NCBI GenBank assembly: GCA_965195345.1
Contig: OZ239628.1
Coordinates: 768,001 to 832,000, forward strand
Source of the DNA: an uncultured Thiomicrospira sp.
Lineage (GTDB): Bacteria > Pseudomonadota > Gammaproteobacteria > CAKMZV01
Reading direction: 5' to 3'
DNA: 64,000 nucleotides
In this document: in pieces, positions 1 to 64,000 of the stretch
Layout of the letters: each line of letters opens with the position of its first letter
How positions within the stretch are numbered: position 1 is the first letter of the stretch
Made by a program: the position numbers and the translations under genes
The notes under the pieces: model-generated
Database searches by the model: none
What the model was told of the DNA's origin: nothing
Seen by the model: the letters and a program-made list of their open reading frames with translations, nothing else

Positions 1-3000
1 CTTCTACCAATCAGATTATGCTTACCTCCGTTGCTAATGCCAACGGCACAGCTACACTTACAGTAAGCATTGTTGATAGTGGAAATCTCTCCGCTTCCAC
101 CGAAGTGGTGGTGATTGTCAACGCCGTCAATGATACGCCCACACTTACCTTTTCAACCACTCAACTTAGTCTAAATGCAAATTTCATGCCTCAGACAATA
201 GCAACAGCAACAGACGTTGATGATGCTTCCTTGCTCCTAACCTTTGCACTATCTGCAACCGATGTAGTACAAATAACGACGGTTGCTAATCGGTTTATAT
301 TAAATCCTATCACTAATGCTTTTGGCGACACAACTATCACCCTTGCAGTATCTGATGATGATGGTGCACGCTCTTCTTCTCAAATTTTCACAGTGCGCGT
401 TAATGCGCCCATTGCATCGACAACGCCTACGTTAGCTTTATCAACGCAGAACATCACTTTAGATGAAGACTTTGGTACTTTTATTATCAACACCACTGCA
501 ACCGATGCAGAAGATGGGACATTGTCAGTAACCGTATCTGGACAGGCTGGCTTACTAACCACTAATGCTACTACTGATCAAATTACGCTCACTTCCGTTG
601 CCGATGCTAATGGAACAGTTACGCTCAATGTGCGTGCTGTTGACAGTGGTGATCTTGCAGCCTCCACCGAAGTGGTGGTAATTATCAATGCCGTCAATGA
701 TAGTCCTACATTGACGCTATCAACAACTAACCTCAGCCTCAGTGAAGATTTTGGCACATTCATCATCAACACCACTGCAAGTGATGCAGAAGACGGAGCG
801 TTATTAGTGACCGTATCTGGACAGGCTGGCTTACTAACCACTAATGCTACTACTGATCAAATTACGCTCACTTCCATTGCCAATGTCAATGGAACAACCA
901 CACTCACTGTAAGTGCCACCGATAGTGACGCTATTACAGTCTCCACGGAAGTGATTGTTGTTGTCAATGCCGTCAATGATAGTCCTACATTGACGCTATC
1001 AACAACTAACCTTAGCCTCAGTGAAGATTTTGGCACTTTCATCATCAACACCACTGCAAGTGATGCAGAAGATGGTGTATTGTCTTTTACAGTATCTGGT
1101 CAAGATGCAAGTCTATTAACAGTTAGCACTTCTATCAATCAGATAATACTTACTTCTGTTGCTAATGCCAACGGAACAGTCACACTCACTGTAAGTGCTA
1201 CCGATAGTGATGCTCGTACAGTTACCACCGAAGTGGCTATCACCATCAACGCCATCAACGATACTCCGACATTGACTCTTGCTACAACAAATATTACCAT
1301 CGTTGAAAATGCCACTGCTCGTCAAACCATTTCCATTACTGATGTGGCGGATGTTGAGGGAAGCACACTTACTTTTTCAGTCATTGCCTCCACTTCTGTG
1401 TTTAGTAGTAATCCTACATCTGTAGTCTCCTTTTCAGACACAAGAATGATAACCTTCAGTAGACAAAGTACGACTGCTCAACTCTATTACACTCTACGAC
1501 CTGATAGCACAGGCACTGGCTTCATTCAAATTGCTCTAACAGATGGAATAGACACACAGGTTACAACTGTTACCGTGACTGTGACAGAAGTTAAAAATCC
1601 GCCCCAAATCACTCAAGACTTTAGAACACATCGCTTCTTTGATGCTCGTGCAACACGTGTAGGCGCTGTTGGAGGTGTCTTATTTGCAGCACGGGGTGTA
1701 TTCACTGGGTCGCTTGTATCAAGCTCAACAGATGGTACAGGGGATTTTAGCAATCAATTAAACTTTGCTCGCTCCTTAGGAGGGAGTTTGGCAGAACTGT
1801 ACACTGAGGAAACATACAATGCTTTATTGGGTTCTGTTTTGGTTGCTAATGGCGCTGCAACAGTAGGCTTTGATGATGATCGTTTTTGGCTTGGGCTCAC
1901 TGAAATACCCAATACTTTTGGCGCTTCTGTGCCAGATCAATCAGCATCAGATGATCGTTATTTTTGGTTATCTGGTCAACGGGTGTCACAAGGATTAGGC
2001 GCTGCTCGTGTAGACGTCCCAGGAGTATACATAGGTTGGGGGGCATCCGCCCCAGGTTCAGGTAGTCAGCCATGTGCGGATCTGATTCTTGGTGAAGAAG
2101 TGCCTGTAGGGTTCAGACCTTGGGCAAATGAAAGATGCGATGGATCGTCATTTGCTTTTTTCGATGCTCTAAAAGCGTTGATGCAGTTCCCAAATGGCTT
2201 ACCTACTACCTCCTCAATGGTTTTTCAAGCAAGGTCAGTAATCACACGTATTCGTTTAAGTGGTTATGATCTTGATGGTTCAGATAATGCACTATCTTGG
2301 CAAGTCACCGATGCATCTGGCGGTAGTATCACCACTTCCACGGTTTATAGCAGTACTGGCGCACAAACCTTAGAGATTGCTTACACCCCTGTGAGCAACT
2401 TTTCAGGCACTGCCACCCTTGTTGTAAGCTTAGATGATGGCGATAGTGCTACACAAAATAGTACTGCTCGTGTATTGGTGGTTAATAGCACACCGACTTT
2501 AACACTCTCAACCAATGCTGTCAGCTTAGATGAAGACTTTACCAGCTTCGTCATTAACACCACTGCAAGCAATGCAGCAGGGATAATTGACTTTAGTGTT
2601 AGCACAGGAAATGGCATTGTTCTTGTAACCACCTCTGCTAATGCAATTACACTGCAATCACTTCCGAATATAAATGGTACTGTAACCTTAACAGTCGTTG
2701 CGAGTAGTGGTCTTTTGACAGATACACAGACGATTAGCGTTGTGGTTAATCCAGTCAACGACACCCCCACGCTGTCTTTATCTGTGACGCAAAGGGTGCT
2801 TGCTCAAAACTTTGGCACTTTCGTCATCAACACCACTGCAACCGATGTGGAATCAGGCACATTGGGCTTTAGTGTCAGTACAGGTAATGGTATTGTCAAT
2901 GTAACCACCTCTGTCAATACGATTACTCTGCAATCACTCGCCAATGTCACAGGCGATGTGACGTTAACGGTTAGCGTAAGCGATGGACTATTGACGACGA

Positions 3001-5360
3001 CACAGTCCATTTTTATAACCGTTAGCAGGGCGGTGACGCTTGAAATATCCACAAATACTATTGTTTTAGATGAAGATTTTAATACCTTCATTATTAACAC
3101 CACTGCAACGGTTGCAGATGGGTCTACATTACCTATTTCAGTATTGCAGAGCACGCCTAATCTACTTGCATTTAGCACCATAACTGGGCGCATTACCCTT
3201 TCATCTATTGCGAATGCTAATGGAGTAACAACCCTTACCGTCAGTGCAACCAATCAAGGTGGATTAACGAACACGACAGAAGTGGCCATTACCATTAATT
3301 CCATTAATGATACTCCCACGCTCAGTTTATCAAATACAAACTTAACCTTGGCACCTAATAGCACTGGTTTGATAACTGCCTTTGGTGCGGATGTGGAAAC
3401 AAGCAGTGCCTCATTGGTCTATTCGGTGCAACAAAATCCATCTTTGTTACAAGTGAGTACACAAGGCAATGTCATCGTGCTGAGATCGAGTGCTACTGCA
3501 GGCTCGACCACTTTAGTGATAACCGTTACTGATGGCGGTAACTTAAGTGCTTCAGCAACCGCTCGAGTTACTGTTCTCTCTAATGTTTTGAATTTCGCGT
3601 TAAATGTTAAACGCATTGATTTTTCTTGGAATACATCCCTTACAGCAAATCATTACCGCATGCTTAGCAATGTCGATTTGAATGCTGGTGGTGGTTTTGT
3701 TGATGCCAGTAGCGCAAGTTTGGTGTTTGTACCGAATAGTACGAACATTATCAATACTACAGTCTCTGCGATAGTGGATGTAGCACGCTATCTTTCTACG
3801 GCTAATGGACCACAGTATCTGCTAGAAGCTTGTAGTAGTGTGGATAATTCAGCCTGTGCTAATCATGCACTACAAACTTTGAGCAATGCCCAGTTAGAAG
3901 GGTTGATTGGTTACTTCAAAGCATCTAACACAGGGGGTAGTGATCAATTTGGCACAGCTCTAGCAATAAGTGGTGATGGCAACACATTAGTTGTCGGTGC
4001 ACCATTTGAGGACAGCACCGCCACTGGCATCAACGGCGATGAAGTAAATAATAATTCAACTAACACTGGTGCGGTCTATGTTTTTGTGCGTAGTAGTACG
4101 GGCAGCTGGCGTCAACAAGCCTACGTCAAAGCCTCTAATACAGAAGCCAATGACCGGTTTGGTACAGCTGTATCGATAAGCGATAATGGTAATACGCTAA
4201 TTGTTGGTGCATTTGGGGAGGACAGCACCGCCACGGGCATCAACGGCGATCAATTAGATAATTCTGCAAGTGACTCTGGTGCAGCCTATGTTTTTGTACG
4301 CAACAGTGCCGGCACATGGAGTCAACAAGCCTATCTCAAAGCATCTAATACAGGAGCTGGAGATGAGTTTGGCCGAGGTGTTTCAATTAGTGGTGATGGT
4401 AACACACTGCTCATTAGCTCAATTGGAGAAGACAGCAATGCCACGGGTATCAACGGTGATCAAACAAACAATTCTACAAGTAACTCTGGTGCAGCTTATG
4501 TTTTTGTGCGCAGTAGTACAGATTCATCATGGAGCCAGCAAGCCTACATCAAAGCTTCCAATACAGACGCAGGTGATAGTTTTAGCTCAGCTGTATCGGT
4601 GAGTGATGATGGTAATACTTTAGTTATTGGGGCATCTTTTGAAGACAGCACCGCCACGGGCATTAACGGCGATCAAACAACTAATAGTGCAAGTGCATCT
4701 GGTGCAGCCTATGTTTTTGTACGCAGTAGTACAGATTCATCATGGAGTCAACAAGCCTACCTAAAAGCATCAAATACAGGTGTTAATGATCAATTTGGTA
4801 TAGCTGTATCAGTGAGTGATGATGGTAATACGCTTGTAGTCGGTGCATTATTTGAGGACAGCACTGCTACTGGCATTAATGGTAATCAAACAAGTAGTGG
4901 TGCAAATGATTCTGGTGCGGCCTATCTTTTTGTGCGCAGCAGCACGGGCACGTGGAGTCAACAAGCCTACATCAAAGCCTCTAATACACAGGGTGGTGAT
5001 ACATTTGGTAATTATGTGGCAATAAGCGGTGATGGTAATACGTTTGTAGTCAGTGCACCGAATGAGGACAGCAATGCCACGGGTATAAACGGTGATCAAG
5101 GCAATGTGAGCGGTTTGTCTAACTTCGGTGCAGCCTATCTCTTTGTGCGCAGCAGCACGGGTACATGGAGTCAACAAGCCTATGTCAAAGGCATAAATCT
5201 TGACGGATTCTTCGGTAGTTTATTAAGTAGTGTGTCGATGAGTGATGATGGTAAAACGCTTGCTACCGGTGCACCTAATGACGGACATTCTGCACGTGGT
5301 ATCAATGGTGGTCCAATAGACAATAATGCAGGCAGCTCTGGTGCGGTGTATTTATATTAG
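1..5360 (+). CDS. Giant adhesin-like protein, 5'-truncated by the window (cadherin-like repeats, C-type lectin-like domain, FnIII-like domain, 7-blade FG-GAP propeller)
   Basis: Frame is open from the window edge (tct acc aat cag att ATG at 18), so the Met at 18 is internal. Contains NAVNDxP repeats, an FWLGLT..YFWLSG..C..W..C module and seven KASN..FG..GAP repeats ending GAVYLY. Confidence 0.93.
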   Translation, partial: STNQIMLTSVANANGTATLTVSIVDSGNLSASTEVVVIVNAVNDTPTLTFSTTQLSLNANFMPQTIATATDVDDASLLLTFALSATDVVQITTVANRFILNPITNAFGDTTITLAVSDDDGARSSSQIFTVRVNAPIASTTPTLALSTQNITLDEDFGTFIINTTATDAEDGTLSVTVSGQAGLLTTNATTDQITLTSVADANGTVTLNVRAVDSGDLAASTEVVVIINAVNDSPTLTLSTTNLSLSEDFGTFIINTTASDAEDGALLVTVSGQAGLLTTNATTDQITLTSIANVNGTTTLTVSATDSDAITVSTEVIVVVNAVNDSPTLTLSTTNLSLSEDFGTFIINTTASDAEDGVLSFTVSGQDASLLTVSTSINQIILTSVANANGTVTLTVSATDSDARTVTTEVAITINAINDTPTLTLATTNITIVENATARQTISITDVADVEGSTLTFSVIASTSVFSSNPTSVVSFSDTRMITFSRQSTTAQLYYTLRPDSTGTGFIQIALTDGIDTQVTTVTVTVTEVKNPPQITQDFRTHRFFDARATRVGAVGGVLFAARGVFTGSLVSSSTDGTGDFSNQLNFARSLGGSLAELYTEETYNALLGSVLVANGAATVGFDDDRFWLGLTEIPNTFGASVPDQSASDDRYFWLSGQRVSQGLGAARVDVPGVYIGWGASAPGSGSQPCADLILGEEVPVGFRPWANERCDGSSFAFFDALKALMQFPNGLPTTSSMVFQARSVITRIRLSGYDLDGSDNALSWQVTDASGGSITTSTVYSSTGAQTLEIAYTPVSNFSGTATLVVSLDDGDSATQNSTARVLVVNSTPTLTLSTNAVSLDEDFTSFVINTTASNAAGIIDFSVSTGNGIVLVTTSANAITLQSLPNINGTVTLTVVASSGLLTDTQTISVVVNPVNDTPTLSLSVTQRVLAQNFGTFVINTTATDVESGTLGFSVSTGNGIVNVTTSVNTITLQSLANVTGDVTLTVSVSDGLLTTTQSIFITVSRAVTLEISTNTIVLDEDFNTFIINTTATVADGSTLPISVLQSTPNLLAFSTITGRITLSSIANANGVTTLTVSATNQGGLTNTTEVAITINSINDTPTLSLSNTNLTLAPNSTGLITAFGADVETSSASLVYSVQQNPSLLQVSTQGNVIVLRSSATAGSTTLVITVTDGGNLSASATARVTVLSNVLNFALNVKRIDFSWNTSLTANHYRMLSNVDLNAGGGFVDASSASLVFVPNSTNIINTTVSAIVDVARYLSTANGPQYLLEACSSVDNSACANHALQTLSNAQLEGLIGYFKASNTGGSDQFGTALAISGDGNTLVVGAPFEDSTATGINGDEVNNNSTNTGAVYVFVRSSTGSWRQQAYVKASNTEANDRFGTAVSISDNGNTLIVGAFGEDSTATGINGDQLDNSASDSGAAYVFVRNSAGTWSQQAYLKASNTGAGDEFGRGVSISGDGNTLLISSIGEDSNATGINGDQTNNSTSNSGAAYVFVRSSTDSSWSQQAYIKASNTDAGDSFSSAVSVSDDGNTLVIGASFEDSTATGINGDQTTNSASASGAAYVFVRSSTDSSWSQQAYLKASNTGVNDQFGIAVSVSDDGNTLVVGALFEDSTATGINGNQTSSGANDSGAAYLFVRSSTGTWSQQAYIKASNTQGGDTFGNYVAISGDGNTFVVSAPNEDSNATGINGDQGNVSGLSNFGAAYLFVRSSTGTWSQQAYVKGINLDGFFGSLLSSVSMSDDGKTLATGAPNDGHSARGINGGPIDNNAGSSGAVYLY
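1740..2195 (+). other. C-type lectin-like domain, copy 1 (approximate bounds)
   Basis: ARSLGGSLAEL..FWLGLTE..YFWLSG..YIGWGASAPG..PCADL..WANERC..ALMQF matches the CTLD motif order. Confidence 0.75.
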
Positions 5361-5607
5361 AATTTAAATAGCTAAAGGGCAACTAAATTTGCTTGATTAA
5401 TCCTGCCATTATGTATTCATCAGGCAGACAGGAATGCAGCTTTTCTGCTTAACGTTTATTGCTTTAAATGTTATAAACTGCTTGCATGTTTTCTCATGCT
5501 TTAATTTATAGTAAATCAAGTGTCACAGTTCAAAATATGAGCTTCTATCTCATACATAAACTGTAGTGAAATTTTAATTGCATAATTGAGTACATAAGGT
5601 GAATGAT
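5361..5607 (+). promoter_or_regulatory. Conserved intergenic spacer, type A leader
   Basis: Homologous to the other spacers. TTGCAT(5482)-N19-TATAGT(5507), hairpin TATGAG-N7-CTCATA, SD AAGGTGA before ATG 5608. Confidence 0.55.
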
Positions 5608-5849
5608 ATGCGGTATATAAAGCGCTGGGCATTTCTGTTGTTGTTTGTTTTTCTGTCTGCCTGCGGTGGCGGTGGTGGTACAACACCTCCATCTACTAAT
5701 ACAGCGCCAAGTTTAAGTCTCTCTGCCAACGCCGTAACGCTTGATGAAGATTTTGGCACCTTTATCGTCAACACCACTGCCACCGATGCAGAAGATGGAA
5801 TGTTGCCTTTTACAGTATCTAATCAAGATGCCAGTCTATTCGCCATCAC

Positions 5850-6161
5850 GCTTCTGAAGTTGAGAAGGGTCATGAGGAAGAAGTAGTTATCGCAGCTATT
5901 GAAGAGATGACTGATAAGACTAATGATGAGATTGTAGCTACATGGAAAGCTAATGGTCTATCAGATGGTATCGTTGATTATATTGTTAAGCATTCAACAC
6001 CATCAGTAATGATTGATCTAGTATTCATCACACATCTATTCACATGTATTAGATGTAGTCATAGTTTCAGTAAAGGCTTTCTTCAAGGCTGGATTTCAGA
6101 AACTAATTGTACTAAATGTTATAACAACTATGTTATTAATGAAAGTTTAAAAGGAAAATAA
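5850..6161 (+). CDS. Hypothetical protein, probably 5'-truncated; C-terminal CxxC-x17-CxxC (possible Zn ribbon)
   Basis: Frame is open from the insertion boundary (ASEVEKGHEEE..), 19 codons before ATG 5907. CIRC...CTKC motif. Stop is adjacent to the next ATG. Confidence 0.45.
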   Translation, partial: ASEVEKGHEEEVVIAAIEEMTDKTNDEIVATWKANGLSDGIVDYIVKHSTPSVMIDLVFITHLFTCIRCSHSFSKGFLQGWISETNCTKCYNNYVINESLKGK

Positions 6162-6162
6162 A

Positions 6163-6540
6163 ATGAACACATTATATATTGACGTCCGTATTGACGAAGA
6201 CTTCAACCTAGACCCTCGGATGGTATTTGATTCAGTTCGTATCAAGCACACAGAGATTGACAAGTATCTTCCTCTATTGCGTGGCAAGAAAGTTATTGTC
6301 ATCTGTCAGGCAGGTCTCAAGCTAAGTCAAGGTACTGCTGGTATCTTGAACGCTCATGGTATTGACGCCACTCATCTAGTAGGTGGTTTCATTGGTATTG
6401 AAGATAAAGATGGTATGGAAGAAGCTCCAACTTATGAGTATGTAGCAGCAGCAGAAGGTACTGATGTTGATACTGATAAGTTAGTAGCATATGTAGATGA
6501 AGATCAGGTTGATCTTGTAACAGAAAAGTTTGGATGGTAG
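6163..6540 (+). CDS. Rhodanese-like domain protein resembling the N-terminal domain of ChrB-type sulfurtransferase/chromate-resistance proteins
   Basis: IDVRIDEDF..DPR..VIVICQAGLKLSQG..L..GI.A.HLVGGF motif pattern; SD AAGGA upstream. Confidence 0.8.
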   Translation: MNTLYIDVRIDEDFNLDPRMVFDSVRIKHTEIDKYLPLLRGKKVIVICQAGLKLSQGTAGILNAHGIDATHLVGGFIGIEDKDGMEEAPTYEYVAAAEGTDVDTDKLVAYVDEDQVDLVTEKFGW

Positions 6541-6541
6541 A

Positions 6542-7108
6542 ATGATTGAACTAGTATTATTCCTATTGTTTATTATCGGTACTCCTGGTCCTGCTAATAT
6601 GATTTCAATGTTAGCTGCTACTGAGTCTGGTCTAAAGCAGACACTCAAGATGGTAGCAGGTATCGCTGTAGGTCTTGCGTTTCTTAGTGTAGTAGTAGGA
6701 TTAGGCTTCTCTACTATCCAGCAGTATCCTAATGTAGTCTTAGCCATGAAGCTAATCAGTGCTGGCTATATGATTTGGTTGTCTATCCAGGCTTGGAGAG
6801 GTAATGGTCATGCTCTACATGTAGAGAAGTATACATTCGTCAAAGGTCTATTCATTCAGCCTCTAAATCCTAAGGCTTGGGTATTCACTATCTTGGCTTG
6901 GAGCACATATTCAGCTGGCGTTAGTGCTGATGTTATGTGGCAGTTTGTAGGTGTAACAGCAGCATTGATGGGTGTGACATTTACTTCACAATCAACATAT
7001 GCTGTAGCTGGTTCATTGATGAACAGAGTTATGTCTAAGAGTCGTACACTTACTCGTGTATTGGTTGTAATGAATGTAGCTGTAGTTCTTTGGGCACTGA
7101 CACTCTAG
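6542..7108 (+). CDS. LysE/RhtB family amino-acid efflux translocator
   Basis: TPGPAN and LNPKAW motifs, ~6 hydrophobic segments, ~190 aa. ATG at 6542 lies just after the rhodanese stop. Confidence 0.9.
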   Translation: MIELVLFLLFIIGTPGPANMISMLAATESGLKQTLKMVAGIAVGLAFLSVVVGLGFSTIQQYPNVVLAMKLISAGYMIWLSIQAWRGNGHALHVEKYTFVKGLFIQPLNPKAWVFTILAWSTYSAGVSADVMWQFVGVTAALMGVTFTSQSTYAVAGSLMNRVMSKSRTLTRVLVVMNVAVVLWALTL

Positions 7109-7258
7109 AGAGGATTGTATGATTACCTCTACCAATCAGATTATGCTTACCTCCGTTGCTAATGCCAACGGCATAGCTACACTTACAGTAAGCATTGTTG
7201 ATAGTGGAAATCTCTCCGCTTCCACCGAAGTGGTGGTGATTGTCAATGCCATTAATGA

Positions 7259-7384
7259 TGCATGTTTCCTCATGTTTTAATTTATAATAAATCAAGTGTC
7301 ACAGTGCAAAATATGAGCTTCTATCTCATACATAAACTGTAGTGAAATTTTAATTGCATAATTGAGTACATAAGGTGAATTGAT
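7259..7384 (+). promoter_or_regulatory. Truncated type A spacer (3' half only)
   Basis: Begins at TGCA microhomology; ATGCAT(7258)-N19-TATAAT(7283); SD AAGGTGA. Confidence 0.55.
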
Positions 7385-10300
7385 ATGGGATATATAAAGC
7401 GCTGGGCATTTCTGTTGCTGTTTGTTTTTCTGTCTGCCTGCGGTGGCGGTGGTGGTACAACACCTCCATCTACTAATACAGCACCAAGTTTAAGTCTCTC
7501 TGTCAATGCCGTAACGCTTGATGAAGATTTTGGTACCTTTATCATCAACACCACAGCAACCGATGCAGAAGATGGCGATCTTCCCGTTGCAGTGACTGGA
7601 CAAGATGCCAGTCTATTCGCCGTAACCACTTCTACCAATCAGATAATACTCACCTCCGTAGCTAATGCCAATGGCATAGCTACGCTTACAGTAAGCATTG
7701 TTGATAGTGGAAATCTCTCCGCTTCCACCGAAGTGGTGGTGATTGTCAATGCCGTCAATGATACGCCCACACTTACCTTTTCAACCACTCAATTTAATCT
7801 AAATGCAAACTTTACCCCGCAAACAATAGCAACAGCAACAGACGTTGATGATGCTTCCTTGCTCCTAACCTTTGCACTCTCTGCAACCGATGTAGTACAA
7901 ATAACGACGGTTGCTAATCGGTTTATATTAAATCCTATCACTAATGCTTTTGGCGAGACAACCATCACTTTAACAGCAACTGATAACAGCGGTAATCAGT
8001 CATCTCAAATTTTCACAGTGCGCGTTAACGGATTCCCTACATTAGCCTTATCAACGCAGCGTATCACTTTAGATGAAGACTTTGGCACTTTCGTCATCAA
8101 CATCACTGCAAGTGATGCAGAAGATGGCGTGCTTCCCGTTGCAGTGACTGGACAAGATGCCAGCCTATTCGCCGTAACCACTTCTACCAATCAGATAATA
8201 CTCACCTCCGTAGCTAATGCCAACGGAACAGCCACCCTTACTGTAAGCGCTAACGATAGTGAGAACCTCTCAGTCTCCACCGAAGTGGTGGTGATTGTCA
8301 ATGCCATTAATGATACGCCCACACTTACCTTTTCAACCACTCAATTTAGTCTAAATGCAAATTTCATGCCTCAGACAATAGCAACAGCAACAGACGTTGA
8401 TGATGCTTCCTTGCTCCTAACCTTTGCACTATCTGCAACCGATGTAGTACAAATAACGACGGTTGCTAATCGGTTTATATTAAATCCTATCACTAATGCT
8501 TTTGGCGAGACAACCATCACTCTAACAGCAACTGATAACAGCGGTAATCAGTCATCTCAAATTTTCACAGTGCGCGTTAACGGATTCCCTACATTAGCCT
8601 TATCAACGCAGCGTATCACTTTAGATGAAGACTTTGGCACCTTTATCATCAACACCACTGCCACCGATGTAGAAGATGGAGTGCTTCCCGTTGCAGTGAT
8701 TGGACAAGATGCCAGTCTATTCGCCGTAACCACTTCTACCGATCAGATTATGCTTACCTCCGTTGCCAATGCCAACGGAACAGTCACGCTTACAGTAAGC
8801 ATTGTTGATAGTGGAAATCTCTCCGCTTCCACCGAAGTGGTGGTGATTGTCAACGCCGTCAATGATACGCCCACACTTACCTTTTCAACCACTCAACTTA
8901 GTCTAAATGCAAATTTCATGCCTCAGACAATAGCAACAGCAACAGACGTTGATGATGCTTCCTTGCTCCTAACCTTTGCACTATCAGCAACCGATGTAGT
9001 ACAAATAACGACTGTTGCTAATCAGTTTATATTAAATCCTATCACTAATGCTTTTGGCGACACAACTATCACCCTAGCAGTATCTGATGCTGGTGTACGC
9101 TCTTCTTCTCAAGTTTTCACAGTGCGCGTTAACGCACCCACCGCATCGACAACACCTACGTTAGCTTTATCAACGCAGAATATCACTTTAGATGAAGACT
9201 TTGGTACTTTTATTATCAACACCACTGCCACCGATGCAGAAGATGGGACACTGTCAGTAACTGTATCTGGACAGGCTGGCTTATTAACCACTAATGCTAC
9301 TACTGATCAAATTACGCTCACTTCCGTTGCCAATGCTAATGGAACAGTTACGCTCAACGTACTTGCTGTTGACAGTGGTGGTCTTGCAGCCTCCACCGAA
9401 GTGGTGGTGATTATCAATGCCGTCAATGATAGTCCTACATTGACGCTATCAACAACTAACCTCAGCCTCAGTGAAGATTTTGGCACTTTCATCATCAACA
9501 CCACTGCAAGTGATGCAGAAGACGGAGCGTTATTAGTGATCGTATCTGGACAGGCTGGTTTACTAACCACTAATGCTACTACTGATCAAATTACGCTCAC
9601 TTCCGTTGCTAATGCCAACGGAACAACCACACTCACTGTAAGTGCCACCGATAGTGACGCTATTACAGTCTCCACCGAAGTGGTTGTTGTTGTCAATGCC
9701 GTCAATGATAGTCCTACATTGACGCTATCAACAACTAACCTTAGCCTCAGTGAAGACTTCGGCACTTTCATCATCAACACGACAGCAAGTGATGCAGAAG
9801 ATGGTGTGTTGTCTTTTACGGTATCTGGTCAAGATGCAAGTCTATTAACAGTTAGCACCTCTACCAACCAGATAATACTCACTTCCGTTGCTAATGCCAA
9901 CGGAACAACCACACTCACTGTAAGTGCTACCAATAGTGACACTATTACAGTTACCACCGAAGTGGCTATCACCATCAACGCCATCAACGATACTCCGACA
10001 TTGACTCTTGCTACAACAAATATTACCATCGTTGAAAATGCCACTGCTCGTCAAACCATTTCCATCACCAATGTAGCGGATGTTGAGGGAAGCACACTTA
10101 CTTTTTCAGTCATTGCCTCCACTTCTGTGTTTAGTAGTAATCCTACATCTGTAGTCTCCTTCTCAGACACAAGAATGATAACCTTCAGTAGACAAAGTAC
10201 TACAGCTCAACTCTATTACACTCTACGACCTGACAGCACAGGTACTGGCTTCATTCAAATCGCTCTCACAGATGGCATAGACACACAGTTTACAACTGTT

Positions 10301-13300
10301 ACCGTGACTGTGACAGAAGTTAAAAATCCGCCCCAAATCACCCAAGACTTTAGAACACATCGCTTCTTTGATGCGCGTGCAACACGTGTAGGCGCTGTTG
10401 GAGGTGTCTTATTTGCAGCACGAGGTGTATTTACAGAATCGACTGCAACAACCTCTACAGATGGTACGGGGAATTTTGGCAATCAATTAAACTTTGCCCG
10501 TTCCTTAGGGGGGAGTTTAGCCGAACTGTACACTGAGGAAACATATAACGCTTTATTGGGTTCTGTTTTGGTTGCCAATGGCGCTGCAACAGAAGGTCTT
10601 AATGATGATCGTTTTTGGCTTGGATTGACCGATATGCCTGACTCTTTTGGAGTCACCGTAGCAGATCAATCTTCGACAGATAACCGTTATTTTTGGTTAT
10701 CTGGTCAGCGAGTATCGCAAGGATCAGGTGGTACTCGTATAGACGTTCCAGGAGTATACATAGGCTGGGGGGCATCTGCTCCGGGTAATCAGGGTTGTGC
10801 TAATCTGATTATTGCTGACGACGTATCTGTAGCGCTCAGACCTTGGTCAAGTAATACATGCTTTGGAAATGTTTTTGACGCTATAAAAGCGTTGATGCAG
10901 TTTCCAAATGGCTTACCCACTACTTCTTCAATGCTTGTTCAAGCGAGGTTCCCCATCACACGCATTCGCTTAAGTGGTTATGATCTTGATGGTTCAGATA
11001 ATACATTGTCTTGGCAAGTTACCAATGCATCTGGCGGTAGCATCACTACTTCCACAGTTTATAGTAGTACTGGTGCACAAACCTTAGAGATTGCTTACAC
11101 CCCTGTGAGCAGTTTTGCAGGCACTGCAACCCTTGTTGTAAGCTTAGATGATGGCGATAGTGCTACACAAAATAGTACTGCCCGTGTATTAGTGGTTAAT
11201 AGTACACCGATCCTAATACTCTCAACCAATACTATTAGCTTAGATGAAGACTTTATCAGCTTCATCATTAACACCACTGCAACCGATGCAGCAGGGATAA
11301 CCGGCTTTAGTGTTAGCACAGGAAATGGCGTTGTTGATGTAACCACCTCTGCTAATGCAATTACGCTGCAATCACTTGCGAATATAAGTGGTACTGTAAC
11401 CTTAACAGTCGTTGCGGATAGTGGTCTTTTGGCAAATACACAGACGATTAGCGTTGTGGTTAATCCAGTCAACGACACTCCCACGCTGTCTTTATCTGTG
11501 ACGCAAAGGGCGCTTGCTCAAGATTTTGGCACTTTTGTTATCAACACCACTGCAACCGATGTGGAATCAGGCCCATTGGGCTTTAGTGTCAGTACAGGTA
11601 ATGGTATTGTCAATGTGACAACCTCTGTCAATACGATTACTCTGCAATCACTCGCTAATGTCATAGGCAATGTGACGTTAACGGTTAGCGTAAGCGATGG
11701 ACTATTGACGACGACACAGTCGATTTTTATAACTGTTAGTAGGGTGTTTACGCTTGAAGTATCGACAAACACTATCGTTTTAGATGAAGATTTTAATACC
11801 TTTATCATTAACACCACTGCAACGGCTGCAGATGGGACTATATTACCTATTTCAGTATTGCAGAGCACGCCTAATTTACTTACATTCAATGCCACAACTG
11901 GGCGTATTACCCTCTCATCTATTGCGAATGTGAATGGTGTAACGACCCTTACCGTCAGTGCAACCAATCAAGGTGGATTAACGAACACGACAGAAGTAGC
12001 CATTACCATTAATTCCATTAATGATACTCCAACGCTCAGTTTATCAAATACAAACTTAATCTTGGCATCTAATAGCACTGGTTTGATAACTGCCTTTGTC
12101 ACGGATGTGGAAACAAGCAGTGCCTCATTGACCTTTTCGGTACAACAAAATCCATCTTTGTTACAGGTGAGTACACAAGGCAATGTCATCGTGCTGAGAT
12201 CGAATGCTACTGCAGGCTCAACCACTTTAGTGATAACTGTTACTGATGGCGATGGTTTAAGCACTTCAGCAACCGCTCGAGTTACTGTTCTATCAAATGT
12301 TTTGAATATTGCTTTAAATGTTAAGCGCATTGATTTTTCTTGGAGCACACTTCCTACAGCAAATCATTACCGCATGCTTAGCAATGTCGATTTGAATGCT
12401 GGTGGAGGTTTTGTTGATGCCAGTAGCGCAAGCTTAGTTTTTATACCGAATAGTACGAATATTATCAATACTACAGTCTCTGCGATAGTGGATGTAGCAC
12501 GCTATCTTTCTACGGCTAATGGACCACAGTACCTGCTAGAAGCTTGTAGTAGTGTGGACAACTCCGTTTGTTCTAATCTTGCGCAACAAACTTTGAGCAA
12601 TGCCCAGTTAGAAGGGCTGATTGGTTATTTCAAAGCATCTAATACAGATATTGATGATAGGTTTGGTCGTAATGTAGCAATAAGCGGTGATGGCAACACA
12701 TTAGTTGTCGGTGCACCACTTGAGGACAGCACTGCCACTGGCATCAACGGCGATCAATTAGACAATTCTGCAAGTAACTCTGGTGCAGCCTATGTTTTCG
12801 TGCGCAGTAGTACGGGCAGCTGGCGTCAACAAGCATACATTAAAGCCTCTAATACTGGAAGTTTTGACCAGTTTGGTGCAGCTGTATCGATAAGCGATAA
12901 TGGTAATACGCTAATTGTTGGTGCGTTTGGGGAGGACAGCACCGCCACGGGTATCAACGGCGATGAAGCAATTAATAGTGCAAGTGCCTCTGGTGCAGCT
13001 TATGTTTTTGTGCGCAGTAGTACGGCGGGCACATGGAGTCAACAAGCTTATCTCAAAGCATCTAATACAGGAGCTGGAGATAATTTTGGCCGAGGTGTTT
13101 CAATTAGTGGTGATGGTACTACGCTAATTGTTGGTGCACCTTTCGAAGACAGCACCGCCACGGGCATCAACGGCGATGAAGCAAGTAATGGGGCATCTGC
13201 ATCTGGTGCAGCTTATGTTTTTGTGCGCAGTAGTACAGATAGTACGTGGAGCCAACAGGTCTACCTTAAAGCATCAAACACAGGGGGAAATGATCAATTT

Positions 13301-14083
13301 GGTACAGCTGCATCAATAAGCAGTAATGGTAATACGATCATTGTTGGTGCACGTGGTGAAGGCAGCAGTGCTATGGGTATCAACGGTGATGAATCCAGCG
13401 ATACTGCTTTTCTTGCCGGTGCAGTCTATGTTTTTGTACGCAGTAGTACAGATTCATCATGGAGTCAACAAGCCTACCTTAAAGCATCAAATACAGATGG
13501 AGATGATCAATTTGGTGTAGCTGTATCAGTGAGTGATGATGGTAATACGCTTGTAGTAGGTGCATTATTTGAGGACAGCACTGCTACTGGCATTAATGGC
13601 AATCAAACAAGCAGTGGTGCAGATGGCTCTGGTGCAGCCTATCTTTTTGTGCGCAGCAGTACCGGCACGTGGAGTCAACAAGCCTACATCAAAGCCTCTA
13701 ATACAGGAGCTGATGATTCATTTGGTAATTATGTGTCAATAAGCGGTGATGGTAATACGTTTGTAGTCAGTGCACCGAATGAGGACAGTATTGCCACGGG
13801 TATAAACGGTGATCAAGGCAATGTGAGCATTCTTTCCAACTTCGGTGCAGCCTATCTCTTTGTGCGCAGCAGCACAGGCACATGGAGTCAACGAAGCTAT
13901 ATCAAAGCCTCAAATACTGATGCAAACACATTCGGCAGTATTTCATTTGGTAGTGCGTCGATAAGTGATGATGGTAAAACGCTTGCTGTCGGTGGATTTG
14001 GGGAAGGAAGTAGTGCCCGTGGTATCAATGGCGATCAAACAGACCTTAGTGCCTCTGGCTCTGGTGCAGTGTATTTATATTAG
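7385..14083 (+). CDS. Giant lipoprotein adhesin, 2232 aa (cadherin-like stalk, one CTLD, FnIII-like, FG-GAP propeller)
   Basis: LSAC-G5 lipobox, repeats, CTLD motifs, 7 FG-GAP blades. Confidence 0.95.
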   Translation: MGYIKRWAFLLLFVFLSACGGGGGTTPPSTNTAPSLSLSVNAVTLDEDFGTFIINTTATDAEDGDLPVAVTGQDASLFAVTTSTNQIILTSVANANGIATLTVSIVDSGNLSASTEVVVIVNAVNDTPTLTFSTTQFNLNANFTPQTIATATDVDDASLLLTFALSATDVVQITTVANRFILNPITNAFGETTITLTATDNSGNQSSQIFTVRVNGFPTLALSTQRITLDEDFGTFVINITASDAEDGVLPVAVTGQDASLFAVTTSTNQIILTSVANANGTATLTVSANDSENLSVSTEVVVIVNAINDTPTLTFSTTQFSLNANFMPQTIATATDVDDASLLLTFALSATDVVQITTVANRFILNPITNAFGETTITLTATDNSGNQSSQIFTVRVNGFPTLALSTQRITLDEDFGTFIINTTATDVEDGVLPVAVIGQDASLFAVTTSTDQIMLTSVANANGTVTLTVSIVDSGNLSASTEVVVIVNAVNDTPTLTFSTTQLSLNANFMPQTIATATDVDDASLLLTFALSATDVVQITTVANQFILNPITNAFGDTTITLAVSDAGVRSSSQVFTVRVNAPTASTTPTLALSTQNITLDEDFGTFIINTTATDAEDGTLSVTVSGQAGLLTTNATTDQITLTSVANANGTVTLNVLAVDSGGLAASTEVVVIINAVNDSPTLTLSTTNLSLSEDFGTFIINTTASDAEDGALLVIVSGQAGLLTTNATTDQITLTSVANANGTTTLTVSATDSDAITVSTEVVVVVNAVNDSPTLTLSTTNLSLSEDFGTFIINTTASDAEDGVLSFTVSGQDASLLTVSTSTNQIILTSVANANGTTTLTVSATNSDTITVTTEVAITINAINDTPTLTLATTNITIVENATARQTISITNVADVEGSTLTFSVIASTSVFSSNPTSVVSFSDTRMITFSRQSTTAQLYYTLRPDSTGTGFIQIALTDGIDTQFTTVTVTVTEVKNPPQITQDFRTHRFFDARATRVGAVGGVLFAARGVFTESTATTSTDGTGNFGNQLNFARSLGGSLAELYTEETYNALLGSVLVANGAATEGLNDDRFWLGLTDMPDSFGVTVADQSSTDNRYFWLSGQRVSQGSGGTRIDVPGVYIGWGASAPGNQGCANLIIADDVSVALRPWSSNTCFGNVFDAIKALMQFPNGLPTTSSMLVQARFPITRIRLSGYDLDGSDNTLSWQVTNASGGSITTSTVYSSTGAQTLEIAYTPVSSFAGTATLVVSLDDGDSATQNSTARVLVVNSTPILILSTNTISLDEDFISFIINTTATDAAGITGFSVSTGNGVVDVTTSANAITLQSLANISGTVTLTVVADSGLLANTQTISVVVNPVNDTPTLSLSVTQRALAQDFGTFVINTTATDVESGPLGFSVSTGNGIVNVTTSVNTITLQSLANVIGNVTLTVSVSDGLLTTTQSIFITVSRVFTLEVSTNTIVLDEDFNTFIINTTATAADGTILPISVLQSTPNLLTFNATTGRITLSSIANVNGVTTLTVSATNQGGLTNTTEVAITINSINDTPTLSLSNTNLILASNSTGLITAFVTDVETSSASLTFSVQQNPSLLQVSTQGNVIVLRSNATAGSTTLVITVTDGDGLSTSATARVTVLSNVLNIALNVKRIDFSWSTLPTANHYRMLSNVDLNAGGGFVDASSASLVFIPNSTNIINTTVSAIVDVARYLSTANGPQYLLEACSSVDNSVCSNLAQQTLSNAQLEGLIGYFKASNTDIDDRFGRNVAISGDGNTLVVGAPLEDSTATGINGDQLDNSASNSGAAYVFVRSSTGSWRQQAYIKASNTGSFDQFGAAVSISDNGNTLIVGAFGEDSTATGINGDEAINSASASGAAYVFVRSSTAGTWSQQAYLKASNTGAGDNFGRGVSISGDGTTLIVGAPFEDSTATGINGDEASNGASASGAAYVFVRSSTDSTWSQQVYLKASNTGGNDQFGTAASISSNGNTIIVGARGEGSSAMGINGDESSDTAFLAGAVYVFVRSSTDSSWSQQAYLKASNTDGDDQFGVAVSVSDDGNTLVVGALFEDSTATGINGNQTSSGADGSGAAYLFVRSSTGTWSQQAYIKASNTGADDSFGNYVSISGDGNTFVVSAPNEDSIATGINGDQGNVSILSNFGAAYLFVRSSTGTWSQRSYIKASNTDANTFGSISFGSASISDDGKTLAVGGFGEGSSARGINGDQTDLSASGSGAVYLY
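10470..10908 (+). other. C-type lectin-like domain, copy 2 (approximate bounds)
   Basis: FWLGLTD..YFWLSG..GCANL..WSSNTC..ALMQF. Confidence 0.75.
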
Positions 14084-14343
14084 AATTTAAATAGCTAAAG
14101 GGCAACTAAATTTGCTTGAATTTGCTTGATTGACCCTACCACTATGTATTCATCAGGCAGACAGGAAGGCAGCTTTTCTGCTTAACGTTTATTGCTTTAA
14201 ATGTTATAAACATGCTTGTATGTTTTCTCATGCTTTAATTTATAATAAATCAAGTTGTCACAGTGCATAATATGAGCTTCTATGTCATGCATAAACTGTA
14301 GTGAAATTTTAATTACATAATTAAGCACATAAGGTGAATTGAT
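14084..14343 (+). promoter_or_regulatory. Conserved spacer, type A, with a 10-bp tandem duplication AATTTGCTTG
   Basis: TTGTAT(14216)-N19-TATAAT(14241); duplication at 14109-14128. Confidence 0.55.
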
Positions 14344-17337
14344 ATGGGATACATAAAGCGCTGGGCATTTCTGTTGCTGTTTGTTTTTCTGTCTGCCTGC
14401 GGTGGCGGTGGTGGTACAACACCTCCATCTACTAATACAGCACCAAGTTTAAGTCTCTCTGTCAATGCCGTAACGCTTGATGAAGATTTTGGTACCTTTA
14501 TCATCAACACCACAGCAACCGATGCAGAAGATGGCGATCTTCCCGTTGCAGTGACTGGACAAGATGCCAGTCTATTCGCCGTAACCACTTCTACCAATCA
14601 GATTATGCTTACCTCCGTTGCTAATGCCAACGGCATAGCTACACTTACAGTAAGTATTGTTGATAGTGGAAATCTCTCCGCTTCCACCGAAGTGGTGGTG
14701 GTTGTCAATGCCGTCAATGATACGCCCACACTTACCTTTTCAACCACTCAATTTAGTCTAAATGCAAATTTCATGCCTCAGACAATAGCAACAGCAACAG
14801 ACGTTGATGATGCTTCCTTACTCCTAACCTTTGCACTATCTGCAACCGATGTGGTACAAATAACGACGGTTGCTAATCGGTTTATATTAAATCCTATCAC
14901 TAATGCTTTTGGCGAGACAACCATCACTCTAACAGCAACTGATAACAGCGGTAATCAGTCATCTCAAATTTTCACAGTGCGCGTTAACGGATTCCCTACA
15001 TTAGCCTTATCAACGCAGCGTGTCACTTTAGATGAAGACTTTGGTGCCTTTATCATCAACACCACTGCCACCGATGCAGAAGATGGCGTGCTTCCCGTTG
15101 CAGTGACTGGACAAGATGCCAGTCTATTCGCCGTAACCACTTCTACCGATCAGATTATGCTTACCTCCGTTGCCAATGCCAACGGAACAGTCACGCTTAC
15201 AGTAAGCATTGTTGATAGTGGAAATCTCTCCGCTTCCACCGAAGTGGTGGTGGTTGTCAATGCCGTCAATGATACGCCAACGTTAAGTTTATCAAGTACA
15301 AACTTAACCTTATTGCCCAATAGTACTGGTAGGATAACTGCCTTTGTCACGGATGTGGAAACAAGTAGTGCCTCATTGACCTTTTCGGTACAACAAAATC
15401 CATCTTTGTTACAGGTGAGCACACCAGGCAATGTCATCGTGCTGAGATCGAATGCTACTACAGGCTCAACCACTTTAGTGATAACCGTTACTGATGGCGA
15501 TGGTTTAAGCACTTCAGCAACCGCTCAAGTTACTGTTAGAATTGGTGTTTTGAATATTGCTTTAAATGTTAAGCGCATTGATTTTTCTTGGGAAAACTTC
15601 CCTGCAGCAAATCATTACCGCATGCTCAGTAATGTCGATTTAAACACTGGTGGTGGTTTTGTTGATGCCAGTAGCGCAAGCTTAGTTTTTATACCGAATA
15701 GCACGAATATTATCAATACCACAGTCTCTGCGATAGTGGATGTAGCAGGCTATCTTTCTGCGGCTAATGGGCCACAGTATCTGCTACAAGCTTGTACCAG
15801 TGTGGACAACTCCGTTTGTTCTGATCTTGCGGAACAAACTCTGAGCAATGCCCAGTTAGAGGGGGTGATTGGTTATTTCAAAGCATTAAACACAGGGGAA
15901 AATGATCAATTTGGCACGGCTGTAGCAATAAGCGGTGATGGCAACACATTAGTTGTCGGTGCACCATTTGAAGACAGTACTGCCACCGGAATAAATGGCG
16001 ATCAAACAAACAATGGTGCAAGTAATGCTGGTGCAGTCTATGTATTTGTGCGCAACAGTGCAGGCAGCTGGCGTCAACAAGCCTACGTCAAAGCCTCTAA
16101 TACAGAAGCCAATGATCGGTTTGGTACAGCTGTATCGATAAGCGATAATGGTAATACGCTAATTGTTGGTGCATTTGGGGAGGACAGCACCTCCACGGGC
16201 ATCAACGGCAATGAGACAAGTAATGGAGCATCTGGCTCTGGTGCAGCCTATGTTTTTGTGCGCAGTAGTACGGCGGGCACATGGAGTCAACAAGCCTATC
16301 TCAAAGCATCTAATACAGGAGCTGGAGATGATTTTGGCCGAGACGTTTCAATTAGTGGTGATGGTAATACGCTAATTGTTGGTGCACCTTTCGAAGACAG
16401 CACCGCCACGGGCATCAACGGCGATGAGGCAATTAATAGTGCAAGTGGCTCTGGTGCAGCTTATGTTTTTGTGCGCAGTAGTACAGATTCATCATGGAGC
16501 CAACAGGTCTACCTTAAAGCATCAAACACAGGGGGAAATGATCAATTTGGTACAGTTGCATCAATAAGCAGTAATGGTAATACGATAGTTGTTGGTGCAC
16601 GTTTGGAAGCCAGCACTGCCACGGGCATCAACGGCAATGAAACAAGTAATGGAGCACCTGGCTCTGGTGCAGCCTATGTTTTTGTGCGTAGTAGTACAGA
16701 TTCATCATGGAGTCAACAAGCCTACCTTAAAGCATCAAATACAGATCAAGATGATCGATTTGGTACAGCTGTATCGGCGAGTGATGATGGTAATACGCTT
16801 ATAGTCGGTGCATTACTTGAGGACAGCACTGCTACTGGCATTAATGGTAATCAAACAAGCAATGGTGCAAGTAACTCTGGTGCAGCCTATGTTTTTGTGC
16901 GTAGTAGTACAGATTCATCATGGAGTCAACAAGCCTACCTTAAAGCATCAAACACAGATGCAAATGATACATTTGGTAATTATGTGGCAATAAGCGGTGC
17001 TGGTAATACCCTTATAGTCAGTGCGCCGAATGAGGACAGTAATGCCACGGGTATAAACGGCGATCAATCAATAAATGTGAGCAGTCCGCCTGACTTAGGT
17101 GCAGCCTATCTCTTTGTGCGCAGTAGCACGGGTACATGGAGTCAACAAGCCTACATCAAAGCCTCAAATAATGATACAAACACATCCGGCAATAATTTAT
17201 TTGGTAGTGCATCGATAAGTGATGATGGTAAAACGCTTGCTGTCGGTGCACCATTTGAGGACAGCGCCGCCACCGGAATAAATGGTGATCAAACAGACAA
17301 TAGTCTAAATAATGCTGGTGCAGTGTATTTATATTAG
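14344..17337 (+). CDS. Lipoprotein adhesin, 997 aa, short stalk, no CTLD
   Basis: Lipobox, ~4 Ig-like repeats, FnIII-like domain, 7 FG-GAP blades. Confidence 0.95.
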   Translation: MGYIKRWAFLLLFVFLSACGGGGGTTPPSTNTAPSLSLSVNAVTLDEDFGTFIINTTATDAEDGDLPVAVTGQDASLFAVTTSTNQIMLTSVANANGIATLTVSIVDSGNLSASTEVVVVVNAVNDTPTLTFSTTQFSLNANFMPQTIATATDVDDASLLLTFALSATDVVQITTVANRFILNPITNAFGETTITLTATDNSGNQSSQIFTVRVNGFPTLALSTQRVTLDEDFGAFIINTTATDAEDGVLPVAVTGQDASLFAVTTSTDQIMLTSVANANGTVTLTVSIVDSGNLSASTEVVVVVNAVNDTPTLSLSSTNLTLLPNSTGRITAFVTDVETSSASLTFSVQQNPSLLQVSTPGNVIVLRSNATTGSTTLVITVTDGDGLSTSATAQVTVRIGVLNIALNVKRIDFSWENFPAANHYRMLSNVDLNTGGGFVDASSASLVFIPNSTNIINTTVSAIVDVAGYLSAANGPQYLLQACTSVDNSVCSDLAEQTLSNAQLEGVIGYFKALNTGENDQFGTAVAISGDGNTLVVGAPFEDSTATGINGDQTNNGASNAGAVYVFVRNSAGSWRQQAYVKASNTEANDRFGTAVSISDNGNTLIVGAFGEDSTSTGINGNETSNGASGSGAAYVFVRSSTAGTWSQQAYLKASNTGAGDDFGRDVSISGDGNTLIVGAPFEDSTATGINGDEAINSASGSGAAYVFVRSSTDSSWSQQVYLKASNTGGNDQFGTVASISSNGNTIVVGARLEASTATGINGNETSNGAPGSGAAYVFVRSSTDSSWSQQAYLKASNTDQDDRFGTAVSASDDGNTLIVGALLEDSTATGINGNQTSNGASNSGAAYVFVRSSTDSSWSQQAYLKASNTDANDTFGNYVAISGAGNTLIVSAPNEDSNATGINGDQSINVSSPPDLGAAYLFVRSSTGTWSQQAYIKASNNDTNTSGNNLFGSASISDDGKTLAVGAPFEDSAATGINGDQTDNSLNNAGAVYLY

Positions 17338-17583
17338 AATTTAAATAGCTAAAAGGCAACTAAAGTTGTTTGATTAATCCTACCATTATGTATTCATCAG
17401 AAGGGCAGACAGCTTTTCTGCTTAACGTTTATTGCTGTAAATGTTATAAAATATTTGCATACTTCCTCATGCTTTAATTTATAATGAATAGGATTGCTAG
17501 ATTGTAGGCATACTGCTTTTATCAAACACATAAGCTGTTGCGATAATTGTGATTTCATAGTTAAAAATAAAATATAGGACTAA
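17338..17583 (+). promoter_or_regulatory. Conserved spacer, type B leader
   Basis: TTGCAT(17455)-N19-TATAAT(17480); different 3' half; SD AGGA. Confidence 0.55.
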
Positions 17584-20500
17584 ATGAAAATGAACCATTT
17601 AAAGTGCTGGGGATTTCTATTATCACTCGTTTTTCTATCTGCCTGTGGTGGCGGTGGCGATTCAACACCTCCGTCTACTAATGCAGCACCAAGCTTAAGC
17701 CTCTCTGTCAACGCCGTAACGCTTAATGAAGATTTTGGCACTTTTGTCATCAATACCACTGCTACCGATGCAGAAGATGGGACACTGTCAGTAACTGTAT
17801 CTGGACAGGCTGGTTTGCTAACCACTGATGTCACCACTGGTCGAATTACCCTAACTTCTATTGCCAATGCTAACGGCACAGCTACACTTACTGTACGTGC
17901 TACCGATAGCGGAAACCTCTCTGCTACTACCGAAGTGGTTGTTGCCATTAACGCCATCAATGATGCACCTACATTGGTACTATCAACGACCGCCATTAGT
18001 CTCAATGAAGACTTTGGTGCCTTTGTCATCAACGCTACCGCGACCGATGTGGATGATGGAGCACTGTTAGTAACCGTGACTGGGCAGGCCGGCTTGCTAA
18101 CCACTAATATTACCACTGATCAAATTACCTTAACTTCCATTGCCAATGCCAACGGAACAGCCACCCTTACTGTAAGCGCTAACGATAGTGGGAACCTCTC
18201 AGTCTCCACCGAAGTGCTGGTGGTTATCAATGCCATTAATGATACGCCCACACTTACCTTTTCAACCACTCAATTTAGTCTAAATGCAAATTTTACATCT
18301 CAGACAATAGCAACAGCAACAGACGTTGAAGATGCTTCCTTGCTCCTAACCTTTGCACTATCTGCAACCGATGTAGTACAAATAACGACGGTTGCTAATC
18401 GGTTTATATTAAATTCTATCACTGATGCTTTTGGCGAGACAACCATCACTCTAACAGCAACTGATAACAGCGGTAATCAGTCATCTCAAATTTTCACAGT
18501 GCGCGTTAACGGATTCCCTACATTAGCCTTATCAACGCAGAATATCACTTTAGATGAAGACTTCGGCACTTTCATCATCAACACCACTGCAACCGATGCA
18601 GAAGATGGCGTGCTTCCCGTTGCAGTGACTGGACAAGATGCCAGTCTGTTCGCCATAACCACTTCTGCCAATCAGATTATGCTTGCCTCCATTGCTAATG
18701 CTAACGGCACAGCTACGCTTACAGTAAGCATTGTTGATAGTGGAAATCTCTCCGCTTCTACCGAAGTGGTGGTGATTGTCAATGCCGTCAATGATACGCC
18801 CACACTTACCTTTTCAACCACTCAATTTAGTCTAAATGCAAATTTCACATCTCAGACAATAGCAACAGCAGCAGACGTTGATGATACTTCCCTGCTCCTA
18901 ACCTTTGCACTATCTGCCACCGATGTAGTACAAATAACGACGGTTGCTAATCAGTTTATATTAAATCCTATTATCAATGCTTTTGGCGACGCAACCATCA
19001 CCCTAGTAGTATCTGATGCTGGTGTGCGCTCTTCTTCTCAAGTTTTCACGGTGCGCGTTAACACACCCACCGCATCGACAACACCTACATTAGCCTTATC
19101 AACGCAGAACATCACTTTAGACGAAGACTTCGGCACTTTTATTATCAACACTACTGCAAGTGATGCAGAAGATGGGGCGTTATTAGTGACCGTATCTGGA
19201 CAGGCTGGTTTACTAACCACTAATGTCACCACTGATCAAATTACGCTCACTTCCGTTTCCAATGCCAATGGAATAGTTACGCTCAACGTACTTGCTATTG
19301 ACAGTGGTGATCTTGCAGTCTCCACCGAAGTGGTGGTGACCATCAATGCCGTCAATGATAGTCCTACATTGACGCTATCAACAACTAACCTCAGCCTCAG
19401 TGAAGATTTTGGTACTTTCGTCATCAACACCACTGCAAGTGATGCAGAAGACGGAGCGTTATTAGTGACCGTGTCTGGACAGGCTGGTTTACTAACCACT
19501 AATGCTACTACTGATCAAATTACGCTCACTTCCGTTGCTAATGCCAACGGAATAACCACACTCACTGTAAGTGCCACCGATAGTGACGCTATTACAGTCT
19601 CCACCGAAGTTGTGGTGGTTATCAATGCCGTCAATGACACTCCCACGCTGTCTTTATCTGTGACGCAAAGGACGCTTGCTCAAAACTTTGGCACTTTCGT
19701 CATCAATGCCACTGCAACCGATGTGGAATCAGGCACATTGGGCTTTAGTGTCAGTACAGGTAATGGCATTGTTGATGTAACAACCTCTGTCAATACGATT
19801 ACTCTGCAATCACTCGCCAATGTCATAGGCGATGTGACGTTAACGGTTAGCGTAAGCGATGGACTATTGACGGCGACACAGTCCATTTTTATATCCGTTA
19901 GCAGCGGTCCGACGTTTGAGTTGTCCACAAACACTATCGTTTTAGATGAAGACTTTACTACCTTTACCATCAACACCACTGCAACGGCTGCAGATGGGGC
20001 TATATTACCTACTTCAGTATTGCAGAGCACGCCTAATCTACTTACGTTTAGCACCACAACTGGGCGCATTACCCTCTCATCTATTGCGAATGTGAATGGA
20101 GTAACGACCCTTACCGTCAGTGCAACCAATCAAGGTGGAATAACGAATACGACAGAAGTAGCCATTACCATTAATTCCATTAATGATACTCCCACGCTCA
20201 GTTTATCAAGTACAAACTTAACCTTGGCACCTAATAGCACTGGTTTGATAACTGCCTTTGGTGCAGATTTGGAAACAAGCAGTGCCTCACTAGTCTATTC
20301 TGTACAACAAAATCCATCTTTGTTACAGTTGAGTACACAAGGCAATGTTATCGTACTGAGATCGACTACTACTGCAGGCTCGACCACTTTAGTGATAACC
20401 GTTACTGATGGCGGTAACTTAAGTGCTTCAGCAACCGCTCGAGTTACTGTTCTCTCTGGCGTTTTGAATATTGCTTTGAATGTTAAACGCATTAACTTTT

Positions 20501-22233
20501 CTTGGAATACATCTCCTACAGCAAATCATTACCGCATGCTTAGCAATGTCGATTTGAATGCTGGTGGTGGTTTTGTTGATGCCAGTAGCGCAAGTTTAGT
20601 TTTTATACCGAATAGCACGAATATTATCAATACTACAGTCTCTGCAACAGTGGATGTAGCAGGCTATCTTTCTACGGCTAATGGACCACAGTATCTGCTA
20701 CAAGCTTGTAGTAGTGTGGACAATTCAGTCTGTTCTGATCATGCACAACAATCCCTGAGCAATGCTCAGTTAGAGGGATTGATTGGTTACTTCAAAGCAT
20801 CTAATACAGATGCTAATGATAGGTTTGGTCGTGATGTAGCGATAAGCGGTGATGGTAACACACTTGTAGTCAGTGCACAATTTGAAGACAGCACCGCCAC
20901 TGGCATCAACGGTGATCAAACAAACAATGGTGCGGGTGATTCTGGTGCAGTCTATGTTTTTGTACGCAACAGTGCAGGCACATGGAGTCAACAAGCATAC
21001 ATTAAAGCCTCTAATGCAGAAGCCAATGATCAGTTTGGTACAGCTATATCGATAAGCGATAATGGTAATACGCTAATTGTTGGTGCATTTGGGGAGGACA
21101 GCACCGCCACTGGCGTTAATGGTGATCAAACAAACAATGGTGCGGGTGATTCTGGTGCAGCCTATGTTTTTGTGCGCAGTAGTACGGCGGGCACATGGAG
21201 TCAACAAGCCTATCTCAAAGCATCTAATACAGAAGCTGGGGATGAGTTTAGCCGAGAAGGCGTTTCAATTAGTGGTGATGGTAATACTCTAATTGTCAGT
21301 GCACTTGGTGAAGACAGCAGTGCCACTGGTGTGGGCGGCGATGAAACAAGCGGTGGTGCTGCTGATTCTGGTGCAGCCTATGTTTTTGTGCGCAGTAGTA
21401 CAGATTCATCATGGAGCCAACAAGCTTATATCAAAGCTTCTAATCCAAATAGCACTGATCGATTTGGCGAAGTTGTATCGTTGGATGATGATGGTAATAC
21501 TCTCGTTATTGGAGCACCTTTTGAGGACAGCACTGCCACGGGCATCAACGGCAATGAAACAAGTAATGGAGCACTTGGCGCAGGCGCAGCCTATGTTTTT
21601 GTGCGTAGTACTACGGGTACATGGAGTCAACAAGCTTACATCAAAGCCTCTAATACGGATTCTTTGGATAACTTTGGTTTAACCGTACCAATAAGTGATG
21701 ATGGTAATACCATCGTCATCGGTGCCGCTTTTGAAGACAGTGATGCGACGGGTATCAACGGTGATGAAGTAAATAATAATTCAACTAACACTGGTGCAGC
21801 CTATGTTTTTGTGCGTAGCACTACGGGTACATGGAGTCAACAAGCTTACATCAAAGCCTCAAATGCAGAGGATGGTGATCTATTTGGTTTAGCTGCAGGG
21901 ATAAGCGGTGATGGTAATACTCTAATTGTTGGTGCACGTGATGAAGACAGCAACGCTACGGGTATCAACGGCGATGAAACAGTAAATAATGCAACTAATG
22001 CTGGTGCAGCCTATCTTTTTGTTCGTAGCAGCACGGGCACGTGGAGTCAACAAGCCTACATCAAAGCCTCTAACACAGAAGCAAATGATCTATTTAGTTC
22101 AGCTCTCTCGATAAGCGACGATGGTAGAACACTCGCTATTGGTTCAAATGCTGAAGAGAGCGATGCCACCGGCATTAATGGCGATCAAGCAGACAATAGT
22201 CAAGATAACGCTGGTGCAGTGTATTTATATTAG
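17584..22233 (+). CDS. Lipoprotein adhesin, 1549 aa, no CTLD
   Basis: MKMNHLKCWGFLLSLVFLSAC signal, repeats, 7 FG-GAP blades. Confidence 0.95.
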   Translation: MKMNHLKCWGFLLSLVFLSACGGGGDSTPPSTNAAPSLSLSVNAVTLNEDFGTFVINTTATDAEDGTLSVTVSGQAGLLTTDVTTGRITLTSIANANGTATLTVRATDSGNLSATTEVVVAINAINDAPTLVLSTTAISLNEDFGAFVINATATDVDDGALLVTVTGQAGLLTTNITTDQITLTSIANANGTATLTVSANDSGNLSVSTEVLVVINAINDTPTLTFSTTQFSLNANFTSQTIATATDVEDASLLLTFALSATDVVQITTVANRFILNSITDAFGETTITLTATDNSGNQSSQIFTVRVNGFPTLALSTQNITLDEDFGTFIINTTATDAEDGVLPVAVTGQDASLFAITTSANQIMLASIANANGTATLTVSIVDSGNLSASTEVVVIVNAVNDTPTLTFSTTQFSLNANFTSQTIATAADVDDTSLLLTFALSATDVVQITTVANQFILNPIINAFGDATITLVVSDAGVRSSSQVFTVRVNTPTASTTPTLALSTQNITLDEDFGTFIINTTASDAEDGALLVTVSGQAGLLTTNVTTDQITLTSVSNANGIVTLNVLAIDSGDLAVSTEVVVTINAVNDSPTLTLSTTNLSLSEDFGTFVINTTASDAEDGALLVTVSGQAGLLTTNATTDQITLTSVANANGITTLTVSATDSDAITVSTEVVVVINAVNDTPTLSLSVTQRTLAQNFGTFVINATATDVESGTLGFSVSTGNGIVDVTTSVNTITLQSLANVIGDVTLTVSVSDGLLTATQSIFISVSSGPTFELSTNTIVLDEDFTTFTINTTATAADGAILPTSVLQSTPNLLTFSTTTGRITLSSIANVNGVTTLTVSATNQGGITNTTEVAITINSINDTPTLSLSSTNLTLAPNSTGLITAFGADLETSSASLVYSVQQNPSLLQLSTQGNVIVLRSTTTAGSTTLVITVTDGGNLSASATARVTVLSGVLNIALNVKRINFSWNTSPTANHYRMLSNVDLNAGGGFVDASSASLVFIPNSTNIINTTVSATVDVAGYLSTANGPQYLLQACSSVDNSVCSDHAQQSLSNAQLEGLIGYFKASNTDANDRFGRDVAISGDGNTLVVSAQFEDSTATGINGDQTNNGAGDSGAVYVFVRNSAGTWSQQAYIKASNAEANDQFGTAISISDNGNTLIVGAFGEDSTATGVNGDQTNNGAGDSGAAYVFVRSSTAGTWSQQAYLKASNTEAGDEFSREGVSISGDGNTLIVSALGEDSSATGVGGDETSGGAADSGAAYVFVRSSTDSSWSQQAYIKASNPNSTDRFGEVVSLDDDGNTLVIGAPFEDSTATGINGNETSNGALGAGAAYVFVRSTTGTWSQQAYIKASNTDSLDNFGLTVPISDDGNTIVIGAAFEDSDATGINGDEVNNNSTNTGAAYVFVRSTTGTWSQQAYIKASNAEDGDLFGLAAGISGDGNTLIVGARDEDSNATGINGDETVNNATNAGAAYLFVRSSTGTWSQQAYIKASNTEANDLFSSALSISDDGRTLAIGSNAEESDATGINGDQADNSQDNAGAVYLY

Positions 22234-22481
22234 AATTTAGATAGCTAAAAGGCAACTAAAGTTGCTTGATTAATCCACCTTTATGTATTCATCGGGAAGG
22301 CAGGCATACAGCTTTTCTGCTTACCGCTTATTGCTTTAAATGTTATAAACATGCTTGCATGTTTTCTCATGCTTTAATTTATAATAAATCAAGTGTCACA
22401 GTGCAAAATATGAGCTTCTATCTCATACATAAACTGTAGTGAAATTTTAATTGCATAATTGAGTACATAAGGTGAATTGAT
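22234..22481 (+). promoter_or_regulatory. Conserved spacer, type A
   Basis: TTGCAT(22355)-N19-TATAAT(22380); palindrome AAACATGC-TT-GCATGTTT at 22347-22364. Confidence 0.55.
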
Positions 22482-25400
22482 ATGGGATATATAAAGCGCT
22501 GGGCATTTCTGTTGTTGTTTGTTTTTCTGTCTGCCTGCGGTGGCGGTGGCGGTGGTGGTACAACACCTCCATCTACTAATACAGCACCAAGCTTAAGCCT
22601 CTCTGTCAATGCCGTAACGCTTGATGAAGATTTTGGCACTTTTGTCATCAATACCACTGCTACCGATGCAGAAGATGGGACACTGTCAGTAACTGTATCT
22701 GGACAGGCTGGTTTGCTAACCACTGATGTCACCACTGGTCGAATTACCCTAACTTCTGTTGCCAATGCTAACGGCACAACTACACTTACTGTACGTGCTA
22801 CCGATAGCGGAAACCTCTCTGCTACCACCGAAGTGGCTGTCACCATCAACGCCATCAATGATGCACCTACATTGATACTATCAACGACCGCCATTAGTCT
22901 CAATGAAGACTTTGGCACCTTTATCATCAACGCTACCGCAACCGATGTGGATGATGGAGCACTGTTAGTAACCGTGACTGGGCAGGCCGGCTTGCTAACC
23001 ACTAATATTACCACTGATCAAATTACCTTAACTTCCATTGCCAATGCCAACGGAACAGCCACCCTTACTGTAAGCGCTAACGATAGTGAGAATCTCTCAG
23101 TCTCCACCGAAGTGGTGGTGACCATCAATGCCGTCAATGATAGTCCTACATTGACGCTATCAACAACTAACCTTAGCCTCAGTGAAGATTTTGGCACTTT
23201 CATCATCAACACCACAGCAAGTGATGTAGAAGATGGTGTATTATCTTTTACAGTATCTGGTCGAGATGCAAGTCTATTAACAGTTAGCACTTCTATCAAT
23301 CAGATAATGCTCACTTCCGTTGCTAATGCCACCGGAACAACCACACTTACTGTAAGTGCTACCGATAGTGGAAATCTCTCCGCTTCCACCGAAGTTGTGG
23401 TGGTTGTCAATGCCGTCAATGTCACCCCCACGCTGTCTTTATCTGTGACGCAAAGGGCGCTTGTTCAAGATTTTGGCACTTTCGTCATCAACACCACTGC
23501 AACCGATGTGGAATCAGGACCATTGGGCTTTAGTGTCAGCACAGGTAATGGCGTTGTTGATGTAACAACCTCTGTCAATACGATTACTCTGCAATCACTC
23601 GCTAATGTCATAGGCGCTGTGACGTTAACGGTTAGCGTAAGCGATGGACTATTGACGGCGACACAGTCCATTTTTATAACCGTTAGTAGGGCGTTTACGC
23701 TTGAAGTATCGACAAACACTATCGTTTTAGATGAAGATTTTAATACCTTTATTATTAACACCACTGCAACGGCTGCAGATGGCACTATATTACCTATTTC
23801 AGTGACGCAAAGCACGCCTAATTTATTGACATTCAGCACCATAACTGGGCGCATTACCCTTTCATCTATTGCGAATGTGAATGGAGTAACAACCCTTACC
23901 GTGAGTGCGGCTAATCAAAGTGGACTAACGAACACGACAGAAGTAGCCATTACCATTAATTCCGTTAATGATACTCCCACACTCAGTTTATCAAATACAA
24001 ACTTAATCTTGGCACCTAATAGCACTGGTTTGATAACTGCTTTTGGTACGGATGTGGAAACAAGCAGTGCCTCATTGATCTATTCGGTACAACAAAATCC
24101 ATCTTTGTTACAAGTGAGTACACCAGGCAATGTTATCGTGCTGAGATCGAATGCTACTGCAGGATCGACTACTTTAGTGATAACCGTCATGGATGGTGAT
24201 GGTTTAAGCACTTCAGCAACCGCTCAAGTTACGGTTCTGTCAAATGTTTTGAATGTAAATTTGAATGTTAAACGCATTAACTTTTCTTGGAATACATCTC
24301 CTACAGCAAATCATTACCGCATGCTTAGCAATGTCGATTTGAATGCTGGTGGTGGTTTTGTTGATGCCAGTAGCGCAAGTTTAGTTTTTATACCGAATAG
24401 CACGAATATTATCAATACTACAGTCTCTGCGATAGTGGATGTAGCAGGCTATCTTTCTACGGCTAATGGACCACAGTATCTGCTACAAGCTTGTACTAGT
24501 GTGGATAATTCAGCCTGTGCTAATCATGCACTACAAACTTTGAGCAATGCCCAGTTAGAAGGGTTGATTGGTTACTTCAAAGCATCTAACACAGGGGGAA
24601 ATGATCTATTTGGTTTAGCTGTCGAAATAAGCGGTGATGGCAACACATTAGTTGTCGGTGCACTTGGGGAGGACAGTACCGCCACTGGCATCAACGGTGA
24701 TCAATTAGATAATTCTGCAAGTAACTCTGGTGCAGTCTATGTCTTTGTGCGCAACAATGCAGGCACATGGAGTCAACAAGCCTACGTCAAAGCATCAAAT
24801 ACAGATATAGATGATCAATTTGGTTTTGCTGTATCGATAAGCGATAATGGTAATACTCTAATTGTCGGTGTACCATTCGAGGGCAGCACCGCCACTGGCA
24901 TCAACGGTGATCAATTAGATAATTCTGCAAGTGACTCTGGTGCAGCCTATGTTTTTGTGCGCAGTAGTACTGGCACATGGAGTCAACAAGCTTACATCAA
25001 GGCCTCTAATACAGAAGATTTTGATAATTTTGGCAGAGCTGTATCGGTCACTGCTGATGGTAATACACTCGCTGTCGGTGCATTTTTCGAAGATAGCGAT
25101 GCCACGGGCATCGACGGCGATCAAGCAAATAATGGCAGTGGTGTTAATTCAAATTCTGGTGCAGCCTATGTTTTTGTGCGCAGTAGCACAGGTACATGGA
25201 GCCAACAAGCTTATATTAAAGCCTCTAATTCAGGAGATAGGGATGAGTTTGGTTTTGCTGTGTCGATGAGTGGTGATGGTAATACTCTCATTGTTGGTGC
25301 ATCACTTGAGGACAGCACTGCCACTGGCATCAACGGCGATCAATTAGACAATTCTGCAAGTAACTCTGGTGCGGCCTATGTTTTTGTGCGCAGCAGCACG

Positions 25401-26021
25401 GGCACATGGAGTCAACAAGCCTACCTTAAAGCATCAAATACAGATATAGATGATCAATTTGGTGTAGCTGTATCAGTGAGTGGTGATGGTAATACGCTCA
25501 TTGTTGGTACAAGAGATGAAGGCAGCAATGCGACGGGTATCAACGGTGATGAATCCAGCAATACTGCTATTCGCTCTGGTGCAGCCTATGTTTTTGTACG
25601 CAGTAGTGCGGGCAGTTGGAGCCAACAAGCCTACATCAAAGCCTCTAATACAGAAGCAAATGATCGGTTTGGTGAAGCTGTAGCAATAAGCAGTAATGGT
25701 AATACGCTAATTGTTGGTGCAGGTGCTGAAGGCAGCAGTGCTACGGGTATCAACGGGGGGCAAACAAATGGTTCTATTTCTGCTGGTGCAGGTGCATCCT
25801 ATCTTTTTGTTCGTGGCAGCACAGGCACATGGAGTCAACAAGCTTACATCAAGGCTTCTAATACAGAAGGTTTTGCTCAATTTGGTGGCGTTGTTTCAAT
25901 AAGCGGTGATGGTAAAACACTCGCTGTCGGTGCATCTTTCGAAGATAGCGGTGCCACCGGCATCAATGGCGATCAAACAGACAATAGTCAAGGTCTTGCT
26001 GGTGCAGTGTATTTATATTAG
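22482..26021 (+). CDS. Lipoprotein adhesin, 1179 aa, no CTLD
   Basis: Lipobox + G7, repeats, 7 FG-GAP blades. Confidence 0.95.
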   Translation: MGYIKRWAFLLLFVFLSACGGGGGGGTTPPSTNTAPSLSLSVNAVTLDEDFGTFVINTTATDAEDGTLSVTVSGQAGLLTTDVTTGRITLTSVANANGTTTLTVRATDSGNLSATTEVAVTINAINDAPTLILSTTAISLNEDFGTFIINATATDVDDGALLVTVTGQAGLLTTNITTDQITLTSIANANGTATLTVSANDSENLSVSTEVVVTINAVNDSPTLTLSTTNLSLSEDFGTFIINTTASDVEDGVLSFTVSGRDASLLTVSTSINQIMLTSVANATGTTTLTVSATDSGNLSASTEVVVVVNAVNVTPTLSLSVTQRALVQDFGTFVINTTATDVESGPLGFSVSTGNGVVDVTTSVNTITLQSLANVIGAVTLTVSVSDGLLTATQSIFITVSRAFTLEVSTNTIVLDEDFNTFIINTTATAADGTILPISVTQSTPNLLTFSTITGRITLSSIANVNGVTTLTVSAANQSGLTNTTEVAITINSVNDTPTLSLSNTNLILAPNSTGLITAFGTDVETSSASLIYSVQQNPSLLQVSTPGNVIVLRSNATAGSTTLVITVMDGDGLSTSATAQVTVLSNVLNVNLNVKRINFSWNTSPTANHYRMLSNVDLNAGGGFVDASSASLVFIPNSTNIINTTVSAIVDVAGYLSTANGPQYLLQACTSVDNSACANHALQTLSNAQLEGLIGYFKASNTGGNDLFGLAVEISGDGNTLVVGALGEDSTATGINGDQLDNSASNSGAVYVFVRNNAGTWSQQAYVKASNTDIDDQFGFAVSISDNGNTLIVGVPFEGSTATGINGDQLDNSASDSGAAYVFVRSSTGTWSQQAYIKASNTEDFDNFGRAVSVTADGNTLAVGAFFEDSDATGIDGDQANNGSGVNSNSGAAYVFVRSSTGTWSQQAYIKASNSGDRDEFGFAVSMSGDGNTLIVGASLEDSTATGINGDQLDNSASNSGAAYVFVRSSTGTWSQQAYLKASNTDIDDQFGVAVSVSGDGNTLIVGTRDEGSNATGINGDESSNTAIRSGAAYVFVRSSAGSWSQQAYIKASNTEANDRFGEAVAISSNGNTLIVGAGAEGSSATGINGGQTNGSISAGAGASYLFVRGSTGTWSQQAYIKASNTEGFAQFGGVVSISGDGKTLAVGASFEDSGATGINGDQTDNSQGLAGAVYLY

Positions 26022-26264
26022 AATACGTATATAGCTAAAAGACAACTAAAGTTGTCTGATTACTCCACCATTATGTATTCATCAGGCAGACAGCTTTTCT
26101 GCTTACCGCTTATTGCTTTAAATGTTATAAACATGCTTGCATGTTTTCTCATGCTTTAATTTATAATAAATCAAGTTGTCACAGTTCAAAATATGAGCTT
26201 CTATGTCATACATAAACTGTAGTGAAATTTTAATTGCATAATTGAGTACATAAGGTGAATTGAT
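26022..26264 (+). promoter_or_regulatory. Conserved spacer, type A
   Basis: GACAAC-TAAA-GTTGTC hairpin at 26041; TTGCAT(26137)-N19-TATAAT(26162). Confidence 0.55.
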
Positions 26265-29200
26265 ATGGGATATATAAAGCGCTGGGCATTTCTGTTGTTG
26301 TTTGTTTTTCTGTCTGCCTGCGGTGGCGGTGGCGGTGGTGGTACAACACCTCCATCTACTAATACAGCACCAAGCTTAAGCCTCTCTGTCAATGCCGTAA
26401 CGCTTGATGAAGATTTTGGTACCTTTATCATCAACACCACAGCAACCGATGCAGAAGATGGCGATCTTCCCGTTGCAGTGACTGGACAAGATGCCAGTCT
26501 ATTCGCCGTAACCACTTCTACCAATCAGATAATACTCACCTCCGTAGCTAATGCCAATGGCATAGCTACGCTTACAGTAAGCATTGTTGATAGTGGAAAT
26601 CTCTCCGCTTCCACCGAAGTGGTTGTCACCATCAACGCCATCAATGATACACCTACATTGGTACTATCAACGACCGCCATTAGTCTCAATGAAGACTTTG
26701 GTACCTTTGTCATCAACGCTACCGCGACCGATGTGGATGATGGAGTACTGCTAGTAACCGTGACTGGGCAGGCCGGCTTGCTAACCACTAATATTACCAC
26801 TGATCAAATTACCTTAGCTTCCATTGCCAATGCCAACGGAACAGCCACCCTTACTGTAAGCGCTAACGATAGTGGGAACCTCTCAGTCTCCACCGAAGTG
26901 GTGGTGGTTATCAATGCCATTAATGATACGCCCACACTTACCTTTTCAACCACTCAATTTAGTCTAAATGCAAATTTCATGCCTCAGACAATAGCAACAG
27001 CAACAGACGTTGAAGATGCTTCCTTACTCCTAACCTTTGCACTATCTGCAACCGATGTAGTACAAATAACGACGGTTGCTAATCGGTTTATATTAAATCC
27101 TATCACTAATGCTTTTGGCGAGACAACCATCACTCTAACAGCAACTGATAACAGCGGTAATCAGTCATCTCAAATTTTCACAGTGCGCGTTAACGGATTC
27201 CCTACATTAGCCTTATCAACGCAGCGTGTCACTTTAGATGAAGACTTTGGTGCCTTTATCATCAACACCACTGCCACCGATGTAGAAGATGGCGTGCTTC
27301 CCGTTGCAGTGACTGGACAAGATGTCAGTCTATTCGCCGTAACCACTTCTACCAATCAGATTATGCTTACCTCCGTTGCTAATGCCAACGGCATAGCTAC
27401 GCTTACAGTAAGCATTGTTGATAGTGGAAATCTCTCCGCTTCCACCGAAGTGGTGGTGATTGTCAACGCCATTAATGATACGCCCACACTTACCTTTTCA
27501 ACCACTCAGCTTAGTCTAAATGCAAATTTCATATCTCAGACAATAGCAACAGCAACAGACGTTGATGATGCTTCCTTGCTCCTAACCTTTGCACTATCAG
27601 CAACCGATGTGGTACAAATAACGACGGTTGCTAATCGGTTTATATTAAATCCTATCACTAATGCTTTTGGCGACACAACTATCACCCTAGCAGTATCTGA
27701 TGATGATGGTGCACGCTCTTCTTCTCAAATTTTCACAGTGCGCGTTAACGCACCCACCGCATCGACAACGCCTACATTAGCCTTATCAACGCAGAATATC
27801 ACTTTAGATGAAGACTTCGGCACTTTCATCATCAACAACACTGCAACCGATGCAGAAGATGGGACGTTATCAGTGACCGTATCTGGACAGACTGGCTTAC
27901 TAACTACTAATGCTACTACTGGTCAAATTACGCTCACTTCCGTTGCCGATGCTAATGGAATAGTTACGCTCAACGTGCGTGCTGTTGACAGTGGTAATCT
28001 TGCAATCTCCACCGAAGTGGTGGTGACCATCAATGCCATTGATGATACTCCTGTGTTGACGCTATCAACAACTAACCTCAGCCTCAGTGAAGATTTTGGC
28101 ACTTTCATCATCAACACCACTGCAAGTGATGGAGAAGATGGTGTGTTATCTTTTACAGTATCTGGTCAAGATGCAAGTCTATTAACAGTTAGCACTTCTA
28201 TCAATCAGATAATACTCACTTCTGTTGCTAATGCCAACGGAACAGTCACACTCACTGTAAGTGCCACCGATAGTGACGCTGTTACAGTTACCACCGAAGT
28301 GGCTATCACCATTAACGCCATCAACGATACTCCGACATTGACTCTTGCTACAACAAATATTACCATCGTTGAAAATGCCACTGCTCGTCAAACCATTTCC
28401 ATTACTGATGTGGCGGATGTTGAGGGAAGCACACTTACTTTTTCAGTCATTGCCTCCACTTCTGTGTTTAGTAGTAATCCTACATCTGTAGTCTCCTTTT
28501 CAGACACAAGAATGATAACCTTCAGTAGACAAAGTACTACAGCTCAACTCTATTACACTCTACGACCTGACAGCACAGGTAAGGGCTTCATTCAAATCGC
28601 TCTCACAGATGGCATAGACACACAGTTTACAACTGTTACCGTGACTGTGACAGAAGTTAAAAACCCGCCCCAAATCACTCAAGACTTTAGAACACATCGC
28701 TTCTTTGATGCGCGTGCAACACGTGTAGGCGCTGTTGGAGGTGTCTTATTTGCAGCACGAGGTGCATTCACTAGATCGCTTGTAACAACCTCTACAGATG
28801 GTACGGGGAATTTTGGCAATCAATTAAATTTTTCCCGTTCCTTAGGAGGGAGTTTAGCGGAACTGTACACTGAGGAAGCATACAACGCTTTATTGGGTTC
28901 TGTTTTGGTTGCCAATGGCGCTGCAACAGAAGGCCTTAATGATGATCGTTTTTGGCTTGGATTGACCGATATGCCTAACTCTTTTGGTGTCACTGTAGCA
29001 GATCAATCTTCGACAGATAACCGTTATTTTTGGTTATCTGGTCAACGGGTGTCACAAGGATTAGGCGCTGCTCGTATAGACGTCCCAGGAGTATACATAG
29101 GCTGGGGGGCATCTGCTCCGGGTAATCAGGGTTGTGCTAATCTGATTATTGCTGACGGCGTATCTGCAGTGTCCAGACCCTGGTCAAGTAATACATGCTT

Positions 29201-32200
29201 TGGAAATGTTTTTGACGCTTTAAAAGCGTTGATGCAGTTTCCAAATGGCCTACCTACTACTTCTTCAATGCTTGTTCAAGCGAGGTTCCCCATCACACGC
29301 ATTCGCTTAAGTGGTTATGATCTTGATGGTTCAGATAATACATTGTCTTGGCAAGTCACCAATGCATCTGGCGGTAGCATCACTACTTCCACAGTTTATA
29401 GTAGTACTGGTGCACAAACCTTAGAGATTGCTTATACCCCTGTGAACAACTTTTCAGGCACTGCAACCCTTGTTGTAAGCTTAGATGATGGTGATAGTGC
29501 TACACAAAATAGTACTGCCCGTGTATTAGTGGTTAATAGTACACCGATCCTAATACTCTCAACCAATACTATTAGCTTAGATGAAGACTTTATCAGCTTC
29601 ATCATTAACACCACTGCAACCGATGCAGCAGGGATAGCCGACTTTAGTGTTAGCACAGGAAATGGCGTTGTTGATGTAACAACAACTGCTGATGCAATTA
29701 CACTGCAATCACTTCCGAATATAAGTGGTACTGTAACCTTAACAGTCGTTGCGGATAGTGGTCTTTTGGCAAATACACAGACGATTAGCGTTGTGGTTAA
29801 TCCAGTCAACGACACCCCCACGCTGTCTTTATCTGTGACGCAAAGGGCGCTTGTTCAAGATTTTGGCACTTTCGTCATAAACACCACTGCAACCGATGTG
29901 GAATCAGGCCCATTGGGCTTTAGTGTCAGTACAGGTAATGGTATTGTTGATGTGACAACCTCTGTCAATACGATTACTCTGCGATCACTCGCTAATGTCA
30001 TAGGCGATGTGACGTTAACGGTTAGCGTAAGCGATGGACTATTAACGGGCACACAGTCCATTTTTATAACCGTTAGTAGGGCGTTTACGCTTGAAGTATC
30101 CACCAACACTATCGTTGTAGATGAAAATTTTACTACCTTTACCATCAACACCACTGCAACGGCTGCAGATGGGACTATATTACCTATTTCAGTGACGCAA
30201 AGCACGCCTAATCTACTTACATTTAGCACCACAACTGGGCGCATTACCCTTTCATCTATTGCGAATGCTAATGGAGTAACGACCCTTACCGTGAGTGCGG
30301 CTAATCAAAGTGGGCTAACGAACACGACAGAAGTGGCCATTACCATTAATTTCATTAATAACACTCCAACACTCAGTTTATCAAGCACAAACTTAACCTT
30401 ATTACCCAATAGTACTGGTTTGATAACTGCCTTTGGTGCGGATGTGGAAACAAGTAGTGCTTCATTGATCTATTCGGTACAACAAAATTCACCTTTGTTG
30501 CAGGTGATGACACAAGGAAATGCCATCGTGTTAAGAGCGGGTGATACTACAGGCTCGACCACTTTAGTGATAACCGTTACTGATGGCGATGGTTTAAGCG
30601 CTTCAGAAACTGCTCAAGTTACTGTTAGAGTTAGTTTTTTGAATATCGCTTTAAATGCTAAGCGCATCGATTTTTCTTGGAGTACATCCCTTACAGCTAA
30701 TCATTACCGCATGCTTAGCAATGTCGATTTGAATGCTGGTGGTGGTTTTGTTGATGCCAGTAGCGCAGGTTTGGTGTTTGTACCGAATAGTACGAATATT
30801 ATCAATACTACAGTCTCTGCGATAGTGGATGTAGCACGCTATCTTTCTACGGCTAATGGACCACAGTATCTACTAGAAGCTTGTAGTAGTGTGGATAATT
30901 CAGCCTGTGCTAATCATGCACTACAAACTTTGAGCAATGCCCAGTTAGAAGGGTTGATTGGTTACTTCAAAGCATCTAATACGGACATGGGAGATGAATT
31001 TGGTAGGACTGTAGCATTAAACCGTGATGGCAACACATTAGTTGTCGGTGCACCACTTGAGGACAGCACTGCCACTGGCATCAACGGCGATCAATTAGAT
31101 AATTCTTCAAGGGACTCTGGTGCAGTCTATGTATTTGTACGCAACAGTGCAGGCAGCTGGCGTCAACAAGCATACATTAAAGCCTCTAATACAGAAGCCG
31201 ATGACCGGTTTGGTGCAGCTTTAACAATAAGCAATGACGGTAATACTATAGTTGTCGGTGCACCACTTGAGGACAGCACCGCCACTGGCATCAACGGTGA
31301 TGAATTAGACAATTCTAGAAGTGACTCTGGTGCAGCCTATGTTTTTGTGCGTAGTAGTACCGGCACATGGAGTCAACAAGCTTACATCAAGACTTCTAAT
31401 CCAAATGCCAATGATCAATTTGGTGGTGCTGTAGTAATAAGCGGTGACAGCAATAGCCTAATCGTTGGAGTAGCTTTTGAAGACAGTGCTGCCACGGGCA
31501 TCGACGGCGATCAAACAAACAATGCAGCAGGTAATTCTGGTGCAGCTTATGTTTTTGTGCGCAGTAGCACAGGTACATGGAGCCAACAAGCTTATATTAA
31601 AGCCTCTAATTCAGGAGCTAGGGATCAGTTTGGTTTTGCTGTGTCGATGAGTGATGATGGTAATACCACCGTCGTTGGTGCACGTTTTGAAGCCAGCTTT
31701 GCCACGGGTATTGATGGTATTGAAAACAACAATGGGATAAATTTATCTGGAGCAGCCTACGTTTTTGTACGCAGTAGTACAGATAGTACATGGAGCCAAC
31801 AAGCTTATATTAAAGCCTCTAATACAGGAATGATTGATGAGTTTGGTACAGATGTAACGATGAGCAGTAATGGTAATACCATCGTCATTGGTGCCCCTTT
31901 TGAACGCAGCATCGCTACAGGCATCAACGGCGATCAATTGGACGATGAAGCTCTTTTTGCTGGTGCAGCCTATGTTTTTGTACGCAGTAGTGCGGGCAGT
32001 TGGAGCCAGCAAGCCTACCTAAAAGCATCAAATACAGATGCAGATGATCAATTTGGTATGGCTTTATCGGTGAGTGATGATGGTAATACGCTTGCAGTCG
32101 GTGCATTATTTGAGGACAGCGCTGCTACTGGCATCAACGGCGATGAAACAGCAAATAGTGCAGCTGGTGCTGGTGCAGTCTATGTTTTTGTTCGTAGCAG

Positions 32201-32402
32201 CACGGGCACGTGGAGTCAACGAAGCTATATCAAAGCATCAAATACAGATGCAGATGATCAATTTGGCGATGTTCTCTCAATAAGCGGTGATGGTAAAACG
32301 CTCGCTATTGGTTCTAATGCTGAAGATGGCGGTGCCACTGGCATCAATGGCGATCAAACAGACAATAGTCTAAATAGTGCTGGTGCAGTGTATTTATATT
32401 AG
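26265..32402 (+). CDS. Giant lipoprotein adhesin, 2045 aa, one CTLD
   Basis: Lipobox, repeats, CTLD, 7 FG-GAP blades. Confidence 0.95.
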   Translation: MGYIKRWAFLLLFVFLSACGGGGGGGTTPPSTNTAPSLSLSVNAVTLDEDFGTFIINTTATDAEDGDLPVAVTGQDASLFAVTTSTNQIILTSVANANGIATLTVSIVDSGNLSASTEVVVTINAINDTPTLVLSTTAISLNEDFGTFVINATATDVDDGVLLVTVTGQAGLLTTNITTDQITLASIANANGTATLTVSANDSGNLSVSTEVVVVINAINDTPTLTFSTTQFSLNANFMPQTIATATDVEDASLLLTFALSATDVVQITTVANRFILNPITNAFGETTITLTATDNSGNQSSQIFTVRVNGFPTLALSTQRVTLDEDFGAFIINTTATDVEDGVLPVAVTGQDVSLFAVTTSTNQIMLTSVANANGIATLTVSIVDSGNLSASTEVVVIVNAINDTPTLTFSTTQLSLNANFISQTIATATDVDDASLLLTFALSATDVVQITTVANRFILNPITNAFGDTTITLAVSDDDGARSSSQIFTVRVNAPTASTTPTLALSTQNITLDEDFGTFIINNTATDAEDGTLSVTVSGQTGLLTTNATTGQITLTSVADANGIVTLNVRAVDSGNLAISTEVVVTINAIDDTPVLTLSTTNLSLSEDFGTFIINTTASDGEDGVLSFTVSGQDASLLTVSTSINQIILTSVANANGTVTLTVSATDSDAVTVTTEVAITINAINDTPTLTLATTNITIVENATARQTISITDVADVEGSTLTFSVIASTSVFSSNPTSVVSFSDTRMITFSRQSTTAQLYYTLRPDSTGKGFIQIALTDGIDTQFTTVTVTVTEVKNPPQITQDFRTHRFFDARATRVGAVGGVLFAARGAFTRSLVTTSTDGTGNFGNQLNFSRSLGGSLAELYTEEAYNALLGSVLVANGAATEGLNDDRFWLGLTDMPNSFGVTVADQSSTDNRYFWLSGQRVSQGLGAARIDVPGVYIGWGASAPGNQGCANLIIADGVSAVSRPWSSNTCFGNVFDALKALMQFPNGLPTTSSMLVQARFPITRIRLSGYDLDGSDNTLSWQVTNASGGSITTSTVYSSTGAQTLEIAYTPVNNFSGTATLVVSLDDGDSATQNSTARVLVVNSTPILILSTNTISLDEDFISFIINTTATDAAGIADFSVSTGNGVVDVTTTADAITLQSLPNISGTVTLTVVADSGLLANTQTISVVVNPVNDTPTLSLSVTQRALVQDFGTFVINTTATDVESGPLGFSVSTGNGIVDVTTSVNTITLRSLANVIGDVTLTVSVSDGLLTGTQSIFITVSRAFTLEVSTNTIVVDENFTTFTINTTATAADGTILPISVTQSTPNLLTFSTTTGRITLSSIANANGVTTLTVSAANQSGLTNTTEVAITINFINNTPTLSLSSTNLTLLPNSTGLITAFGADVETSSASLIYSVQQNSPLLQVMTQGNAIVLRAGDTTGSTTLVITVTDGDGLSASETAQVTVRVSFLNIALNAKRIDFSWSTSLTANHYRMLSNVDLNAGGGFVDASSAGLVFVPNSTNIINTTVSAIVDVARYLSTANGPQYLLEACSSVDNSACANHALQTLSNAQLEGLIGYFKASNTDMGDEFGRTVALNRDGNTLVVGAPLEDSTATGINGDQLDNSSRDSGAVYVFVRNSAGSWRQQAYIKASNTEADDRFGAALTISNDGNTIVVGAPLEDSTATGINGDELDNSRSDSGAAYVFVRSSTGTWSQQAYIKTSNPNANDQFGGAVVISGDSNSLIVGVAFEDSAATGIDGDQTNNAAGNSGAAYVFVRSSTGTWSQQAYIKASNSGARDQFGFAVSMSDDGNTTVVGARFEASFATGIDGIENNNGINLSGAAYVFVRSSTDSTWSQQAYIKASNTGMIDEFGTDVTMSSNGNTIVIGAPFERSIATGINGDQLDDEALFAGAAYVFVRSSAGSWSQQAYLKASNTDADDQFGMALSVSDDGNTLAVGALFEDSAATGINGDETANSAAGAGAVYVFVRSSTGTWSQRSYIKASNTDADDQFGDVLSISGDGKTLAIGSNAEDGGATGINGDQTDNSLNSAGAVYLY
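28806..29244 (+). other. C-type lectin-like domain, copy 3 (approximate bounds)
   Basis: Close to copy 2 (GCANL..WSSNTC). Confidence 0.75.
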
Positions 32403-32621
32403 AAATTAAATAGCTAAAAGGCAACTAAAGTACAGGCATACAGCTTTTCTGCTTAACGTTTATTGCCTTAAGTGTTATAAACTGCTTGCATGTTTTCTCA
32501 TGCTTTAATTTATAATGATTTGAGTATTCGTGTCACAGGCGCGTTCCTTTCATTGAATACGGGCTTTTATCACACGCATAAACTGTGGTGGTAATTAATA
32601 CATACAAAAGTTGGGGCTATA
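32403..32621 (+). promoter_or_regulatory. Conserved spacer, type C leader, with an internal deletion in the 5' half
   Basis: TTGCAT(32486)-N19-TATAAT(32511); distinct 3' half. Confidence 0.5.
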
Positions 32622-35600
32622 ATGTTATTTGATATGCATAATATAAAACGGTGGTTGTTTTTGTCTTTGTTTGTTTTTCTGTCTGCCTGCGGCGGTGGCG
32701 GCGGCGGTGGCGATGACGACACAACACCTCCATCTACTAATACAGCACCAGATTTAAGTCTCTCTGTCAACGCCCTAACGCTTGATGAAGACTTTGGCAC
32801 CTTTATCATCAACGCCACTGCAACCGATGCAGAGGATGGTCCTCTTCCCATTGCAGTTACTGGACAAGATGCCAGTCTATTCGCCATAACCACTTCTACC
32901 AATCAGATAATACTTACCTCCGTTGCTAATGCCAATGGCATAGCTACACTTACAGTAAGCACTAACGATAGTGAAAATCTCTCCGTTTCCACCGAAGTAG
33001 TGGTGATTATCAATGCCATCAACGATACACCTACATTGACGCTATCAACGACCGCCATTAGTCTCAATGAAGATTTTGGCACCTTTATCATCAACGCCAC
33101 TGCCACCGATATAGAAGATGGAGCACTGTTAGTAAACGTATCTGGACAGGCTGGCTTGCTAACCACTAATATTACCACTGATCAAATTACCTTAACTTCC
33201 ATTGCCAATGCCAATGGCATAGCTACGCTTACAGTAAGCATTGTTGATAGTGAAAATCTCTCCGCTTCCACCGAAGTAGTGGTGATTATCAACGCCATCA
33301 ATGACACACCCACACTTACCTTTTCAACCACTCAACTTAGTCTAAATGCAAATTTTATATCTCAGGCAATAGCAACAGCAACAGACGTTGATGATGCTTC
33401 CTTGCTCTTAACCTTTGCACTATCTGCAACCGATGTAGTACAAATAATGACGGTTGCTAATCAGTTTATATTAAATCCTATCACTAATGCTTTTGGCGAC
33501 ACAACTATCACCCTAGCAGTATCTGATGATGATGGTGCACGCTCTTCTTCTCAAATTTTCACAGTGCGCGTTAACGCGCCCATTGCATCGACAACGCCTA
33601 CGTTAGCTTTATCAACGCAGAACATCACTTTAGATGAAGACTTCGGTACTTTTATTATCAACACCACAGCAACCGATGCAGAAGATGGGACGTTATCAGT
33701 GACCGTATCTGGACAAGCTGGCTTACTAACCACTAATGCTACTACTGATCAAATTACGCTCACTTCCGTTGCCAATGCTAATGGAATAGTTACGCTCAAT
33801 GTGCGTGCTGTTGATAGTGGTAATCTTGCAACCTCCACTGAAGTGGTAGTGGTTATCAATGCCATCAATGATGCTCCGATATTGACTCTTGCTACAACAA
33901 ATATTACCATCGTTGAAAATGCCACTGCCCGTCAAACGATTTCCATTACCAATGTGACGGATGTTGACGGAGACACACTTACTTTTTCAGTCATTGGCTC
34001 CACTTCTGTGTTTAGTAGTAATCCAACGCCCATAGTCTCCTTTTCAGACACAAGAATGATAACCTTCAGTAGACAAAGTACTACAGCTCAACTTTATTAC
34101 ACTTTACTGCCCGATACCACAGGCACTGGCTTCATTCAAATCGCTTTAACAGATGGCATAGAGACCCAACGTACTACCGTTAGCGTGACTGTAACAGAAG
34201 TTAGAACCCCACCCCAAATCACCCAAGACTTTAGAACACATCGCTTCTTTGATGCTCGTGCAACGCGTGTAGGCGCTGTTGGAGGTGTCTTATTTGCAGC
34301 ACGGGGTGTGCTCACTGGATCGACTGCAACAACCTCAACAGATGGTACGGGGAATTTTAGTAATCAATTAAACTTTGCCCGCTCTTTAGGAGGGAGTTTA
34401 GCAGAACTGTACACTGAGGAAACATACAACGCTTTATTGGGTTCTGTCTTGGTTGCCAATGGCACTGCAACAGTAGGGTTTGGGGATGATCGTTTTTGGC
34501 TTGGACTCACTGATACACCCAATACTTTTGGCGCTTCTGTGTCAGATCAATCTGCCTCAGAAGACCGTTATTTTTGGTTATCTGGTCAACGGGTGTCACA
34601 AGGATTAAACAGTGCTCGTATAGACGCCCCAGGAGTCTATATAGGTTGGGGGTCATCCGCCCCAGCTGCAAGTAATCAGCCTTGTGCGGATCTCATTCTT
34701 GGTGAAGAAGTGTCTGTAGGGTTCAGACCTTGGGCAAGTGATGGGTGCGATGGATCAGTATTTGTTATCTTCGATGTGCTAAAAGCGTTGATGCAGTTCC
34801 CAAATGGCTTACCTACTACCTCCTCAATGGTTTTTCAAGCAAACTCCCTAACCACACGTATTCGTTTAAGTGGTTATGATCTTGATGGTTCAGATAATGC
34901 ACTATCTTGGCAAGTCACCAATGCATCTGGCGGTAGTGTAACCACTTCCACAGTCTATAGCGGTACTGGCGCACAAACCTTAGAGATTGCTTACACCCCT
35001 GTGAGCAACTTTTCAGGCACTGCAACCCTTTTCGTAAGTTTAAATGATGGTGATAGTGCTACACAAAATAGTACTGCTCGTGTATTGGTGGTTAATAACA
35101 CACCAACTTTAATACTCTCAACCAATACTATCAGCTTAGATGAAGATTTTACCAGCTTCGTCATTAACACCACTGCAACCGATGCAGCAGGGATAACCGA
35201 CTTTAGTGTTAGTACAGGAAACGGTATTGTTCTTGTAACCACCTCTGCTGATGCAATTACGCTGCAATCACTTCCCAATGTAAATGGTGCTGTAACCTTA
35301 ACAGTCGTTGTGGATAGTGGTCTTTTGGCAAATACACAGACGATTAGCGTTGAGGTTAATCCAGTCAATGATAGACCTGTATTGATGCTATCATTAACCA
35401 GTCTTAGCTTAAATGAAGATTTTGGTACCTTTATCATAAATACCACTGCAACCGACGCAGAAGATGGGACACTGTCAGTGAGCGTATCTGGACAGGCTGG
35501 CTTGGTAACCACTACTATCACCACTGGTCAAATTACTCTAACTTCCATTGCCCATGCCAACGGAAGAACCACTCTAACTGTAAGCGCTAACGATAGTGAA

Positions 35601-38600
35601 AACCTCTTCGTAACCGACGAAGTGGTGGTGATTATCAATGCTGTTAATGATAATCCTGTATTGACGTTATCAACAACCAATCTCAGCCTTAATGAAGACT
35701 TTGGCACTTTCATAATCAACACCACTGCCACCGATATAGAAGATGGCGTGTTGCCTTTTACAGTGTCTGGACAAGATGCCAGTATATTCACCGTCACTAC
35801 CTCCACCAATCAGATAATGCTCACCTCCGTTGCTAATGCCAACGGAATAGTTACACTAACTGTAAGTGCTAACGATAGTGAAAACCTCTCGGCAACCACC
35901 GAAGTTGTTGTTGTTGTCAATGCCATCAATGACACACCCACACTTACCTTTTCAACCACTCAATTTAATCTGAATGCAAACTTTACCCCGCAAACAATAG
36001 CAACAGCAACAGACGTTGATGATATTTCCTTGCTCCTAACCTTTGCACTATCTGCAACCGATGTAGTACAAATAACGACGGTTGCTAATCAGTTTATATT
36101 AAATCCTATCATCAATGCTTTTGGCGACACAACTATCACCCTAGCAGTATCTGATGATGATGGTGCACGCTCTTCTTCTCAAATTTTCACAGTGCGCGTT
36201 AACACACCCATTGCATCGACAACGCCTACATTAGCCTTATCAACGCAGAACATCACTTTAGATGAAGACTTTGGTACTTTTATTATCAACACTACTGCAA
36301 CCGATGCAGAAGATGGGACACTGTCAGTAACCGTATCTGGACAGGCTGACTTATTAACCACTAATGCTACTACTGGTCAAATTACGCTCACTTCCATTGC
36401 CAATGCTAACGGCACAACTACACTTACTGTACGTGCTACCGATAGCGGAAACCTTTCCGTTACCACCGAAGTGGTGGTAACCATCAATGCCATCAACGAT
36501 ACTCCGACATTGACTCTTGCGACAACAAATATTACCATCGTTGAAAATGCCACTGCTCGTCAAACGATTTCCATTACTGATGTGGCAGATATTGAGGGAA
36601 GCACACTTACTTTTTCAGTCATTGCCTCCACTTCTGTATTTAGTAGTAATCCTACATCTGTAGTCTCTTTTTCAGACACAAGAATGATAACCTTCAGTAG
36701 ACAAAGTACGACTGCTCAACTCTATTACACTCTACTGCCCGATACCACAGGCACTGGCTTCATTCAAATCGCTCTAACAGATGGCATAGACACACAGGTT
36801 ACAACTGTTACCGTGACTGTGACAGAAGTTAGAACCTCACCCCAAATCACTCAAGACTTTAGAACACATCGCTTCTTTGATGCGCGTGCAACACGTGTAG
36901 GCGCTGTTGGAGGTGTCTTATTTGCAGCACGAGGTGCATTCACTGGATTGCTTGCATCAACCTCTACAGATGGTACAGGGAGTGCTATGAACCAATTAAA
37001 CTTTGCTCGTTCCTTAGGGGGGAGTTTAGCCGAACTATACACTGAGGAAACATACAACGCTTTATTGGGTTCTGTTTTGGTTGCCAATGGCGCTACAACA
37101 GCAGGCTTTGATGATGACCGTTTTTGGCTTGGGCTTACCAGTGTACCTAGCTTTTTTGGCGTCACTCTACCAAATCAACTTGACTCAGAAGCCCGTTATT
37201 TTTGGTTATCTGGTCAACGGGTATCGCAAGGATTAGGCGGCGGTACTCGTATAGACGTCCCAGGAGTATACATAGGCTGGGGGCCATCTGCTCCGGGTAC
37301 TCAGGGTTGTGCTGATCTGATTCTTGGTGCTGAAGTATCTGCAGCGTTCAGGCCTTGGGCAAGTGATCAATGCTTTGGAGGTGTTTTTGACGCTTTAAAA
37401 GCGTTGATGCAGTTCCCAAATGGCTTACCTACTACCTCCTCAATGATTGTTCAAGCAAGGTCTCCGATCACACTTATTCGTTTAAGTGGTTATGATCTTG
37501 ATGGTTCAGATAATACATTGTCTTGGCAAGTCACCGATGCATCTGGTGGTGGTATCGCCACTTCCACAGTCTATAGCAGTACTGGCGCACAAACCTTAGA
37601 GATTTCTTACACCCCTGTGAGCGGCTTTTCAGGCACTGCAACCCTTGTTGTAAGCTTAGATGATGGTGATAGTGCTACACAAAATAGTACTGCCCGTGTA
37701 TTGGTGGTTAATAACACCCCAACTTTAACACTCTCAACCAATGTTGTCAGCTTAGATGAAGACTTTACCAGCTTCGTCATTAACACCACTGCAACCGATG
37801 CAGAAGGGATAATCGACTTTAGTGTTAGTACAGGAAACGGCATTGTTCTTGTAACCACCTCTGCTAATGCAATTACGCTGCAATCACTTGCGAATATAAG
37901 TGGTGCTGTAACCTTAACAGTCGTTGCGGATAGTGGTCTTTTGGCAAATACACAGACGATTAGCGTTGTGGTTAATCCAGTTAACGACACTCCCACGCTG
38001 TCTTTATCTGTGACGCAAAGGGCGCTTGCTCAAAACTTTGGCACTTTCGTCATCAACACCACTGCAACCGATGTGGAATCAGGACCATTGGGCTTTAGTG
38101 TCAGCACAGGTAATGGTATTGTCAATGTGACCACCTCTGTCAATACGATTACTCTGCAATCACTCGCTAATGTCATAGGCGATGTGACGTTAACGGTTAG
38201 CGTAAGCGATGGACTATTGACGGCGACACAGTCCATTTTTATAACCGTTAGTAGACCGTTTACGTTTGAAGTATCGACAAACACTATCGTTTTAGATGAA
38301 GATTTTAATACCTTCATTATTAACACCACTGCAACGGCTGCAGATGGGACTATATTACCTATTTCAGTGGTGCAGAGCAGCTCTAACCTACTTACATTCA
38401 GCACTATAACTGGGCGCATTACCCTTTCATCTATTGCGAATGCTAATGGAGTAACAACCCTTACCGTGAGTGCGGCTAATCAAAGTGGGCTAACGAACAC
38501 GACAGAAGTAGCCATTACCATTAATTCCGTTAATGATACTCCCACGCTCAGTTTATCAAGTACAAACTTAACCTTGGCATCTAATAGCACTGGTTTGATA

Positions 38601-40571
38601 ACTGCCTTTGTCACGGATGTGGAAACAAGCAGTGCCTCATTGATCTTTTCGGTACAACAAAATCCACCTTTGTTGCAGGTGAGTACACAAGGCAATGTCA
38701 TCGTACTGAGATCGAGTGCTACTGCAGGCTCGACCACTTTAGTGATCACCGTTACTGATGGCGATGGTTCAAGCGCTTCAGCAACTGCTCGAGTTACTGT
38801 TCTATCAGGTGCTTTGAATATTGCTTTAAATGTTAAGCGCATTGATTTTTCTTGGAACACACTTCCTACAGCAAATCATTACCGCATGCTTAGCAATGTT
38901 GATTTGAATGCTGGTGGTGGTTTTGTTGATGCCAGTAGCGCAGGTTTGGTGTTTGTACCGAATAGCACGAATATTATCAATACCACAGTTTCTGCAACAG
39001 TGGATGTAGCACGCTATCTTTCTACGGCTAATGGACCACAGTACCTGCTAGAAGCTTGTACCAGTGTGGATAATTCAGCCTGTTCTATTCATGCGCAACA
39101 AACCCTGAGCAATATTCAGTTACAGGGATTAATTGGTTATTTTAAAGCCTCTTTTGCAGATGAGGGTGTGTTTGGTAGAGCTGTAGCAATAAGCGGTGAT
39201 GGCAACACATTAGTTGTCGGTGCACCCGGAGAAAATAGCGACGCCACCGGCATCAATGGTGATCAGACGAACAATAACGCATCTGCCTCTGGTGCAGCCT
39301 ATGTTTTTGTACGCAACAGTGCAGGCACATGGAGTCAACAAGCCTATGTCAAAGCTTCTAATACAGGAGTTTTGGATCAATTTGGCACAGCTGTAGCAAT
39401 AAATGATGACGGTAACACCATAGTTGTCGGTGCACTTGGGGAGGACAGTACCGCCACGGGTATCAACGGTGATCAATTAGATAATTCTGCAAGTGACTCT
39501 GGTGCAGCCTATGTTTTTGTGCGTAGTAGTACAGGTACATGGAGTCAACAGGCTTACATCAAGGCTTCTAATGCAGAAGCTCTTGATGATTTTGGCAGAA
39601 CTGTATCGGTCACTGCTGATGGTAATACACTCGCTATTGGTGCGCCTTTAGAAGACAGTACTGCTACAGGCATTAACGGCGACGAAACAAACAATGGAGC
39701 AAGTGGCTCTGGTGCAGCCTATGTTTTTGTGCGTAGTACTACGGGCACATGGAGTCAACAAGCTTATATCAAAGCTTCTAATGCAGAAGCTCTTGATGAT
39801 TTTGGTTTTGCTGTATCGGTGAGCGATGATGGTAATACTTTAGTTATTGGGGCATCTTTTGAAGACAGCACCGCCACGGGCATTAACGGCGATCAAACAA
39901 CTAATAGTGCAAGTGCTTCTGGTGCAGCTTATGTTTTTGTGCGCAGTGCTACCGACACATGGACGCAAGAAGCCTACATCAAAGCCTCAAACACAGGTGT
40001 TAATGATCAATTTGGTTTAGCTACTTCAATTAGTGGTGATGGTAACACACTGCTCATCAGCTCAATTGGAGAAGACAGCAATGCCACGGGTATCAACGGT
40101 GATCAAACAAACAATGCCGCAAATGGTGCTGGTGCAGCCTATGTTTTTGTGCGTAGTAGTACAGGCACATGGAGTCAACAAGCCTACATCAAGGCCTCCA
40201 ATACAGGAGATCAGGATGAATTTGGTAGCGCTCTCTCAATTAACAATGATGGTAGTATATTTGCTATCGGTGCTCCTTTTGAAGATAGTGATGTTAGTGG
40301 CATCAACGGTGATCAAATAAACAATGATGCATTTCGCGCTGGTGCAGCCTATGTTTTTGTGCGTAGTAGTACAGGCACATGGAGTCAACGAAGTTACATC
40401 AAAGCATCAAACACAGGAGTTTTAGATCGATTTGGTTCAGCTCTCTCAATAAGCGGTGATGGTAAGACACTCTCTATCGGTGCACCTTTCGAAGATAGCG
40501 ATGCCACCGGCATTAATGGTGATCAGACGAATAACAATGAGTCTGAGGCTGGTGCAGTGTATTTATATTAG
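32622..40571 (+). CDS. Giant lipoprotein adhesin, 2649 aa, two CTLDs
   Basis: Lipobox (start may be 32634), two lectin modules, 7 FG-GAP blades. Confidence 0.95.
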   Translation: MLFDMHNIKRWLFLSLFVFLSACGGGGGGGDDDTTPPSTNTAPDLSLSVNALTLDEDFGTFIINATATDAEDGPLPIAVTGQDASLFAITTSTNQIILTSVANANGIATLTVSTNDSENLSVSTEVVVIINAINDTPTLTLSTTAISLNEDFGTFIINATATDIEDGALLVNVSGQAGLLTTNITTDQITLTSIANANGIATLTVSIVDSENLSASTEVVVIINAINDTPTLTFSTTQLSLNANFISQAIATATDVDDASLLLTFALSATDVVQIMTVANQFILNPITNAFGDTTITLAVSDDDGARSSSQIFTVRVNAPIASTTPTLALSTQNITLDEDFGTFIINTTATDAEDGTLSVTVSGQAGLLTTNATTDQITLTSVANANGIVTLNVRAVDSGNLATSTEVVVVINAINDAPILTLATTNITIVENATARQTISITNVTDVDGDTLTFSVIGSTSVFSSNPTPIVSFSDTRMITFSRQSTTAQLYYTLLPDTTGTGFIQIALTDGIETQRTTVSVTVTEVRTPPQITQDFRTHRFFDARATRVGAVGGVLFAARGVLTGSTATTSTDGTGNFSNQLNFARSLGGSLAELYTEETYNALLGSVLVANGTATVGFGDDRFWLGLTDTPNTFGASVSDQSASEDRYFWLSGQRVSQGLNSARIDAPGVYIGWGSSAPAASNQPCADLILGEEVSVGFRPWASDGCDGSVFVIFDVLKALMQFPNGLPTTSSMVFQANSLTTRIRLSGYDLDGSDNALSWQVTNASGGSVTTSTVYSGTGAQTLEIAYTPVSNFSGTATLFVSLNDGDSATQNSTARVLVVNNTPTLILSTNTISLDEDFTSFVINTTATDAAGITDFSVSTGNGIVLVTTSADAITLQSLPNVNGAVTLTVVVDSGLLANTQTISVEVNPVNDRPVLMLSLTSLSLNEDFGTFIINTTATDAEDGTLSVSVSGQAGLVTTTITTGQITLTSIAHANGRTTLTVSANDSENLFVTDEVVVIINAVNDNPVLTLSTTNLSLNEDFGTFIINTTATDIEDGVLPFTVSGQDASIFTVTTSTNQIMLTSVANANGIVTLTVSANDSENLSATTEVVVVVNAINDTPTLTFSTTQFNLNANFTPQTIATATDVDDISLLLTFALSATDVVQITTVANQFILNPIINAFGDTTITLAVSDDDGARSSSQIFTVRVNTPIASTTPTLALSTQNITLDEDFGTFIINTTATDAEDGTLSVTVSGQADLLTTNATTGQITLTSIANANGTTTLTVRATDSGNLSVTTEVVVTINAINDTPTLTLATTNITIVENATARQTISITDVADIEGSTLTFSVIASTSVFSSNPTSVVSFSDTRMITFSRQSTTAQLYYTLLPDTTGTGFIQIALTDGIDTQVTTVTVTVTEVRTSPQITQDFRTHRFFDARATRVGAVGGVLFAARGAFTGLLASTSTDGTGSAMNQLNFARSLGGSLAELYTEETYNALLGSVLVANGATTAGFDDDRFWLGLTSVPSFFGVTLPNQLDSEARYFWLSGQRVSQGLGGGTRIDVPGVYIGWGPSAPGTQGCADLILGAEVSAAFRPWASDQCFGGVFDALKALMQFPNGLPTTSSMIVQARSPITLIRLSGYDLDGSDNTLSWQVTDASGGGIATSTVYSSTGAQTLEISYTPVSGFSGTATLVVSLDDGDSATQNSTARVLVVNNTPTLTLSTNVVSLDEDFTSFVINTTATDAEGIIDFSVSTGNGIVLVTTSANAITLQSLANISGAVTLTVVADSGLLANTQTISVVVNPVNDTPTLSLSVTQRALAQNFGTFVINTTATDVESGPLGFSVSTGNGIVNVTTSVNTITLQSLANVIGDVTLTVSVSDGLLTATQSIFITVSRPFTFEVSTNTIVLDEDFNTFIINTTATAADGTILPISVVQSSSNLLTFSTITGRITLSSIANANGVTTLTVSAANQSGLTNTTEVAITINSVNDTPTLSLSSTNLTLASNSTGLITAFVTDVETSSASLIFSVQQNPPLLQVSTQGNVIVLRSSATAGSTTLVITVTDGDGSSASATARVTVLSGALNIALNVKRIDFSWNTLPTANHYRMLSNVDLNAGGGFVDASSAGLVFVPNSTNIINTTVSATVDVARYLSTANGPQYLLEACTSVDNSACSIHAQQTLSNIQLQGLIGYFKASFADEGVFGRAVAISGDGNTLVVGAPGENSDATGINGDQTNNNASASGAAYVFVRNSAGTWSQQAYVKASNTGVLDQFGTAVAINDDGNTIVVGALGEDSTATGINGDQLDNSASDSGAAYVFVRSSTGTWSQQAYIKASNAEALDDFGRTVSVTADGNTLAIGAPLEDSTATGINGDETNNGASGSGAAYVFVRSTTGTWSQQAYIKASNAEALDDFGFAVSVSDDGNTLVIGASFEDSTATGINGDQTTNSASASGAAYVFVRSATDTWTQEAYIKASNTGVNDQFGLATSISGDGNTLLISSIGEDSNATGINGDQTNNAANGAGAAYVFVRSSTGTWSQQAYIKASNTGDQDEFGSALSINNDGSIFAIGAPFEDSDVSGINGDQINNDAFRAGAAYVFVRSSTGTWSQRSYIKASNTGVLDRFGSALSISGDGKTLSIGAPFEDSDATGINGDQTNNNESEAGAVYLY
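34350..34803 (+). other. C-type lectin-like domain, copy 4 (approximate bounds)
   Basis: FWLGLTD..PCADL..WASDGC. Confidence 0.75.
36980..37420 (+). other. C-type lectin-like domain, copy 5 (approximate bounds)
   Basis: FWLGLTS..GCADL..WASDQC. Confidence 0.75.
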
Positions 40572-40821
40572 AATACGTATATAGCTAAAAGAGAACTAAA
40601 ATTGCTTGATTACCCATACATTATGTATTCATCAGGAAGACGGGCATACAGCTTTTCTATTTAACGTTTATTGCTTTAAATGTTATAAACTGCTTGCATG
40701 TTTCATCATACTTTAATTTATAATCAATCAAATTGTCACAGGCAAAATGTGAGCTTCTATCACATACGCAAGCTGTAGTGAAATTGTAATTGCATAATTA
40801 AATACATTAAGGTGAATTGAT
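40572..40821 (+). promoter_or_regulatory. Conserved spacer, divergent type A
   Basis: TTGCAT(40694)-N19-TATAAT(40719); ATGTGA-N7-TCACAT dyad; SD AAGGTGA. Confidence 0.55.
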
Positions 40822-43800
40822 ATGGGATATATACAGCGCTGGGCATTTCTGTTGTTGCTTGTTTTTCTGTCAGCTTGTGGTGGTGGTGATGGCGACACAA
40901 TACCTCCGTCTACTAACACAACACCAACTTTAAGTCTCTCTGTCAATGCCGTAACGCTTGATGAAGATTTTGGTACCTTTATCATCAACACCACTGCCAC
41001 CGACGTAGAAGATGGGACGCTGTCAGTGACCGTGTCTGGACAGGCTGGCTTGCTAACCACTAATGCTACTACTGATCAAATTACGCTCACTTCCATTGCC
41101 AATGCTAACGGAACAACTACACTCACTGTAAGTGCTACCGATAGTGGCGCTCTTACAGTCTCCACCGAAGTGGTTGTTATTGTCAATGCCGCCAATGATA
41201 CGCCCACACTTACCTTTTCAACCACTCAATTTAGTCTAAATGCAAATTTCATGCCTCAGACAATAGCAACAGCAACAGACGTTGATGATGCTTCCTTGCT
41301 CCTAACCTTTGCACTATCTGCAACCGATGTAGTACAAATAACGACAGTTGCTAATCGGTTTATATTAAATCCTATCACTAATGCTTTTGGCGAGACAACC
41401 ATCACTCTAACAGCAACTGATAGCAGCGGCAATCAGTCATCTCAACGTTTTACAGTGCATGTTAACGCATCCATTGCATCGACAACACCTACATTAGCCT
41501 TATCAACGCAACGTATCACTTTAGATGAAGATTTTGGCACTTTCGTCATCAACACCACTGCAAGTGATGCAGAAGATGGCGTGCTTCCCGTTGCAGTGAC
41601 TGGACAAGACGCCAGTCTATTCGCCGTAACCACTTCTACCGATCAGATAATACTTACCTCCGTTGCTAATGCCACCGGCATAGCCACGCTTACAGTAAGC
41701 ATTGTTGATAGCGGAAATCTCTCCGCTACCACCGAAGTGGTTGTTGTTGTCAATGGCATCAATGATAGTCCTACATTGACACTATCAACAACGAACCTCA
41801 GCCTCAGTGAAGATTTTGGCACTTTCGTCATCAACACCACTGCAAGTGATGCAGAAGATGGCGTGCTTCCCGTTGCAGTGACTGGACAAGACGCCAGTCT
41901 ATTCGCCGTAACCACTTCTACCGATCAGATAATACTTACCTCCGTTGCTAATGCCACCGGCATAGCCACGCTTACAGTAAGCATTGTTGATAGTGGAAAT
42001 CTCTCCGCTACCACCGAAGTGGTTGTTGTTGTCAATGGCATCAATGATAGTCCTACCTTGACACTATCAACAACGAACCTCAGCCTCAGTGAAGATTTTG
42101 GCACTTTCGTCATCAACACCACTGCAAGTGATGCAGAAAATGGCAGGCTTCCCGTTGCAGTGACTGGACAAGATGCCAGTCTATTCGCCGTAACCACTTC
42201 TACCGATCAGATAATACTTACCTCCGTTGCTAATGCCAACGGAACAGCCACACTCACTGTAAGCATTGTTGATAGTGGAAATCTCTCCGCTACCACCGAA
42301 GTGGTTGTTGTTGTCAATGGCATCAATAGTGCACCTGCATTGACGCTATCAACAACGAACCTCAGCCTCAGTGAAGATTTTGGCACTTTCGTCATCAACA
42401 CCACTGCCACCGATGTAGAAGATGGCGTGCTTCCCGTTGCAGTGACTGGACAAGATGCCAGTTTATTCGCCGTAACCACTTCTACCGATCAGATAATACT
42501 TACCTCCGTTGCTAATGCCAACGGAACAGCCACACTCACTGTAAGCATTGTTGATAGTGGAAATATCTCCGCTACCACCGAAGTGGTTGTTGTTGTCAAT
42601 GCCATCAATGATAGTCCTACATTGACACTATCAACAACGAACCTCAGCCTCAGTGAAGATTTTGGCACTTTCGTCATCAACACCACAGCAAGTGATGCAG
42701 AAGATGGCGTGCTTCCCGTTGCAGTGACTGGACAAGATGCCAGTCTATTCGCCGTAACCACTTCTACCGATCAGATAATACTTACCTCCGTTGCCAATGC
42801 CAACGGAACAGCCACGCTTACAGTAAGCATTGTTGGTAGCGGAAATCTCTCCGCTACCACCGAAGTGGTTGTTGTTGTCAATGCCATCAATGATAGTCCT
42901 ACATTGACACTATCAACAACGAACCTCAGCCTCAGTGAAGATTTTGGCACTTTCATCATCAACACCACTGCCACCGATGCAGAAGATGGCGTGCTTCCCG
43001 TTGCAGTGACTGGACAAGATGCCAGTTTATTCGCCGTAACCACTTCTACCGATCAGATAATACTTACCTCCGTTGCTAATGCCAACGGCATAGCCACACT
43101 TACAGTAAGCATTGTTGATAGTGGAAATCTCTCCGCTACCACCGAAGTGGTTGTTGTTGTCAATGCCATCAATGATAGTCCTACATTGACACTATCAACA
43201 ACGAACCTCAGCCTTAGTGAAGATTTTGGCACTTTCGTCATCAACACCACTGCAAGTGATGCAGAAGATGGCGTGCTTCCCGTTGCAGTGACTGGACAAG
43301 ATGCCAGTCTATTCGCCGTAACCACTTCTACCGATCAGATAATACTTACCTCCGTTGCCAATGCCAACGGAACAGCCACGCTTACAGTAAGCATTGTTGG
43401 TAGCGGAAATCTCTCCGCTACCACCGAAGTGGTTGTTGTTGTCAATGCCATCAATGATAGTCCTACATTGACACTATCAACAACGAACCTCAGCCTCAGT
43501 GAAGATTTTGGCACTTTCATCATCAACACCACTGCCACCGATGCAGAAGATGGCGTGCTTCCCGTTGCAGTGACTGGACAAGATGCCAGTTTATTCGCCG
43601 TAACCACTTCTACCGATCAGATAATACTTACCTCCGTTGCTAATGCCAACGGCATAGCCACACTTACAGTAAGCATTGTTGATAGTGGAAATCTCTCCGC
43701 TACCACCGAAGTGGTTGTTGTTGTCAATGCCATCAATGATAGTCCTACATTGACACTATCAACAACGAATCTCAGTCTCAGTGAAGATTTTGGCACTTTC

Positions 43801-46800
43801 GTCATCAACACCACTGCCACCGATGTAGAAGATGGCGTGCTTCCTGTTGCAGTGACTGGACAAGATGCCAGTCTATTCGCCGTAACCACTTCTACCGATC
43901 AGATAATACTTACCTCCGTTGCCAATGCCAACGGAACAGCCACACTCACTGTAAGCATTGTTGATAGTGGAAATCTCTCCGCTTCCACCGAAGTGGTTGT
44001 TGTTGTCAATGCCATCAATGATAGTCCTACATTGACACTATCAACAACGAACCTCAGCCTCAGTGAAGATTTTGGCACTTTCGTTATCAACACCACAGCA
44101 AGTGATGCAGAAGATGGCGTGCTTCCCGTTGCAGTGACTGGACAAGATGCCAGTTTATTCGCCGTAAGCACTTCTACCGATCAGATAATACTTACCTCCG
44201 TTGCCAATGCCAACGGAACAGCCACACTTACTGTAAGCATTGTTGATAGCGGAAATCTCTCCGCTTCCACCGAAGTGATTGTTATTGTCAATGGCATCAA
44301 TAGTTCACCTGCATTGACGCTATCAACAACGAACCTCAGTCTCAGTGAAGATTTTGGCACTTTCGTCATCAACACCACAGCAAGTGATGCAGAAGATGGC
44401 GTGCTTCCCGTTGCAGTGACTGGACAAGATGCCAGTCTATTCGCCGTAACCACTTCTGCCAACCAGATAATACTCACCTCCGTAGCTAATGCCAATGGCA
44501 GAGCTACGCTTACAGTAAGCATTGTTGATAGTGGAAATCTCTCCGCTTCCACCGAAGTGGTGGTGCTTGTCAACGCCGTCAATGACACGCCCACACTTAC
44601 CTTTTCAACCACTCAATTTAGTCTAAATGCAAACTTTACCCCGCAAACAATAGCAACAGCAACAGACGTTGATGATGCTTCCTTGCTCCTAACCTTTGCA
44701 CTATCTGCAACCGATGTAGTACAAATAACGACTGTTGCTAATCGGTTTATATTAAATCCTATCACTAATGCTTTTGGCGAGACAACCATCACTCTAACAG
44801 CAACTGATAACAGCGGTAATCAGTCATCTCAAATTTTCACAGTGCGCGTTAACGGATTCCCTACATTAGCCTTATCAACGCAGCGTGTCACTTTAGATGA
44901 AGACTTTGGTACTTTCGTCATCAATACCACTGCAAGTGATGCAGAAGATGGCGTGCTTCCCGTTGCAGTGACTGGACAAGATGCCAGTCTATTCGCCGTA
45001 ACCACTTCTACCAATCAGATAATGCTTACTTCCATTGCTAATGCCAACGGCATAGCCACACTCACTGTAAGCATTGTTGATAGTGGAAATCTCTCCGCTA
45101 CCACCGAAGTTGTTGTTGTTGTCAATGCCATCAATGATAATCCTACATTGACGCTATCAACAACGAACCTCAGCCTCAGTGAAGATTTTGGCACTTTCGT
45201 CATCAACACCACTGCAAGTGATGCAGAAGATGGCGTGCTTCCCGTTGGAGTGACTGGGCAAGATGCCAGTCTATTCGCCGTAACCACTTCTACCGATCAG
45301 ATAATACTTACCTCCGTTGCTAATGCCAACGGCATAGCTACGCTTACAGTAAGCATTGTTGATAGTGGAAATCTCTCCGCTACCACCGAAGTGGTTGTTG
45401 TTGTCAATGCCATCAATGATAGTCCTACATTGACACTATCAACAACGAACCTCAGTCTCAGTGAAGATTTTGGCACTTTCGTCATCAACACCACAGCAAG
45501 TGATGCAGAAGATGGCGTGCTTCCCATTGCAGTGACTGGACAAGATGCCAGTCTATTCGCCGTAACCACTACTACCAATCAGATAATACTTACCTCCGTT
45601 GCTAATGCCAACGGCAGAGCTACGCTTACAGTAAGCATTGTTGATAGTGGAAATCTCTCCGCTACCACCGAAGTGGTTGTTGTTGTCAATGCCATCAATG
45701 ATAGTCCTACATTGACACTATCAACAACGAACCTCAGTCTTAGTGAAGATTTTGGCACTTTCGTCATCAACACCACTGCAAGTGATGCAGAAGATGGCGT
45801 GCTTCCCGTTGCAGTGACTGGACAAGATGCCAGTCTATTCGCCGTAACCACTTCTACCGATCAGATAATACTTACCTCCGTTGCCAATGCCAACGGAACA
45901 GCCACGCTTACAGTAAGCATTGTTGATAGCGGAAATCTCTCCGCTACCACCGAAGTGGTTGTTGTTATCAATGCCATCAATGATAGTCCCACATTGACAC
46001 TATCAACAACGAACCTCAGCCTTAGTGAAGATTTTGGCACTTTCGTCATCAACACCACTGCAAGTGATGCAGAAGATGGCCTGCTTCCCGTTGCAGTGAC
46101 TGGACAAGATGCCAGTCTATTCGCCGTAACCACTTCTGCCGATCAGATAATACTTACCTCCGTTGCCAATGCCAACGGAACAGCCACGCTTACAGTAAGC
46201 ATTGTTGGTAGCGGAAATCTCTCCGCTACCACCGAAGTGGTTGTTGTTGTCAATGCCATCAATGATAGTCCTACATTGACACTATCAACAACGAACCTCA
46301 GCCTCAGTGAAGATTTTGGCACTTTCATCATCAACACCACTGCCACCGATGCAGAAGATGGCGTGCTTCCCGTTGCAGTGACTGGACAAGATGCCAGTCT
46401 ATTCGCCGTAACCACTTCTACCAATCAGATAATACTTACCTCCGTTGCTAATGCCACCGGCATAGCCACGCTTACAGTAAGCATTGTTGATAGCGGAAAT
46501 CTCTCCGCTACCACCGAAGTGGTTGTTGTTGTCAATGCCGTTAATGACACTCCAACGCTCAGTTTATCAAGTACAAACCTAACTTTGACAGCTAATACCA
46601 CCGCTTTAATCACTGCCTTTGGCGTAGATGTGGAAACAAGCAGTGCTTCATTGATCTTTTCTGTACAACAAAACCCATCTTTGTTGCAGGTGAGTACACA
46701 AGGCAATGTTATCGTACTAAGAGCGGGTGCTACTACAGGCTCTACCACTTTAGTGATCACCGTTACTGATGGTGATGGCTTAAGCACTTCAGCAACCGCT

Positions 46801-48588
46801 CAAGTTACTGTTGTATCAGGTGTTTTGAATGTTTTGAATGTAAATTTAAATGTTAAGCGCATTAACTTTTCTTGGAACACACTTCCTGCAGCAAATCATT
46901 ACCGCATGCTTAGCAATGTTGATGTGAATGCTGGTGGTGGTTTTGTTGATGCCAGTAGCGCAGGTTTGGTGTTTGTACCGAATAGTACGAATATTATCAA
47001 TACTACAGTCTCTGCAACAGTGGATATAGCACGCTATCTTTCTACGGCTGATGGACCACAGTATCTGCTACAAGCTTGTAGTAGTGTTGACAATTCCGTT
47101 TGTTCTGATCTTGCGCAAGAATCTCTGAGTAATATTCAGTTAGAGGGATTGATTGGTTATTTCAAGGCTTCTAATACAGATGCAGATGATGAATTTGGTG
47201 AGGGTGTCGCAATAAGCGGTGATGGCAACACATTAGTTGTCGGTGCACCATTTGAGGACAGCACCGCCACTAGTATCAACGGCGATCAAACAAACAATAG
47301 TGCGGGTGATTCTGGTGCAGCCTATGTTTTCGTGCGCAGTAGTACGGGCAGCTGGCGTCAACAAGCATACCTTAAAGCCTCTGATGCACAAGCTAATGAT
47401 CAGTTTGGTGCAGTTGTAACAATAAGCAATGACGGTAATACTATAGTTGTTGGTGCAGAATTTAAGGATGTTGGCGCTCCTGGCGGTGTCCCCCAAGGCG
47501 ACGCTGGTGCAGCCTATGTTTTCGTGCGCAGTAGTACCGGCAGCTGGCGTCAACAAGCTTTCATCAGCGCTTCTAATCTAAATGCCAATGATCGGTTTGG
47601 AAGAACTGTATCGGTTGCTGCTGATGGTAATACACTCGCTATCGGTGCACCTTTAAAAAGTGTACCTGGCACAAATCCTTTCACGGGTCAACCTGCGAGT
47701 ATAGCTAATGTTGGTACAGCCTATGTTTTTGTACGCAGTAGTACGGGTACATGGAGTGAGCAAGCTTTATTGACACCACCTGCTGTAACACTTAATGCTA
47801 ATTTTGGTAATGCTGTATCGATGAGTGGTGATGGTAATACCATGGTCGTTGGTGCAGTTGGTGACCAAAGTACTGGCATGGGTATCGACAGTGATGAATT
47901 CACCACTTTTGTTTTTGGTTCTGGTGCAGCCCATGTTTTTGTACGCAGTAGTACGGGTACATGGAGTCGGCAAGCTTATATTAAAGCCTCAAATTCAGAA
48001 AGTGTTGATCTCTTTGGTACAGCTGTATCGATGAGCGGTGATGGTAATACCATGGTCGTTGGTGCACCACAAGAAGACAGCAATGCCACGGGTATCGACG
48101 GCGATCAAGCAAATAATGGTAGTGGTGCTGATGGTATTAATTCAAATTCTGGTGCAGCCTATGTTTTTGTGCGCAGTAGTACGGGCACATGGACGCAAGA
48201 TGCCTATATCAAAGCCTCAAATACAGGACTTGGTGATGAGTTTGGTTTTGCTGTTTCAATGAGAAGTGATGGTAATGCGTTCGTTGTTGGTGCACCATTT
48301 GAGGACAGCAATGCCACGGGAATCAACGGGGGGCAAGCAGATGGTGCTAATAACGCTGGTGCAGCCTATCTGTTTGTGCGCAGCAGCGCAGGCACATGGA
48401 GTCAACAAGCCTACACCAAAGCCTCAAACACAGGAGCTGATGATGCGTTTGGTTCAGTTCTCTCAATAAGCAGTGATGGTACAACGTTTGCTGTTGGCGC
48501 ACCCAATGAAAACAGCAGTGCCACTGGTATCAATGGTAATCAAACAGACGATAGTCAAGATAACGCTGGTGCAGCGTATTTGTATTAG
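40822..48588 (+). CDS. Giant lipoprotein adhesin, 2588 aa, with an expanded 94-aa repeat stalk, no CTLD
   Basis: Lipobox, ~17 near-identical 94-aa units, variant propeller ending GAAYLY. Confidence 0.95.
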   Translation: MGYIQRWAFLLLLVFLSACGGGDGDTIPPSTNTTPTLSLSVNAVTLDEDFGTFIINTTATDVEDGTLSVTVSGQAGLLTTNATTDQITLTSIANANGTTTLTVSATDSGALTVSTEVVVIVNAANDTPTLTFSTTQFSLNANFMPQTIATATDVDDASLLLTFALSATDVVQITTVANRFILNPITNAFGETTITLTATDSSGNQSSQRFTVHVNASIASTTPTLALSTQRITLDEDFGTFVINTTASDAEDGVLPVAVTGQDASLFAVTTSTDQIILTSVANATGIATLTVSIVDSGNLSATTEVVVVVNGINDSPTLTLSTTNLSLSEDFGTFVINTTASDAEDGVLPVAVTGQDASLFAVTTSTDQIILTSVANATGIATLTVSIVDSGNLSATTEVVVVVNGINDSPTLTLSTTNLSLSEDFGTFVINTTASDAENGRLPVAVTGQDASLFAVTTSTDQIILTSVANANGTATLTVSIVDSGNLSATTEVVVVVNGINSAPALTLSTTNLSLSEDFGTFVINTTATDVEDGVLPVAVTGQDASLFAVTTSTDQIILTSVANANGTATLTVSIVDSGNISATTEVVVVVNAINDSPTLTLSTTNLSLSEDFGTFVINTTASDAEDGVLPVAVTGQDASLFAVTTSTDQIILTSVANANGTATLTVSIVGSGNLSATTEVVVVVNAINDSPTLTLSTTNLSLSEDFGTFIINTTATDAEDGVLPVAVTGQDASLFAVTTSTDQIILTSVANANGIATLTVSIVDSGNLSATTEVVVVVNAINDSPTLTLSTTNLSLSEDFGTFVINTTASDAEDGVLPVAVTGQDASLFAVTTSTDQIILTSVANANGTATLTVSIVGSGNLSATTEVVVVVNAINDSPTLTLSTTNLSLSEDFGTFIINTTATDAEDGVLPVAVTGQDASLFAVTTSTDQIILTSVANANGIATLTVSIVDSGNLSATTEVVVVVNAINDSPTLTLSTTNLSLSEDFGTFVINTTATDVEDGVLPVAVTGQDASLFAVTTSTDQIILTSVANANGTATLTVSIVDSGNLSASTEVVVVVNAINDSPTLTLSTTNLSLSEDFGTFVINTTASDAEDGVLPVAVTGQDASLFAVSTSTDQIILTSVANANGTATLTVSIVDSGNLSASTEVIVIVNGINSSPALTLSTTNLSLSEDFGTFVINTTASDAEDGVLPVAVTGQDASLFAVTTSANQIILTSVANANGRATLTVSIVDSGNLSASTEVVVLVNAVNDTPTLTFSTTQFSLNANFTPQTIATATDVDDASLLLTFALSATDVVQITTVANRFILNPITNAFGETTITLTATDNSGNQSSQIFTVRVNGFPTLALSTQRVTLDEDFGTFVINTTASDAEDGVLPVAVTGQDASLFAVTTSTNQIMLTSIANANGIATLTVSIVDSGNLSATTEVVVVVNAINDNPTLTLSTTNLSLSEDFGTFVINTTASDAEDGVLPVGVTGQDASLFAVTTSTDQIILTSVANANGIATLTVSIVDSGNLSATTEVVVVVNAINDSPTLTLSTTNLSLSEDFGTFVINTTASDAEDGVLPIAVTGQDASLFAVTTTTNQIILTSVANANGRATLTVSIVDSGNLSATTEVVVVVNAINDSPTLTLSTTNLSLSEDFGTFVINTTASDAEDGVLPVAVTGQDASLFAVTTSTDQIILTSVANANGTATLTVSIVDSGNLSATTEVVVVINAINDSPTLTLSTTNLSLSEDFGTFVINTTASDAEDGLLPVAVTGQDASLFAVTTSADQIILTSVANANGTATLTVSIVGSGNLSATTEVVVVVNAINDSPTLTLSTTNLSLSEDFGTFIINTTATDAEDGVLPVAVTGQDASLFAVTTSTNQIILTSVANATGIATLTVSIVDSGNLSATTEVVVVVNAVNDTPTLSLSSTNLTLTANTTALITAFGVDVETSSASLIFSVQQNPSLLQVSTQGNVIVLRAGATTGSTTLVITVTDGDGLSTSATAQVTVVSGVLNVLNVNLNVKRINFSWNTLPAANHYRMLSNVDVNAGGGFVDASSAGLVFVPNSTNIINTTVSATVDIARYLSTADGPQYLLQACSSVDNSVCSDLAQESLSNIQLEGLIGYFKASNTDADDEFGEGVAISGDGNTLVVGAPFEDSTATSINGDQTNNSAGDSGAAYVFVRSSTGSWRQQAYLKASDAQANDQFGAVVTISNDGNTIVVGAEFKDVGAPGGVPQGDAGAAYVFVRSSTGSWRQQAFISASNLNANDRFGRTVSVAADGNTLAIGAPLKSVPGTNPFTGQPASIANVGTAYVFVRSSTGTWSEQALLTPPAVTLNANFGNAVSMSGDGNTMVVGAVGDQSTGMGIDSDEFTTFVFGSGAAHVFVRSSTGTWSRQAYIKASNSESVDLFGTAVSMSGDGNTMVVGAPQEDSNATGIDGDQANNGSGADGINSNSGAAYVFVRSSTGTWTQDAYIKASNTGLGDEFGFAVSMRSDGNAFVVGAPFEDSNATGINGGQADGANNAGAAYLFVRSSAGTWSQQAYTKASNTGADDAFGSVLSISSDGTTFAVGAPNENSSATGINGNQTDDSQDNAGAAYLY
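41490..44590 (+). repeat. Tandem 282-bp coding repeat, ~11 units
   Basis: Antisense shadow ORF boundaries recur every 282 bp (41643, 41925 ... 44181); units are near-identical. Confidence 0.92.
44860..46552 (+). repeat. Tandem 282-bp coding repeat, ~6 units
   Basis: Same unit; 282-bp period (45015, 45297 ... 46425). Confidence 0.92.
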
Positions 48589-48852
48589 AAATAAGTTAAA
48601 GTAGTAACTTCAAAAGTCTAAAAGTTTTCCAAAAATATAAGCAAATTATTTTTGCAAGAGCACATGTTATTCCATTAGCTTTTATTCTATCGTTATGATT
48701 CTTATTGCTCTGAATTATTTCAGTTATTAGAGTAATTTGTAGTCTATAATGTCACGATTATTGACTCACTACATAGTGAGTATTTACTATTGCTATCTAT
48801 GTGTAAATCACATGATGTTATCTTGTACTAACTTTCACACTGTGAGGATAAA
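48589..48852 (+). promoter_or_regulatory. Unique AT-rich spacer (type D) with a palindrome
   Basis: No evident homology to the other spacers; TATAAT at 48745; ACTCACTA-CA-TAGTGAGT at 48764-48781; SD GAGGA. Confidence 0.45.
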
Positions 48853-51324
48853 ATGTTAAAGAATTCAGAGAAAAAAATATATCACGTAAGTTGGGGGTCT
48901 CTACTACTTTTTGTCTTTTTATCTGCCTGTGGTGGTGGCGGTGGCGGTGGCGGTGATACAGCACCTCCGATTATTGCGAGCACAACACCAAATTTAAGTG
49001 TATCGACCAATGCCATAACACTCAATGAAGATTTTGGCACTTTTATCATCAACACCACTGCTACCGATGCAGAAGATGGAACGTTGTCAGTAACCGTATC
49101 TGGACAGGCAGGCTTGATAACCACTGATATCACCACTGATAGAATTACCTTAAATTCTGTTGCCAATGCTAATGGCGTAACTACACTTACTGTACGTGCT
49201 ACCGATAGCGGAAATCTCTCCGCTTCCACCGAAGTAGTTGTCACCATCAACGCCGTCAATGATGCTCCAACGTTAAGTTTATCAACTACAAACTTAATCT
49301 TATTACCCAATAGTACTGGTAGGATAACTGCCGTTTTTTCGGATGTGGAAACAAGTAGTAACGCATTGAATTTTGCGTTCCCAGTAAATACAGCTTTGGT
49401 GCAGGCGAGTAGGGAAGGCAATGATGTCATCGTGCTGATATCGAGTGTTGTTGCAGGCTCAACTACTTTTGTTGTTACCGTCACTGATCAAGGTAACTTA
49501 AGCGCTTCAGCAACAGCTCGAGTTACTGTTCTCTCTAATGCTTTGGATGTCGCGTTAAATGTTAAACGCATTGATTTTTCTTGGGGCAACTTCCCTGAAG
49601 CAAATCATTACCGCATGCTCAGTAATGTCGATTTAAACGCTGGTGGTGGTTTTATTGATGCTAGTAGTGCAAACTTGGTATTTTTGCCAAATAGTACAAA
49701 TATTATCAATACTACAGTCTCTGCAATAGTGGATGTAGCACGCTATCTTCCTGCGGTTAATGATCCGCAGTATCTGCTACAAGCTTGTACCAGTGTGGAT
49801 GATTCCGTTTGTTCTAATCTTGCGGAAGGAACTCTGACCAATGCTCAGTTAGAAGGATTGATTGGTTATTTCAAAGCTTCTAATACGGGAATGGGAGATA
49901 TATTTGGTGATGCTGTAGCAATAAGTGGTGATGGTAATACGCTTGCAGTCGGTGCTGCTTTTGAGGACAGCGACGCCAGGGGCATCAACGGGGATCAATC
50001 AGACAATGATGCAGGTAACGCTGGTGCAGTGTATGTTTTTGTACGCAACAGTGCAGGAACATGGACACAACAAGCATACATTAAAGCCTCGAACTCACAA
50101 GGAAATGATCAATTCGCTGCCAGTGTAGACCTAAGCAATGATGGTAATACCTTATTGGTTGGTGCACGTTTTGAAGGGAGTGGCGCTACTGGTATTAACG
50201 GTGATCAATCCAACAATAATCTTGACCAATCTGGTGCAGGCTATATTTTTGTACGCAACAGTGGAGGCACATGGAACCAGCAAGCTTACGTCAAAGCCTC
50301 TAATACGGGTCGGATTGATCAATTTGGTGCAGCTATAGCAATAAGCGGTGAAAGTGGTGCTACCGCATTTGTTGGTGCGCCAAATGAGGACAGTGGTGCG
50401 ACTGGCATCAACGGTAATGAATCTGATAGTGTTGGTGCTGTAACTAACTCTGGTGCAGTCTATGCTTTTGTGCGTGATAGCATTGGTGCGTGGAGTCAAC
50501 AAGCCTATATCAAAGCATCTAATACAGGAGCTGAAGATGATTTTGGTGAAGTTTTATCAGCGAGTAGAAATGGCAATACCGTCATCGTTGGTGCGCCAAA
50601 TGAGGACAGCGTTGCCACGGGCATCAACGGGGATCAATTAGACAATTCTACAGCTAACTCTGGTGCAGCCTATGTTTTCGTGCGTAGTAGTACGGATACA
50701 TGGAGTCAACAAGCCTATATCAAAGCCTCTAATACAGGATTTACTGATCGGTTTGGTGGAGCTGTATCGATAAGTGGTGATGGTAATACCATAGTCGTTG
50801 GTTCATCTTTTGAAGACAGCAACTCTACCGGTGTTAATGGGGTTCAAACGAATAATGGCGCAAGCAACTCTGGTGCAGCCTATGTTTTTGTGCGCAGTAG
50901 TACGGGCAGATGGAGTCAACAAGCCTACCTAAAAGCCTCCAATACAGATACAAATGATCAATTTGGTATAGCTTTAGCAATAAGCGGTGATGGTAACTCC
51001 ATCATTGTTGGTGCAGTTGGGGAAGGAAGCGATGCCACAGGTATTAACGGTGTTCAAAGCAATGATCTCTCAAATAGGGGACCTCGTGGTGCAGCCTATC
51101 TCTTTGTGCGTAGTGGTACGACATGGAGTCAACAAGCCTACATCAAATCCTCGAATACAGGTATTTTGGATGAGTTTGGTAACTCTGTTTCAATAAGTAA
51201 TGATGGTAAAACGTTTGCTGTTGGTGCACCCACTGAAGATAGCACTGCCACCGGCATTAATGGCGATCAATCAAATAATGGTACTGGTATTGGTTCAAAT
51301 GCTGGTGCAGTGTATTTGTATTAG
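48853..51324 (+). CDS. Minimal lipoprotein paralog, 823 aa (2 Ig-like repeats, FnIII-like, FG-GAP propeller)
   Basis: Distinct signal peptide ending LSAC-G8; 7 blades. Confidence 0.95.
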   Translation: MLKNSEKKIYHVSWGSLLLFVFLSACGGGGGGGGDTAPPIIASTTPNLSVSTNAITLNEDFGTFIINTTATDAEDGTLSVTVSGQAGLITTDITTDRITLNSVANANGVTTLTVRATDSGNLSASTEVVVTINAVNDAPTLSLSTTNLILLPNSTGRITAVFSDVETSSNALNFAFPVNTALVQASREGNDVIVLISSVVAGSTTFVVTVTDQGNLSASATARVTVLSNALDVALNVKRIDFSWGNFPEANHYRMLSNVDLNAGGGFIDASSANLVFLPNSTNIINTTVSAIVDVARYLPAVNDPQYLLQACTSVDDSVCSNLAEGTLTNAQLEGLIGYFKASNTGMGDIFGDAVAISGDGNTLAVGAAFEDSDARGINGDQSDNDAGNAGAVYVFVRNSAGTWTQQAYIKASNSQGNDQFAASVDLSNDGNTLLVGARFEGSGATGINGDQSNNNLDQSGAGYIFVRNSGGTWNQQAYVKASNTGRIDQFGAAIAISGESGATAFVGAPNEDSGATGINGNESDSVGAVTNSGAVYAFVRDSIGAWSQQAYIKASNTGAEDDFGEVLSASRNGNTVIVGAPNEDSVATGINGDQLDNSTANSGAAYVFVRSSTDTWSQQAYIKASNTGFTDRFGGAVSISGDGNTIVVGSSFEDSNSTGVNGVQTNNGASNSGAAYVFVRSSTGRWSQQAYLKASNTDTNDQFGIALAISGDGNSIIVGAVGEGSDATGINGVQSNDLSNRGPRGAAYLFVRSGTTWSQQAYIKSSNTGILDEFGNSVSISNDGKTFAVGAPTEDSTATGINGDQSNNGTGIGSNAGAVYLY

Positions 51325-51573
51325 AAGACGTATATAGCTAAAAGGCAATTAGAGTTGTTTGATTACTCGAGCATTATGTGTTCATCAGGAGAACAGGCGC
51401 ACAACTTTCTTACTTAACGTTTCGCTGTAAATGTTATGAACTGTTTGCGAATTTTCTCATGCTTTAATTTGTAATGATTGAGATTGCTGGATTGTAGATA
51501 TATTGCTTTTATCAAACACATAAACTGTTGTGATAATTGTGATTTCATAGTTAAAAATAAAATATAGGCCTAA
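51325..51573 (+). promoter_or_regulatory. Conserved spacer, type B (degenerate promoter boxes)
   Basis: TTGCGA(51445)-N19-TGTAAT(51470). Confidence 0.45.
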
Positions 51574-54540
51574 ATGAAAATGAAACATTTAAAGTGCTGG
51601 GGGTTTCTATTGTCACTTGTTTTTCTATCTGCCTGCGGTGGCGGCGGCGGTGGCGGTGGCGGTGATACAGCACCTCCGATTATTGCGAGCACAACACCAA
51701 ATTTAAGTGTATCGACCAATGCCGTAACACTCAATGAAGATTTTGGCACTTTTATCATCAACACCACTGCTACCGATGTAGAAGATGGAACGTTGTCAGT
51801 AACCGTATCTGGACAGGCTGGTTTGCTAACCACTGATATTACCACTGGTCGAATTACCCTAACTTCTGTTGCCAATGCTAACGGCGTAACTACACTTACT
51901 GTACGTGCTACCGATAGCGGAAATCTCTCTGCTACCACCGAAGTGGTTGTCACCATCAATGATGCTCCAACATTGACACTATCAACAACGAACCTCAGCC
52001 TCAGTGAAGATTTTGGCACTTTTGTCATCAACACCACAGCAAGTGATGCAGAAGATGGCGTGCTTCCCGTTGCAGTGACTGGACAAGATGCCAGTCTATT
52101 CGCCGTAACCACTTCTACCGATCAGATAATACTTACCTCCGTTGCTAATGCTAACGGCATAGCTACGCTTACAGTAAGCATTGTTGATAGTGGAAATCTC
52201 TCCGCTACCACCGAAGTGGTTGTTGTTGTCAATGCCAGTCCTACATTGACACTATCAACAACGAACCTCAGCCTCAATGAAGATTTTGGCACTTTTATCA
52301 TCAACACCACTGCTACCGATGTAGAAGATGGAACGTTGTCAGTAACCGTATCTGGACAGGCTGGTTTGCTAACCACTGATATTACCACTGGTCGAATTAC
52401 CCTAACTTCTGTTGCCAATGCTAACGGCGTAACCACACTTACTGTACGTGCTACCGATAGCGGAAATCTCTCTGCTACCACCGAAGTGGTTGTCACCATC
52501 AATGATGCTCCAACGTTAAGTTTATCAACTACAAACTTAATCTTATTACCCAATAGTACTGGTAGGATAACTGCCGTTTTTGCGGATGTGGAAACAAGTA
52601 GTAACTTATTGACTTTTGTGATACAAGAAAATACAGCTTTGGTGCGGGTGAGTAGGCAAGGCAATGATGTCATCGTGCTGAGATCGAACACTGCGGCAGG
52701 CTCAACTACTTTAGTTGTTACCGTCACTGATGAAGGTGGGGCAAGCGCCTCAGAAACAGTTCGAGTTACTGTTCTCTCTAATGTTTTGAATGTCGCGTTA
52801 AATGTTAAACGCATTGATTTTTCTTGGGGCAACTTCCCTGAAGCAAATCATTACCGCATGCTCAGTAATGTCGATTTAACCGCTGGTGGTGGCTTTGTTG
52901 ATGCTAGTAGTGCAAACTTGGTATTTTTGCCAAATAGTACAAATATTATCAATACTACAGTCTCTGCAATAGTGGATGTAGCACGCTATCTTTCTGCGGT
53001 TAATGGACCAGAGTATCTGCTGCAAGCTTGTACCAGTGTGGACAACTCAGTTTGTTCTAATCTTGCGCAACAAACTCTGACCAATGCTCAGTTAGAAGGA
53101 TTGATTGGTTACTTCAAAGCTTCTAATACAGGTGCTGATGATAGGTTTGGTAGGGCTGTAGCAATAAGTGGTGATGGTAATACGCTTGCAGTCGGTGCTG
53201 CTTTTGAGGACAGCGACGCCAGGGGTATTAACGGCGGAACAAATGATGCCCTCGCCGACTCTGGTGCAGTGTATGTTTTTGTACGCAACAGTGCAGGAAC
53301 ATGGGCACAACAAGCATACATTAAAGCCTCGAACTCAGGAGGAGATGATCAATTCGGTGCCAGTGTAGACCTAAGTAATGATGGTAATACCTTATTGGTT
53401 GGTGCACGTTTTGAGGACAGCGATGCGACTGGCATTAACGGTGATGAAACAAACAATGATTCAAGAGCCTCTGGTGCAGCCTATATTTTTGTACGCAACA
53501 GTGGAGGCACATGGAGCCAACAAGCTTACGCCAAAGCCTCTAATACAGGATCTGATGATGACTTTGGTGAGGCTGTAGCAATAAGTGGTGATGGTAATAC
53601 GCTAATTGTTGGTGCATCTGGTGAGGACAGCACCGCCACGGGCATCAACGGGGATCAATTAGACAATTCTACAGCTAACTCTGGTGCAGCCTATGTTTTT
53701 GTGCGTAGTAGTACTGGTACATGGAGTCAACAAGTCTACCTTAAAGCATCTAATGCAGAAGCCGGTGATAATTTTGGTAGAGCTTTATCGGCGAGCAGTA
53801 ATGGCAATACCGTCATCGTTGCTGCGCCAAGTGAGGACAGCGCTGCCACTGGCATCAATGGGAATCAATTAAATAATTCTACAGCTAACTCTGGTGCGGT
53901 CTATGTTTTCGTGCGTAGTAGTACTGGTACATGGAGTCAACAAGCCTATGTTAAAGCCTCTAATACAGGAACTAATGATGATTTTGGTTTTGCCTTGTCA
54001 CTGAGCGATGATGGTAATACCATGGTCGTTGGTGCGCCTGCTGAAGACAGCAATTCTACCGGTGTTAATGGGGTTCAAACGAATAATGGCGTAAGTAACT
54101 CTGGTGCAGTCTATGTTTTTGTACGTAGTAGTACGGGCAGCTGGCGTCAACAAGCATATCTAAAAGCCTCCAATACAGATAATGACGATCTATTTGGTCA
54201 TGCTGTAGCAATAAGCGGTGATGGTAATTCCATCATTGTTGGTGCAGTAGCTGAAGAAAGCGATGCCACAGGTATTAACGGCGATCAAACAAGCAATGCT
54301 ACACGTTTTTCTGGTGCAGCCTATCTTTTTGTGCGTAGTGGTACGACATGGAGTCAACAAGCCTACATCAAAACAACGAACCCAGGCTTTTTTGATGAGT
54401 TTGGTGACGCTGTTTCAATAAGTAATGATGGTAAAACGTTTGCTGTTGGCGCACGCAATGAAGAAAGCAGTGCCACTGGTATCAATGGTGATCAAACAAA
54501 CAATAGTCAAGATAACGCTGGTGCAGTGTATTTGTATTAA
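51574..54540 (+). CDS. Lipoprotein adhesin, 988 aa, no CTLD
   Basis: Type B signal + G9; body resembles the 48853 paralog; 7 blades. Confidence 0.95.
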   Translation: MKMKHLKCWGFLLSLVFLSACGGGGGGGGGDTAPPIIASTTPNLSVSTNAVTLNEDFGTFIINTTATDVEDGTLSVTVSGQAGLLTTDITTGRITLTSVANANGVTTLTVRATDSGNLSATTEVVVTINDAPTLTLSTTNLSLSEDFGTFVINTTASDAEDGVLPVAVTGQDASLFAVTTSTDQIILTSVANANGIATLTVSIVDSGNLSATTEVVVVVNASPTLTLSTTNLSLNEDFGTFIINTTATDVEDGTLSVTVSGQAGLLTTDITTGRITLTSVANANGVTTLTVRATDSGNLSATTEVVVTINDAPTLSLSTTNLILLPNSTGRITAVFADVETSSNLLTFVIQENTALVRVSRQGNDVIVLRSNTAAGSTTLVVTVTDEGGASASETVRVTVLSNVLNVALNVKRIDFSWGNFPEANHYRMLSNVDLTAGGGFVDASSANLVFLPNSTNIINTTVSAIVDVARYLSAVNGPEYLLQACTSVDNSVCSNLAQQTLTNAQLEGLIGYFKASNTGADDRFGRAVAISGDGNTLAVGAAFEDSDARGINGGTNDALADSGAVYVFVRNSAGTWAQQAYIKASNSGGDDQFGASVDLSNDGNTLLVGARFEDSDATGINGDETNNDSRASGAAYIFVRNSGGTWSQQAYAKASNTGSDDDFGEAVAISGDGNTLIVGASGEDSTATGINGDQLDNSTANSGAAYVFVRSSTGTWSQQVYLKASNAEAGDNFGRALSASSNGNTVIVAAPSEDSAATGINGNQLNNSTANSGAVYVFVRSSTGTWSQQAYVKASNTGTNDDFGFALSLSDDGNTMVVGAPAEDSNSTGVNGVQTNNGVSNSGAVYVFVRSSTGSWRQQAYLKASNTDNDDLFGHAVAISGDGNSIIVGAVAEESDATGINGDQTSNATRFSGAAYLFVRSGTTWSQQAYIKTTNPGFFDEFGDAVSISNDGKTFAVGARNEESSATGINGDQTNNSQDNAGAVYLY

Positions 54541-54787
54541 ATACGTATATAGCTAAAAGGCAATTAGAGTTGCTTGATTAACCCACCATTATGTATTCAT
54601 CAGGAGAACAGGCGCACAACTTTTTTACTTAATGTTTCGCTGTAAATGTTATGAACTGTTTGCATGTTTTCTCATGCTTTAATTTATAATGATTAGGATT
54701 GCTGGATTGTAGACATACTGCTTTTATCAAACACATAAACTGTTGTGATAATTGTGATTTCATAGTTAAAATAAAATATAGGACTAA
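54541..54787 (+). promoter_or_regulatory. Conserved spacer, type B
   Basis: TTGCAT(54660)-N19-TATAAT(54685). Confidence 0.55.
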
Positions 54788-57700
54788 ATGAAAATGAACC
54801 ATTTAAAGTGCTGGGGATTTCTATTATCACTCGTTTTTTTATCTGCCTGTGGCGGTGGGGGTGGCGGCGATTCAACACCTCCGTCTACTAATACAGCACC
54901 AAGTTTAAGTCTCTCTGTCAATGCCCTAATGCTTGATGAAGATTTTGGCACTTTTGTCATCAATACCACTGCAACCGATGCAGAAGATGGGACACTGTCC
55001 GTAACTGTATCTGGACAGGCTGGTTTGCTAACCACTGATGTCACCACTGGTCGAATTACCCTAACTTCTATTGCCAATGCTAACGGCACAACTACACTTA
55101 CTGTACGTGCTACCGATAGCGGAAACCTCTCTGCTACCACCGAAGTAGTTGTCACCATTAACGCCATCAATGATGCCCCGACATTTACTCTTGCTACAAC
55201 AAACATTACTATCGTTGAAAATGCCACTGCTCGTCAAACGATTTCCATTCCCAATGTAGTCGATGTTGACGGAAACGCACTGACCTTTTCAGTCATTGCC
55301 TCCACTTCTTTATTTAGTACTAACCCAACACCTGTTGTGTCTTTTTCAGATACAAGGGTGATAATCTCCGATACACAACCTACAGCTCAACTCTATTACA
55401 GCCTACTGCCCGACGTCACAGGCTCTGGCTTCATTCAAATTGCTTTAACAGATGGCATAGAGACCCAACGTACGACCGTTACTGTTACTGTTACAGAAGT
55501 TAGAACTCCACCCCAAATTACCCAAGACTTTAGAACACATCGCTTCTTTGATGCGCGTGCAACGCGTGTAGGCGCTGTTGGAGGTGTCTTATTTGCAGCA
55601 CGAGGTGCATTTACTGGATCGACTGAAACAACCTCAACAGATGGTACGGGGAATTTTAGTAATCAATTAAACTTTGTCCGTTCCTTAGGAGGGAGTTTAG
55701 CCGAACTTTACACTGAGGAAACATACAACGCTTTATTGGGTTCTGTTTTGGTTTCCAATGGCACTGCAACAGCAGACTTTAATGATGATCGTTTTTGGCT
55801 TGGACTCACTGATACACCCAATGCTTTTGGCGCTTCTGTGTCAGATCAATCTTCCTCATTAGAGCGTTATTTTTGGTTGTCTGGTCAGCGGGTGTCACAA
55901 GGATTAGGTATTTCTCGTATAGAAGTTCCAGGAGTGTACATAGGCTGGGGGTCATCCGCCCCAACTGCAAGCAATGAGCCCTGTGCTAATTTGATTCTTG
56001 GTGCCGAAGTATCTGCAGGGCTCAGACCTTGGGCAAGTACTGGGTGCGATGGATCATCATCTGCTACTTTCAATGTGCTAAAAGCGTTGATGCAGTTCCC
56101 AAATGGCTTACCTACTACTTCTTCAATGATTGTTCAAGCGAGGCTCCCAATCACCCGTATTCGTTTAAGTGGTTATGATCTTGATGGTTCAGATAATACA
56201 TTGTCTTGGCAAGTTACCGATGCATCTGGTGGTGGTATCACTACTTCCACAGTCTATAGCAGTACTGGCGCACAAACCTTAGAGATTTCTTACACTCCTG
56301 TGAGCGGCTTTTCAGGCACTGCGACCCTTGTTGTAAGCTTAGATGATGGTGATAGTGCTACGCAAAATAGTACTGCCCGTGTATTGGTGGTTAATAACAC
56401 ACCAACTTTAATATTTTCCACCAATACTGTCAGCTTAGATGAAGACTTTACCAGATTCGTCATTAACACCACTGCAACCGATGCAGCAGGGATAATCGAC
56501 TTTAGTGTTAGCACAGGAAACGGTATTGTTTTTGTAACCACCTCTGCTAATGCGATTACACTGCAATCACTTTCGAATATAAATGGTGCTGTAACCTTAA
56601 CAGTCGTTGCGGATAGTGGTCTTTTGACAAATACACAGACGATTAGCGTTGTGGTTAATCCAGTTAATGACACTCCCACGCTGTCTTTATCTGTGACGCA
56701 AAGGGTGCTTGCTCAAAACTTTGGCACTTTCGTCATCAACACCACTGCAACCGATGTGGATTCAGGCCCATTGGGCTTTAGTGTCAGTACAGGTAATGGC
56801 ATTGTTAATGTAACAACCTCTGTCAATACGATTACTCTGCAATCACTCGCTAATGTCATAGGCGATGTTACGTTAACGGTTAGCGTAAGCGATGGACTAT
56901 TGACGACGACACAGTCCATTTTTATAACCGTTAGTAGACCGTTTACGTTTGAAGTATCGACAAACACTATCGTTTTAGATGAAGATTTTAATACCTTCAT
57001 TATTAACACCACTGCAACGGCTGCAGATGGGACTATATTACCTATTTCAGTGGTGCAGAGCAGCTCTAACCTACTTACATTCAGCACTATAACTGGGCGC
57101 ATTACCCTTTCATCTATTGCGAATGCTAATGGAGTAACAACCCTTACCGTGAGTGCAGCTAATCAAAATGGACTAACGAACACGACAGAAGTAGCCATTA
57201 CCGTTAATTCCGTTAATGATACTCCCACACTCAGTTTATCAAGTACAGACTTAACTTTCTCACCTAATGGAACCGGTTTTATAACTGCTTTTGGTGCGGA
57301 TGTGGAAACAAGCAGTGCCTCATTGATCTATTCTGTACAACAAAACCCATCTTTGTTACAGGTGAGTACACCAGGCAATGTCATCGTACTGAGAGCGGGT
57401 GATACTACAGGCTCGACCACTTTAGTGATCACCGTTACTGATGGCGGTGGTTCAAGCGCTTCAGCAACCGCTCGAGTTACTGTTTTATCAGGTGTTTTGA
57501 ATGCTTTGAATGTAAGTTTAAATGTTAAACGCATTAACTTTTCTTGGAACACACTTCCTACAGCAAATCATTACCGCATGCTTAGCAATGTTGATTTGAA
57601 TGCTGGTGGTGGTTTTGTTGATGCCAGTAGCGCAGGCTTGGTGTTTGTACCGAATAGTACGAATATTATCAATACTACAGTCTCTGCAACAGTGGATGTA

Positions 57701-59260
57701 GCAGGCTATCTTTCTACGGCTGATGGACCACAGTACCTGCTACAAGCTTGTAGTAGTGTTGACAATTCCGCTTGTTCTAATCTTGCACAACAATCTCTGA
57801 GCAATATTCAGTTAGAGGGATTGATTGGTTATTTCAAAGCTTCTAATACAGATGCAGATGATGAATTTGGTGAGGGTGTCGCAATAAGCGGTGATGGCAA
57901 CACATTAGTTGTCGGTGCACCATTTGAGGACAGCACCGCCACTGTCATCAACGGCGATGAATCAGACAATTCTAGAAGTGACTCTGGTGCAGCCTATGTT
58001 TTCGTGCGTAGTAGTACGGGCAGCTGGCGTCAACAAGCCTATATCAAAGCCTTTGATGCACAAGCCAATGGTCAGTCTAATTCAGCTGTACCAAGGAGCA
58101 ATGATCAGTTTGGTGCAGCTGTAACAATAAGCAATGACGGTAATACTATAGTTGTTGGTGCAGAATTTAAGGATGTTGCCGCTCCTGGCGGTTCCGTTCA
58201 GCCCAACACTGGTGCAGCCTATGTTTTCGTGCGCAGTAGTACCGGCAGCTGGCGTCAACAAGCTTTCATCAGCGCTTCTAATCTAAATGCCAATGATCGG
58301 TTTGGAAGAACTGTATCGGTCGCTGCTGATGGTAATACACTCGCTGTCGGTGCACCTTTAAAAAGCGTAAATGCTCTAACTTCTGTTGGTACAGCCTATG
58401 TTTTTGTACGCAGTAGTACAGATTCATCATGGAGTGAGCAAGCTTTATTTACACCACCTACTGTAATAATTAGTAGTAATTTTGGTTCTGCTGTATCGAT
58501 GAGTGGTGATGGTAATACCATGGTCGTTGGTGCAAGTGGTGACCGAAGTAATGGCATGGGTATCAACGCTGATGAAGTCCCTACTAGTACTCCTCTTTTT
58601 AATTCTGGTGCAGCCCATGTTTTTGTACGCAGTAGTACAGATAGTACATGGAGTCGGCAAGCTTATATTAGAGCCTCAAATCCAGGTAGTACTGATCTCT
58701 TTGGTGCAGCTGTATCGATGAGTGGTGATGGTAATACCATGGTCGTTGGTGCACATCAAGAAGACAGCAATGCCACGGGAATCGGCGGGGGGCAAGGAGA
58801 TGTTAGTAATCCTAATTCAAATTTTGGTGCAGCCTATGTTTTTGTGCGCAGTAGTACGGGCACATGGAGCCAACAAGAATATATCAAAGCCTCAAATACA
58901 GGATTTGGTGATGTGTTTGGTTTTGCTGTTTCAATGCGCAGTGATGGTAATGCGTTCGTTGTTGGTGCACCATTTGAGGACAGCAATGCCACGGGAATCA
59001 ACGGGGTCCAAGGAGGTGGTGCTACTGACGCTGGTGCAGTCTATCTTTTTGTACGCAGTGGTACGACATGGCGTCAACAAGCCTACATCAAAGCCTCAAA
59101 CACAGGAGCTGATGATGAGTTTGGTGACTCTGTTTCAATAAGCAGTGATGGTAAAACGCTTGCTGTCGGTGCACCCAATGAAGATAGCAATGCCACTGGT
59201 ATCAATGGTAATCAAACAGACGATAGTCAAGATGACGCTGGTGCAGTGTATTTGTATTAG
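54788..59260 (+). CDS. Lipoprotein adhesin, 1490 aa, one CTLD, variant propeller
   Basis: Lipobox, CTLD, 7 blades with inserted loops. Confidence 0.95.
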   Translation: MKMNHLKCWGFLLSLVFLSACGGGGGGDSTPPSTNTAPSLSLSVNALMLDEDFGTFVINTTATDAEDGTLSVTVSGQAGLLTTDVTTGRITLTSIANANGTTTLTVRATDSGNLSATTEVVVTINAINDAPTFTLATTNITIVENATARQTISIPNVVDVDGNALTFSVIASTSLFSTNPTPVVSFSDTRVIISDTQPTAQLYYSLLPDVTGSGFIQIALTDGIETQRTTVTVTVTEVRTPPQITQDFRTHRFFDARATRVGAVGGVLFAARGAFTGSTETTSTDGTGNFSNQLNFVRSLGGSLAELYTEETYNALLGSVLVSNGTATADFNDDRFWLGLTDTPNAFGASVSDQSSSLERYFWLSGQRVSQGLGISRIEVPGVYIGWGSSAPTASNEPCANLILGAEVSAGLRPWASTGCDGSSSATFNVLKALMQFPNGLPTTSSMIVQARLPITRIRLSGYDLDGSDNTLSWQVTDASGGGITTSTVYSSTGAQTLEISYTPVSGFSGTATLVVSLDDGDSATQNSTARVLVVNNTPTLIFSTNTVSLDEDFTRFVINTTATDAAGIIDFSVSTGNGIVFVTTSANAITLQSLSNINGAVTLTVVADSGLLTNTQTISVVVNPVNDTPTLSLSVTQRVLAQNFGTFVINTTATDVDSGPLGFSVSTGNGIVNVTTSVNTITLQSLANVIGDVTLTVSVSDGLLTTTQSIFITVSRPFTFEVSTNTIVLDEDFNTFIINTTATAADGTILPISVVQSSSNLLTFSTITGRITLSSIANANGVTTLTVSAANQNGLTNTTEVAITVNSVNDTPTLSLSSTDLTFSPNGTGFITAFGADVETSSASLIYSVQQNPSLLQVSTPGNVIVLRAGDTTGSTTLVITVTDGGGSSASATARVTVLSGVLNALNVSLNVKRINFSWNTLPTANHYRMLSNVDLNAGGGFVDASSAGLVFVPNSTNIINTTVSATVDVAGYLSTADGPQYLLQACSSVDNSACSNLAQQSLSNIQLEGLIGYFKASNTDADDEFGEGVAISGDGNTLVVGAPFEDSTATVINGDESDNSRSDSGAAYVFVRSSTGSWRQQAYIKAFDAQANGQSNSAVPRSNDQFGAAVTISNDGNTIVVGAEFKDVAAPGGSVQPNTGAAYVFVRSSTGSWRQQAFISASNLNANDRFGRTVSVAADGNTLAVGAPLKSVNALTSVGTAYVFVRSSTDSSWSEQALFTPPTVIISSNFGSAVSMSGDGNTMVVGASGDRSNGMGINADEVPTSTPLFNSGAAHVFVRSSTDSTWSRQAYIRASNPGSTDLFGAAVSMSGDGNTMVVGAHQEDSNATGIGGGQGDVSNPNSNFGAAYVFVRSSTGTWSQQEYIKASNTGFGDVFGFAVSMRSDGNAFVVGAPFEDSNATGINGVQGGGATDAGAVYLFVRSGTTWRQQAYIKASNTGADDEFGDSVSISSDGKTLAVGAPNEDSNATGINGNQTDDSQDDAGAVYLY
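55650..56102 (+). other. C-type lectin-like domain, copy 6 (approximate bounds)
   Basis: FWLGLTD..PCANL..WASTGC. Confidence 0.75.
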
Positions 59261-59508
59261 AAGACGTATATAGCTAAAAGGCAATTAGAGTTGCTTGATT
59301 ACCCCACCATTATGTGTTCATCAGGAGAACAGGCACACAGCTTTTTTACTTAATGTTTCGCTGTAAATGTTATGAACTGTTTGCATGTTTTCTCATGCTT
59401 TAATTTATAATGATTAGGATTGCTGGATTGTAGACATACTGCTTTTATCAAACACATAAACTGTTGTGATAATTGTGATTTCATAGTTAAAATAAAATAT
59501 AGGACTAA
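59261..59508 (+). promoter_or_regulatory. Conserved spacer, type B, near-identical to 54541-54787
   Basis: TTGCAT(59381)-N19-TATAAT(59406). Confidence 0.55.
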
Positions 59509-62500
59509 ATGAAAATGAACCATTTAAAGTGCTGGGGATTTCTATTATCACTCGTTTTTTTATCTGCCTGTGGCGGTGGGGGTGGCGGCGATTCAACACC
59601 TCCGTCTACTAATACAGCACCAAGTTTAAGTCTCTCTGTCAATGCCCTAATGCTTGATGAAGATTTTGGCACTTTTGTCATCAATACCACTGCAACCGAT
59701 GCAGAAGATGGGACACTGTCCGTAACTGTATCTGGACAGGCTGGTTTGCTAACCACTGATGTCACCACTGGTCGAATTACCCTAACTTCCATTGCCAATG
59801 CTAACGGCACAGCTACACTTACTGTACGTGCTACCGATAGCGGAAACCTCTCTGCTACCACCGAAGTGGTTGTCACCATTAACGCCATCAATGATGCCCC
59901 GACATTTACTCTTGCTACAACAAACATTACTATCGTTGAAAATGCCACTGCTCGTCAAACGATTTCCATTCCCAATGTAGTCGATGTTGACGGAAACGCA
60001 CTGACCTTTTCAGTCATTGCCTCCACTTCTTTATTTAGTACTAACCCAACACCTGTTGTGTCTTTTTCAGATACAAGGGTGATAATCTCCGATACACAAC
60101 CTACAGCTCAACTCTATTACAGCCTACTGCCCGACGTCACAGGCTCTGGCTTCATTCAAATTGCTTTAACAGATGGCATAGAGACCCAACGTACGACCGT
60201 TACTGTTACTGTTACAGAAGTTAGAACTCCACCCCAAATTACCCAAGACTTTAGAACACATCGCTTCTTTGATGCGCGTGCAACGCGTGTAGGCGCTGTT
60301 GGAGGTGTCTTATTTGCAGCACGAGGTGCATTTACTGGATCGACTGAAACAACCTCAACAGATGGTACGGGGAATTTTAGTAATCAATTAAACTTTGTCC
60401 GTTCCTTAGGAGGGAGTTTAGCCGAACTTTACACTGAGGAAACATACAACGCTTTATTGGGTTCTGTTTTGGTTTCCAATGGCACTGCAACAGCAGACTT
60501 TAATGATGATCGTTTTTGGCTTGGACTCACTGATACACCCAATGCTTTTGGCGCTTCTGTGTCAGATCAATCTGCCTCAGTAGAGCGTTATTTTTGGTTG
60601 TCTGGTCAGCGGGTGTCACAAGGATTAGGTATTTCTCGTATAGAAGTTCCAGGAGTGTACATAGGCTGGGGGGCATCCGCCCCAACTGCAAGCAATCAGC
60701 CCTGTGCTAATTTGATTCTTGGTGCCGAAGTATCTGCAGGTCTCAGACCTTGGGCAAGTACTGGGTGCGATGGATCATCATCTGCTACTTTCAATGTGCT
60801 AAAAGCGTTGATGCAGTTCCCAAATGGCTTACCTACTACTTCTTCAATGATTGTTCAAGCGAGGCTCCCAATCACACGTATTCGTTTAAGTGGTTATGAT
60901 CTTGATGGTTCAGATAATACATTGTCTTGGCAAGTTACCGATGCATCTGGTGGTGGTATCACTACTTCCACAGTCTATAGCAGTACTGGCGCACAAACCT
61001 TAGAGATTTCTTACACTCCTGTGAGCGGCTTTTCAGGAACTGCGACCCTTGTTGTAAGCTTAGATGATGGTGATAGTGCTACGCAAAATAGTACTGCCCG
61101 TGTATTGGTGGTTAATAACACACCAACTTTAACACTCTCAACCAATGTTGTCAGCTTAGATGAAGACTTTACCAGCTTCGTCATTAACACCACTGCAACC
61201 GATGCAGCAGGGATAATCGACTTTAGTGTTAGCACAGGAAACGGTATTGTTTTTGTAACCACCTCTGCTAATGCGATTACACTGCAATCACTTTCGAATA
61301 TAAATGGTGCTGTAACCTTAACAGTCGTTGCGGATAGTGGTCTTTTGACAAATACACAGACGATTAGCGTTGTGGTTAATCCAGTTAACGACACTCCCAC
61401 GCTGTCTTTATCTGTGACGCAAAGGGTGCTTGCTCAAAACTTTGGCACTTTCGTCATCAACACCACTGCAACCGATGTGGATTCAGGCCCATTGGGCTTT
61501 AGTGTCAGTACAGGTAATGGCATTGTTAATGTAACAACCTCTGTCAATACGATTACTCTGCAATCACTCGCTAATGTCATAGGCGATGTGACGTTAACGG
61601 TTAGCGTAAGCGATGGACTATTGACGACGACACAGTCCATTTTTATAACCGTTAGTAGACCGTTTACGTTTGAAGTATCGACAAACACTATCGTTTTAGA
61701 TGAAGATTTTAATACCTTCATTATTAACACCACTGCAACGGCTGCAGATGGGACTATATTACCTATTTCAGTGGTGCAGAGCAGTTCTAACCTACTTACA
61801 TTCAGCACTATAACTGGGCGCATTACCCTTTCATCTATTGCGAATGCTAATGGAGTAACAACTCTTACCGTGAGTGCGGCTAATCAAAATGGACTAACGA
61901 ACACGACAGAAGTAGCGATTACCGTTAATTCCGTTAATGACACTCCCACACTCAGCTTATCAACTACAAACTTAACTTTCTCACCTAATGGAACCGGTTT
62001 TATAACTGCTTTTGGTGCGGATGTGGAAACAAGCAGTGCCTCATTGATCTATTCTGTACAACAAAATCCATCTTTGTTGCAGGTGAGTACACCAGGCAAT
62101 GTCATTGTACTGAGAGCGGATGATACTACAGGTTCGACAACTTTAGTGATAACCGTTACTGATGGCGGTGGTTCAAGCGCTTCAGCAACTGCTCGAGTTA
62201 CTGTTCTATCAGGTGTTTTGAATGCTTTGAGCGTAAGTTTAAATGTTAAACGCATTAACTTTTCTTGGAACACACTTCCTACAGCAAACCATTACCGTAT
62301 GCTTAGCAATGTCGATTTGAACGCTGGTGGTGGTTTTGTTGATGCCAGTAGCGCAGGTTTGGTGTTTATACCGAATAGCACGAATATTATCAATACTACA
62401 GTCTCTGCAACAGTGGATGTGGCACGCTATCTTTCTACGGCTGATGGACCACAGTATCTGCTGCAAGCTTGTAGTAGTGTGGACAATTTCGCTTGTTCTA

Positions 62501-63972
62501 ATCTTGCACAACAATCTCTGAGCAATATTCAGTTAGAGGGATTGATTGGTTACTTCAAAGCTTCTAATACGGAAATGGGAGATGAATTTGGTGAGGGTGT
62601 CGCAATAAGTGGTGATGGCAACACATTAGTTGTCGGTGCACCCGGAGAAGATAGCGACGCCACCGGCATCAACGGCGATGAATCAGACAATTCTAGAAGT
62701 AACTCTGGTGCAGCCTATGTTTTCGTGCGCAGTAGTACAGGCAGCTGGCGTCAACAAGCATACCTTAAAGCCTCTGATGCAGCAGATGATGATGGGTTTT
62801 CTTCAAGAGCTGTAACAATAAGCAATGACGGTAATACTATAGTTGTTGGTGCACCACGCAAGGATGTTGCCGCTCCTGGCGGTAGCCCCCAGGGCAACAC
62901 TGGTGCAGCCTATGTTTTCGTGCGCAGTAGTACCGGCAGCTGGCGTCAACAGGCTTTCATCAGCGCTTCTAATCTAAATGCCAATGATCAGTTTGGAACA
63001 GCTGTATCGGTTGCTGCTGATGGTAATACACTCGCTATCGGTGCGCCTTCAAAAACTGTACGTACTATAGATTCTATGGGTCAATCTGTGAGCAGAGCTA
63101 CTGCTGGTACAGCCTATGTTTTTGTACGCAGTAGTACAGATTCATCATGGAGTGAGCAAGCTATATTGACAGCACCTTTTGTAACGAGTTTTGCTTTTTT
63201 TGGTAATGCTGTATCGATGAGTGGTGATGGTAATACCATGGTCGTCGGTGCAGACGGTGACCAAAGTACTGGCACGGGTATCGGCAGTGATGAATCCACC
63301 ATTAATGATTTTGGTACCGGTGCTGCCCATGTTTTTGTACGTAGTAGTACGGGTAGATGGAGTCGGCAAGAATATTTTAAAGCCTCAAATGCAGAAGGTA
63401 CTGATCTCTTTGGTACAGCTGTATCGATGAGCGGTGATGGTAATACCATGGTCGTTGGTGCACCAGGGGAAGACAGCAATGCCACGGGTGTCGACGGGGA
63501 TCAAGCAAATAATGGTAGTGGTGTTAATTCAAATTCTGGTGCAGCCTATGTTTTTGTGCGCAGTAGTACGGGCACATGGACGCAAGAAGCCTATATCAAA
63601 GCCTCAAATACAGGAGATGGTGATGTGTTTGGTTCTGTTCTCTCAATGAGCAATGATGGTAATGCGTTCGTTGTTGGTGCACCAAATGAGGACAGCAATG
63701 CCACGGGAATCAACGGGGGGGAAGCAGGTGGTGCTAATAACGCTGGTGCAGTCTATCTTTTTGTGCGCAGTGGTACGACATGGCGTCAACAAGCCTATAC
63801 CAAAGCCTCAAACACAGGAGCTGATGATGCGTTTGGTGACTCTGTTTCAATAAGCAGTGATGGTAAAACGTTTGCTGTTGGCGCATCTGGCGAAAATGGC
63901 AGCGCCACTGGTATCAATGGCGATCAAACAGACGATAGTCAAGATAACGCTGGTGCAGTGTATTTGTATTAG
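59509..63972 (+). CDS. Lipoprotein adhesin, 1487 aa, recent duplicate of the 54788 gene
   Basis: Near-identical leader, stalk and CTLD at a 4721-bp offset; diverged propeller loops. Confidence 0.95.
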   Translation: MKMNHLKCWGFLLSLVFLSACGGGGGGDSTPPSTNTAPSLSLSVNALMLDEDFGTFVINTTATDAEDGTLSVTVSGQAGLLTTDVTTGRITLTSIANANGTATLTVRATDSGNLSATTEVVVTINAINDAPTFTLATTNITIVENATARQTISIPNVVDVDGNALTFSVIASTSLFSTNPTPVVSFSDTRVIISDTQPTAQLYYSLLPDVTGSGFIQIALTDGIETQRTTVTVTVTEVRTPPQITQDFRTHRFFDARATRVGAVGGVLFAARGAFTGSTETTSTDGTGNFSNQLNFVRSLGGSLAELYTEETYNALLGSVLVSNGTATADFNDDRFWLGLTDTPNAFGASVSDQSASVERYFWLSGQRVSQGLGISRIEVPGVYIGWGASAPTASNQPCANLILGAEVSAGLRPWASTGCDGSSSATFNVLKALMQFPNGLPTTSSMIVQARLPITRIRLSGYDLDGSDNTLSWQVTDASGGGITTSTVYSSTGAQTLEISYTPVSGFSGTATLVVSLDDGDSATQNSTARVLVVNNTPTLTLSTNVVSLDEDFTSFVINTTATDAAGIIDFSVSTGNGIVFVTTSANAITLQSLSNINGAVTLTVVADSGLLTNTQTISVVVNPVNDTPTLSLSVTQRVLAQNFGTFVINTTATDVDSGPLGFSVSTGNGIVNVTTSVNTITLQSLANVIGDVTLTVSVSDGLLTTTQSIFITVSRPFTFEVSTNTIVLDEDFNTFIINTTATAADGTILPISVVQSSSNLLTFSTITGRITLSSIANANGVTTLTVSAANQNGLTNTTEVAITVNSVNDTPTLSLSTTNLTFSPNGTGFITAFGADVETSSASLIYSVQQNPSLLQVSTPGNVIVLRADDTTGSTTLVITVTDGGGSSASATARVTVLSGVLNALSVSLNVKRINFSWNTLPTANHYRMLSNVDLNAGGGFVDASSAGLVFIPNSTNIINTTVSATVDVARYLSTADGPQYLLQACSSVDNFACSNLAQQSLSNIQLEGLIGYFKASNTEMGDEFGEGVAISGDGNTLVVGAPGEDSDATGINGDESDNSRSNSGAAYVFVRSSTGSWRQQAYLKASDAADDDGFSSRAVTISNDGNTIVVGAPRKDVAAPGGSPQGNTGAAYVFVRSSTGSWRQQAFISASNLNANDQFGTAVSVAADGNTLAIGAPSKTVRTIDSMGQSVSRATAGTAYVFVRSSTDSSWSEQAILTAPFVTSFAFFGNAVSMSGDGNTMVVGADGDQSTGTGIGSDESTINDFGTGAAHVFVRSSTGRWSRQEYFKASNAEGTDLFGTAVSMSGDGNTMVVGAPGEDSNATGVDGDQANNGSGVNSNSGAAYVFVRSSTGTWTQEAYIKASNTGDGDVFGSVLSMSNDGNAFVVGAPNEDSNATGINGGEAGGANNAGAVYLFVRSGTTWRQQAYTKASNTGADDAFGDSVSISSDGKTFAVGASGENGSATGINGDQTDDSQDNAGAVYLY
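60370..60823 (+). other. C-type lectin-like domain, copy 7 (approximate bounds)
   Basis: Differs from copy 6 at only a few residues. Confidence 0.75.
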
Positions 63973-64000
63973 AATACGTATATAGCTAAAAGGCAATTAG
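63973..64000 (+). repeat. Start of another conserved spacer; the array probably continues
   Basis: AATACGTATATAGCTAAAAGGCAATTAG matches the 5' ends of other spacers. Confidence 0.8.

Follow-up and report, generated by a model that had tools for sequence, protein, structure and literature searches.

How does a bacterium with a streamlined genome come to devote a long tract of it to tandem lipoprotein genes built from the same few parts, and what could such an array be for? The question is raised by a locus in an uncultured marine Thiomicrospira sp. (GenBank assembly GCA_965195345.1, contig OZ239628.1), whose 99.7%-complete genome is a single contig of 1.92 Mb, and of which we analysed a window of 64,000 nt (positions 768,001-832,000). 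The locus probably holds a lineage-specific family of genes for modular lipoprotein adhesins, apparently evolving fast, diversified by recombination and maintained as a standing repertoire.

Organization of the array

The array runs head to tail for ~75 kb (genome positions 760,714-835,648), overshooting the window at both edges, and contains 14 intact paralogs (A01-A14) together with one disrupted copy. An earlier note on the window had described a co-oriented tandem array of at least 64 kb with at least 13 paralogs of 823-2649 aa when intact, and both statements hold; the window ORF list has 12 large + strand ORFs, 11 of them complete and spanning that size range, and the disrupted copy is the thirteenth. 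The array takes up ~4% of the genomic DNA, and all ORFs with these domains 6.7% of the 1.92 Mb. Upstream it is flanked by aldehyde dehydrogenase and porin genes, and downstream by LodA-like, LRAT and SpvB/RHS genes.

All features are on the + strand and are given in window coordinates; each string of stalk modules (A to G) is followed by a neck and a propeller. A02 (1-5360; ABABABAAA-C-[lectin-like]-D-EEFG; PF14312, E 7.3e-53) crosses the 5' edge, starting 1374 bp before the window, so that the 3' 1780 codons of its 2244 aa lie inside. It is followed by a spacer (5361-5598) homologous to the others and then by the disrupted paralog, in which a 5' stub (5599-5886) encodes a signal peptide, a lipobox and the first two thirds of a module A before it is broken. 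An insert of ~1.28 kb (5907-7108) in this copy carries a LysE-type translocator (PF01810, E 1.6e-15) and two small ORFs that match no Pfam family; the rest of module A (7119-7280) runs straight into the promoter portion of the following spacer, the remainder of the gene having been deleted.

A03 (7385-14083; 2232 aa) has the same string as A02, and is followed by A04 (14344-17337; 997 aa; ABAG), A05 (17584-22233; 1549 aa; AABABAAEFG), A06 (22482-26021; 1179 aa; AAAEFG) and A07 (26265-32402; 2045 aa; AABABAA-C-[lectin-like]-D-EEFG). In A08 (32622-40571; 2649 aa; AABA-C-[lectin-like]-D-E-AABA-C-[lectin-like]-D-EEFG) the cassette is duplicated internally, and A09 (40822-48588; 2588 aa) has 21 stalk modules and a tandem repeat (41526-46547) of 17.9 copies of a 282-bp module-coding unit with 89% matches. 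The shortest member is A10 (48853-51324; 823 aa; AG), after which come A11 (51574-54540; 988 aa; AAAG) and A12 (54788-59260; 1490 aa; A-C-[lectin-like]-D-EEFG; neck 57485-57820, propeller 57821-59257). A13 (59509-63972; 1487 aa) shares the stalk of A12 and has a diverged propeller.

Arrays of this kind recur in the genus. When related genomes were searched, as the earlier note had proposed, two same-genus genomes were found to have them at a different locus: G001, with 14 genes of 2-40 modules, and G002, with 10 genes of 0-38 modules. Synteny with these arrays was ruled out, the GMC oxidoreductase and gpsA genes that flank them being located elsewhere in the genome analysed here (G000). The paralogs cluster by genome, and in a quick tree the 14 tails of G000 form one clade with SH-aLRT support of 100. 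Since a streamlined genome spends so large a share of its length on the family and two congeners do likewise, the family must be central to the life of this uncultivated gammaproteobacterial genus.

Lipoprotein anchor and stalk

The earlier note proposed a kit composed of a lipobox, interchangeable cadherin-like stalk modules, an optional C-type-lectin domain (CTLD), an FnIII-like domain and an FG-GAP propeller, and its parts have fared differently. The lipobox is present in all 14 array genes, where a signal peptide ending in the tested pattern [LVI][ASTVI][GAS]C takes the form L(S/T)AC and is followed by poly-Gly; both genes of a second mini-array also have the lipobox. At the other end, all of the array proteins terminate in the last strand of the propeller (...G-A-V-Y-L-Y).

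With a purpose-built HMM, 138 stalk modules and 14 necks were recognised in the 14 genes, at 2-21 modules per gene. The tandem-95 family (NCBIfam NF012211) matches each of the three proteins tested and exceeds its 90-bit cut-off in one of them (A12, 112.1 bits), A04 and A10 scoring below it at 63.6 and 28.3 bits. Big_9 (PF17963) is above the Pfam cut-off of 23.6 bits in 7 of 12 proteins, while among 12 proteins all matches to Pfam Cadherin, Cadherin_4 and Cadherin_5 are below their cut-offs and RTX-family Pfam matches are absent. The Ca2+-binding linker of cadherins has a DxNDN-like motif; modules here, as read from the translations, end in N-A-(V/I)-N-D-(T/S)-P and also carry T-D-A-E-D-G. Module order is collinear in all 14 genes, the differences between them consisting of repeat number and of internal blocks that are present or absent, and with one fixed order throughout the modules cannot be called interchangeable.

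Neck and propeller

The propeller repeat FG-GAP_2 (PF14312) is found in all 12 proteins tested with E values of 1.9e-47 to 1.9e-58, in 6-7 stretches per protein. Its scores of 159.6-194.9 bits are far above the cut-off of 23 bits, and there are 119 repeat matches genome-wide. An AlphaFold2 model of the A12 neck and propeller (pLDDT 77.9, pTM 0.80, propeller blocks mostly >85) has 27 propeller strands in 7 repeats, and its best 50 Foldseek matches in the PDB are all integrin alpha chains, those at the top having E values of 3e-16 to 5e-16, target-normalised TM scores of 0.64-0.67 and 15-17% identity; a sequence search with the propeller gave no PDB match. As modelled, the head is a seven-bladed integrin-like propeller. 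The Ca2+ hairpin of integrins is an acidic DxDxDGxxD-like loop, whereas the hairpin here, in an alignment read by eye, has the sequence (S/D)-x-D-G-N-T and no more than two acidic residues, so that most of the acidic ligands of an integrin-type Ca2+-binding hairpin are missing.

The neck is a conserved segment of 115 aa that is modelled, with low to moderate confidence (pLDDT 34-81), as a beta-sandwich of 6-7 strands. Neither FnIII nor any other significant Pfam family was found for the three necks searched at E values up to 10, where one chance-level match to a viral coat domain appeared, and the FnIII-like label finds no support in these searches. The propeller itself is widespread, being shared by more than 7,999 proteins at ~50-60% identity. 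Among 77 fetched loci, 15 have matches that take in the neck, since they begin within the first 11 residues of the query, and four, all from G001 and G002, combine the narrow neck profile with a lipobox and arrays of 10-14 genes.

Mosaicism and sequence variation

The paralogs bear clear signs, to judge from their alignments, of segmental recombination or gene conversion. The nearest relative of a gene switches along its length, such that 5' end, stalk and head have different closest relatives, and it switches along the tails too. A12 and A13 are 95-100% identical in nucleotide sequence across their initial ~3.1 kb, falling to 79-91% in the propeller, while A01 and A05 show 57-82% identity at the 5' end and 96-100% over the last ~2.7 kb; types of signal peptide do not track head clades. 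Stalk length, lectin-like cassette and head had been proposed to vary independently by recombination. With this mosaicism they do so semi-independently, but the collinear module order does not support free combinatorial shuffling.

Amino acid change is concentrated where the earlier note had placed it, in the propeller loops. Pairwise amino acid identity is not uniform along the tail, the b-c loops being 53% identical and the d-a loops 59%, compared with 75% for the strands and 84% for the neck; both of these variable loop classes are found on the same propeller face. Among the three youngest paralogs, omega values are 0.94-1.55 for the two loop classes and 0.39-0.50 for the core. The bootstrap intervals of loop omega include 1 in all three pairs, and because it is indistinguishable from 1, relaxed constraint accounts for the loop variation as well as positive selection does.

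Seven members, at 74-93% identity, are encoded by an independent second assembly (a contig of 317 kb). Six belong to matching length classes, and the set bears on whether the proteins build a structural coat or brush. Dense rods of graded length would then act as spacer, shield or sieve, with propellers contacting each other and stalk length as the selected trait. The large share of the genome taken by the family would suit such a structure, as would stalks of 2-21 modules here and up to 40 in G001, and so would the ortholog pairs of A03, A08 and A14, whose heads are 92-98% conserved across the sister assemblies and whose stalks are 87-92% conserved. However, no part of the tail varies more than the loops on one face of the head, and in three other ortholog pairs these loops differ strongly across assemblies (54-78%), which is unexpected for a pure lattice. 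We regard a coat as unlikely.

Lectin-like insert

Seven of the 14 genes encode a lineage-specific insert of ~220 aa, located within the window in A02 (1587-2261), A03 (10316-10969), A07 (28653-29306), A08 (twice, at 34197-34850 and 36825-37490), A12 (55496-56158; the query for homology, Atlas and fold work) and A13 (60217-60879), all on the + strand. Lectin_C (PF00059) matches two of three copies (E 0.043-0.24; 15.0 and 12.6 bits), none reaching the gathering cut-off of 22.6 bits and the third giving no match. PDB matches are weak, a profile search reaching E 0.26 with a GlcNAc-specific lectin. In an ESM Atlas feature search, Lectin_C clusters make up 25 of 30 matches (score 0.93), with 156 shared features, fewer than the 170 typical of true members and a lead only. 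The AlphaFold2 model, built on an alignment of just nine near-identical sequences, has a pLDDT of 33.6 and is unusable.

Hallmarks of C-type-lectin-like domains are a WIGL-type core, a conserved disulfide pair and a Ca2+/sugar triad of EPN or QPD plus WND. All nine insert copies have D-R-F-W-(L/I)-G and two invariant cysteines (C173 and C194), and reading of the alignment revealed no recognisable EPN/QPD motif. The copies are 79-98% identical to that of A12, with no localised variable region. Relatives are scarce: a search of 1.84 billion representative proteins returned two matches, A01 itself and a spurious repetitive frame, and among 41 genomes there are nine matches in the genome of origin and one weak match in G003. 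The insert is probably a C-type-lectin-like domain. It is optional, as the earlier note had it, but with Lectin_C scores below cut-off and so poor a model the plain label CTLD is too strong.

Marine polysaccharide degraders have carbohydrate-binding cadherin-like domains, and by analogy the modules, lectin-like domain and propeller of the array proteins might capture polymers or particles for nutrition, binding algal or host polysaccharides and tethering the cell to its food. The presence of the lectin-like insert in half of the genes would fit this, and CBM53 gives weak sub-threshold matches within two propellers (E 1.3e-4 and 5.9e-3). Against it, glycoside hydrolase, TonB-dependent receptor and transporter genes are absent from the array and its adjoining genes, and the lectin-like domain, as read from the alignment, shows no recognisable EPN/QPD motif; we think a nutritional role quite unlikely.

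Spacers and expression

The spacers are 219-264 bp long in 11 of the 13 gaps, the other two measuring 160 bp and 2024 bp. They are mutually homologous and keep a terminator-like hairpin, a TATAAT box and an AAGGTG ribosome-binding site. A typical example (14084-14343, + strand) has a short hairpin after the stop codon, with the terminator-like hairpin at 14167-14183, followed by the conserved TTTAATTTATAAT and AAGGTG; the most divergent (48589-48852, + strand) lies upstream of A10. A generic scan predicted 15 promoters against 19.9 expected in shuffled sequence and 9 terminators against 7.2 expected. Because the scan gave no excess over shuffled sequence, the promoters are assigned by conservation. 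The homologous promoter-like spacer precedes all 14 genes, in agreement with the earlier observation that each gene has its own, and for this reason the array most likely constitutes a standing repertoire whose genes are expressed together or regulated one by one.

The alternative is programmed antigenic or phase variation, in which one or a few genes would be on at a time through promoter inversion, slipped-strand mispairing or an expression site, and the cell would evade immunity, grazers or phages. Known families of variable lipoproteins have a similar layout, in which tandem lipoprotein genes combine conserved 5' regions with variable repeats. In A04, A06 and A07 an inverted repeat of 12-14 nt lies on either side of the promoter and lipobox-coding sequence, and a T8 run lies between the promoter-like boxes of the A01-A02 spacer. 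These elements are restricted to 3 of 14 genes and 1 of 13 spacers respectively, and promoter inversion was dropped as the general explanation. Phase variation through homopolymers was also rejected, the poly-Gly of A04, the single gene whose DNA was read for this, being encoded by mixed GGT/GGC codons with no run.

There are no silent cassettes, since start, signal peptide and spacer are complete in all 14 genes, and no recombinase gene lies inside the array, the nearest tyrosine-recombinase match being a split frame ~26 kb downstream. A diversity-generating retroelement was discarded as a candidate, there being no reverse transcriptase (PF00078) genome-wide in a search whose control was positive in three genomes. 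The one-on switching that the earlier note had entertained thus finds no support, and we consider programmed variation very unlikely; by its sequence the locus probably works neither through an expression site nor by phase variation.

Four sequencing runs of one study contain the stretch, with no RNA run among those listed. Their contigs at 48589-59508 are ~200-500 bp in length, and among these pieces none spans a gene-spacer-gene junction. Many contig 'joints' are seen in this region, which is what cross-mapping of paralog fragments would give. That the array is an assembly artefact, an over-expanded or mis-joined repeat, is scarcely credible, for although paralogs share tracts of ~2.7-3.1 kb at 95-100% identity that short reads could not resolve and the public contigs are this short, the 14 genes are intact and distinct in sequence and module string within a single 1.92-Mb contig, equivalent arrays exist in two other genomes of the genus, and the diverged second assembly has its seven members largely in the same length classes.

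A model for the array

In the adhesin repertoire that we propose, each protein would be held by an N-terminal lipid anchor, most likely in the outer membrane because a Gly occupies position +2 after the lipobox Cys. The poly-Gly would form a flexible tether and the cadherin-like beta-sandwich modules a rod, probably stiffened by Ca2+ at the ...N-x-(V/I)-N-D-x-P linkers, from which a lectin-like domain would project sideways in the products of half of the genes. A conserved neck containing a disulfide would follow, presenting the distal propeller as a ligand-binding head, and such proteins at the cell surface may attach the bacterium to a host, a particle or another cell. Surface exposure would require an export route for the lipoproteins. 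A search for Slam (PF04575) gave no match and its control was silent too, and it is uninformative on surface export.

Diversification probably took three routes, all of them ordinary recombination processes. Tandem duplication of the unit of gene and spacer would enlarge the array; unequal crossing-over at internal repeats would change stalk length and delete or duplicate internal blocks while keeping module order; and segmental gene conversion would uncouple the histories of 5' end, stalk and head. Within the head, the amino acid changes gather in the two loop classes on one propeller face.

A more specific version of this model, in which the array serves a bacterium associated with a host or partner as a true recognition repertoire, is possible if on the unlikely side. 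The loops on one face of the integrin-like heads would be under diversifying selection, the stalks would provide graded reach and the lectin-like side domain would be an optional invention of the lineage, with conversion reassorting head, stalk and regulatory region into strain-specific combinations. If true, the repertoire would be a bacterial counterpart of eukaryotic adhesion-receptor families, with the same dynamics of birth-and-death and conversion. The locus is in any event a clean natural experiment on the evolution of modular surface proteins, with stalk length, side domain and head uncoupled, and it provides many natural variants of the widespread FG-GAP_2 propeller. With the variable residues on one predictable face, head specificity can be tested with recombinant heads.

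Comparison with known systems

No published description of the array or its architecture was found in the searchable literature, where PF14312 is named in just two papers. The Vlp/Vsa arrays of mycoplasmas, and other contingency families, likewise place lipoprotein genes in tandem, conserve the promoter and signal-peptide regions and vary in size by way of internal repeats; their switch elements, promoter homopolymers, site-specific inversion and silent cassettes, were not found here as a general feature. Diversity-generating retroelements vary proteins with a C-type-lectin fold, and a lectin-like surface domain that differs between copies is shared with the array, whereas the genome-wide absence of reverse transcriptase and the lack of a localised variable region among the insert copies (79-98% identity to A12) set the array apart.

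The ice-binding adhesin of Marinomonas primoryensis is a Ca2+-stiffened giant repeat adhesin and, from the available parts of its reports, shares a working logic of surface anchor, tandem beta-sandwich extender with linker Ca2+, and distal ligand-binding domains (PMC5550230, PMC7493085). Adhesins of this type are described there as single giant type-1-secreted RTX proteins (PMC5550230, PMC7493085). The array instead encodes many mid-sized lipoproteins with one type of head, in which no RTX or type-1 signal was matched.

The earlier note recognised no characterised system of this architecture, which holds for the array in the literature searched but not for the combination of cadherin and FG-GAP domains, already published in CAD42 (PMC13747020). 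In the available text, CAD42 is called a 'eukaryotic-like protein' and comes from a bacterium living in symbiosis with the sponge Cymbastela concentrica; when made cytoplasmically in Synechococcus it had no effect on uptake by sponges (PMC13747020). On that text it is the closest published protein, with cadherin-type and FG-GAP repeats in a bacterial protein as here; it is encoded by a single gene rather than an array, and no lectin-like insert is described in the part available (PMC13747020). As judged from the cloning primers only, CAD42 is not an ortholog, because the cloned frame starts and ends unlike the lipobox start and ...VYLY end of the array proteins (PMC13747020).

The head and, probably, the stalk belong to the same families as tandem-95 (NF012211), Big_9 (PF17963) and FG-GAP_2 (PF14312) proteins of many phyla, although such proteins elsewhere are mostly encoded by single genes and have other stalks (IPT/TIG, Ig, SLH, T9SS tails). 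The heads resemble the integrin alpha propeller (PDB 9dia_A, 8vs6_A, 4wk0_A) in their seven FG-GAP blades. At 15-17% identity they differ in having no beta-subunit partner, thigh and calf legs or transmembrane helix, in reading S-G-D-G-N-T at the Ca2+ hairpin, and in being C-terminal and distal on a lipoprotein. The ligand-binding face of integrins is formed by the same two loop classes that vary here.

Organization of the array

The source genome is a single contig of 1.92 Mb (the window being G000:C1:768,001-832,000), with a G+C content of 39.8%, and of 40–47% in the array region. The window contains 12 large open reading frames (ORFs), all on the plus strand, 11 of which are complete (823–2649 aa) and one of which is cut by the 5' edge. 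The array extends past the window, spanning ~75 kb from 760,714 to 835,648, and contains 14 intact genes (A01–A14 in genome order), with A02 to A13 inside the window. ORF listings for the window and genome show that the earlier note had the number of genes (at least 13), their sizes and their shared orientation right.

A disrupted 13th copy lies in the 2-kb gap between the first two large ORFs of the window. It consists of a 95-codon stub encoding the signal peptide, lipobox and two-thirds of the first module (5599–5886), an insertion of ~1.28 kb with a LysE-type translocator and two small ORFs for which no Pfam family was found (5907–7108), and the remainder of the interrupted module, which runs straight into the promoter portion of the following spacer (7119–7280). 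The insertion sits exactly inside module A, no obvious target duplication was seen at it (window 5599–7280), and the remaining gene is deleted as far as the next promoter. Of the 13 intergenic gaps, 11 measure 219–264 bp; the one before A14 is shorter (160 bp), and the one with the disrupted copy reaches 2024 bp.

The upstream neighbours are housekeeping genes (PRPP synthetase, ArgS, CysS, porin and aldehyde dehydrogenase). Just downstream lies an accessory-looking cluster (L079:5368-17654, genome 837368-849654) with a LodA-type L-lysine epsilon-oxidase whose flavoprotein partner is halogenase-like, an LRAT-family gene, and an SpvB-domain protein that precedes an RHS-repeat protein of 1573 aa. 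Two further lipoproteins of this architecture form a mini-array on the minus strand (1,229,300-1,236,538); these are 1191 and 1093 aa long, with 7 and 6 module-profile matches including the neck, and each ends in neck and propeller. The genome additionally encodes two other FG-GAP_2 proteins and one 14,357-aa ORF, and ORFs carrying these domains account for 6.7% of the genome in total.

Signal peptides and stalk modules

All 14 array products have a signal peptide ending L-(S/T)-A-C, as expected from the lipobox proposed earlier, followed by 2–9 glycines; in the one gene whose DNA was read, these are mixed GGT/GGC codons with no homopolymer. A profile iterated from the first module, with units of ~90–107 residues, identifies 152 units, comprising 138 stalk modules (2–21 per protein) and 14 necks. 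By reading, the stalk modules contain T-D-A-E-D-G and end in N-A-(V/I)-N-D-(T/S)-P, which resemble cadherin-like Ca2+-linker motifs. Pfam Big_9 is above its cut-off in 7 of 12 proteins, every match to the Pfam cadherin families in the 12 is below its cut-off, and the NCBIfam tandem-95 family matches all three proteins tested, past its cut-off in A12 alone. The term 'cadherin-like' is used here as a description of these modules, not as family membership.

Clustering at about 55% identity yields nine module types, which follow one fixed order: (A or AB)n, an optional C-[insert]-D-E, an optional E-F, then G, neck H and the propeller. Gene by gene, the module types read ABABACDEEFGH (A01), ABABABAAACDEEFGH (A02 and A03), ABAGH (A04), AABABAAEFGH (A05), AAAEFGH (A06), AABABAACDEEFGH (A07), AABACDEAABACDEEFGH (A08), AB(A)11B(A)6GH (A09), AGH (A10), AAAGH (A11), ACDEEFGH (A12 and A13) and AAAAAIH (A14). 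The modules had been described as interchangeable, but the genes are not free permutations of them, the order being constant in all strings. The array genes therefore share a single collinear plan, from which they vary in length or by internal deletion or duplication. In A09, a 282-bp unit is present in 17.9 tandem copies with 89% matches.

Neck and propeller

All of the proteins share a C-terminal unit, or tail, of ~590 residues, consisting of a neck of ~115 residues with two cysteines and seven FG-GAP_2 repeats of ~70 residues each, ending in G-A-V-Y-L-Y. The FG-GAP propeller recognized in the earlier note stands: PF14312 matches all 12 proteins tested (E 1.9e-47 to 1.9e-58), and the predicted structure resembles integrin alpha propellers. 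The A12 tail was modelled with AlphaFold2 on an alignment of 37 tails from three genomes, giving a pLDDT of 77.9 and a pTM of 0.80, with most propeller blocks >85 and the neck at 34–81. The top 50 Foldseek matches to this model in the PDB are all integrin alpha-subunit propellers (E 3e-16, TM 0.64–0.67 normalised by target, 15–17% identity); a PDB sequence search with the propeller gave no match. The neck is predicted to form a beta-sandwich of 6–7 strands and has no significant Pfam match, which lends no support there to its 'FnIII-like' label.

A blade consists of four strands (FGxxVxI, TLVVGA, GAAYVFVR and WxQQAYI). The alternate loops of such a meander lie, by geometry, on alternate faces, which places the d-a loop on one face with the long b-c loop. 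The last propeller strand, polar-x-G-A-V-Y-L-Y, ends all 14 proteins (e.g. window 17314-17334). It also fits the C-terminal signal pattern of outer-membrane barrel proteins, a likeness that beta-strand periodicity may produce by coincidence.

The lectin-like insert

An insert of ~220 residues between modules C and D is present in seven of the 14 genes, in eight copies (two in A08). Convergent but weak evidence suggests that it is a C-type-lectin-like domain. Pfam Lectin_C matches two of three copies tested, under its cut-off (E 0.043 and 0.24), and PDB sequence and profile searches reach mannose-receptor and GlcNAc-lectin domains at E 0.15–0.26, with unrelated matches equally good. In an ESM-Atlas feature search, Lectin_C clusters make up 25 of 30 matches (score 0.93) and have 156 features in common with the insert, against 170 typical of true members. 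An alignment of nine copies conserves D-R-F-W-(L/I)-G, G-W-G...P...C and a second invariant cysteine; no EPN/QPD-type sugar triad was seen in it by reading. The AlphaFold2 model (pLDDT 33.6) is too low in confidence to give a fold.

The insert is remarkably restricted in distribution. Among 1.84 billion representative proteins there are two matches, A01 itself and a spurious repetitive frame; the latter, P0122, is a 949-aa Arg/Gly-rich repetitive 'protein' that has the look of repeat DNA translated in the wrong frame. Among 41 genomes searched, the source genome has nine copies (eight in the array and one outside), one other genome (G003) has a weak match, and none was found in the congeners G001 and G002. 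The copy outside the array is 46% identical and lies within the 14,357-aa ORF (G000:C1:285,556-328,629), which may have donated or received the lectin-like cassette. This ORF, part of which is covered by stretch L088 (287001-291000), has 17 stalk-type modules.

Mosaicism and loop divergence

The genes are mosaic, and the nearest paralog along the tails shifts from one window of comparison to the next. A12 and A13 are 95–100% identical from 250 nt upstream over ~3.1 kb and 79–91% in the propeller, and A01 and A05 are 57–82% identical at the 5' end and 96–100% over the last ~2.7 kb, with the whole C-insert-D block a presence/absence difference. A03 and A04 have a common 5' end (94–100%), with most of the stalk deleted between them. 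These opposite identity gradients and block deletions in whole-gene comparisons show a history of segmental exchange and unequal crossing-over.

Mean pairwise amino-acid identity of the tails is 84% in the neck, 75% in both the strands and the a-b hairpins, 69% in c-d loops, 59% in d-a loops and 53% in b-c loops, and the last two are the fast-evolving part of the propeller. In the youngest trio (A09, A12 and A13), omega for these loops is 1.55, 1.29 and 0.94, against 0.47, 0.39 and 0.50 for the remaining propeller; the bootstrap intervals of loop omega span 1 in each of the three pairs. Across the full set of 91 pairs, the median is 0.49 for loops and 0.28 for the rest, and omega exceeds 1 in only two, so that positive selection on the loops is not demonstrated by these values.

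Intergenic spacers

The spacers are homologous to one another and a copy of the same sequence also follows A14; the duplicated unit is therefore a gene plus its spacer. Every spacer has a short hairpin 3' of the stop codon followed by a terminator-like hairpin (e.g. 14167-14183 and 17403-17423), a conserved TTTAATTTATAAT element ~90 nt upstream of the start, and a ribosome-binding site, AAGGTG or similar. A generic scan finds no excess over shuffled sequence (15 versus 19.9 promoter-like and 9 versus 7.2 terminator-like sites), and promoter assignment thus rests on conservation. There are three 5' types (spacer plus signal peptide), distributed independently of head relatedness.

In A04, A06 and A07 only, a 12–14-nt inverted repeat brackets the promoter, ribosome-binding site and signal peptide/lipobox codons, a spacer segment (CAGGCAGACAG) pairing with lipobox-coding codons (14154-14167 / 14386-14399 in A04, 22300-22311 / 22527-22538 in A06, and 26082-26093 with a partner ending at 26321 in A07). 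The repeat may be a relic, may have arisen by chance, or may form an RNA structure where transcription reads through. One spacer, A01-A02 (L078, genome 766387-766625), has a T8 run between promoter-like boxes, where the others read TGTTTTCTC.

Related arrays and the sister assembly

The propeller alone is very common, with at least 7,999 scored matches at ~50–60% identity in many phyla and on other stalk types. In a species-level genome collection, the match reaches to within 11 residues of the neck start at 15 of 77 loci, including those of Enhygromyxa, Microbulbifer, Salinivibrio and Salinispirillum; the genes in these are mostly single, with three adjacent propeller ORFs in three loci. Arrays with this neck are genus-wide, being present outside the source genome in the same-genus genomes G001 (14 genes, 820–4401 aa, 2–40 modules, 13 sharing a strand and one inverted, with an interspersed 15th ORF that has a lipobox and lacks these domains) and G002 (10 genes, 644–4104 aa, 0–38 modules). 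Both are flanked by a GMC oxidoreductase gene and gpsA, a different locus from that of the source genome. No FG-GAP_2 match was found in the two other genera of the family searched.

When 37 tails are placed on a quick maximum-likelihood tree, the 14 tails of the source genome all form one clade (SH-aLRT 100) and 12 of 13 G001 tails group together, so that the family has either expanded independently in each genome or evolved in concert within it. The G001 gaps (L080-L084) are ~1.2–2.2 kb, five to eight times longer than those of the source genome. Their opposite strand carries conserved fragmentary ORFs, of which one has a signal peptide and another resembles a protease P-domain; a second gene may formerly have been part of the unit duplicated in G001. 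G001 and G002 (about 2.1 Mb each) have >126 FG-GAP_2 repeat matches scored per genome, and outside their arrays the open frames with FG-GAP_2 repeats reach 12,231, 7,019 and 5,897 aa.

A second, diverged assembly contains at least seven members (P0124, P0068, P0126, P0127, P0133, P0135 and P0136). Six fall in length classes of the source genome (815/823, 1179/1171, 1485/1487, 1499/1490, 2244/2232 and 2645/2649 aa), with best identities of 77–93%; P0068 (716 aa) has no partner of the same length and is closest to A04 (74%). The counterparts of A03, A08 and A14 have heads 92–98% conserved, and those of A10, A12 and A13 are 54–78% identical in the one-face loops and 82–92% in core and stalk.

Interpretation and comparison with known systems

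We favor, with some confidence, the view that the array encodes a standing set of Ca2+-stiffened adhesins, anchored in the outer membrane, that carry an integrin-like head at the distal end and would be diversified by tandem duplication, unequal crossing-over and gene conversion. The sequences show the anatomy, the mosaicism, the position of the variable parts and the occurrence of arrays across the genus; we infer the location of the proteins, their dependence on Ca2+, the binding of ligands and their role in ecology. It seems unlikely that the family forms a structural coat, in which length would count more than specificity, and slightly less likely still that it captures polymers or particles. 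No recombinase gene lies within the array, the nearest tyrosine-recombinase match being a split frame ~26 kb downstream (genome 861303-862309), and a genome search whose control worked found no reverse transcriptase; we conclude from the sequence that a general switch is probably not encoded at the array, and programmed switching is improbable. An assembly artefact is scarcely credible, since the independent 317-kb sister contig encodes at least seven members too.

A full-text literature search found no published description of this array. We consider it a variant on known themes, because its domains and evolutionary processes are familiar, and its architecture, lineage-specific lectin-like insert and scale in 2-Mb genomes are not described in the literature searched. 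Closest among published proteins is CAD42, a 'eukaryotic-like protein' from a sponge symbiont that combines cadherin and FG-GAP domains. It is highly expressed in the sponge metatranscriptome, leaves uptake unaffected when expressed in Synechococcus, and differs from the array proteins in its ends, as judged by its cloning primers (PMC13747020). A preprint on a coral associate lists a single protein of 11,389 aa with tandem-95, cadherin and FG-GAP domains (10.64898/2026.08.06.743379). The giant Ca2+-dependent adhesins follow the same extender-plus-tip logic as the array proteins (PMC5550230, PMC7493085).

Follow-up and report, generated by a model that had tools for sequence, protein, structure and literature searches.

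The window, by which we mean the whole 64-kb stretch of DNA analyzed here, carries 12 lipoprotein genes arranged in tandem (G1-G12), each of which encodes an Ig-like stalk followed by a C-terminal seven-blade FG-GAP_2 propeller (Table 1). Stalk lengths vary from 237 to 2071 amino acids across the array, with the stalk of G1 cut by the window start. An LSAC lipobox, assigned to a signal peptide II with lipobox cysteine by pattern match only, is present in all 11 N-termini that lie inside the window. The G1 neck domain we take to be Fn3-like. A model of the insert in the G1 stalk was unreliable (pLDDT 38.5) and a fold search of the insert was uninformative. Every gene is preceded by a spacer of its own, and these spacers are similar to one another; a promoter scan of positions 5300-7450 showed no excess over shuffled sequences. 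The list of ORFs in the window contains no recombinase or reverse transcriptase and no partner, toxin or signaling gene, and no integrin beta subunit was found within the window.

Table 1. Features of the lipoprotein array, in positions of the 64-kb window.
Feature	Positions	Strand	Description
G1 stalk	18..3608	+	5'-truncated by window; tandem-95/Ig-like repeats; possible C-type-lectin-like insert 1602-2198
G1 neck domain	3609..3911	+	conserved, 101 aa, beta-rich, just before propeller; no family match
G1 propeller	3912..5357	+	seven-blade FG-GAP_2 beta-propeller; unit starts 3912, 4122, 4332, 4545, 4758, 4968, 5181 (summed from unit lengths)
G1 blade 1, 4-1 loop	3936..3956	+	core codons: blade columns 9, 10, 12, 15 around conserved D and FG; columns shared by all 84 blades
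G1 blade 1, 2-3 loop start	4002..4007	+	core codons 31, 32 immediately after GA
G1 blade 1, 2-3 loop end	4059..4064	+	core codons 50, 51 just before invariant Gly of strand 3
G2 lipoprotein	7385..14083	+	propeller 12626-14083; sister of G1
G3 lipoprotein	14344..17337	+	propeller 15874-17337
G4 lipoprotein	17584..22233	+	propeller 20788-22233
G5 lipoprotein	22482..26021	+	propeller 24573-26021
G6 lipoprotein	26265..32402	+	propeller 30963-32402
G7 lipoprotein	32622..40571	+	propeller 39138-40571
G8 lipoprotein	40822..48588	+	propeller 47158-48588; blades 2-4 atypical, likewise in G11 and G12
G9 lipoprotein	48853..51324	+	propeller 49867-51324; shortest stalk
G10 lipoprotein	51574..54540	+	propeller 53110-54540; sister of G9
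G11 lipoprotein	54788..59260	+	propeller 57830-59260
G12 lipoprotein	59509..63972	+	propeller 62551-63972; vs G11: stalk 98.6%, propeller 74.7% identical

Four of the 12 genes were scanned against Pfam. All four matched FG-GAP_2 (PF14312) over 6-7 stretches, with scores of 163-195 bits against a cut-off of 23, and none of the four matched HET, NACHT or WD40 domains. The AlphaFold model of the G1 propeller (pLDDT 91.7, pTM 0.92) has four-strand blades in the expected order, and its 4-1 and 2-3 loops share one side of the propeller. The best matches to the G1 head in a fold search were integrin alpha propellers (Z about 31-34; Z 33.7, rmsd 3.1, 368 residues aligned), with the WD40 protein Ciao1 within 2 Z units of them; the fold search alone is therefore not specific. 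Sequence searches of solved structures gave no match with either a single head or a 111-sequence profile, and the link to integrins comes from the fold search only. The strict integrin-type motif (PMC3192720) is found in part, with FG in 79 of the 84 blades, GA in 69 and the segment-C glycine in all 84. Its aromatic-aromatic-G-aromatic cage is absent (flanking aromatics in 2/84 and 7/84 blades, conserved proline in 38/84), and the Pro-to-Gly spacing falls outside the 2-15 of the motif, the modal 2-3 loop being 22 amino acids. No blade (0/84) carries a DxDxDG calcium loop between strands 1 and 2. All 12 proteins end with strand 3 of blade 7, and in none is the propeller followed by an integrin alpha thigh, calf, transmembrane helix or cytoplasmic tail.

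Each of the 12 C-termini consists of 7 units of 60-76 amino acids, the last unit being 58-61, which gives 84 blades in total; the N-terminal strand completes the last unit and so closes the propeller. An earlier note on this DNA had counted exactly seven blades in every C-terminus despite the differing stalks, and the count is correct for all 12. It is not a special trait of the array, since seven is the family norm and relatives across phyla have 7 or 14. Searches seeded with seven-blade queries found seven blades in 96 of 105 complete matches across 72 related loci, and 7 blades in 56 and 14 blades in 47 of 120 protein matches. Seven blades as a selected feature was rejected; the constancy is ordinary and needs no special explanation. 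The blade framework is conserved, as had also been noted, with each of its motifs present in degenerate form in 63-71 of the 84 blades (KASN 68, SxDGNT-type 64, EDS-type 64, GING-type 71, GAAYxFVR-type 63), and glycine precedes strand 3 in every blade. Identity between blades averages about 70%. The residues between KASN and FG and between GINGD and GA do differ in nearly every blade: 74 of 84 blades have a first string of their own, as do 68 of the 78 that could be parsed for the second. All five loop examples quoted earlier are present, with the correction that GFFDE is preceded by KTTNP, not KASN.

Per-site entropy in the 84-blade alignment, read against the topology of the model, places the variable sites on one face of the propeller rather than scattered over the fold, in agreement with the prediction of the earlier note. 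All 14 columns with an entropy of at least 2.2 bits sit in the two top loops, 4-1 and 2-3 (14 of 35 top-loop columns), and none are among the 9 bottom-loop or 26 strand columns, the faces being assigned by strand topology of the G1 model. As a whole, the top loops do not exceed the bottom loops in variability (Mann-Whitney p=0.14), since hypervariability is absent from 21 of the 35 top-loop columns. The core variable set takes in about 8 positions in each blade, or 56 in each head, at strand ends and interleaved with invariant residues, and the combination of residues at these positions is unique in each of the 84 blades. The position that follows FG and the two that follow GA, which rank among the most variable, fall outside the two segments singled out earlier. 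The conserved EDS..GING motif lies among the variable sites of the 2-3 loop, and several heads have a net acidic core surface (to -9). The variable columns are variable in relatives across phyla as well (Spearman 0.83). The loops in question had been equated with the ligand face of integrins, and this is borne out by a study in which the 4-1/2-3 loop face of the integrin alpha propeller is the ligand and beta-subunit (beta-I) face (PMC3255974). The proposed likeness to antibody CDRs stands as regards one variable face and core sites that probably diversify. It fails as regards length and junction diversity: loop lengths are mostly fixed, with the modal length in 76/84 and 62/84 blades for the two top loops, and the diversity is point-like.

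Three non-overlapping pairs of sister genes differ in amino acid at 111 of 167 core codons. Silent differences at same-residue codons in these pairs number 12/134 at adjacent codons, 66/613 in strands and 7/56 in the core (about 10% near the core). The 12/134 adjoining changed core codons compares with 26.5 expected from random-blade patches (p=0.0005). A codon model with free local synonymous rate gives omega of 3-5.5 at the core sites of the three pairs (LRT 13-15, p 1e-4 to 3e-4), and the sister-pair statistic was reached by none of 600 neutral simulations with rate heterogeneity. Multi-nucleotide changes, which codon models handle imperfectly, make up 67 of the 111 amino-acid changes. When equally tolerant sites were picked from distant homologues, omega was 1.4-2.3 on the top face versus 0.21-0.27 on the bottom face. 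Tree-free dN/dS at core sites was 1.4-5.5 overall, with p from 1e-4 to 0.1 depending on the pair set; in sets of 17, 30 or 33 pairs that were selected on identity, the signal in the window is borderline (p 0.015-0.098; 0.067 and 0.021). Six secondary variable columns have omega of 0.7-0.9 in the window, and the synonymous rate in the loops is raised in some fits. Tree-based site tests fail against a harsh null that combines heavy mosaicism with codon-specific rates, in which 18/54 and 6/54 simulations reach the values of the real data. The results of single-rate site models (2dL 34-265) were dropped as evidence, since the codon-specific-rate null reproduces them (18/54). The two loops of the earlier note, taken whole, have dN/dS of 0.75-1.3, not above 1; neutral drift of the loops had been named as the outcome that would count against its proposal, and these values therefore go half way toward it, with about 8 sites per blade changing faster than neutral in tree-free tests. 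Heads diverge faster than stalks, both in the G11/G12 pair (Table 1) and between G9 and P0006, its putative orthologue in a close relative (stalk 90.3%, head 66.5%), which differ at 44 of 56 core sites; the long stalks are conserved. Positive selection for diversity at about 8 top-face residues in each blade is thus supported, if not beyond doubt.

The sites defined in the window were also tested in other genomes. Omega was 4.9 in OZ255843 (p 2e-6) and 4.8 in OZ255827 (p 1e-5), two related genomes that belong to a separate sister expansion, and the same sites did not reach significance in Kofleriaceae (p=0.06) or in Paraliomyxa (p=0.6). Among 7 other genome sets, only 3 gave omega clearly above 1.

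A PHI-like test detected recombination among heads (p=0.0005), and a test for recombination within blades was not significant (p=0.34). Register is largely kept, with 73 of 84 blades nearest to blades of the same position, and grouping of blades by position is rejected by the AU test (p=0.003) and not by the SH test (0.36). In a run-length test, 4 of 3024 cross-register pairs had corrected values below 0.05. Since all four are confounded by the conserved framework, and a 70-nt exact tract common to G2 blade 1 and G5 blade 4 lies outside the top 12 of this test, shuffling of loop cassettes between blades is suggested and may occur.

We lean, with somewhat better than even confidence, toward the view that the array is a recombining repertoire of stalked surface binding heads under diversifying selection, working much as the Podospora HNWD proteins do. 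Each gene supplies a lipoprotein signal and a variable number of Ig-like spacer repeats, both seen in the sequence, and a head predicted with high confidence to be a seven-blade integrin-alpha-like propeller. The blade framework is kept by purifying selection and by the recombination among paralogues reported above, and the residues flanking the top-face strand ends, about 8 per blade and 56 per head, are probably diversified by positive selection. Given diversified top faces on variable stalks, each head would present its own putative binding surface at its own height above the cell. The architecture suggests that the proteins are surface-exposed ligand binders, and the likeliest targets would be variable surface molecules of host or neighboring cells. 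More tentatively, the array may be a germline, anticipatory surface receptor repertoire in small-genome gammaproteobacteria of this lineage, in which recombination and selection on the 56 top-face residues give each paralogue its own specificity for a host or community ligand.

Positive selection would look identical if the heads had one conserved job, perhaps carried out through the invariant EDS..GING, and the top face changed to escape grazers, the receptor-binding proteins of phages or the immune receptors of a host. That face is probably directed away from the stalk and would be the most exposed, and the conserved motif sits among variable sites. However, variation only flanks strand ends on one face, the exposed bottom loops (omega 0.2-0.3) and the long stalks are conserved, and the missing recombinase and reverse transcriptase ORFs and the separate, similar spacers leave no sign in the window of one-at-a-time switching; we consider escape unlikely. 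Relaxed constraint with gene conversion, in which exposed loops drift neutrally while conversion homogenizes the framework and inflates apparent dN/dS, would account for whole-loop omega near 1, the raised loop synonymous rate, the outcome of the harsh null, the secondary columns and the family-wide tolerance of the same columns. This is improbable in our judgment, given that bottom-face columns with equal tolerance across phyla stay conserved in the array, that silent differences beside changed core codons are fewer than expected, that the neutral simulations do not match the sister pairs, and that the signal repeats in two other genomes.

Heads might instead bind heads or same-strain partners, diversity serving to mark the strain, as it does in the het genes of fungi. 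HNWD, the nearest analogue in evolutionary terms, acts in allorecognition (PMC1805685), and the putative orthologues G9 and P0006 differ at most core sites. Self or kin recognition nonetheless strikes us as very improbable: the window holds no partner, toxin or signaling gene, and the acidity of several heads would argue weakly against like-to-like binding. Point hypervariability inside an invariant scaffold also recalls targeted mutagenesis by a diversity-generating retroelement. The window, which covers only part of the genome, has no reverse transcriptase ORF, and core differences (A/G 77, C/T 48, A/T 44, G/T 35, C/G 27, A/C 24) span all base pairs and are therefore not adenine-specific; a retroelement target was rejected, and we give this mechanism almost no credence.

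In 2011, bacterial integrin-like propellers were described as having no known function (PMC3192720). The array singles out about 8 residues in each blade, on the face equivalent to that of integrins, as candidate specificity determinants, and G11 and G12, with near-identical stalks and different heads, form a natural test pair. Confirmation would connect bacterial recognition proteins with the ancestry of the ligand face in integrin alpha, would imply convergence with fungal non-self receptors and would suggest a natural 7-fold binder scaffold. If the repertoire reading is true, the array would be a prokaryotic, extracellular counterpart of the HNWD receptors, and the widespread bacterial FG-GAP_2 family would have a function as a programmable binding platform, an integrin ligand face without the beta subunit.

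Antibody CDRs and lamprey VLRs combine a conserved scaffold with a variable binding face, and the array shares the conserved scaffold and a single variable, putatively binding face. Unlike theirs, its diversity is germline and spread across paralogues, its loop lengths are mostly fixed, and no somatic assembly or hypermutation machinery was seen. Bacterial FG-GAP_2 integrin-alpha-like propeller proteins (Chouhan et al. 2011, PMC3192720; VCBS supercluster, PMC8023676), with thousands of relatives across phyla, resemble the array in Pfam match, 7 (or 14) blades, closure by the N-terminal strand, signal sequence and Ig-like domains. The array differs in lacking DxDxDG, in a longer 2-3 loop that has a conserved motif of its own, and in its 12-gene tandem arrangement and top-face selection; a literature search found no report of top-face selection for this family. 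CAD42, a sponge-symbiont cadherin and FG-GAP protein, has a similar domain mix, compared by domain description only, and had no effect on sponge uptake (PMC13747020), a null result that counts against the repertoire reading of the array. The metazoan integrin alpha propeller has the same fold, and its ligand and beta-I face loops (PMC3255974) are the variable loops of the array. Unlike integrin alpha, the array proteins lack a transmembrane tail as well as thigh and calf domains, the window holds no beta subunit, and the integrin-conserved aromatic cage positions are among their most variable. HNWD proteins (het-d, het-e; Paoletti et al. 2007, PMC1805685) are cytoplasmic fungal NLRs with NACHT, near-identical WD40 repeats and variable repeat number, whereas the array encodes bacterial lipoproteins with blades about 70% identical, 73/84 in register and fixed at seven. 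Both systems have about 70-84 propeller repeats over 10-12 paralogues, with repeats exchanged in HNWD and perhaps also in the array, and in HNWD the few positively selected codons per repeat fall in the d-a and b-c loops of the top face, flanking conserved ones in the same two top-face loops as in the array.

The window carries 12 long ORFs in one orientation (G1-G12), separated by similar spacers that are mostly 219-264 bp long. The lipobox LSAC is present at all 11 N-termini within the window, and in G2-G12 its Cys is followed by a Gly run whose length varies between 3 and 9 residues without any loss of frame. A stalk of 237-2071 aa precedes the head, and a 101-aa neck domain followed by a propeller makes up the C-terminus of every protein. 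Pfam FG-GAP_2 matched the propeller in all four genes scanned (163-195 bits), and tandem-95 repeats above the cut-off were found in the stalks of two of three genes scanned. Most of the G8 stalk consists of near-identical 94-aa repeats in one long run, which suggests that they were recently amplified in tandem. At least three further paralogues (proteins P0004, P0005 and P0009) lie on the 1.92 Mb parent contig. The 199-aa stalk insert contains two Cys and WLGL-like and WxG motifs, with patchy variation in its C-terminal half; two of its seven copies weakly match C-type lectin (E 0.03), and its predicted structure is unreliable. The unrelated DNA in the relic gene copy may be an insertion or a mis-assembly. 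A phage search of the relic-copy region returned weak transporter matches only.

Features of the array, in window positions
Feature	Gene or context	Positions
Relic 13th array gene copy		5608-7260
Lipoprotein start homologous to array	Relic copy	Up to about 5844
Unrelated DNA, about 1.28 kb, GC 39%	Interrupts relic copy	After ~5844
Rhodanese-like ORF, weak	Within unrelated DNA	6163-6540
LysE-family ORF	Within unrelated DNA	6530-7108
135-bp stalk fragment	Relic copy; 3' of unrelated DNA, fused to G2 upstream spacer	
Stalk insert, 199 aa, non-Ig	G1	1602-2198
Stalk insert, 199 aa, non-Ig	G2	10331-10912
Stalk insert, 199 aa, non-Ig	G6	28668-29249
Stalk insert, 199 aa, non-Ig	G7, two copies	34212-34808, 36840-37424
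Stalk insert, 199 aa, non-Ig	G11	55511-56107
Stalk insert, 199 aa, non-Ig	G12	60232-60828
Mostly 94-aa repeats	G8 stalk	40822-46800
Head with atypical blades 2-4	G8	47158-48588
Head with atypical blades 2-4	G11	57830-59260
Head with atypical blades 2-4	G12	62551-63972

Seven units were found in 12 of 12 heads, as the earlier note had stated for every intact one. This constancy is ordinary, indeed trivial. Seven blades occur in 96 of 105 complete matches (72 related loci, many phyla), and 120 protein matches, four of them the window's own, comprise 56 with 7 blades, 47 with 14 and 17 with other numbers, both searches favouring seven-blade relatives. The 14-blade relatives are two tandem propellers, and bacterial integrin-type propellers of both sizes are already reported in the available text of PMC3192720. 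In G8, G11 and G12, the atypical blades are 60-75 aa long and have the long conserved 2-3 loop motif lost or rebuilt. The core surfaces of these three heads are the most acidic, and the heads possibly form a distinct specificity class.

A confident AlphaFold model of the G1 head (pLDDT 91.7, pTM 0.92) found its best structural matches among integrin alpha propellers (Foldseek E 3e-14; Z 33.7, rmsd 3.1, 368 aligned); a WD40 protein also scored high (Z 31.9). By strand order, KASN..FG is the 4-1 loop and GA..GA the 2-3 loop, both on the same side of the up-and-down blade, an assignment made from topology rather than coordinates that is firm beside strand ends and weaker in the middle of the 22-residue loop. 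In integrins these loops make up the ligand and beta-I face (PMC3255974, available part). Entropy reached 2.2 bits in 14 of 35 top-loop columns, 0 of 9 bottom-loop columns and 0 of 26 strand columns. The feature itself is real: the proposed variability on one face is confirmed on the modelled topology, with all 14 high-entropy columns within the 4-1 and 2-3 loops, and both loops do differ in nearly every blade (distinct in 74 of 84 for KASN..FG and in 68 of 78 parsed for GINGD..GA).

Variability alone proves nothing, because the entropy profile is common to the family (Spearman 0.83 against 588 blades from distant genomes). As a control, five columns of the bottom loops tolerate as much change across phyla as top ones do, yet are conserved in the window. 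Pairwise codon models were applied to sites picked from distant homologues: omega was 1.4-2.3 at the 11 top sites (p 0.015-0.098 across 8 settings) and 0.21-0.27 at the 6 bottom ones. In the dN/dS check proposed earlier, the loops taken whole gave 0.75-1.3, no excess over 1; at about 8 residues per blade omega is probably above 1. Tree-based site mixtures singled out 13 columns of the top face and did better than all 22 mild null simulations. These tests are not counted as proof, because they did not outdo a harsh null that combines codon-specific rates with heavy mosaicism, under which 18 of 54 and 6 of 54 simulations were equally extreme. A core set of blade columns (9, 10, 12, 15, 31, 32, 50 and 51) recurs in other genomes' data but was fixed after the window results were known; over 33 of 42 framework-matched pairs in the window its omega was 1.4 and 2.0 (p 0.067 and 0.021), or 1.8-2.2 (p at most 6e-5) with a synonymous rate shared with interleaved conserved codons. 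At the six remaining variable columns, omega in the window is close to neutral (0.7-0.9).

The cleanest test compares sister genes in register, in three pairs that do not overlap: G11/G12, G1/G2 and G9/G10 (6 of the 12 genes). Here the amino acid changed at 111 of 167 core codons; silent differences were seen in 12 of 134 adjacent codons, 66 of 613 strand codons and 7 of the 56 core codons that kept their residue. Omega came to 3-5.5 when the local rate was left free (p 1e-4 to 3e-4). The test statistic was not attained in any of 600 neutral simulations that included rate heterogeneity. Patch import from random blades would predict 26.5 adjacent silent differences against the 12 observed (p=0.0005). 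About 8 residues per blade are probably under diversifying selection.

Window-defined sites gave omega of 4.9 (p 2e-6) and 4.8 (p 1e-5) in the related genomes OZ255843 and OZ255827; for a Kofleriaceae MAG the value was 1.4 (p=0.06), and for Paraliomyxa 1.1 (p=0.6). In a tree-based run, omega was clearly above 1 in 3 of 7 genome sets. The tandem lipoprotein copies of OZ255843 and OZ255827 form a sister expansion to the window clade (quick tree, SH-aLRT 98-100), and because they intermix in the tree the two genomes count as one replicate. Both are 2.1-Mb gammaproteobacterial MAG chromosomes with their own arrays of the same lipoprotein type (loci L008 and L022; L019, L021 and L041), one ORF reaching at least 3895 aa; selection signals are stronger there than in the window. 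Judged by sequence identity, heads diverge faster than stalks: 74.7% against 98.6% for G11/G12, and 66.5% against 90.3% for G9 and the related protein P0006, orthologs by similarity only. The dispersed pair P0009/P0010, likewise matched by similarity only, retains 98.1% propeller identity and is a slow-evolving internal control. P0009 is a divergent paralogue elsewhere on the parent contig and P0010 lies on another contig; array-type genes differ strongly between these contigs.

Recombination among heads was detected (PHI-like p=0.0005), with register kept in 73 of 84 blades. Grouping of blades by gene was strongly rejected; strict grouping by blade position failed the AU test (p=0.003; fast search with 2000 replicates), though not the SH test. 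Exact cross-register tracts of up to 70 nt are present and are not statistically distinguishable. These patterns point to duplication and in-register recombination with occasional blade swaps, together with selection on point changes. The CDR-like diversification proposed in the earlier note does not extend to CDR-style assembly, because the substitutions are not adenine-specific, the loops mostly keep a fixed length, the core combination is distinct in 84 of 84 blades and register is mostly kept.

That the heads bind a ligand, that a host is involved and that the heads are exposed at the surface is inferred; the main rival is escape instead of recognition. Glycans are possible ligands by analogy, since related VCBS-supercluster propellers bind sugars via loop DA' (PMC8023676, available text). 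In the literature searched, which took in few subscription journals, selection on bacterial FG-GAP propellers was not found to have been reported. For a sponge-symbiont cadherin and FG-GAP protein, the accessible portion of PMC13747020 describes uptake as unaffected; available parts of PMC9218822, PMC5076510 and bioRxiv 10.64898/2026.08.06.743379 also entered the comparison. The window heads are members of the FG-GAP_2 family but fail the strict integrin motif (calcium loop in 0 of 84), and hypervariable residues take the place of the integrin cage aromatics. The closest functional likeness of the array, short of membership, is Podospora HNWD, in which the same two loops of the top face contain four selected codons per WD repeat (PMC1805685, as far as its available text goes), a finding that the available part of PMC4986451 extends to ANK and TPR repeats.
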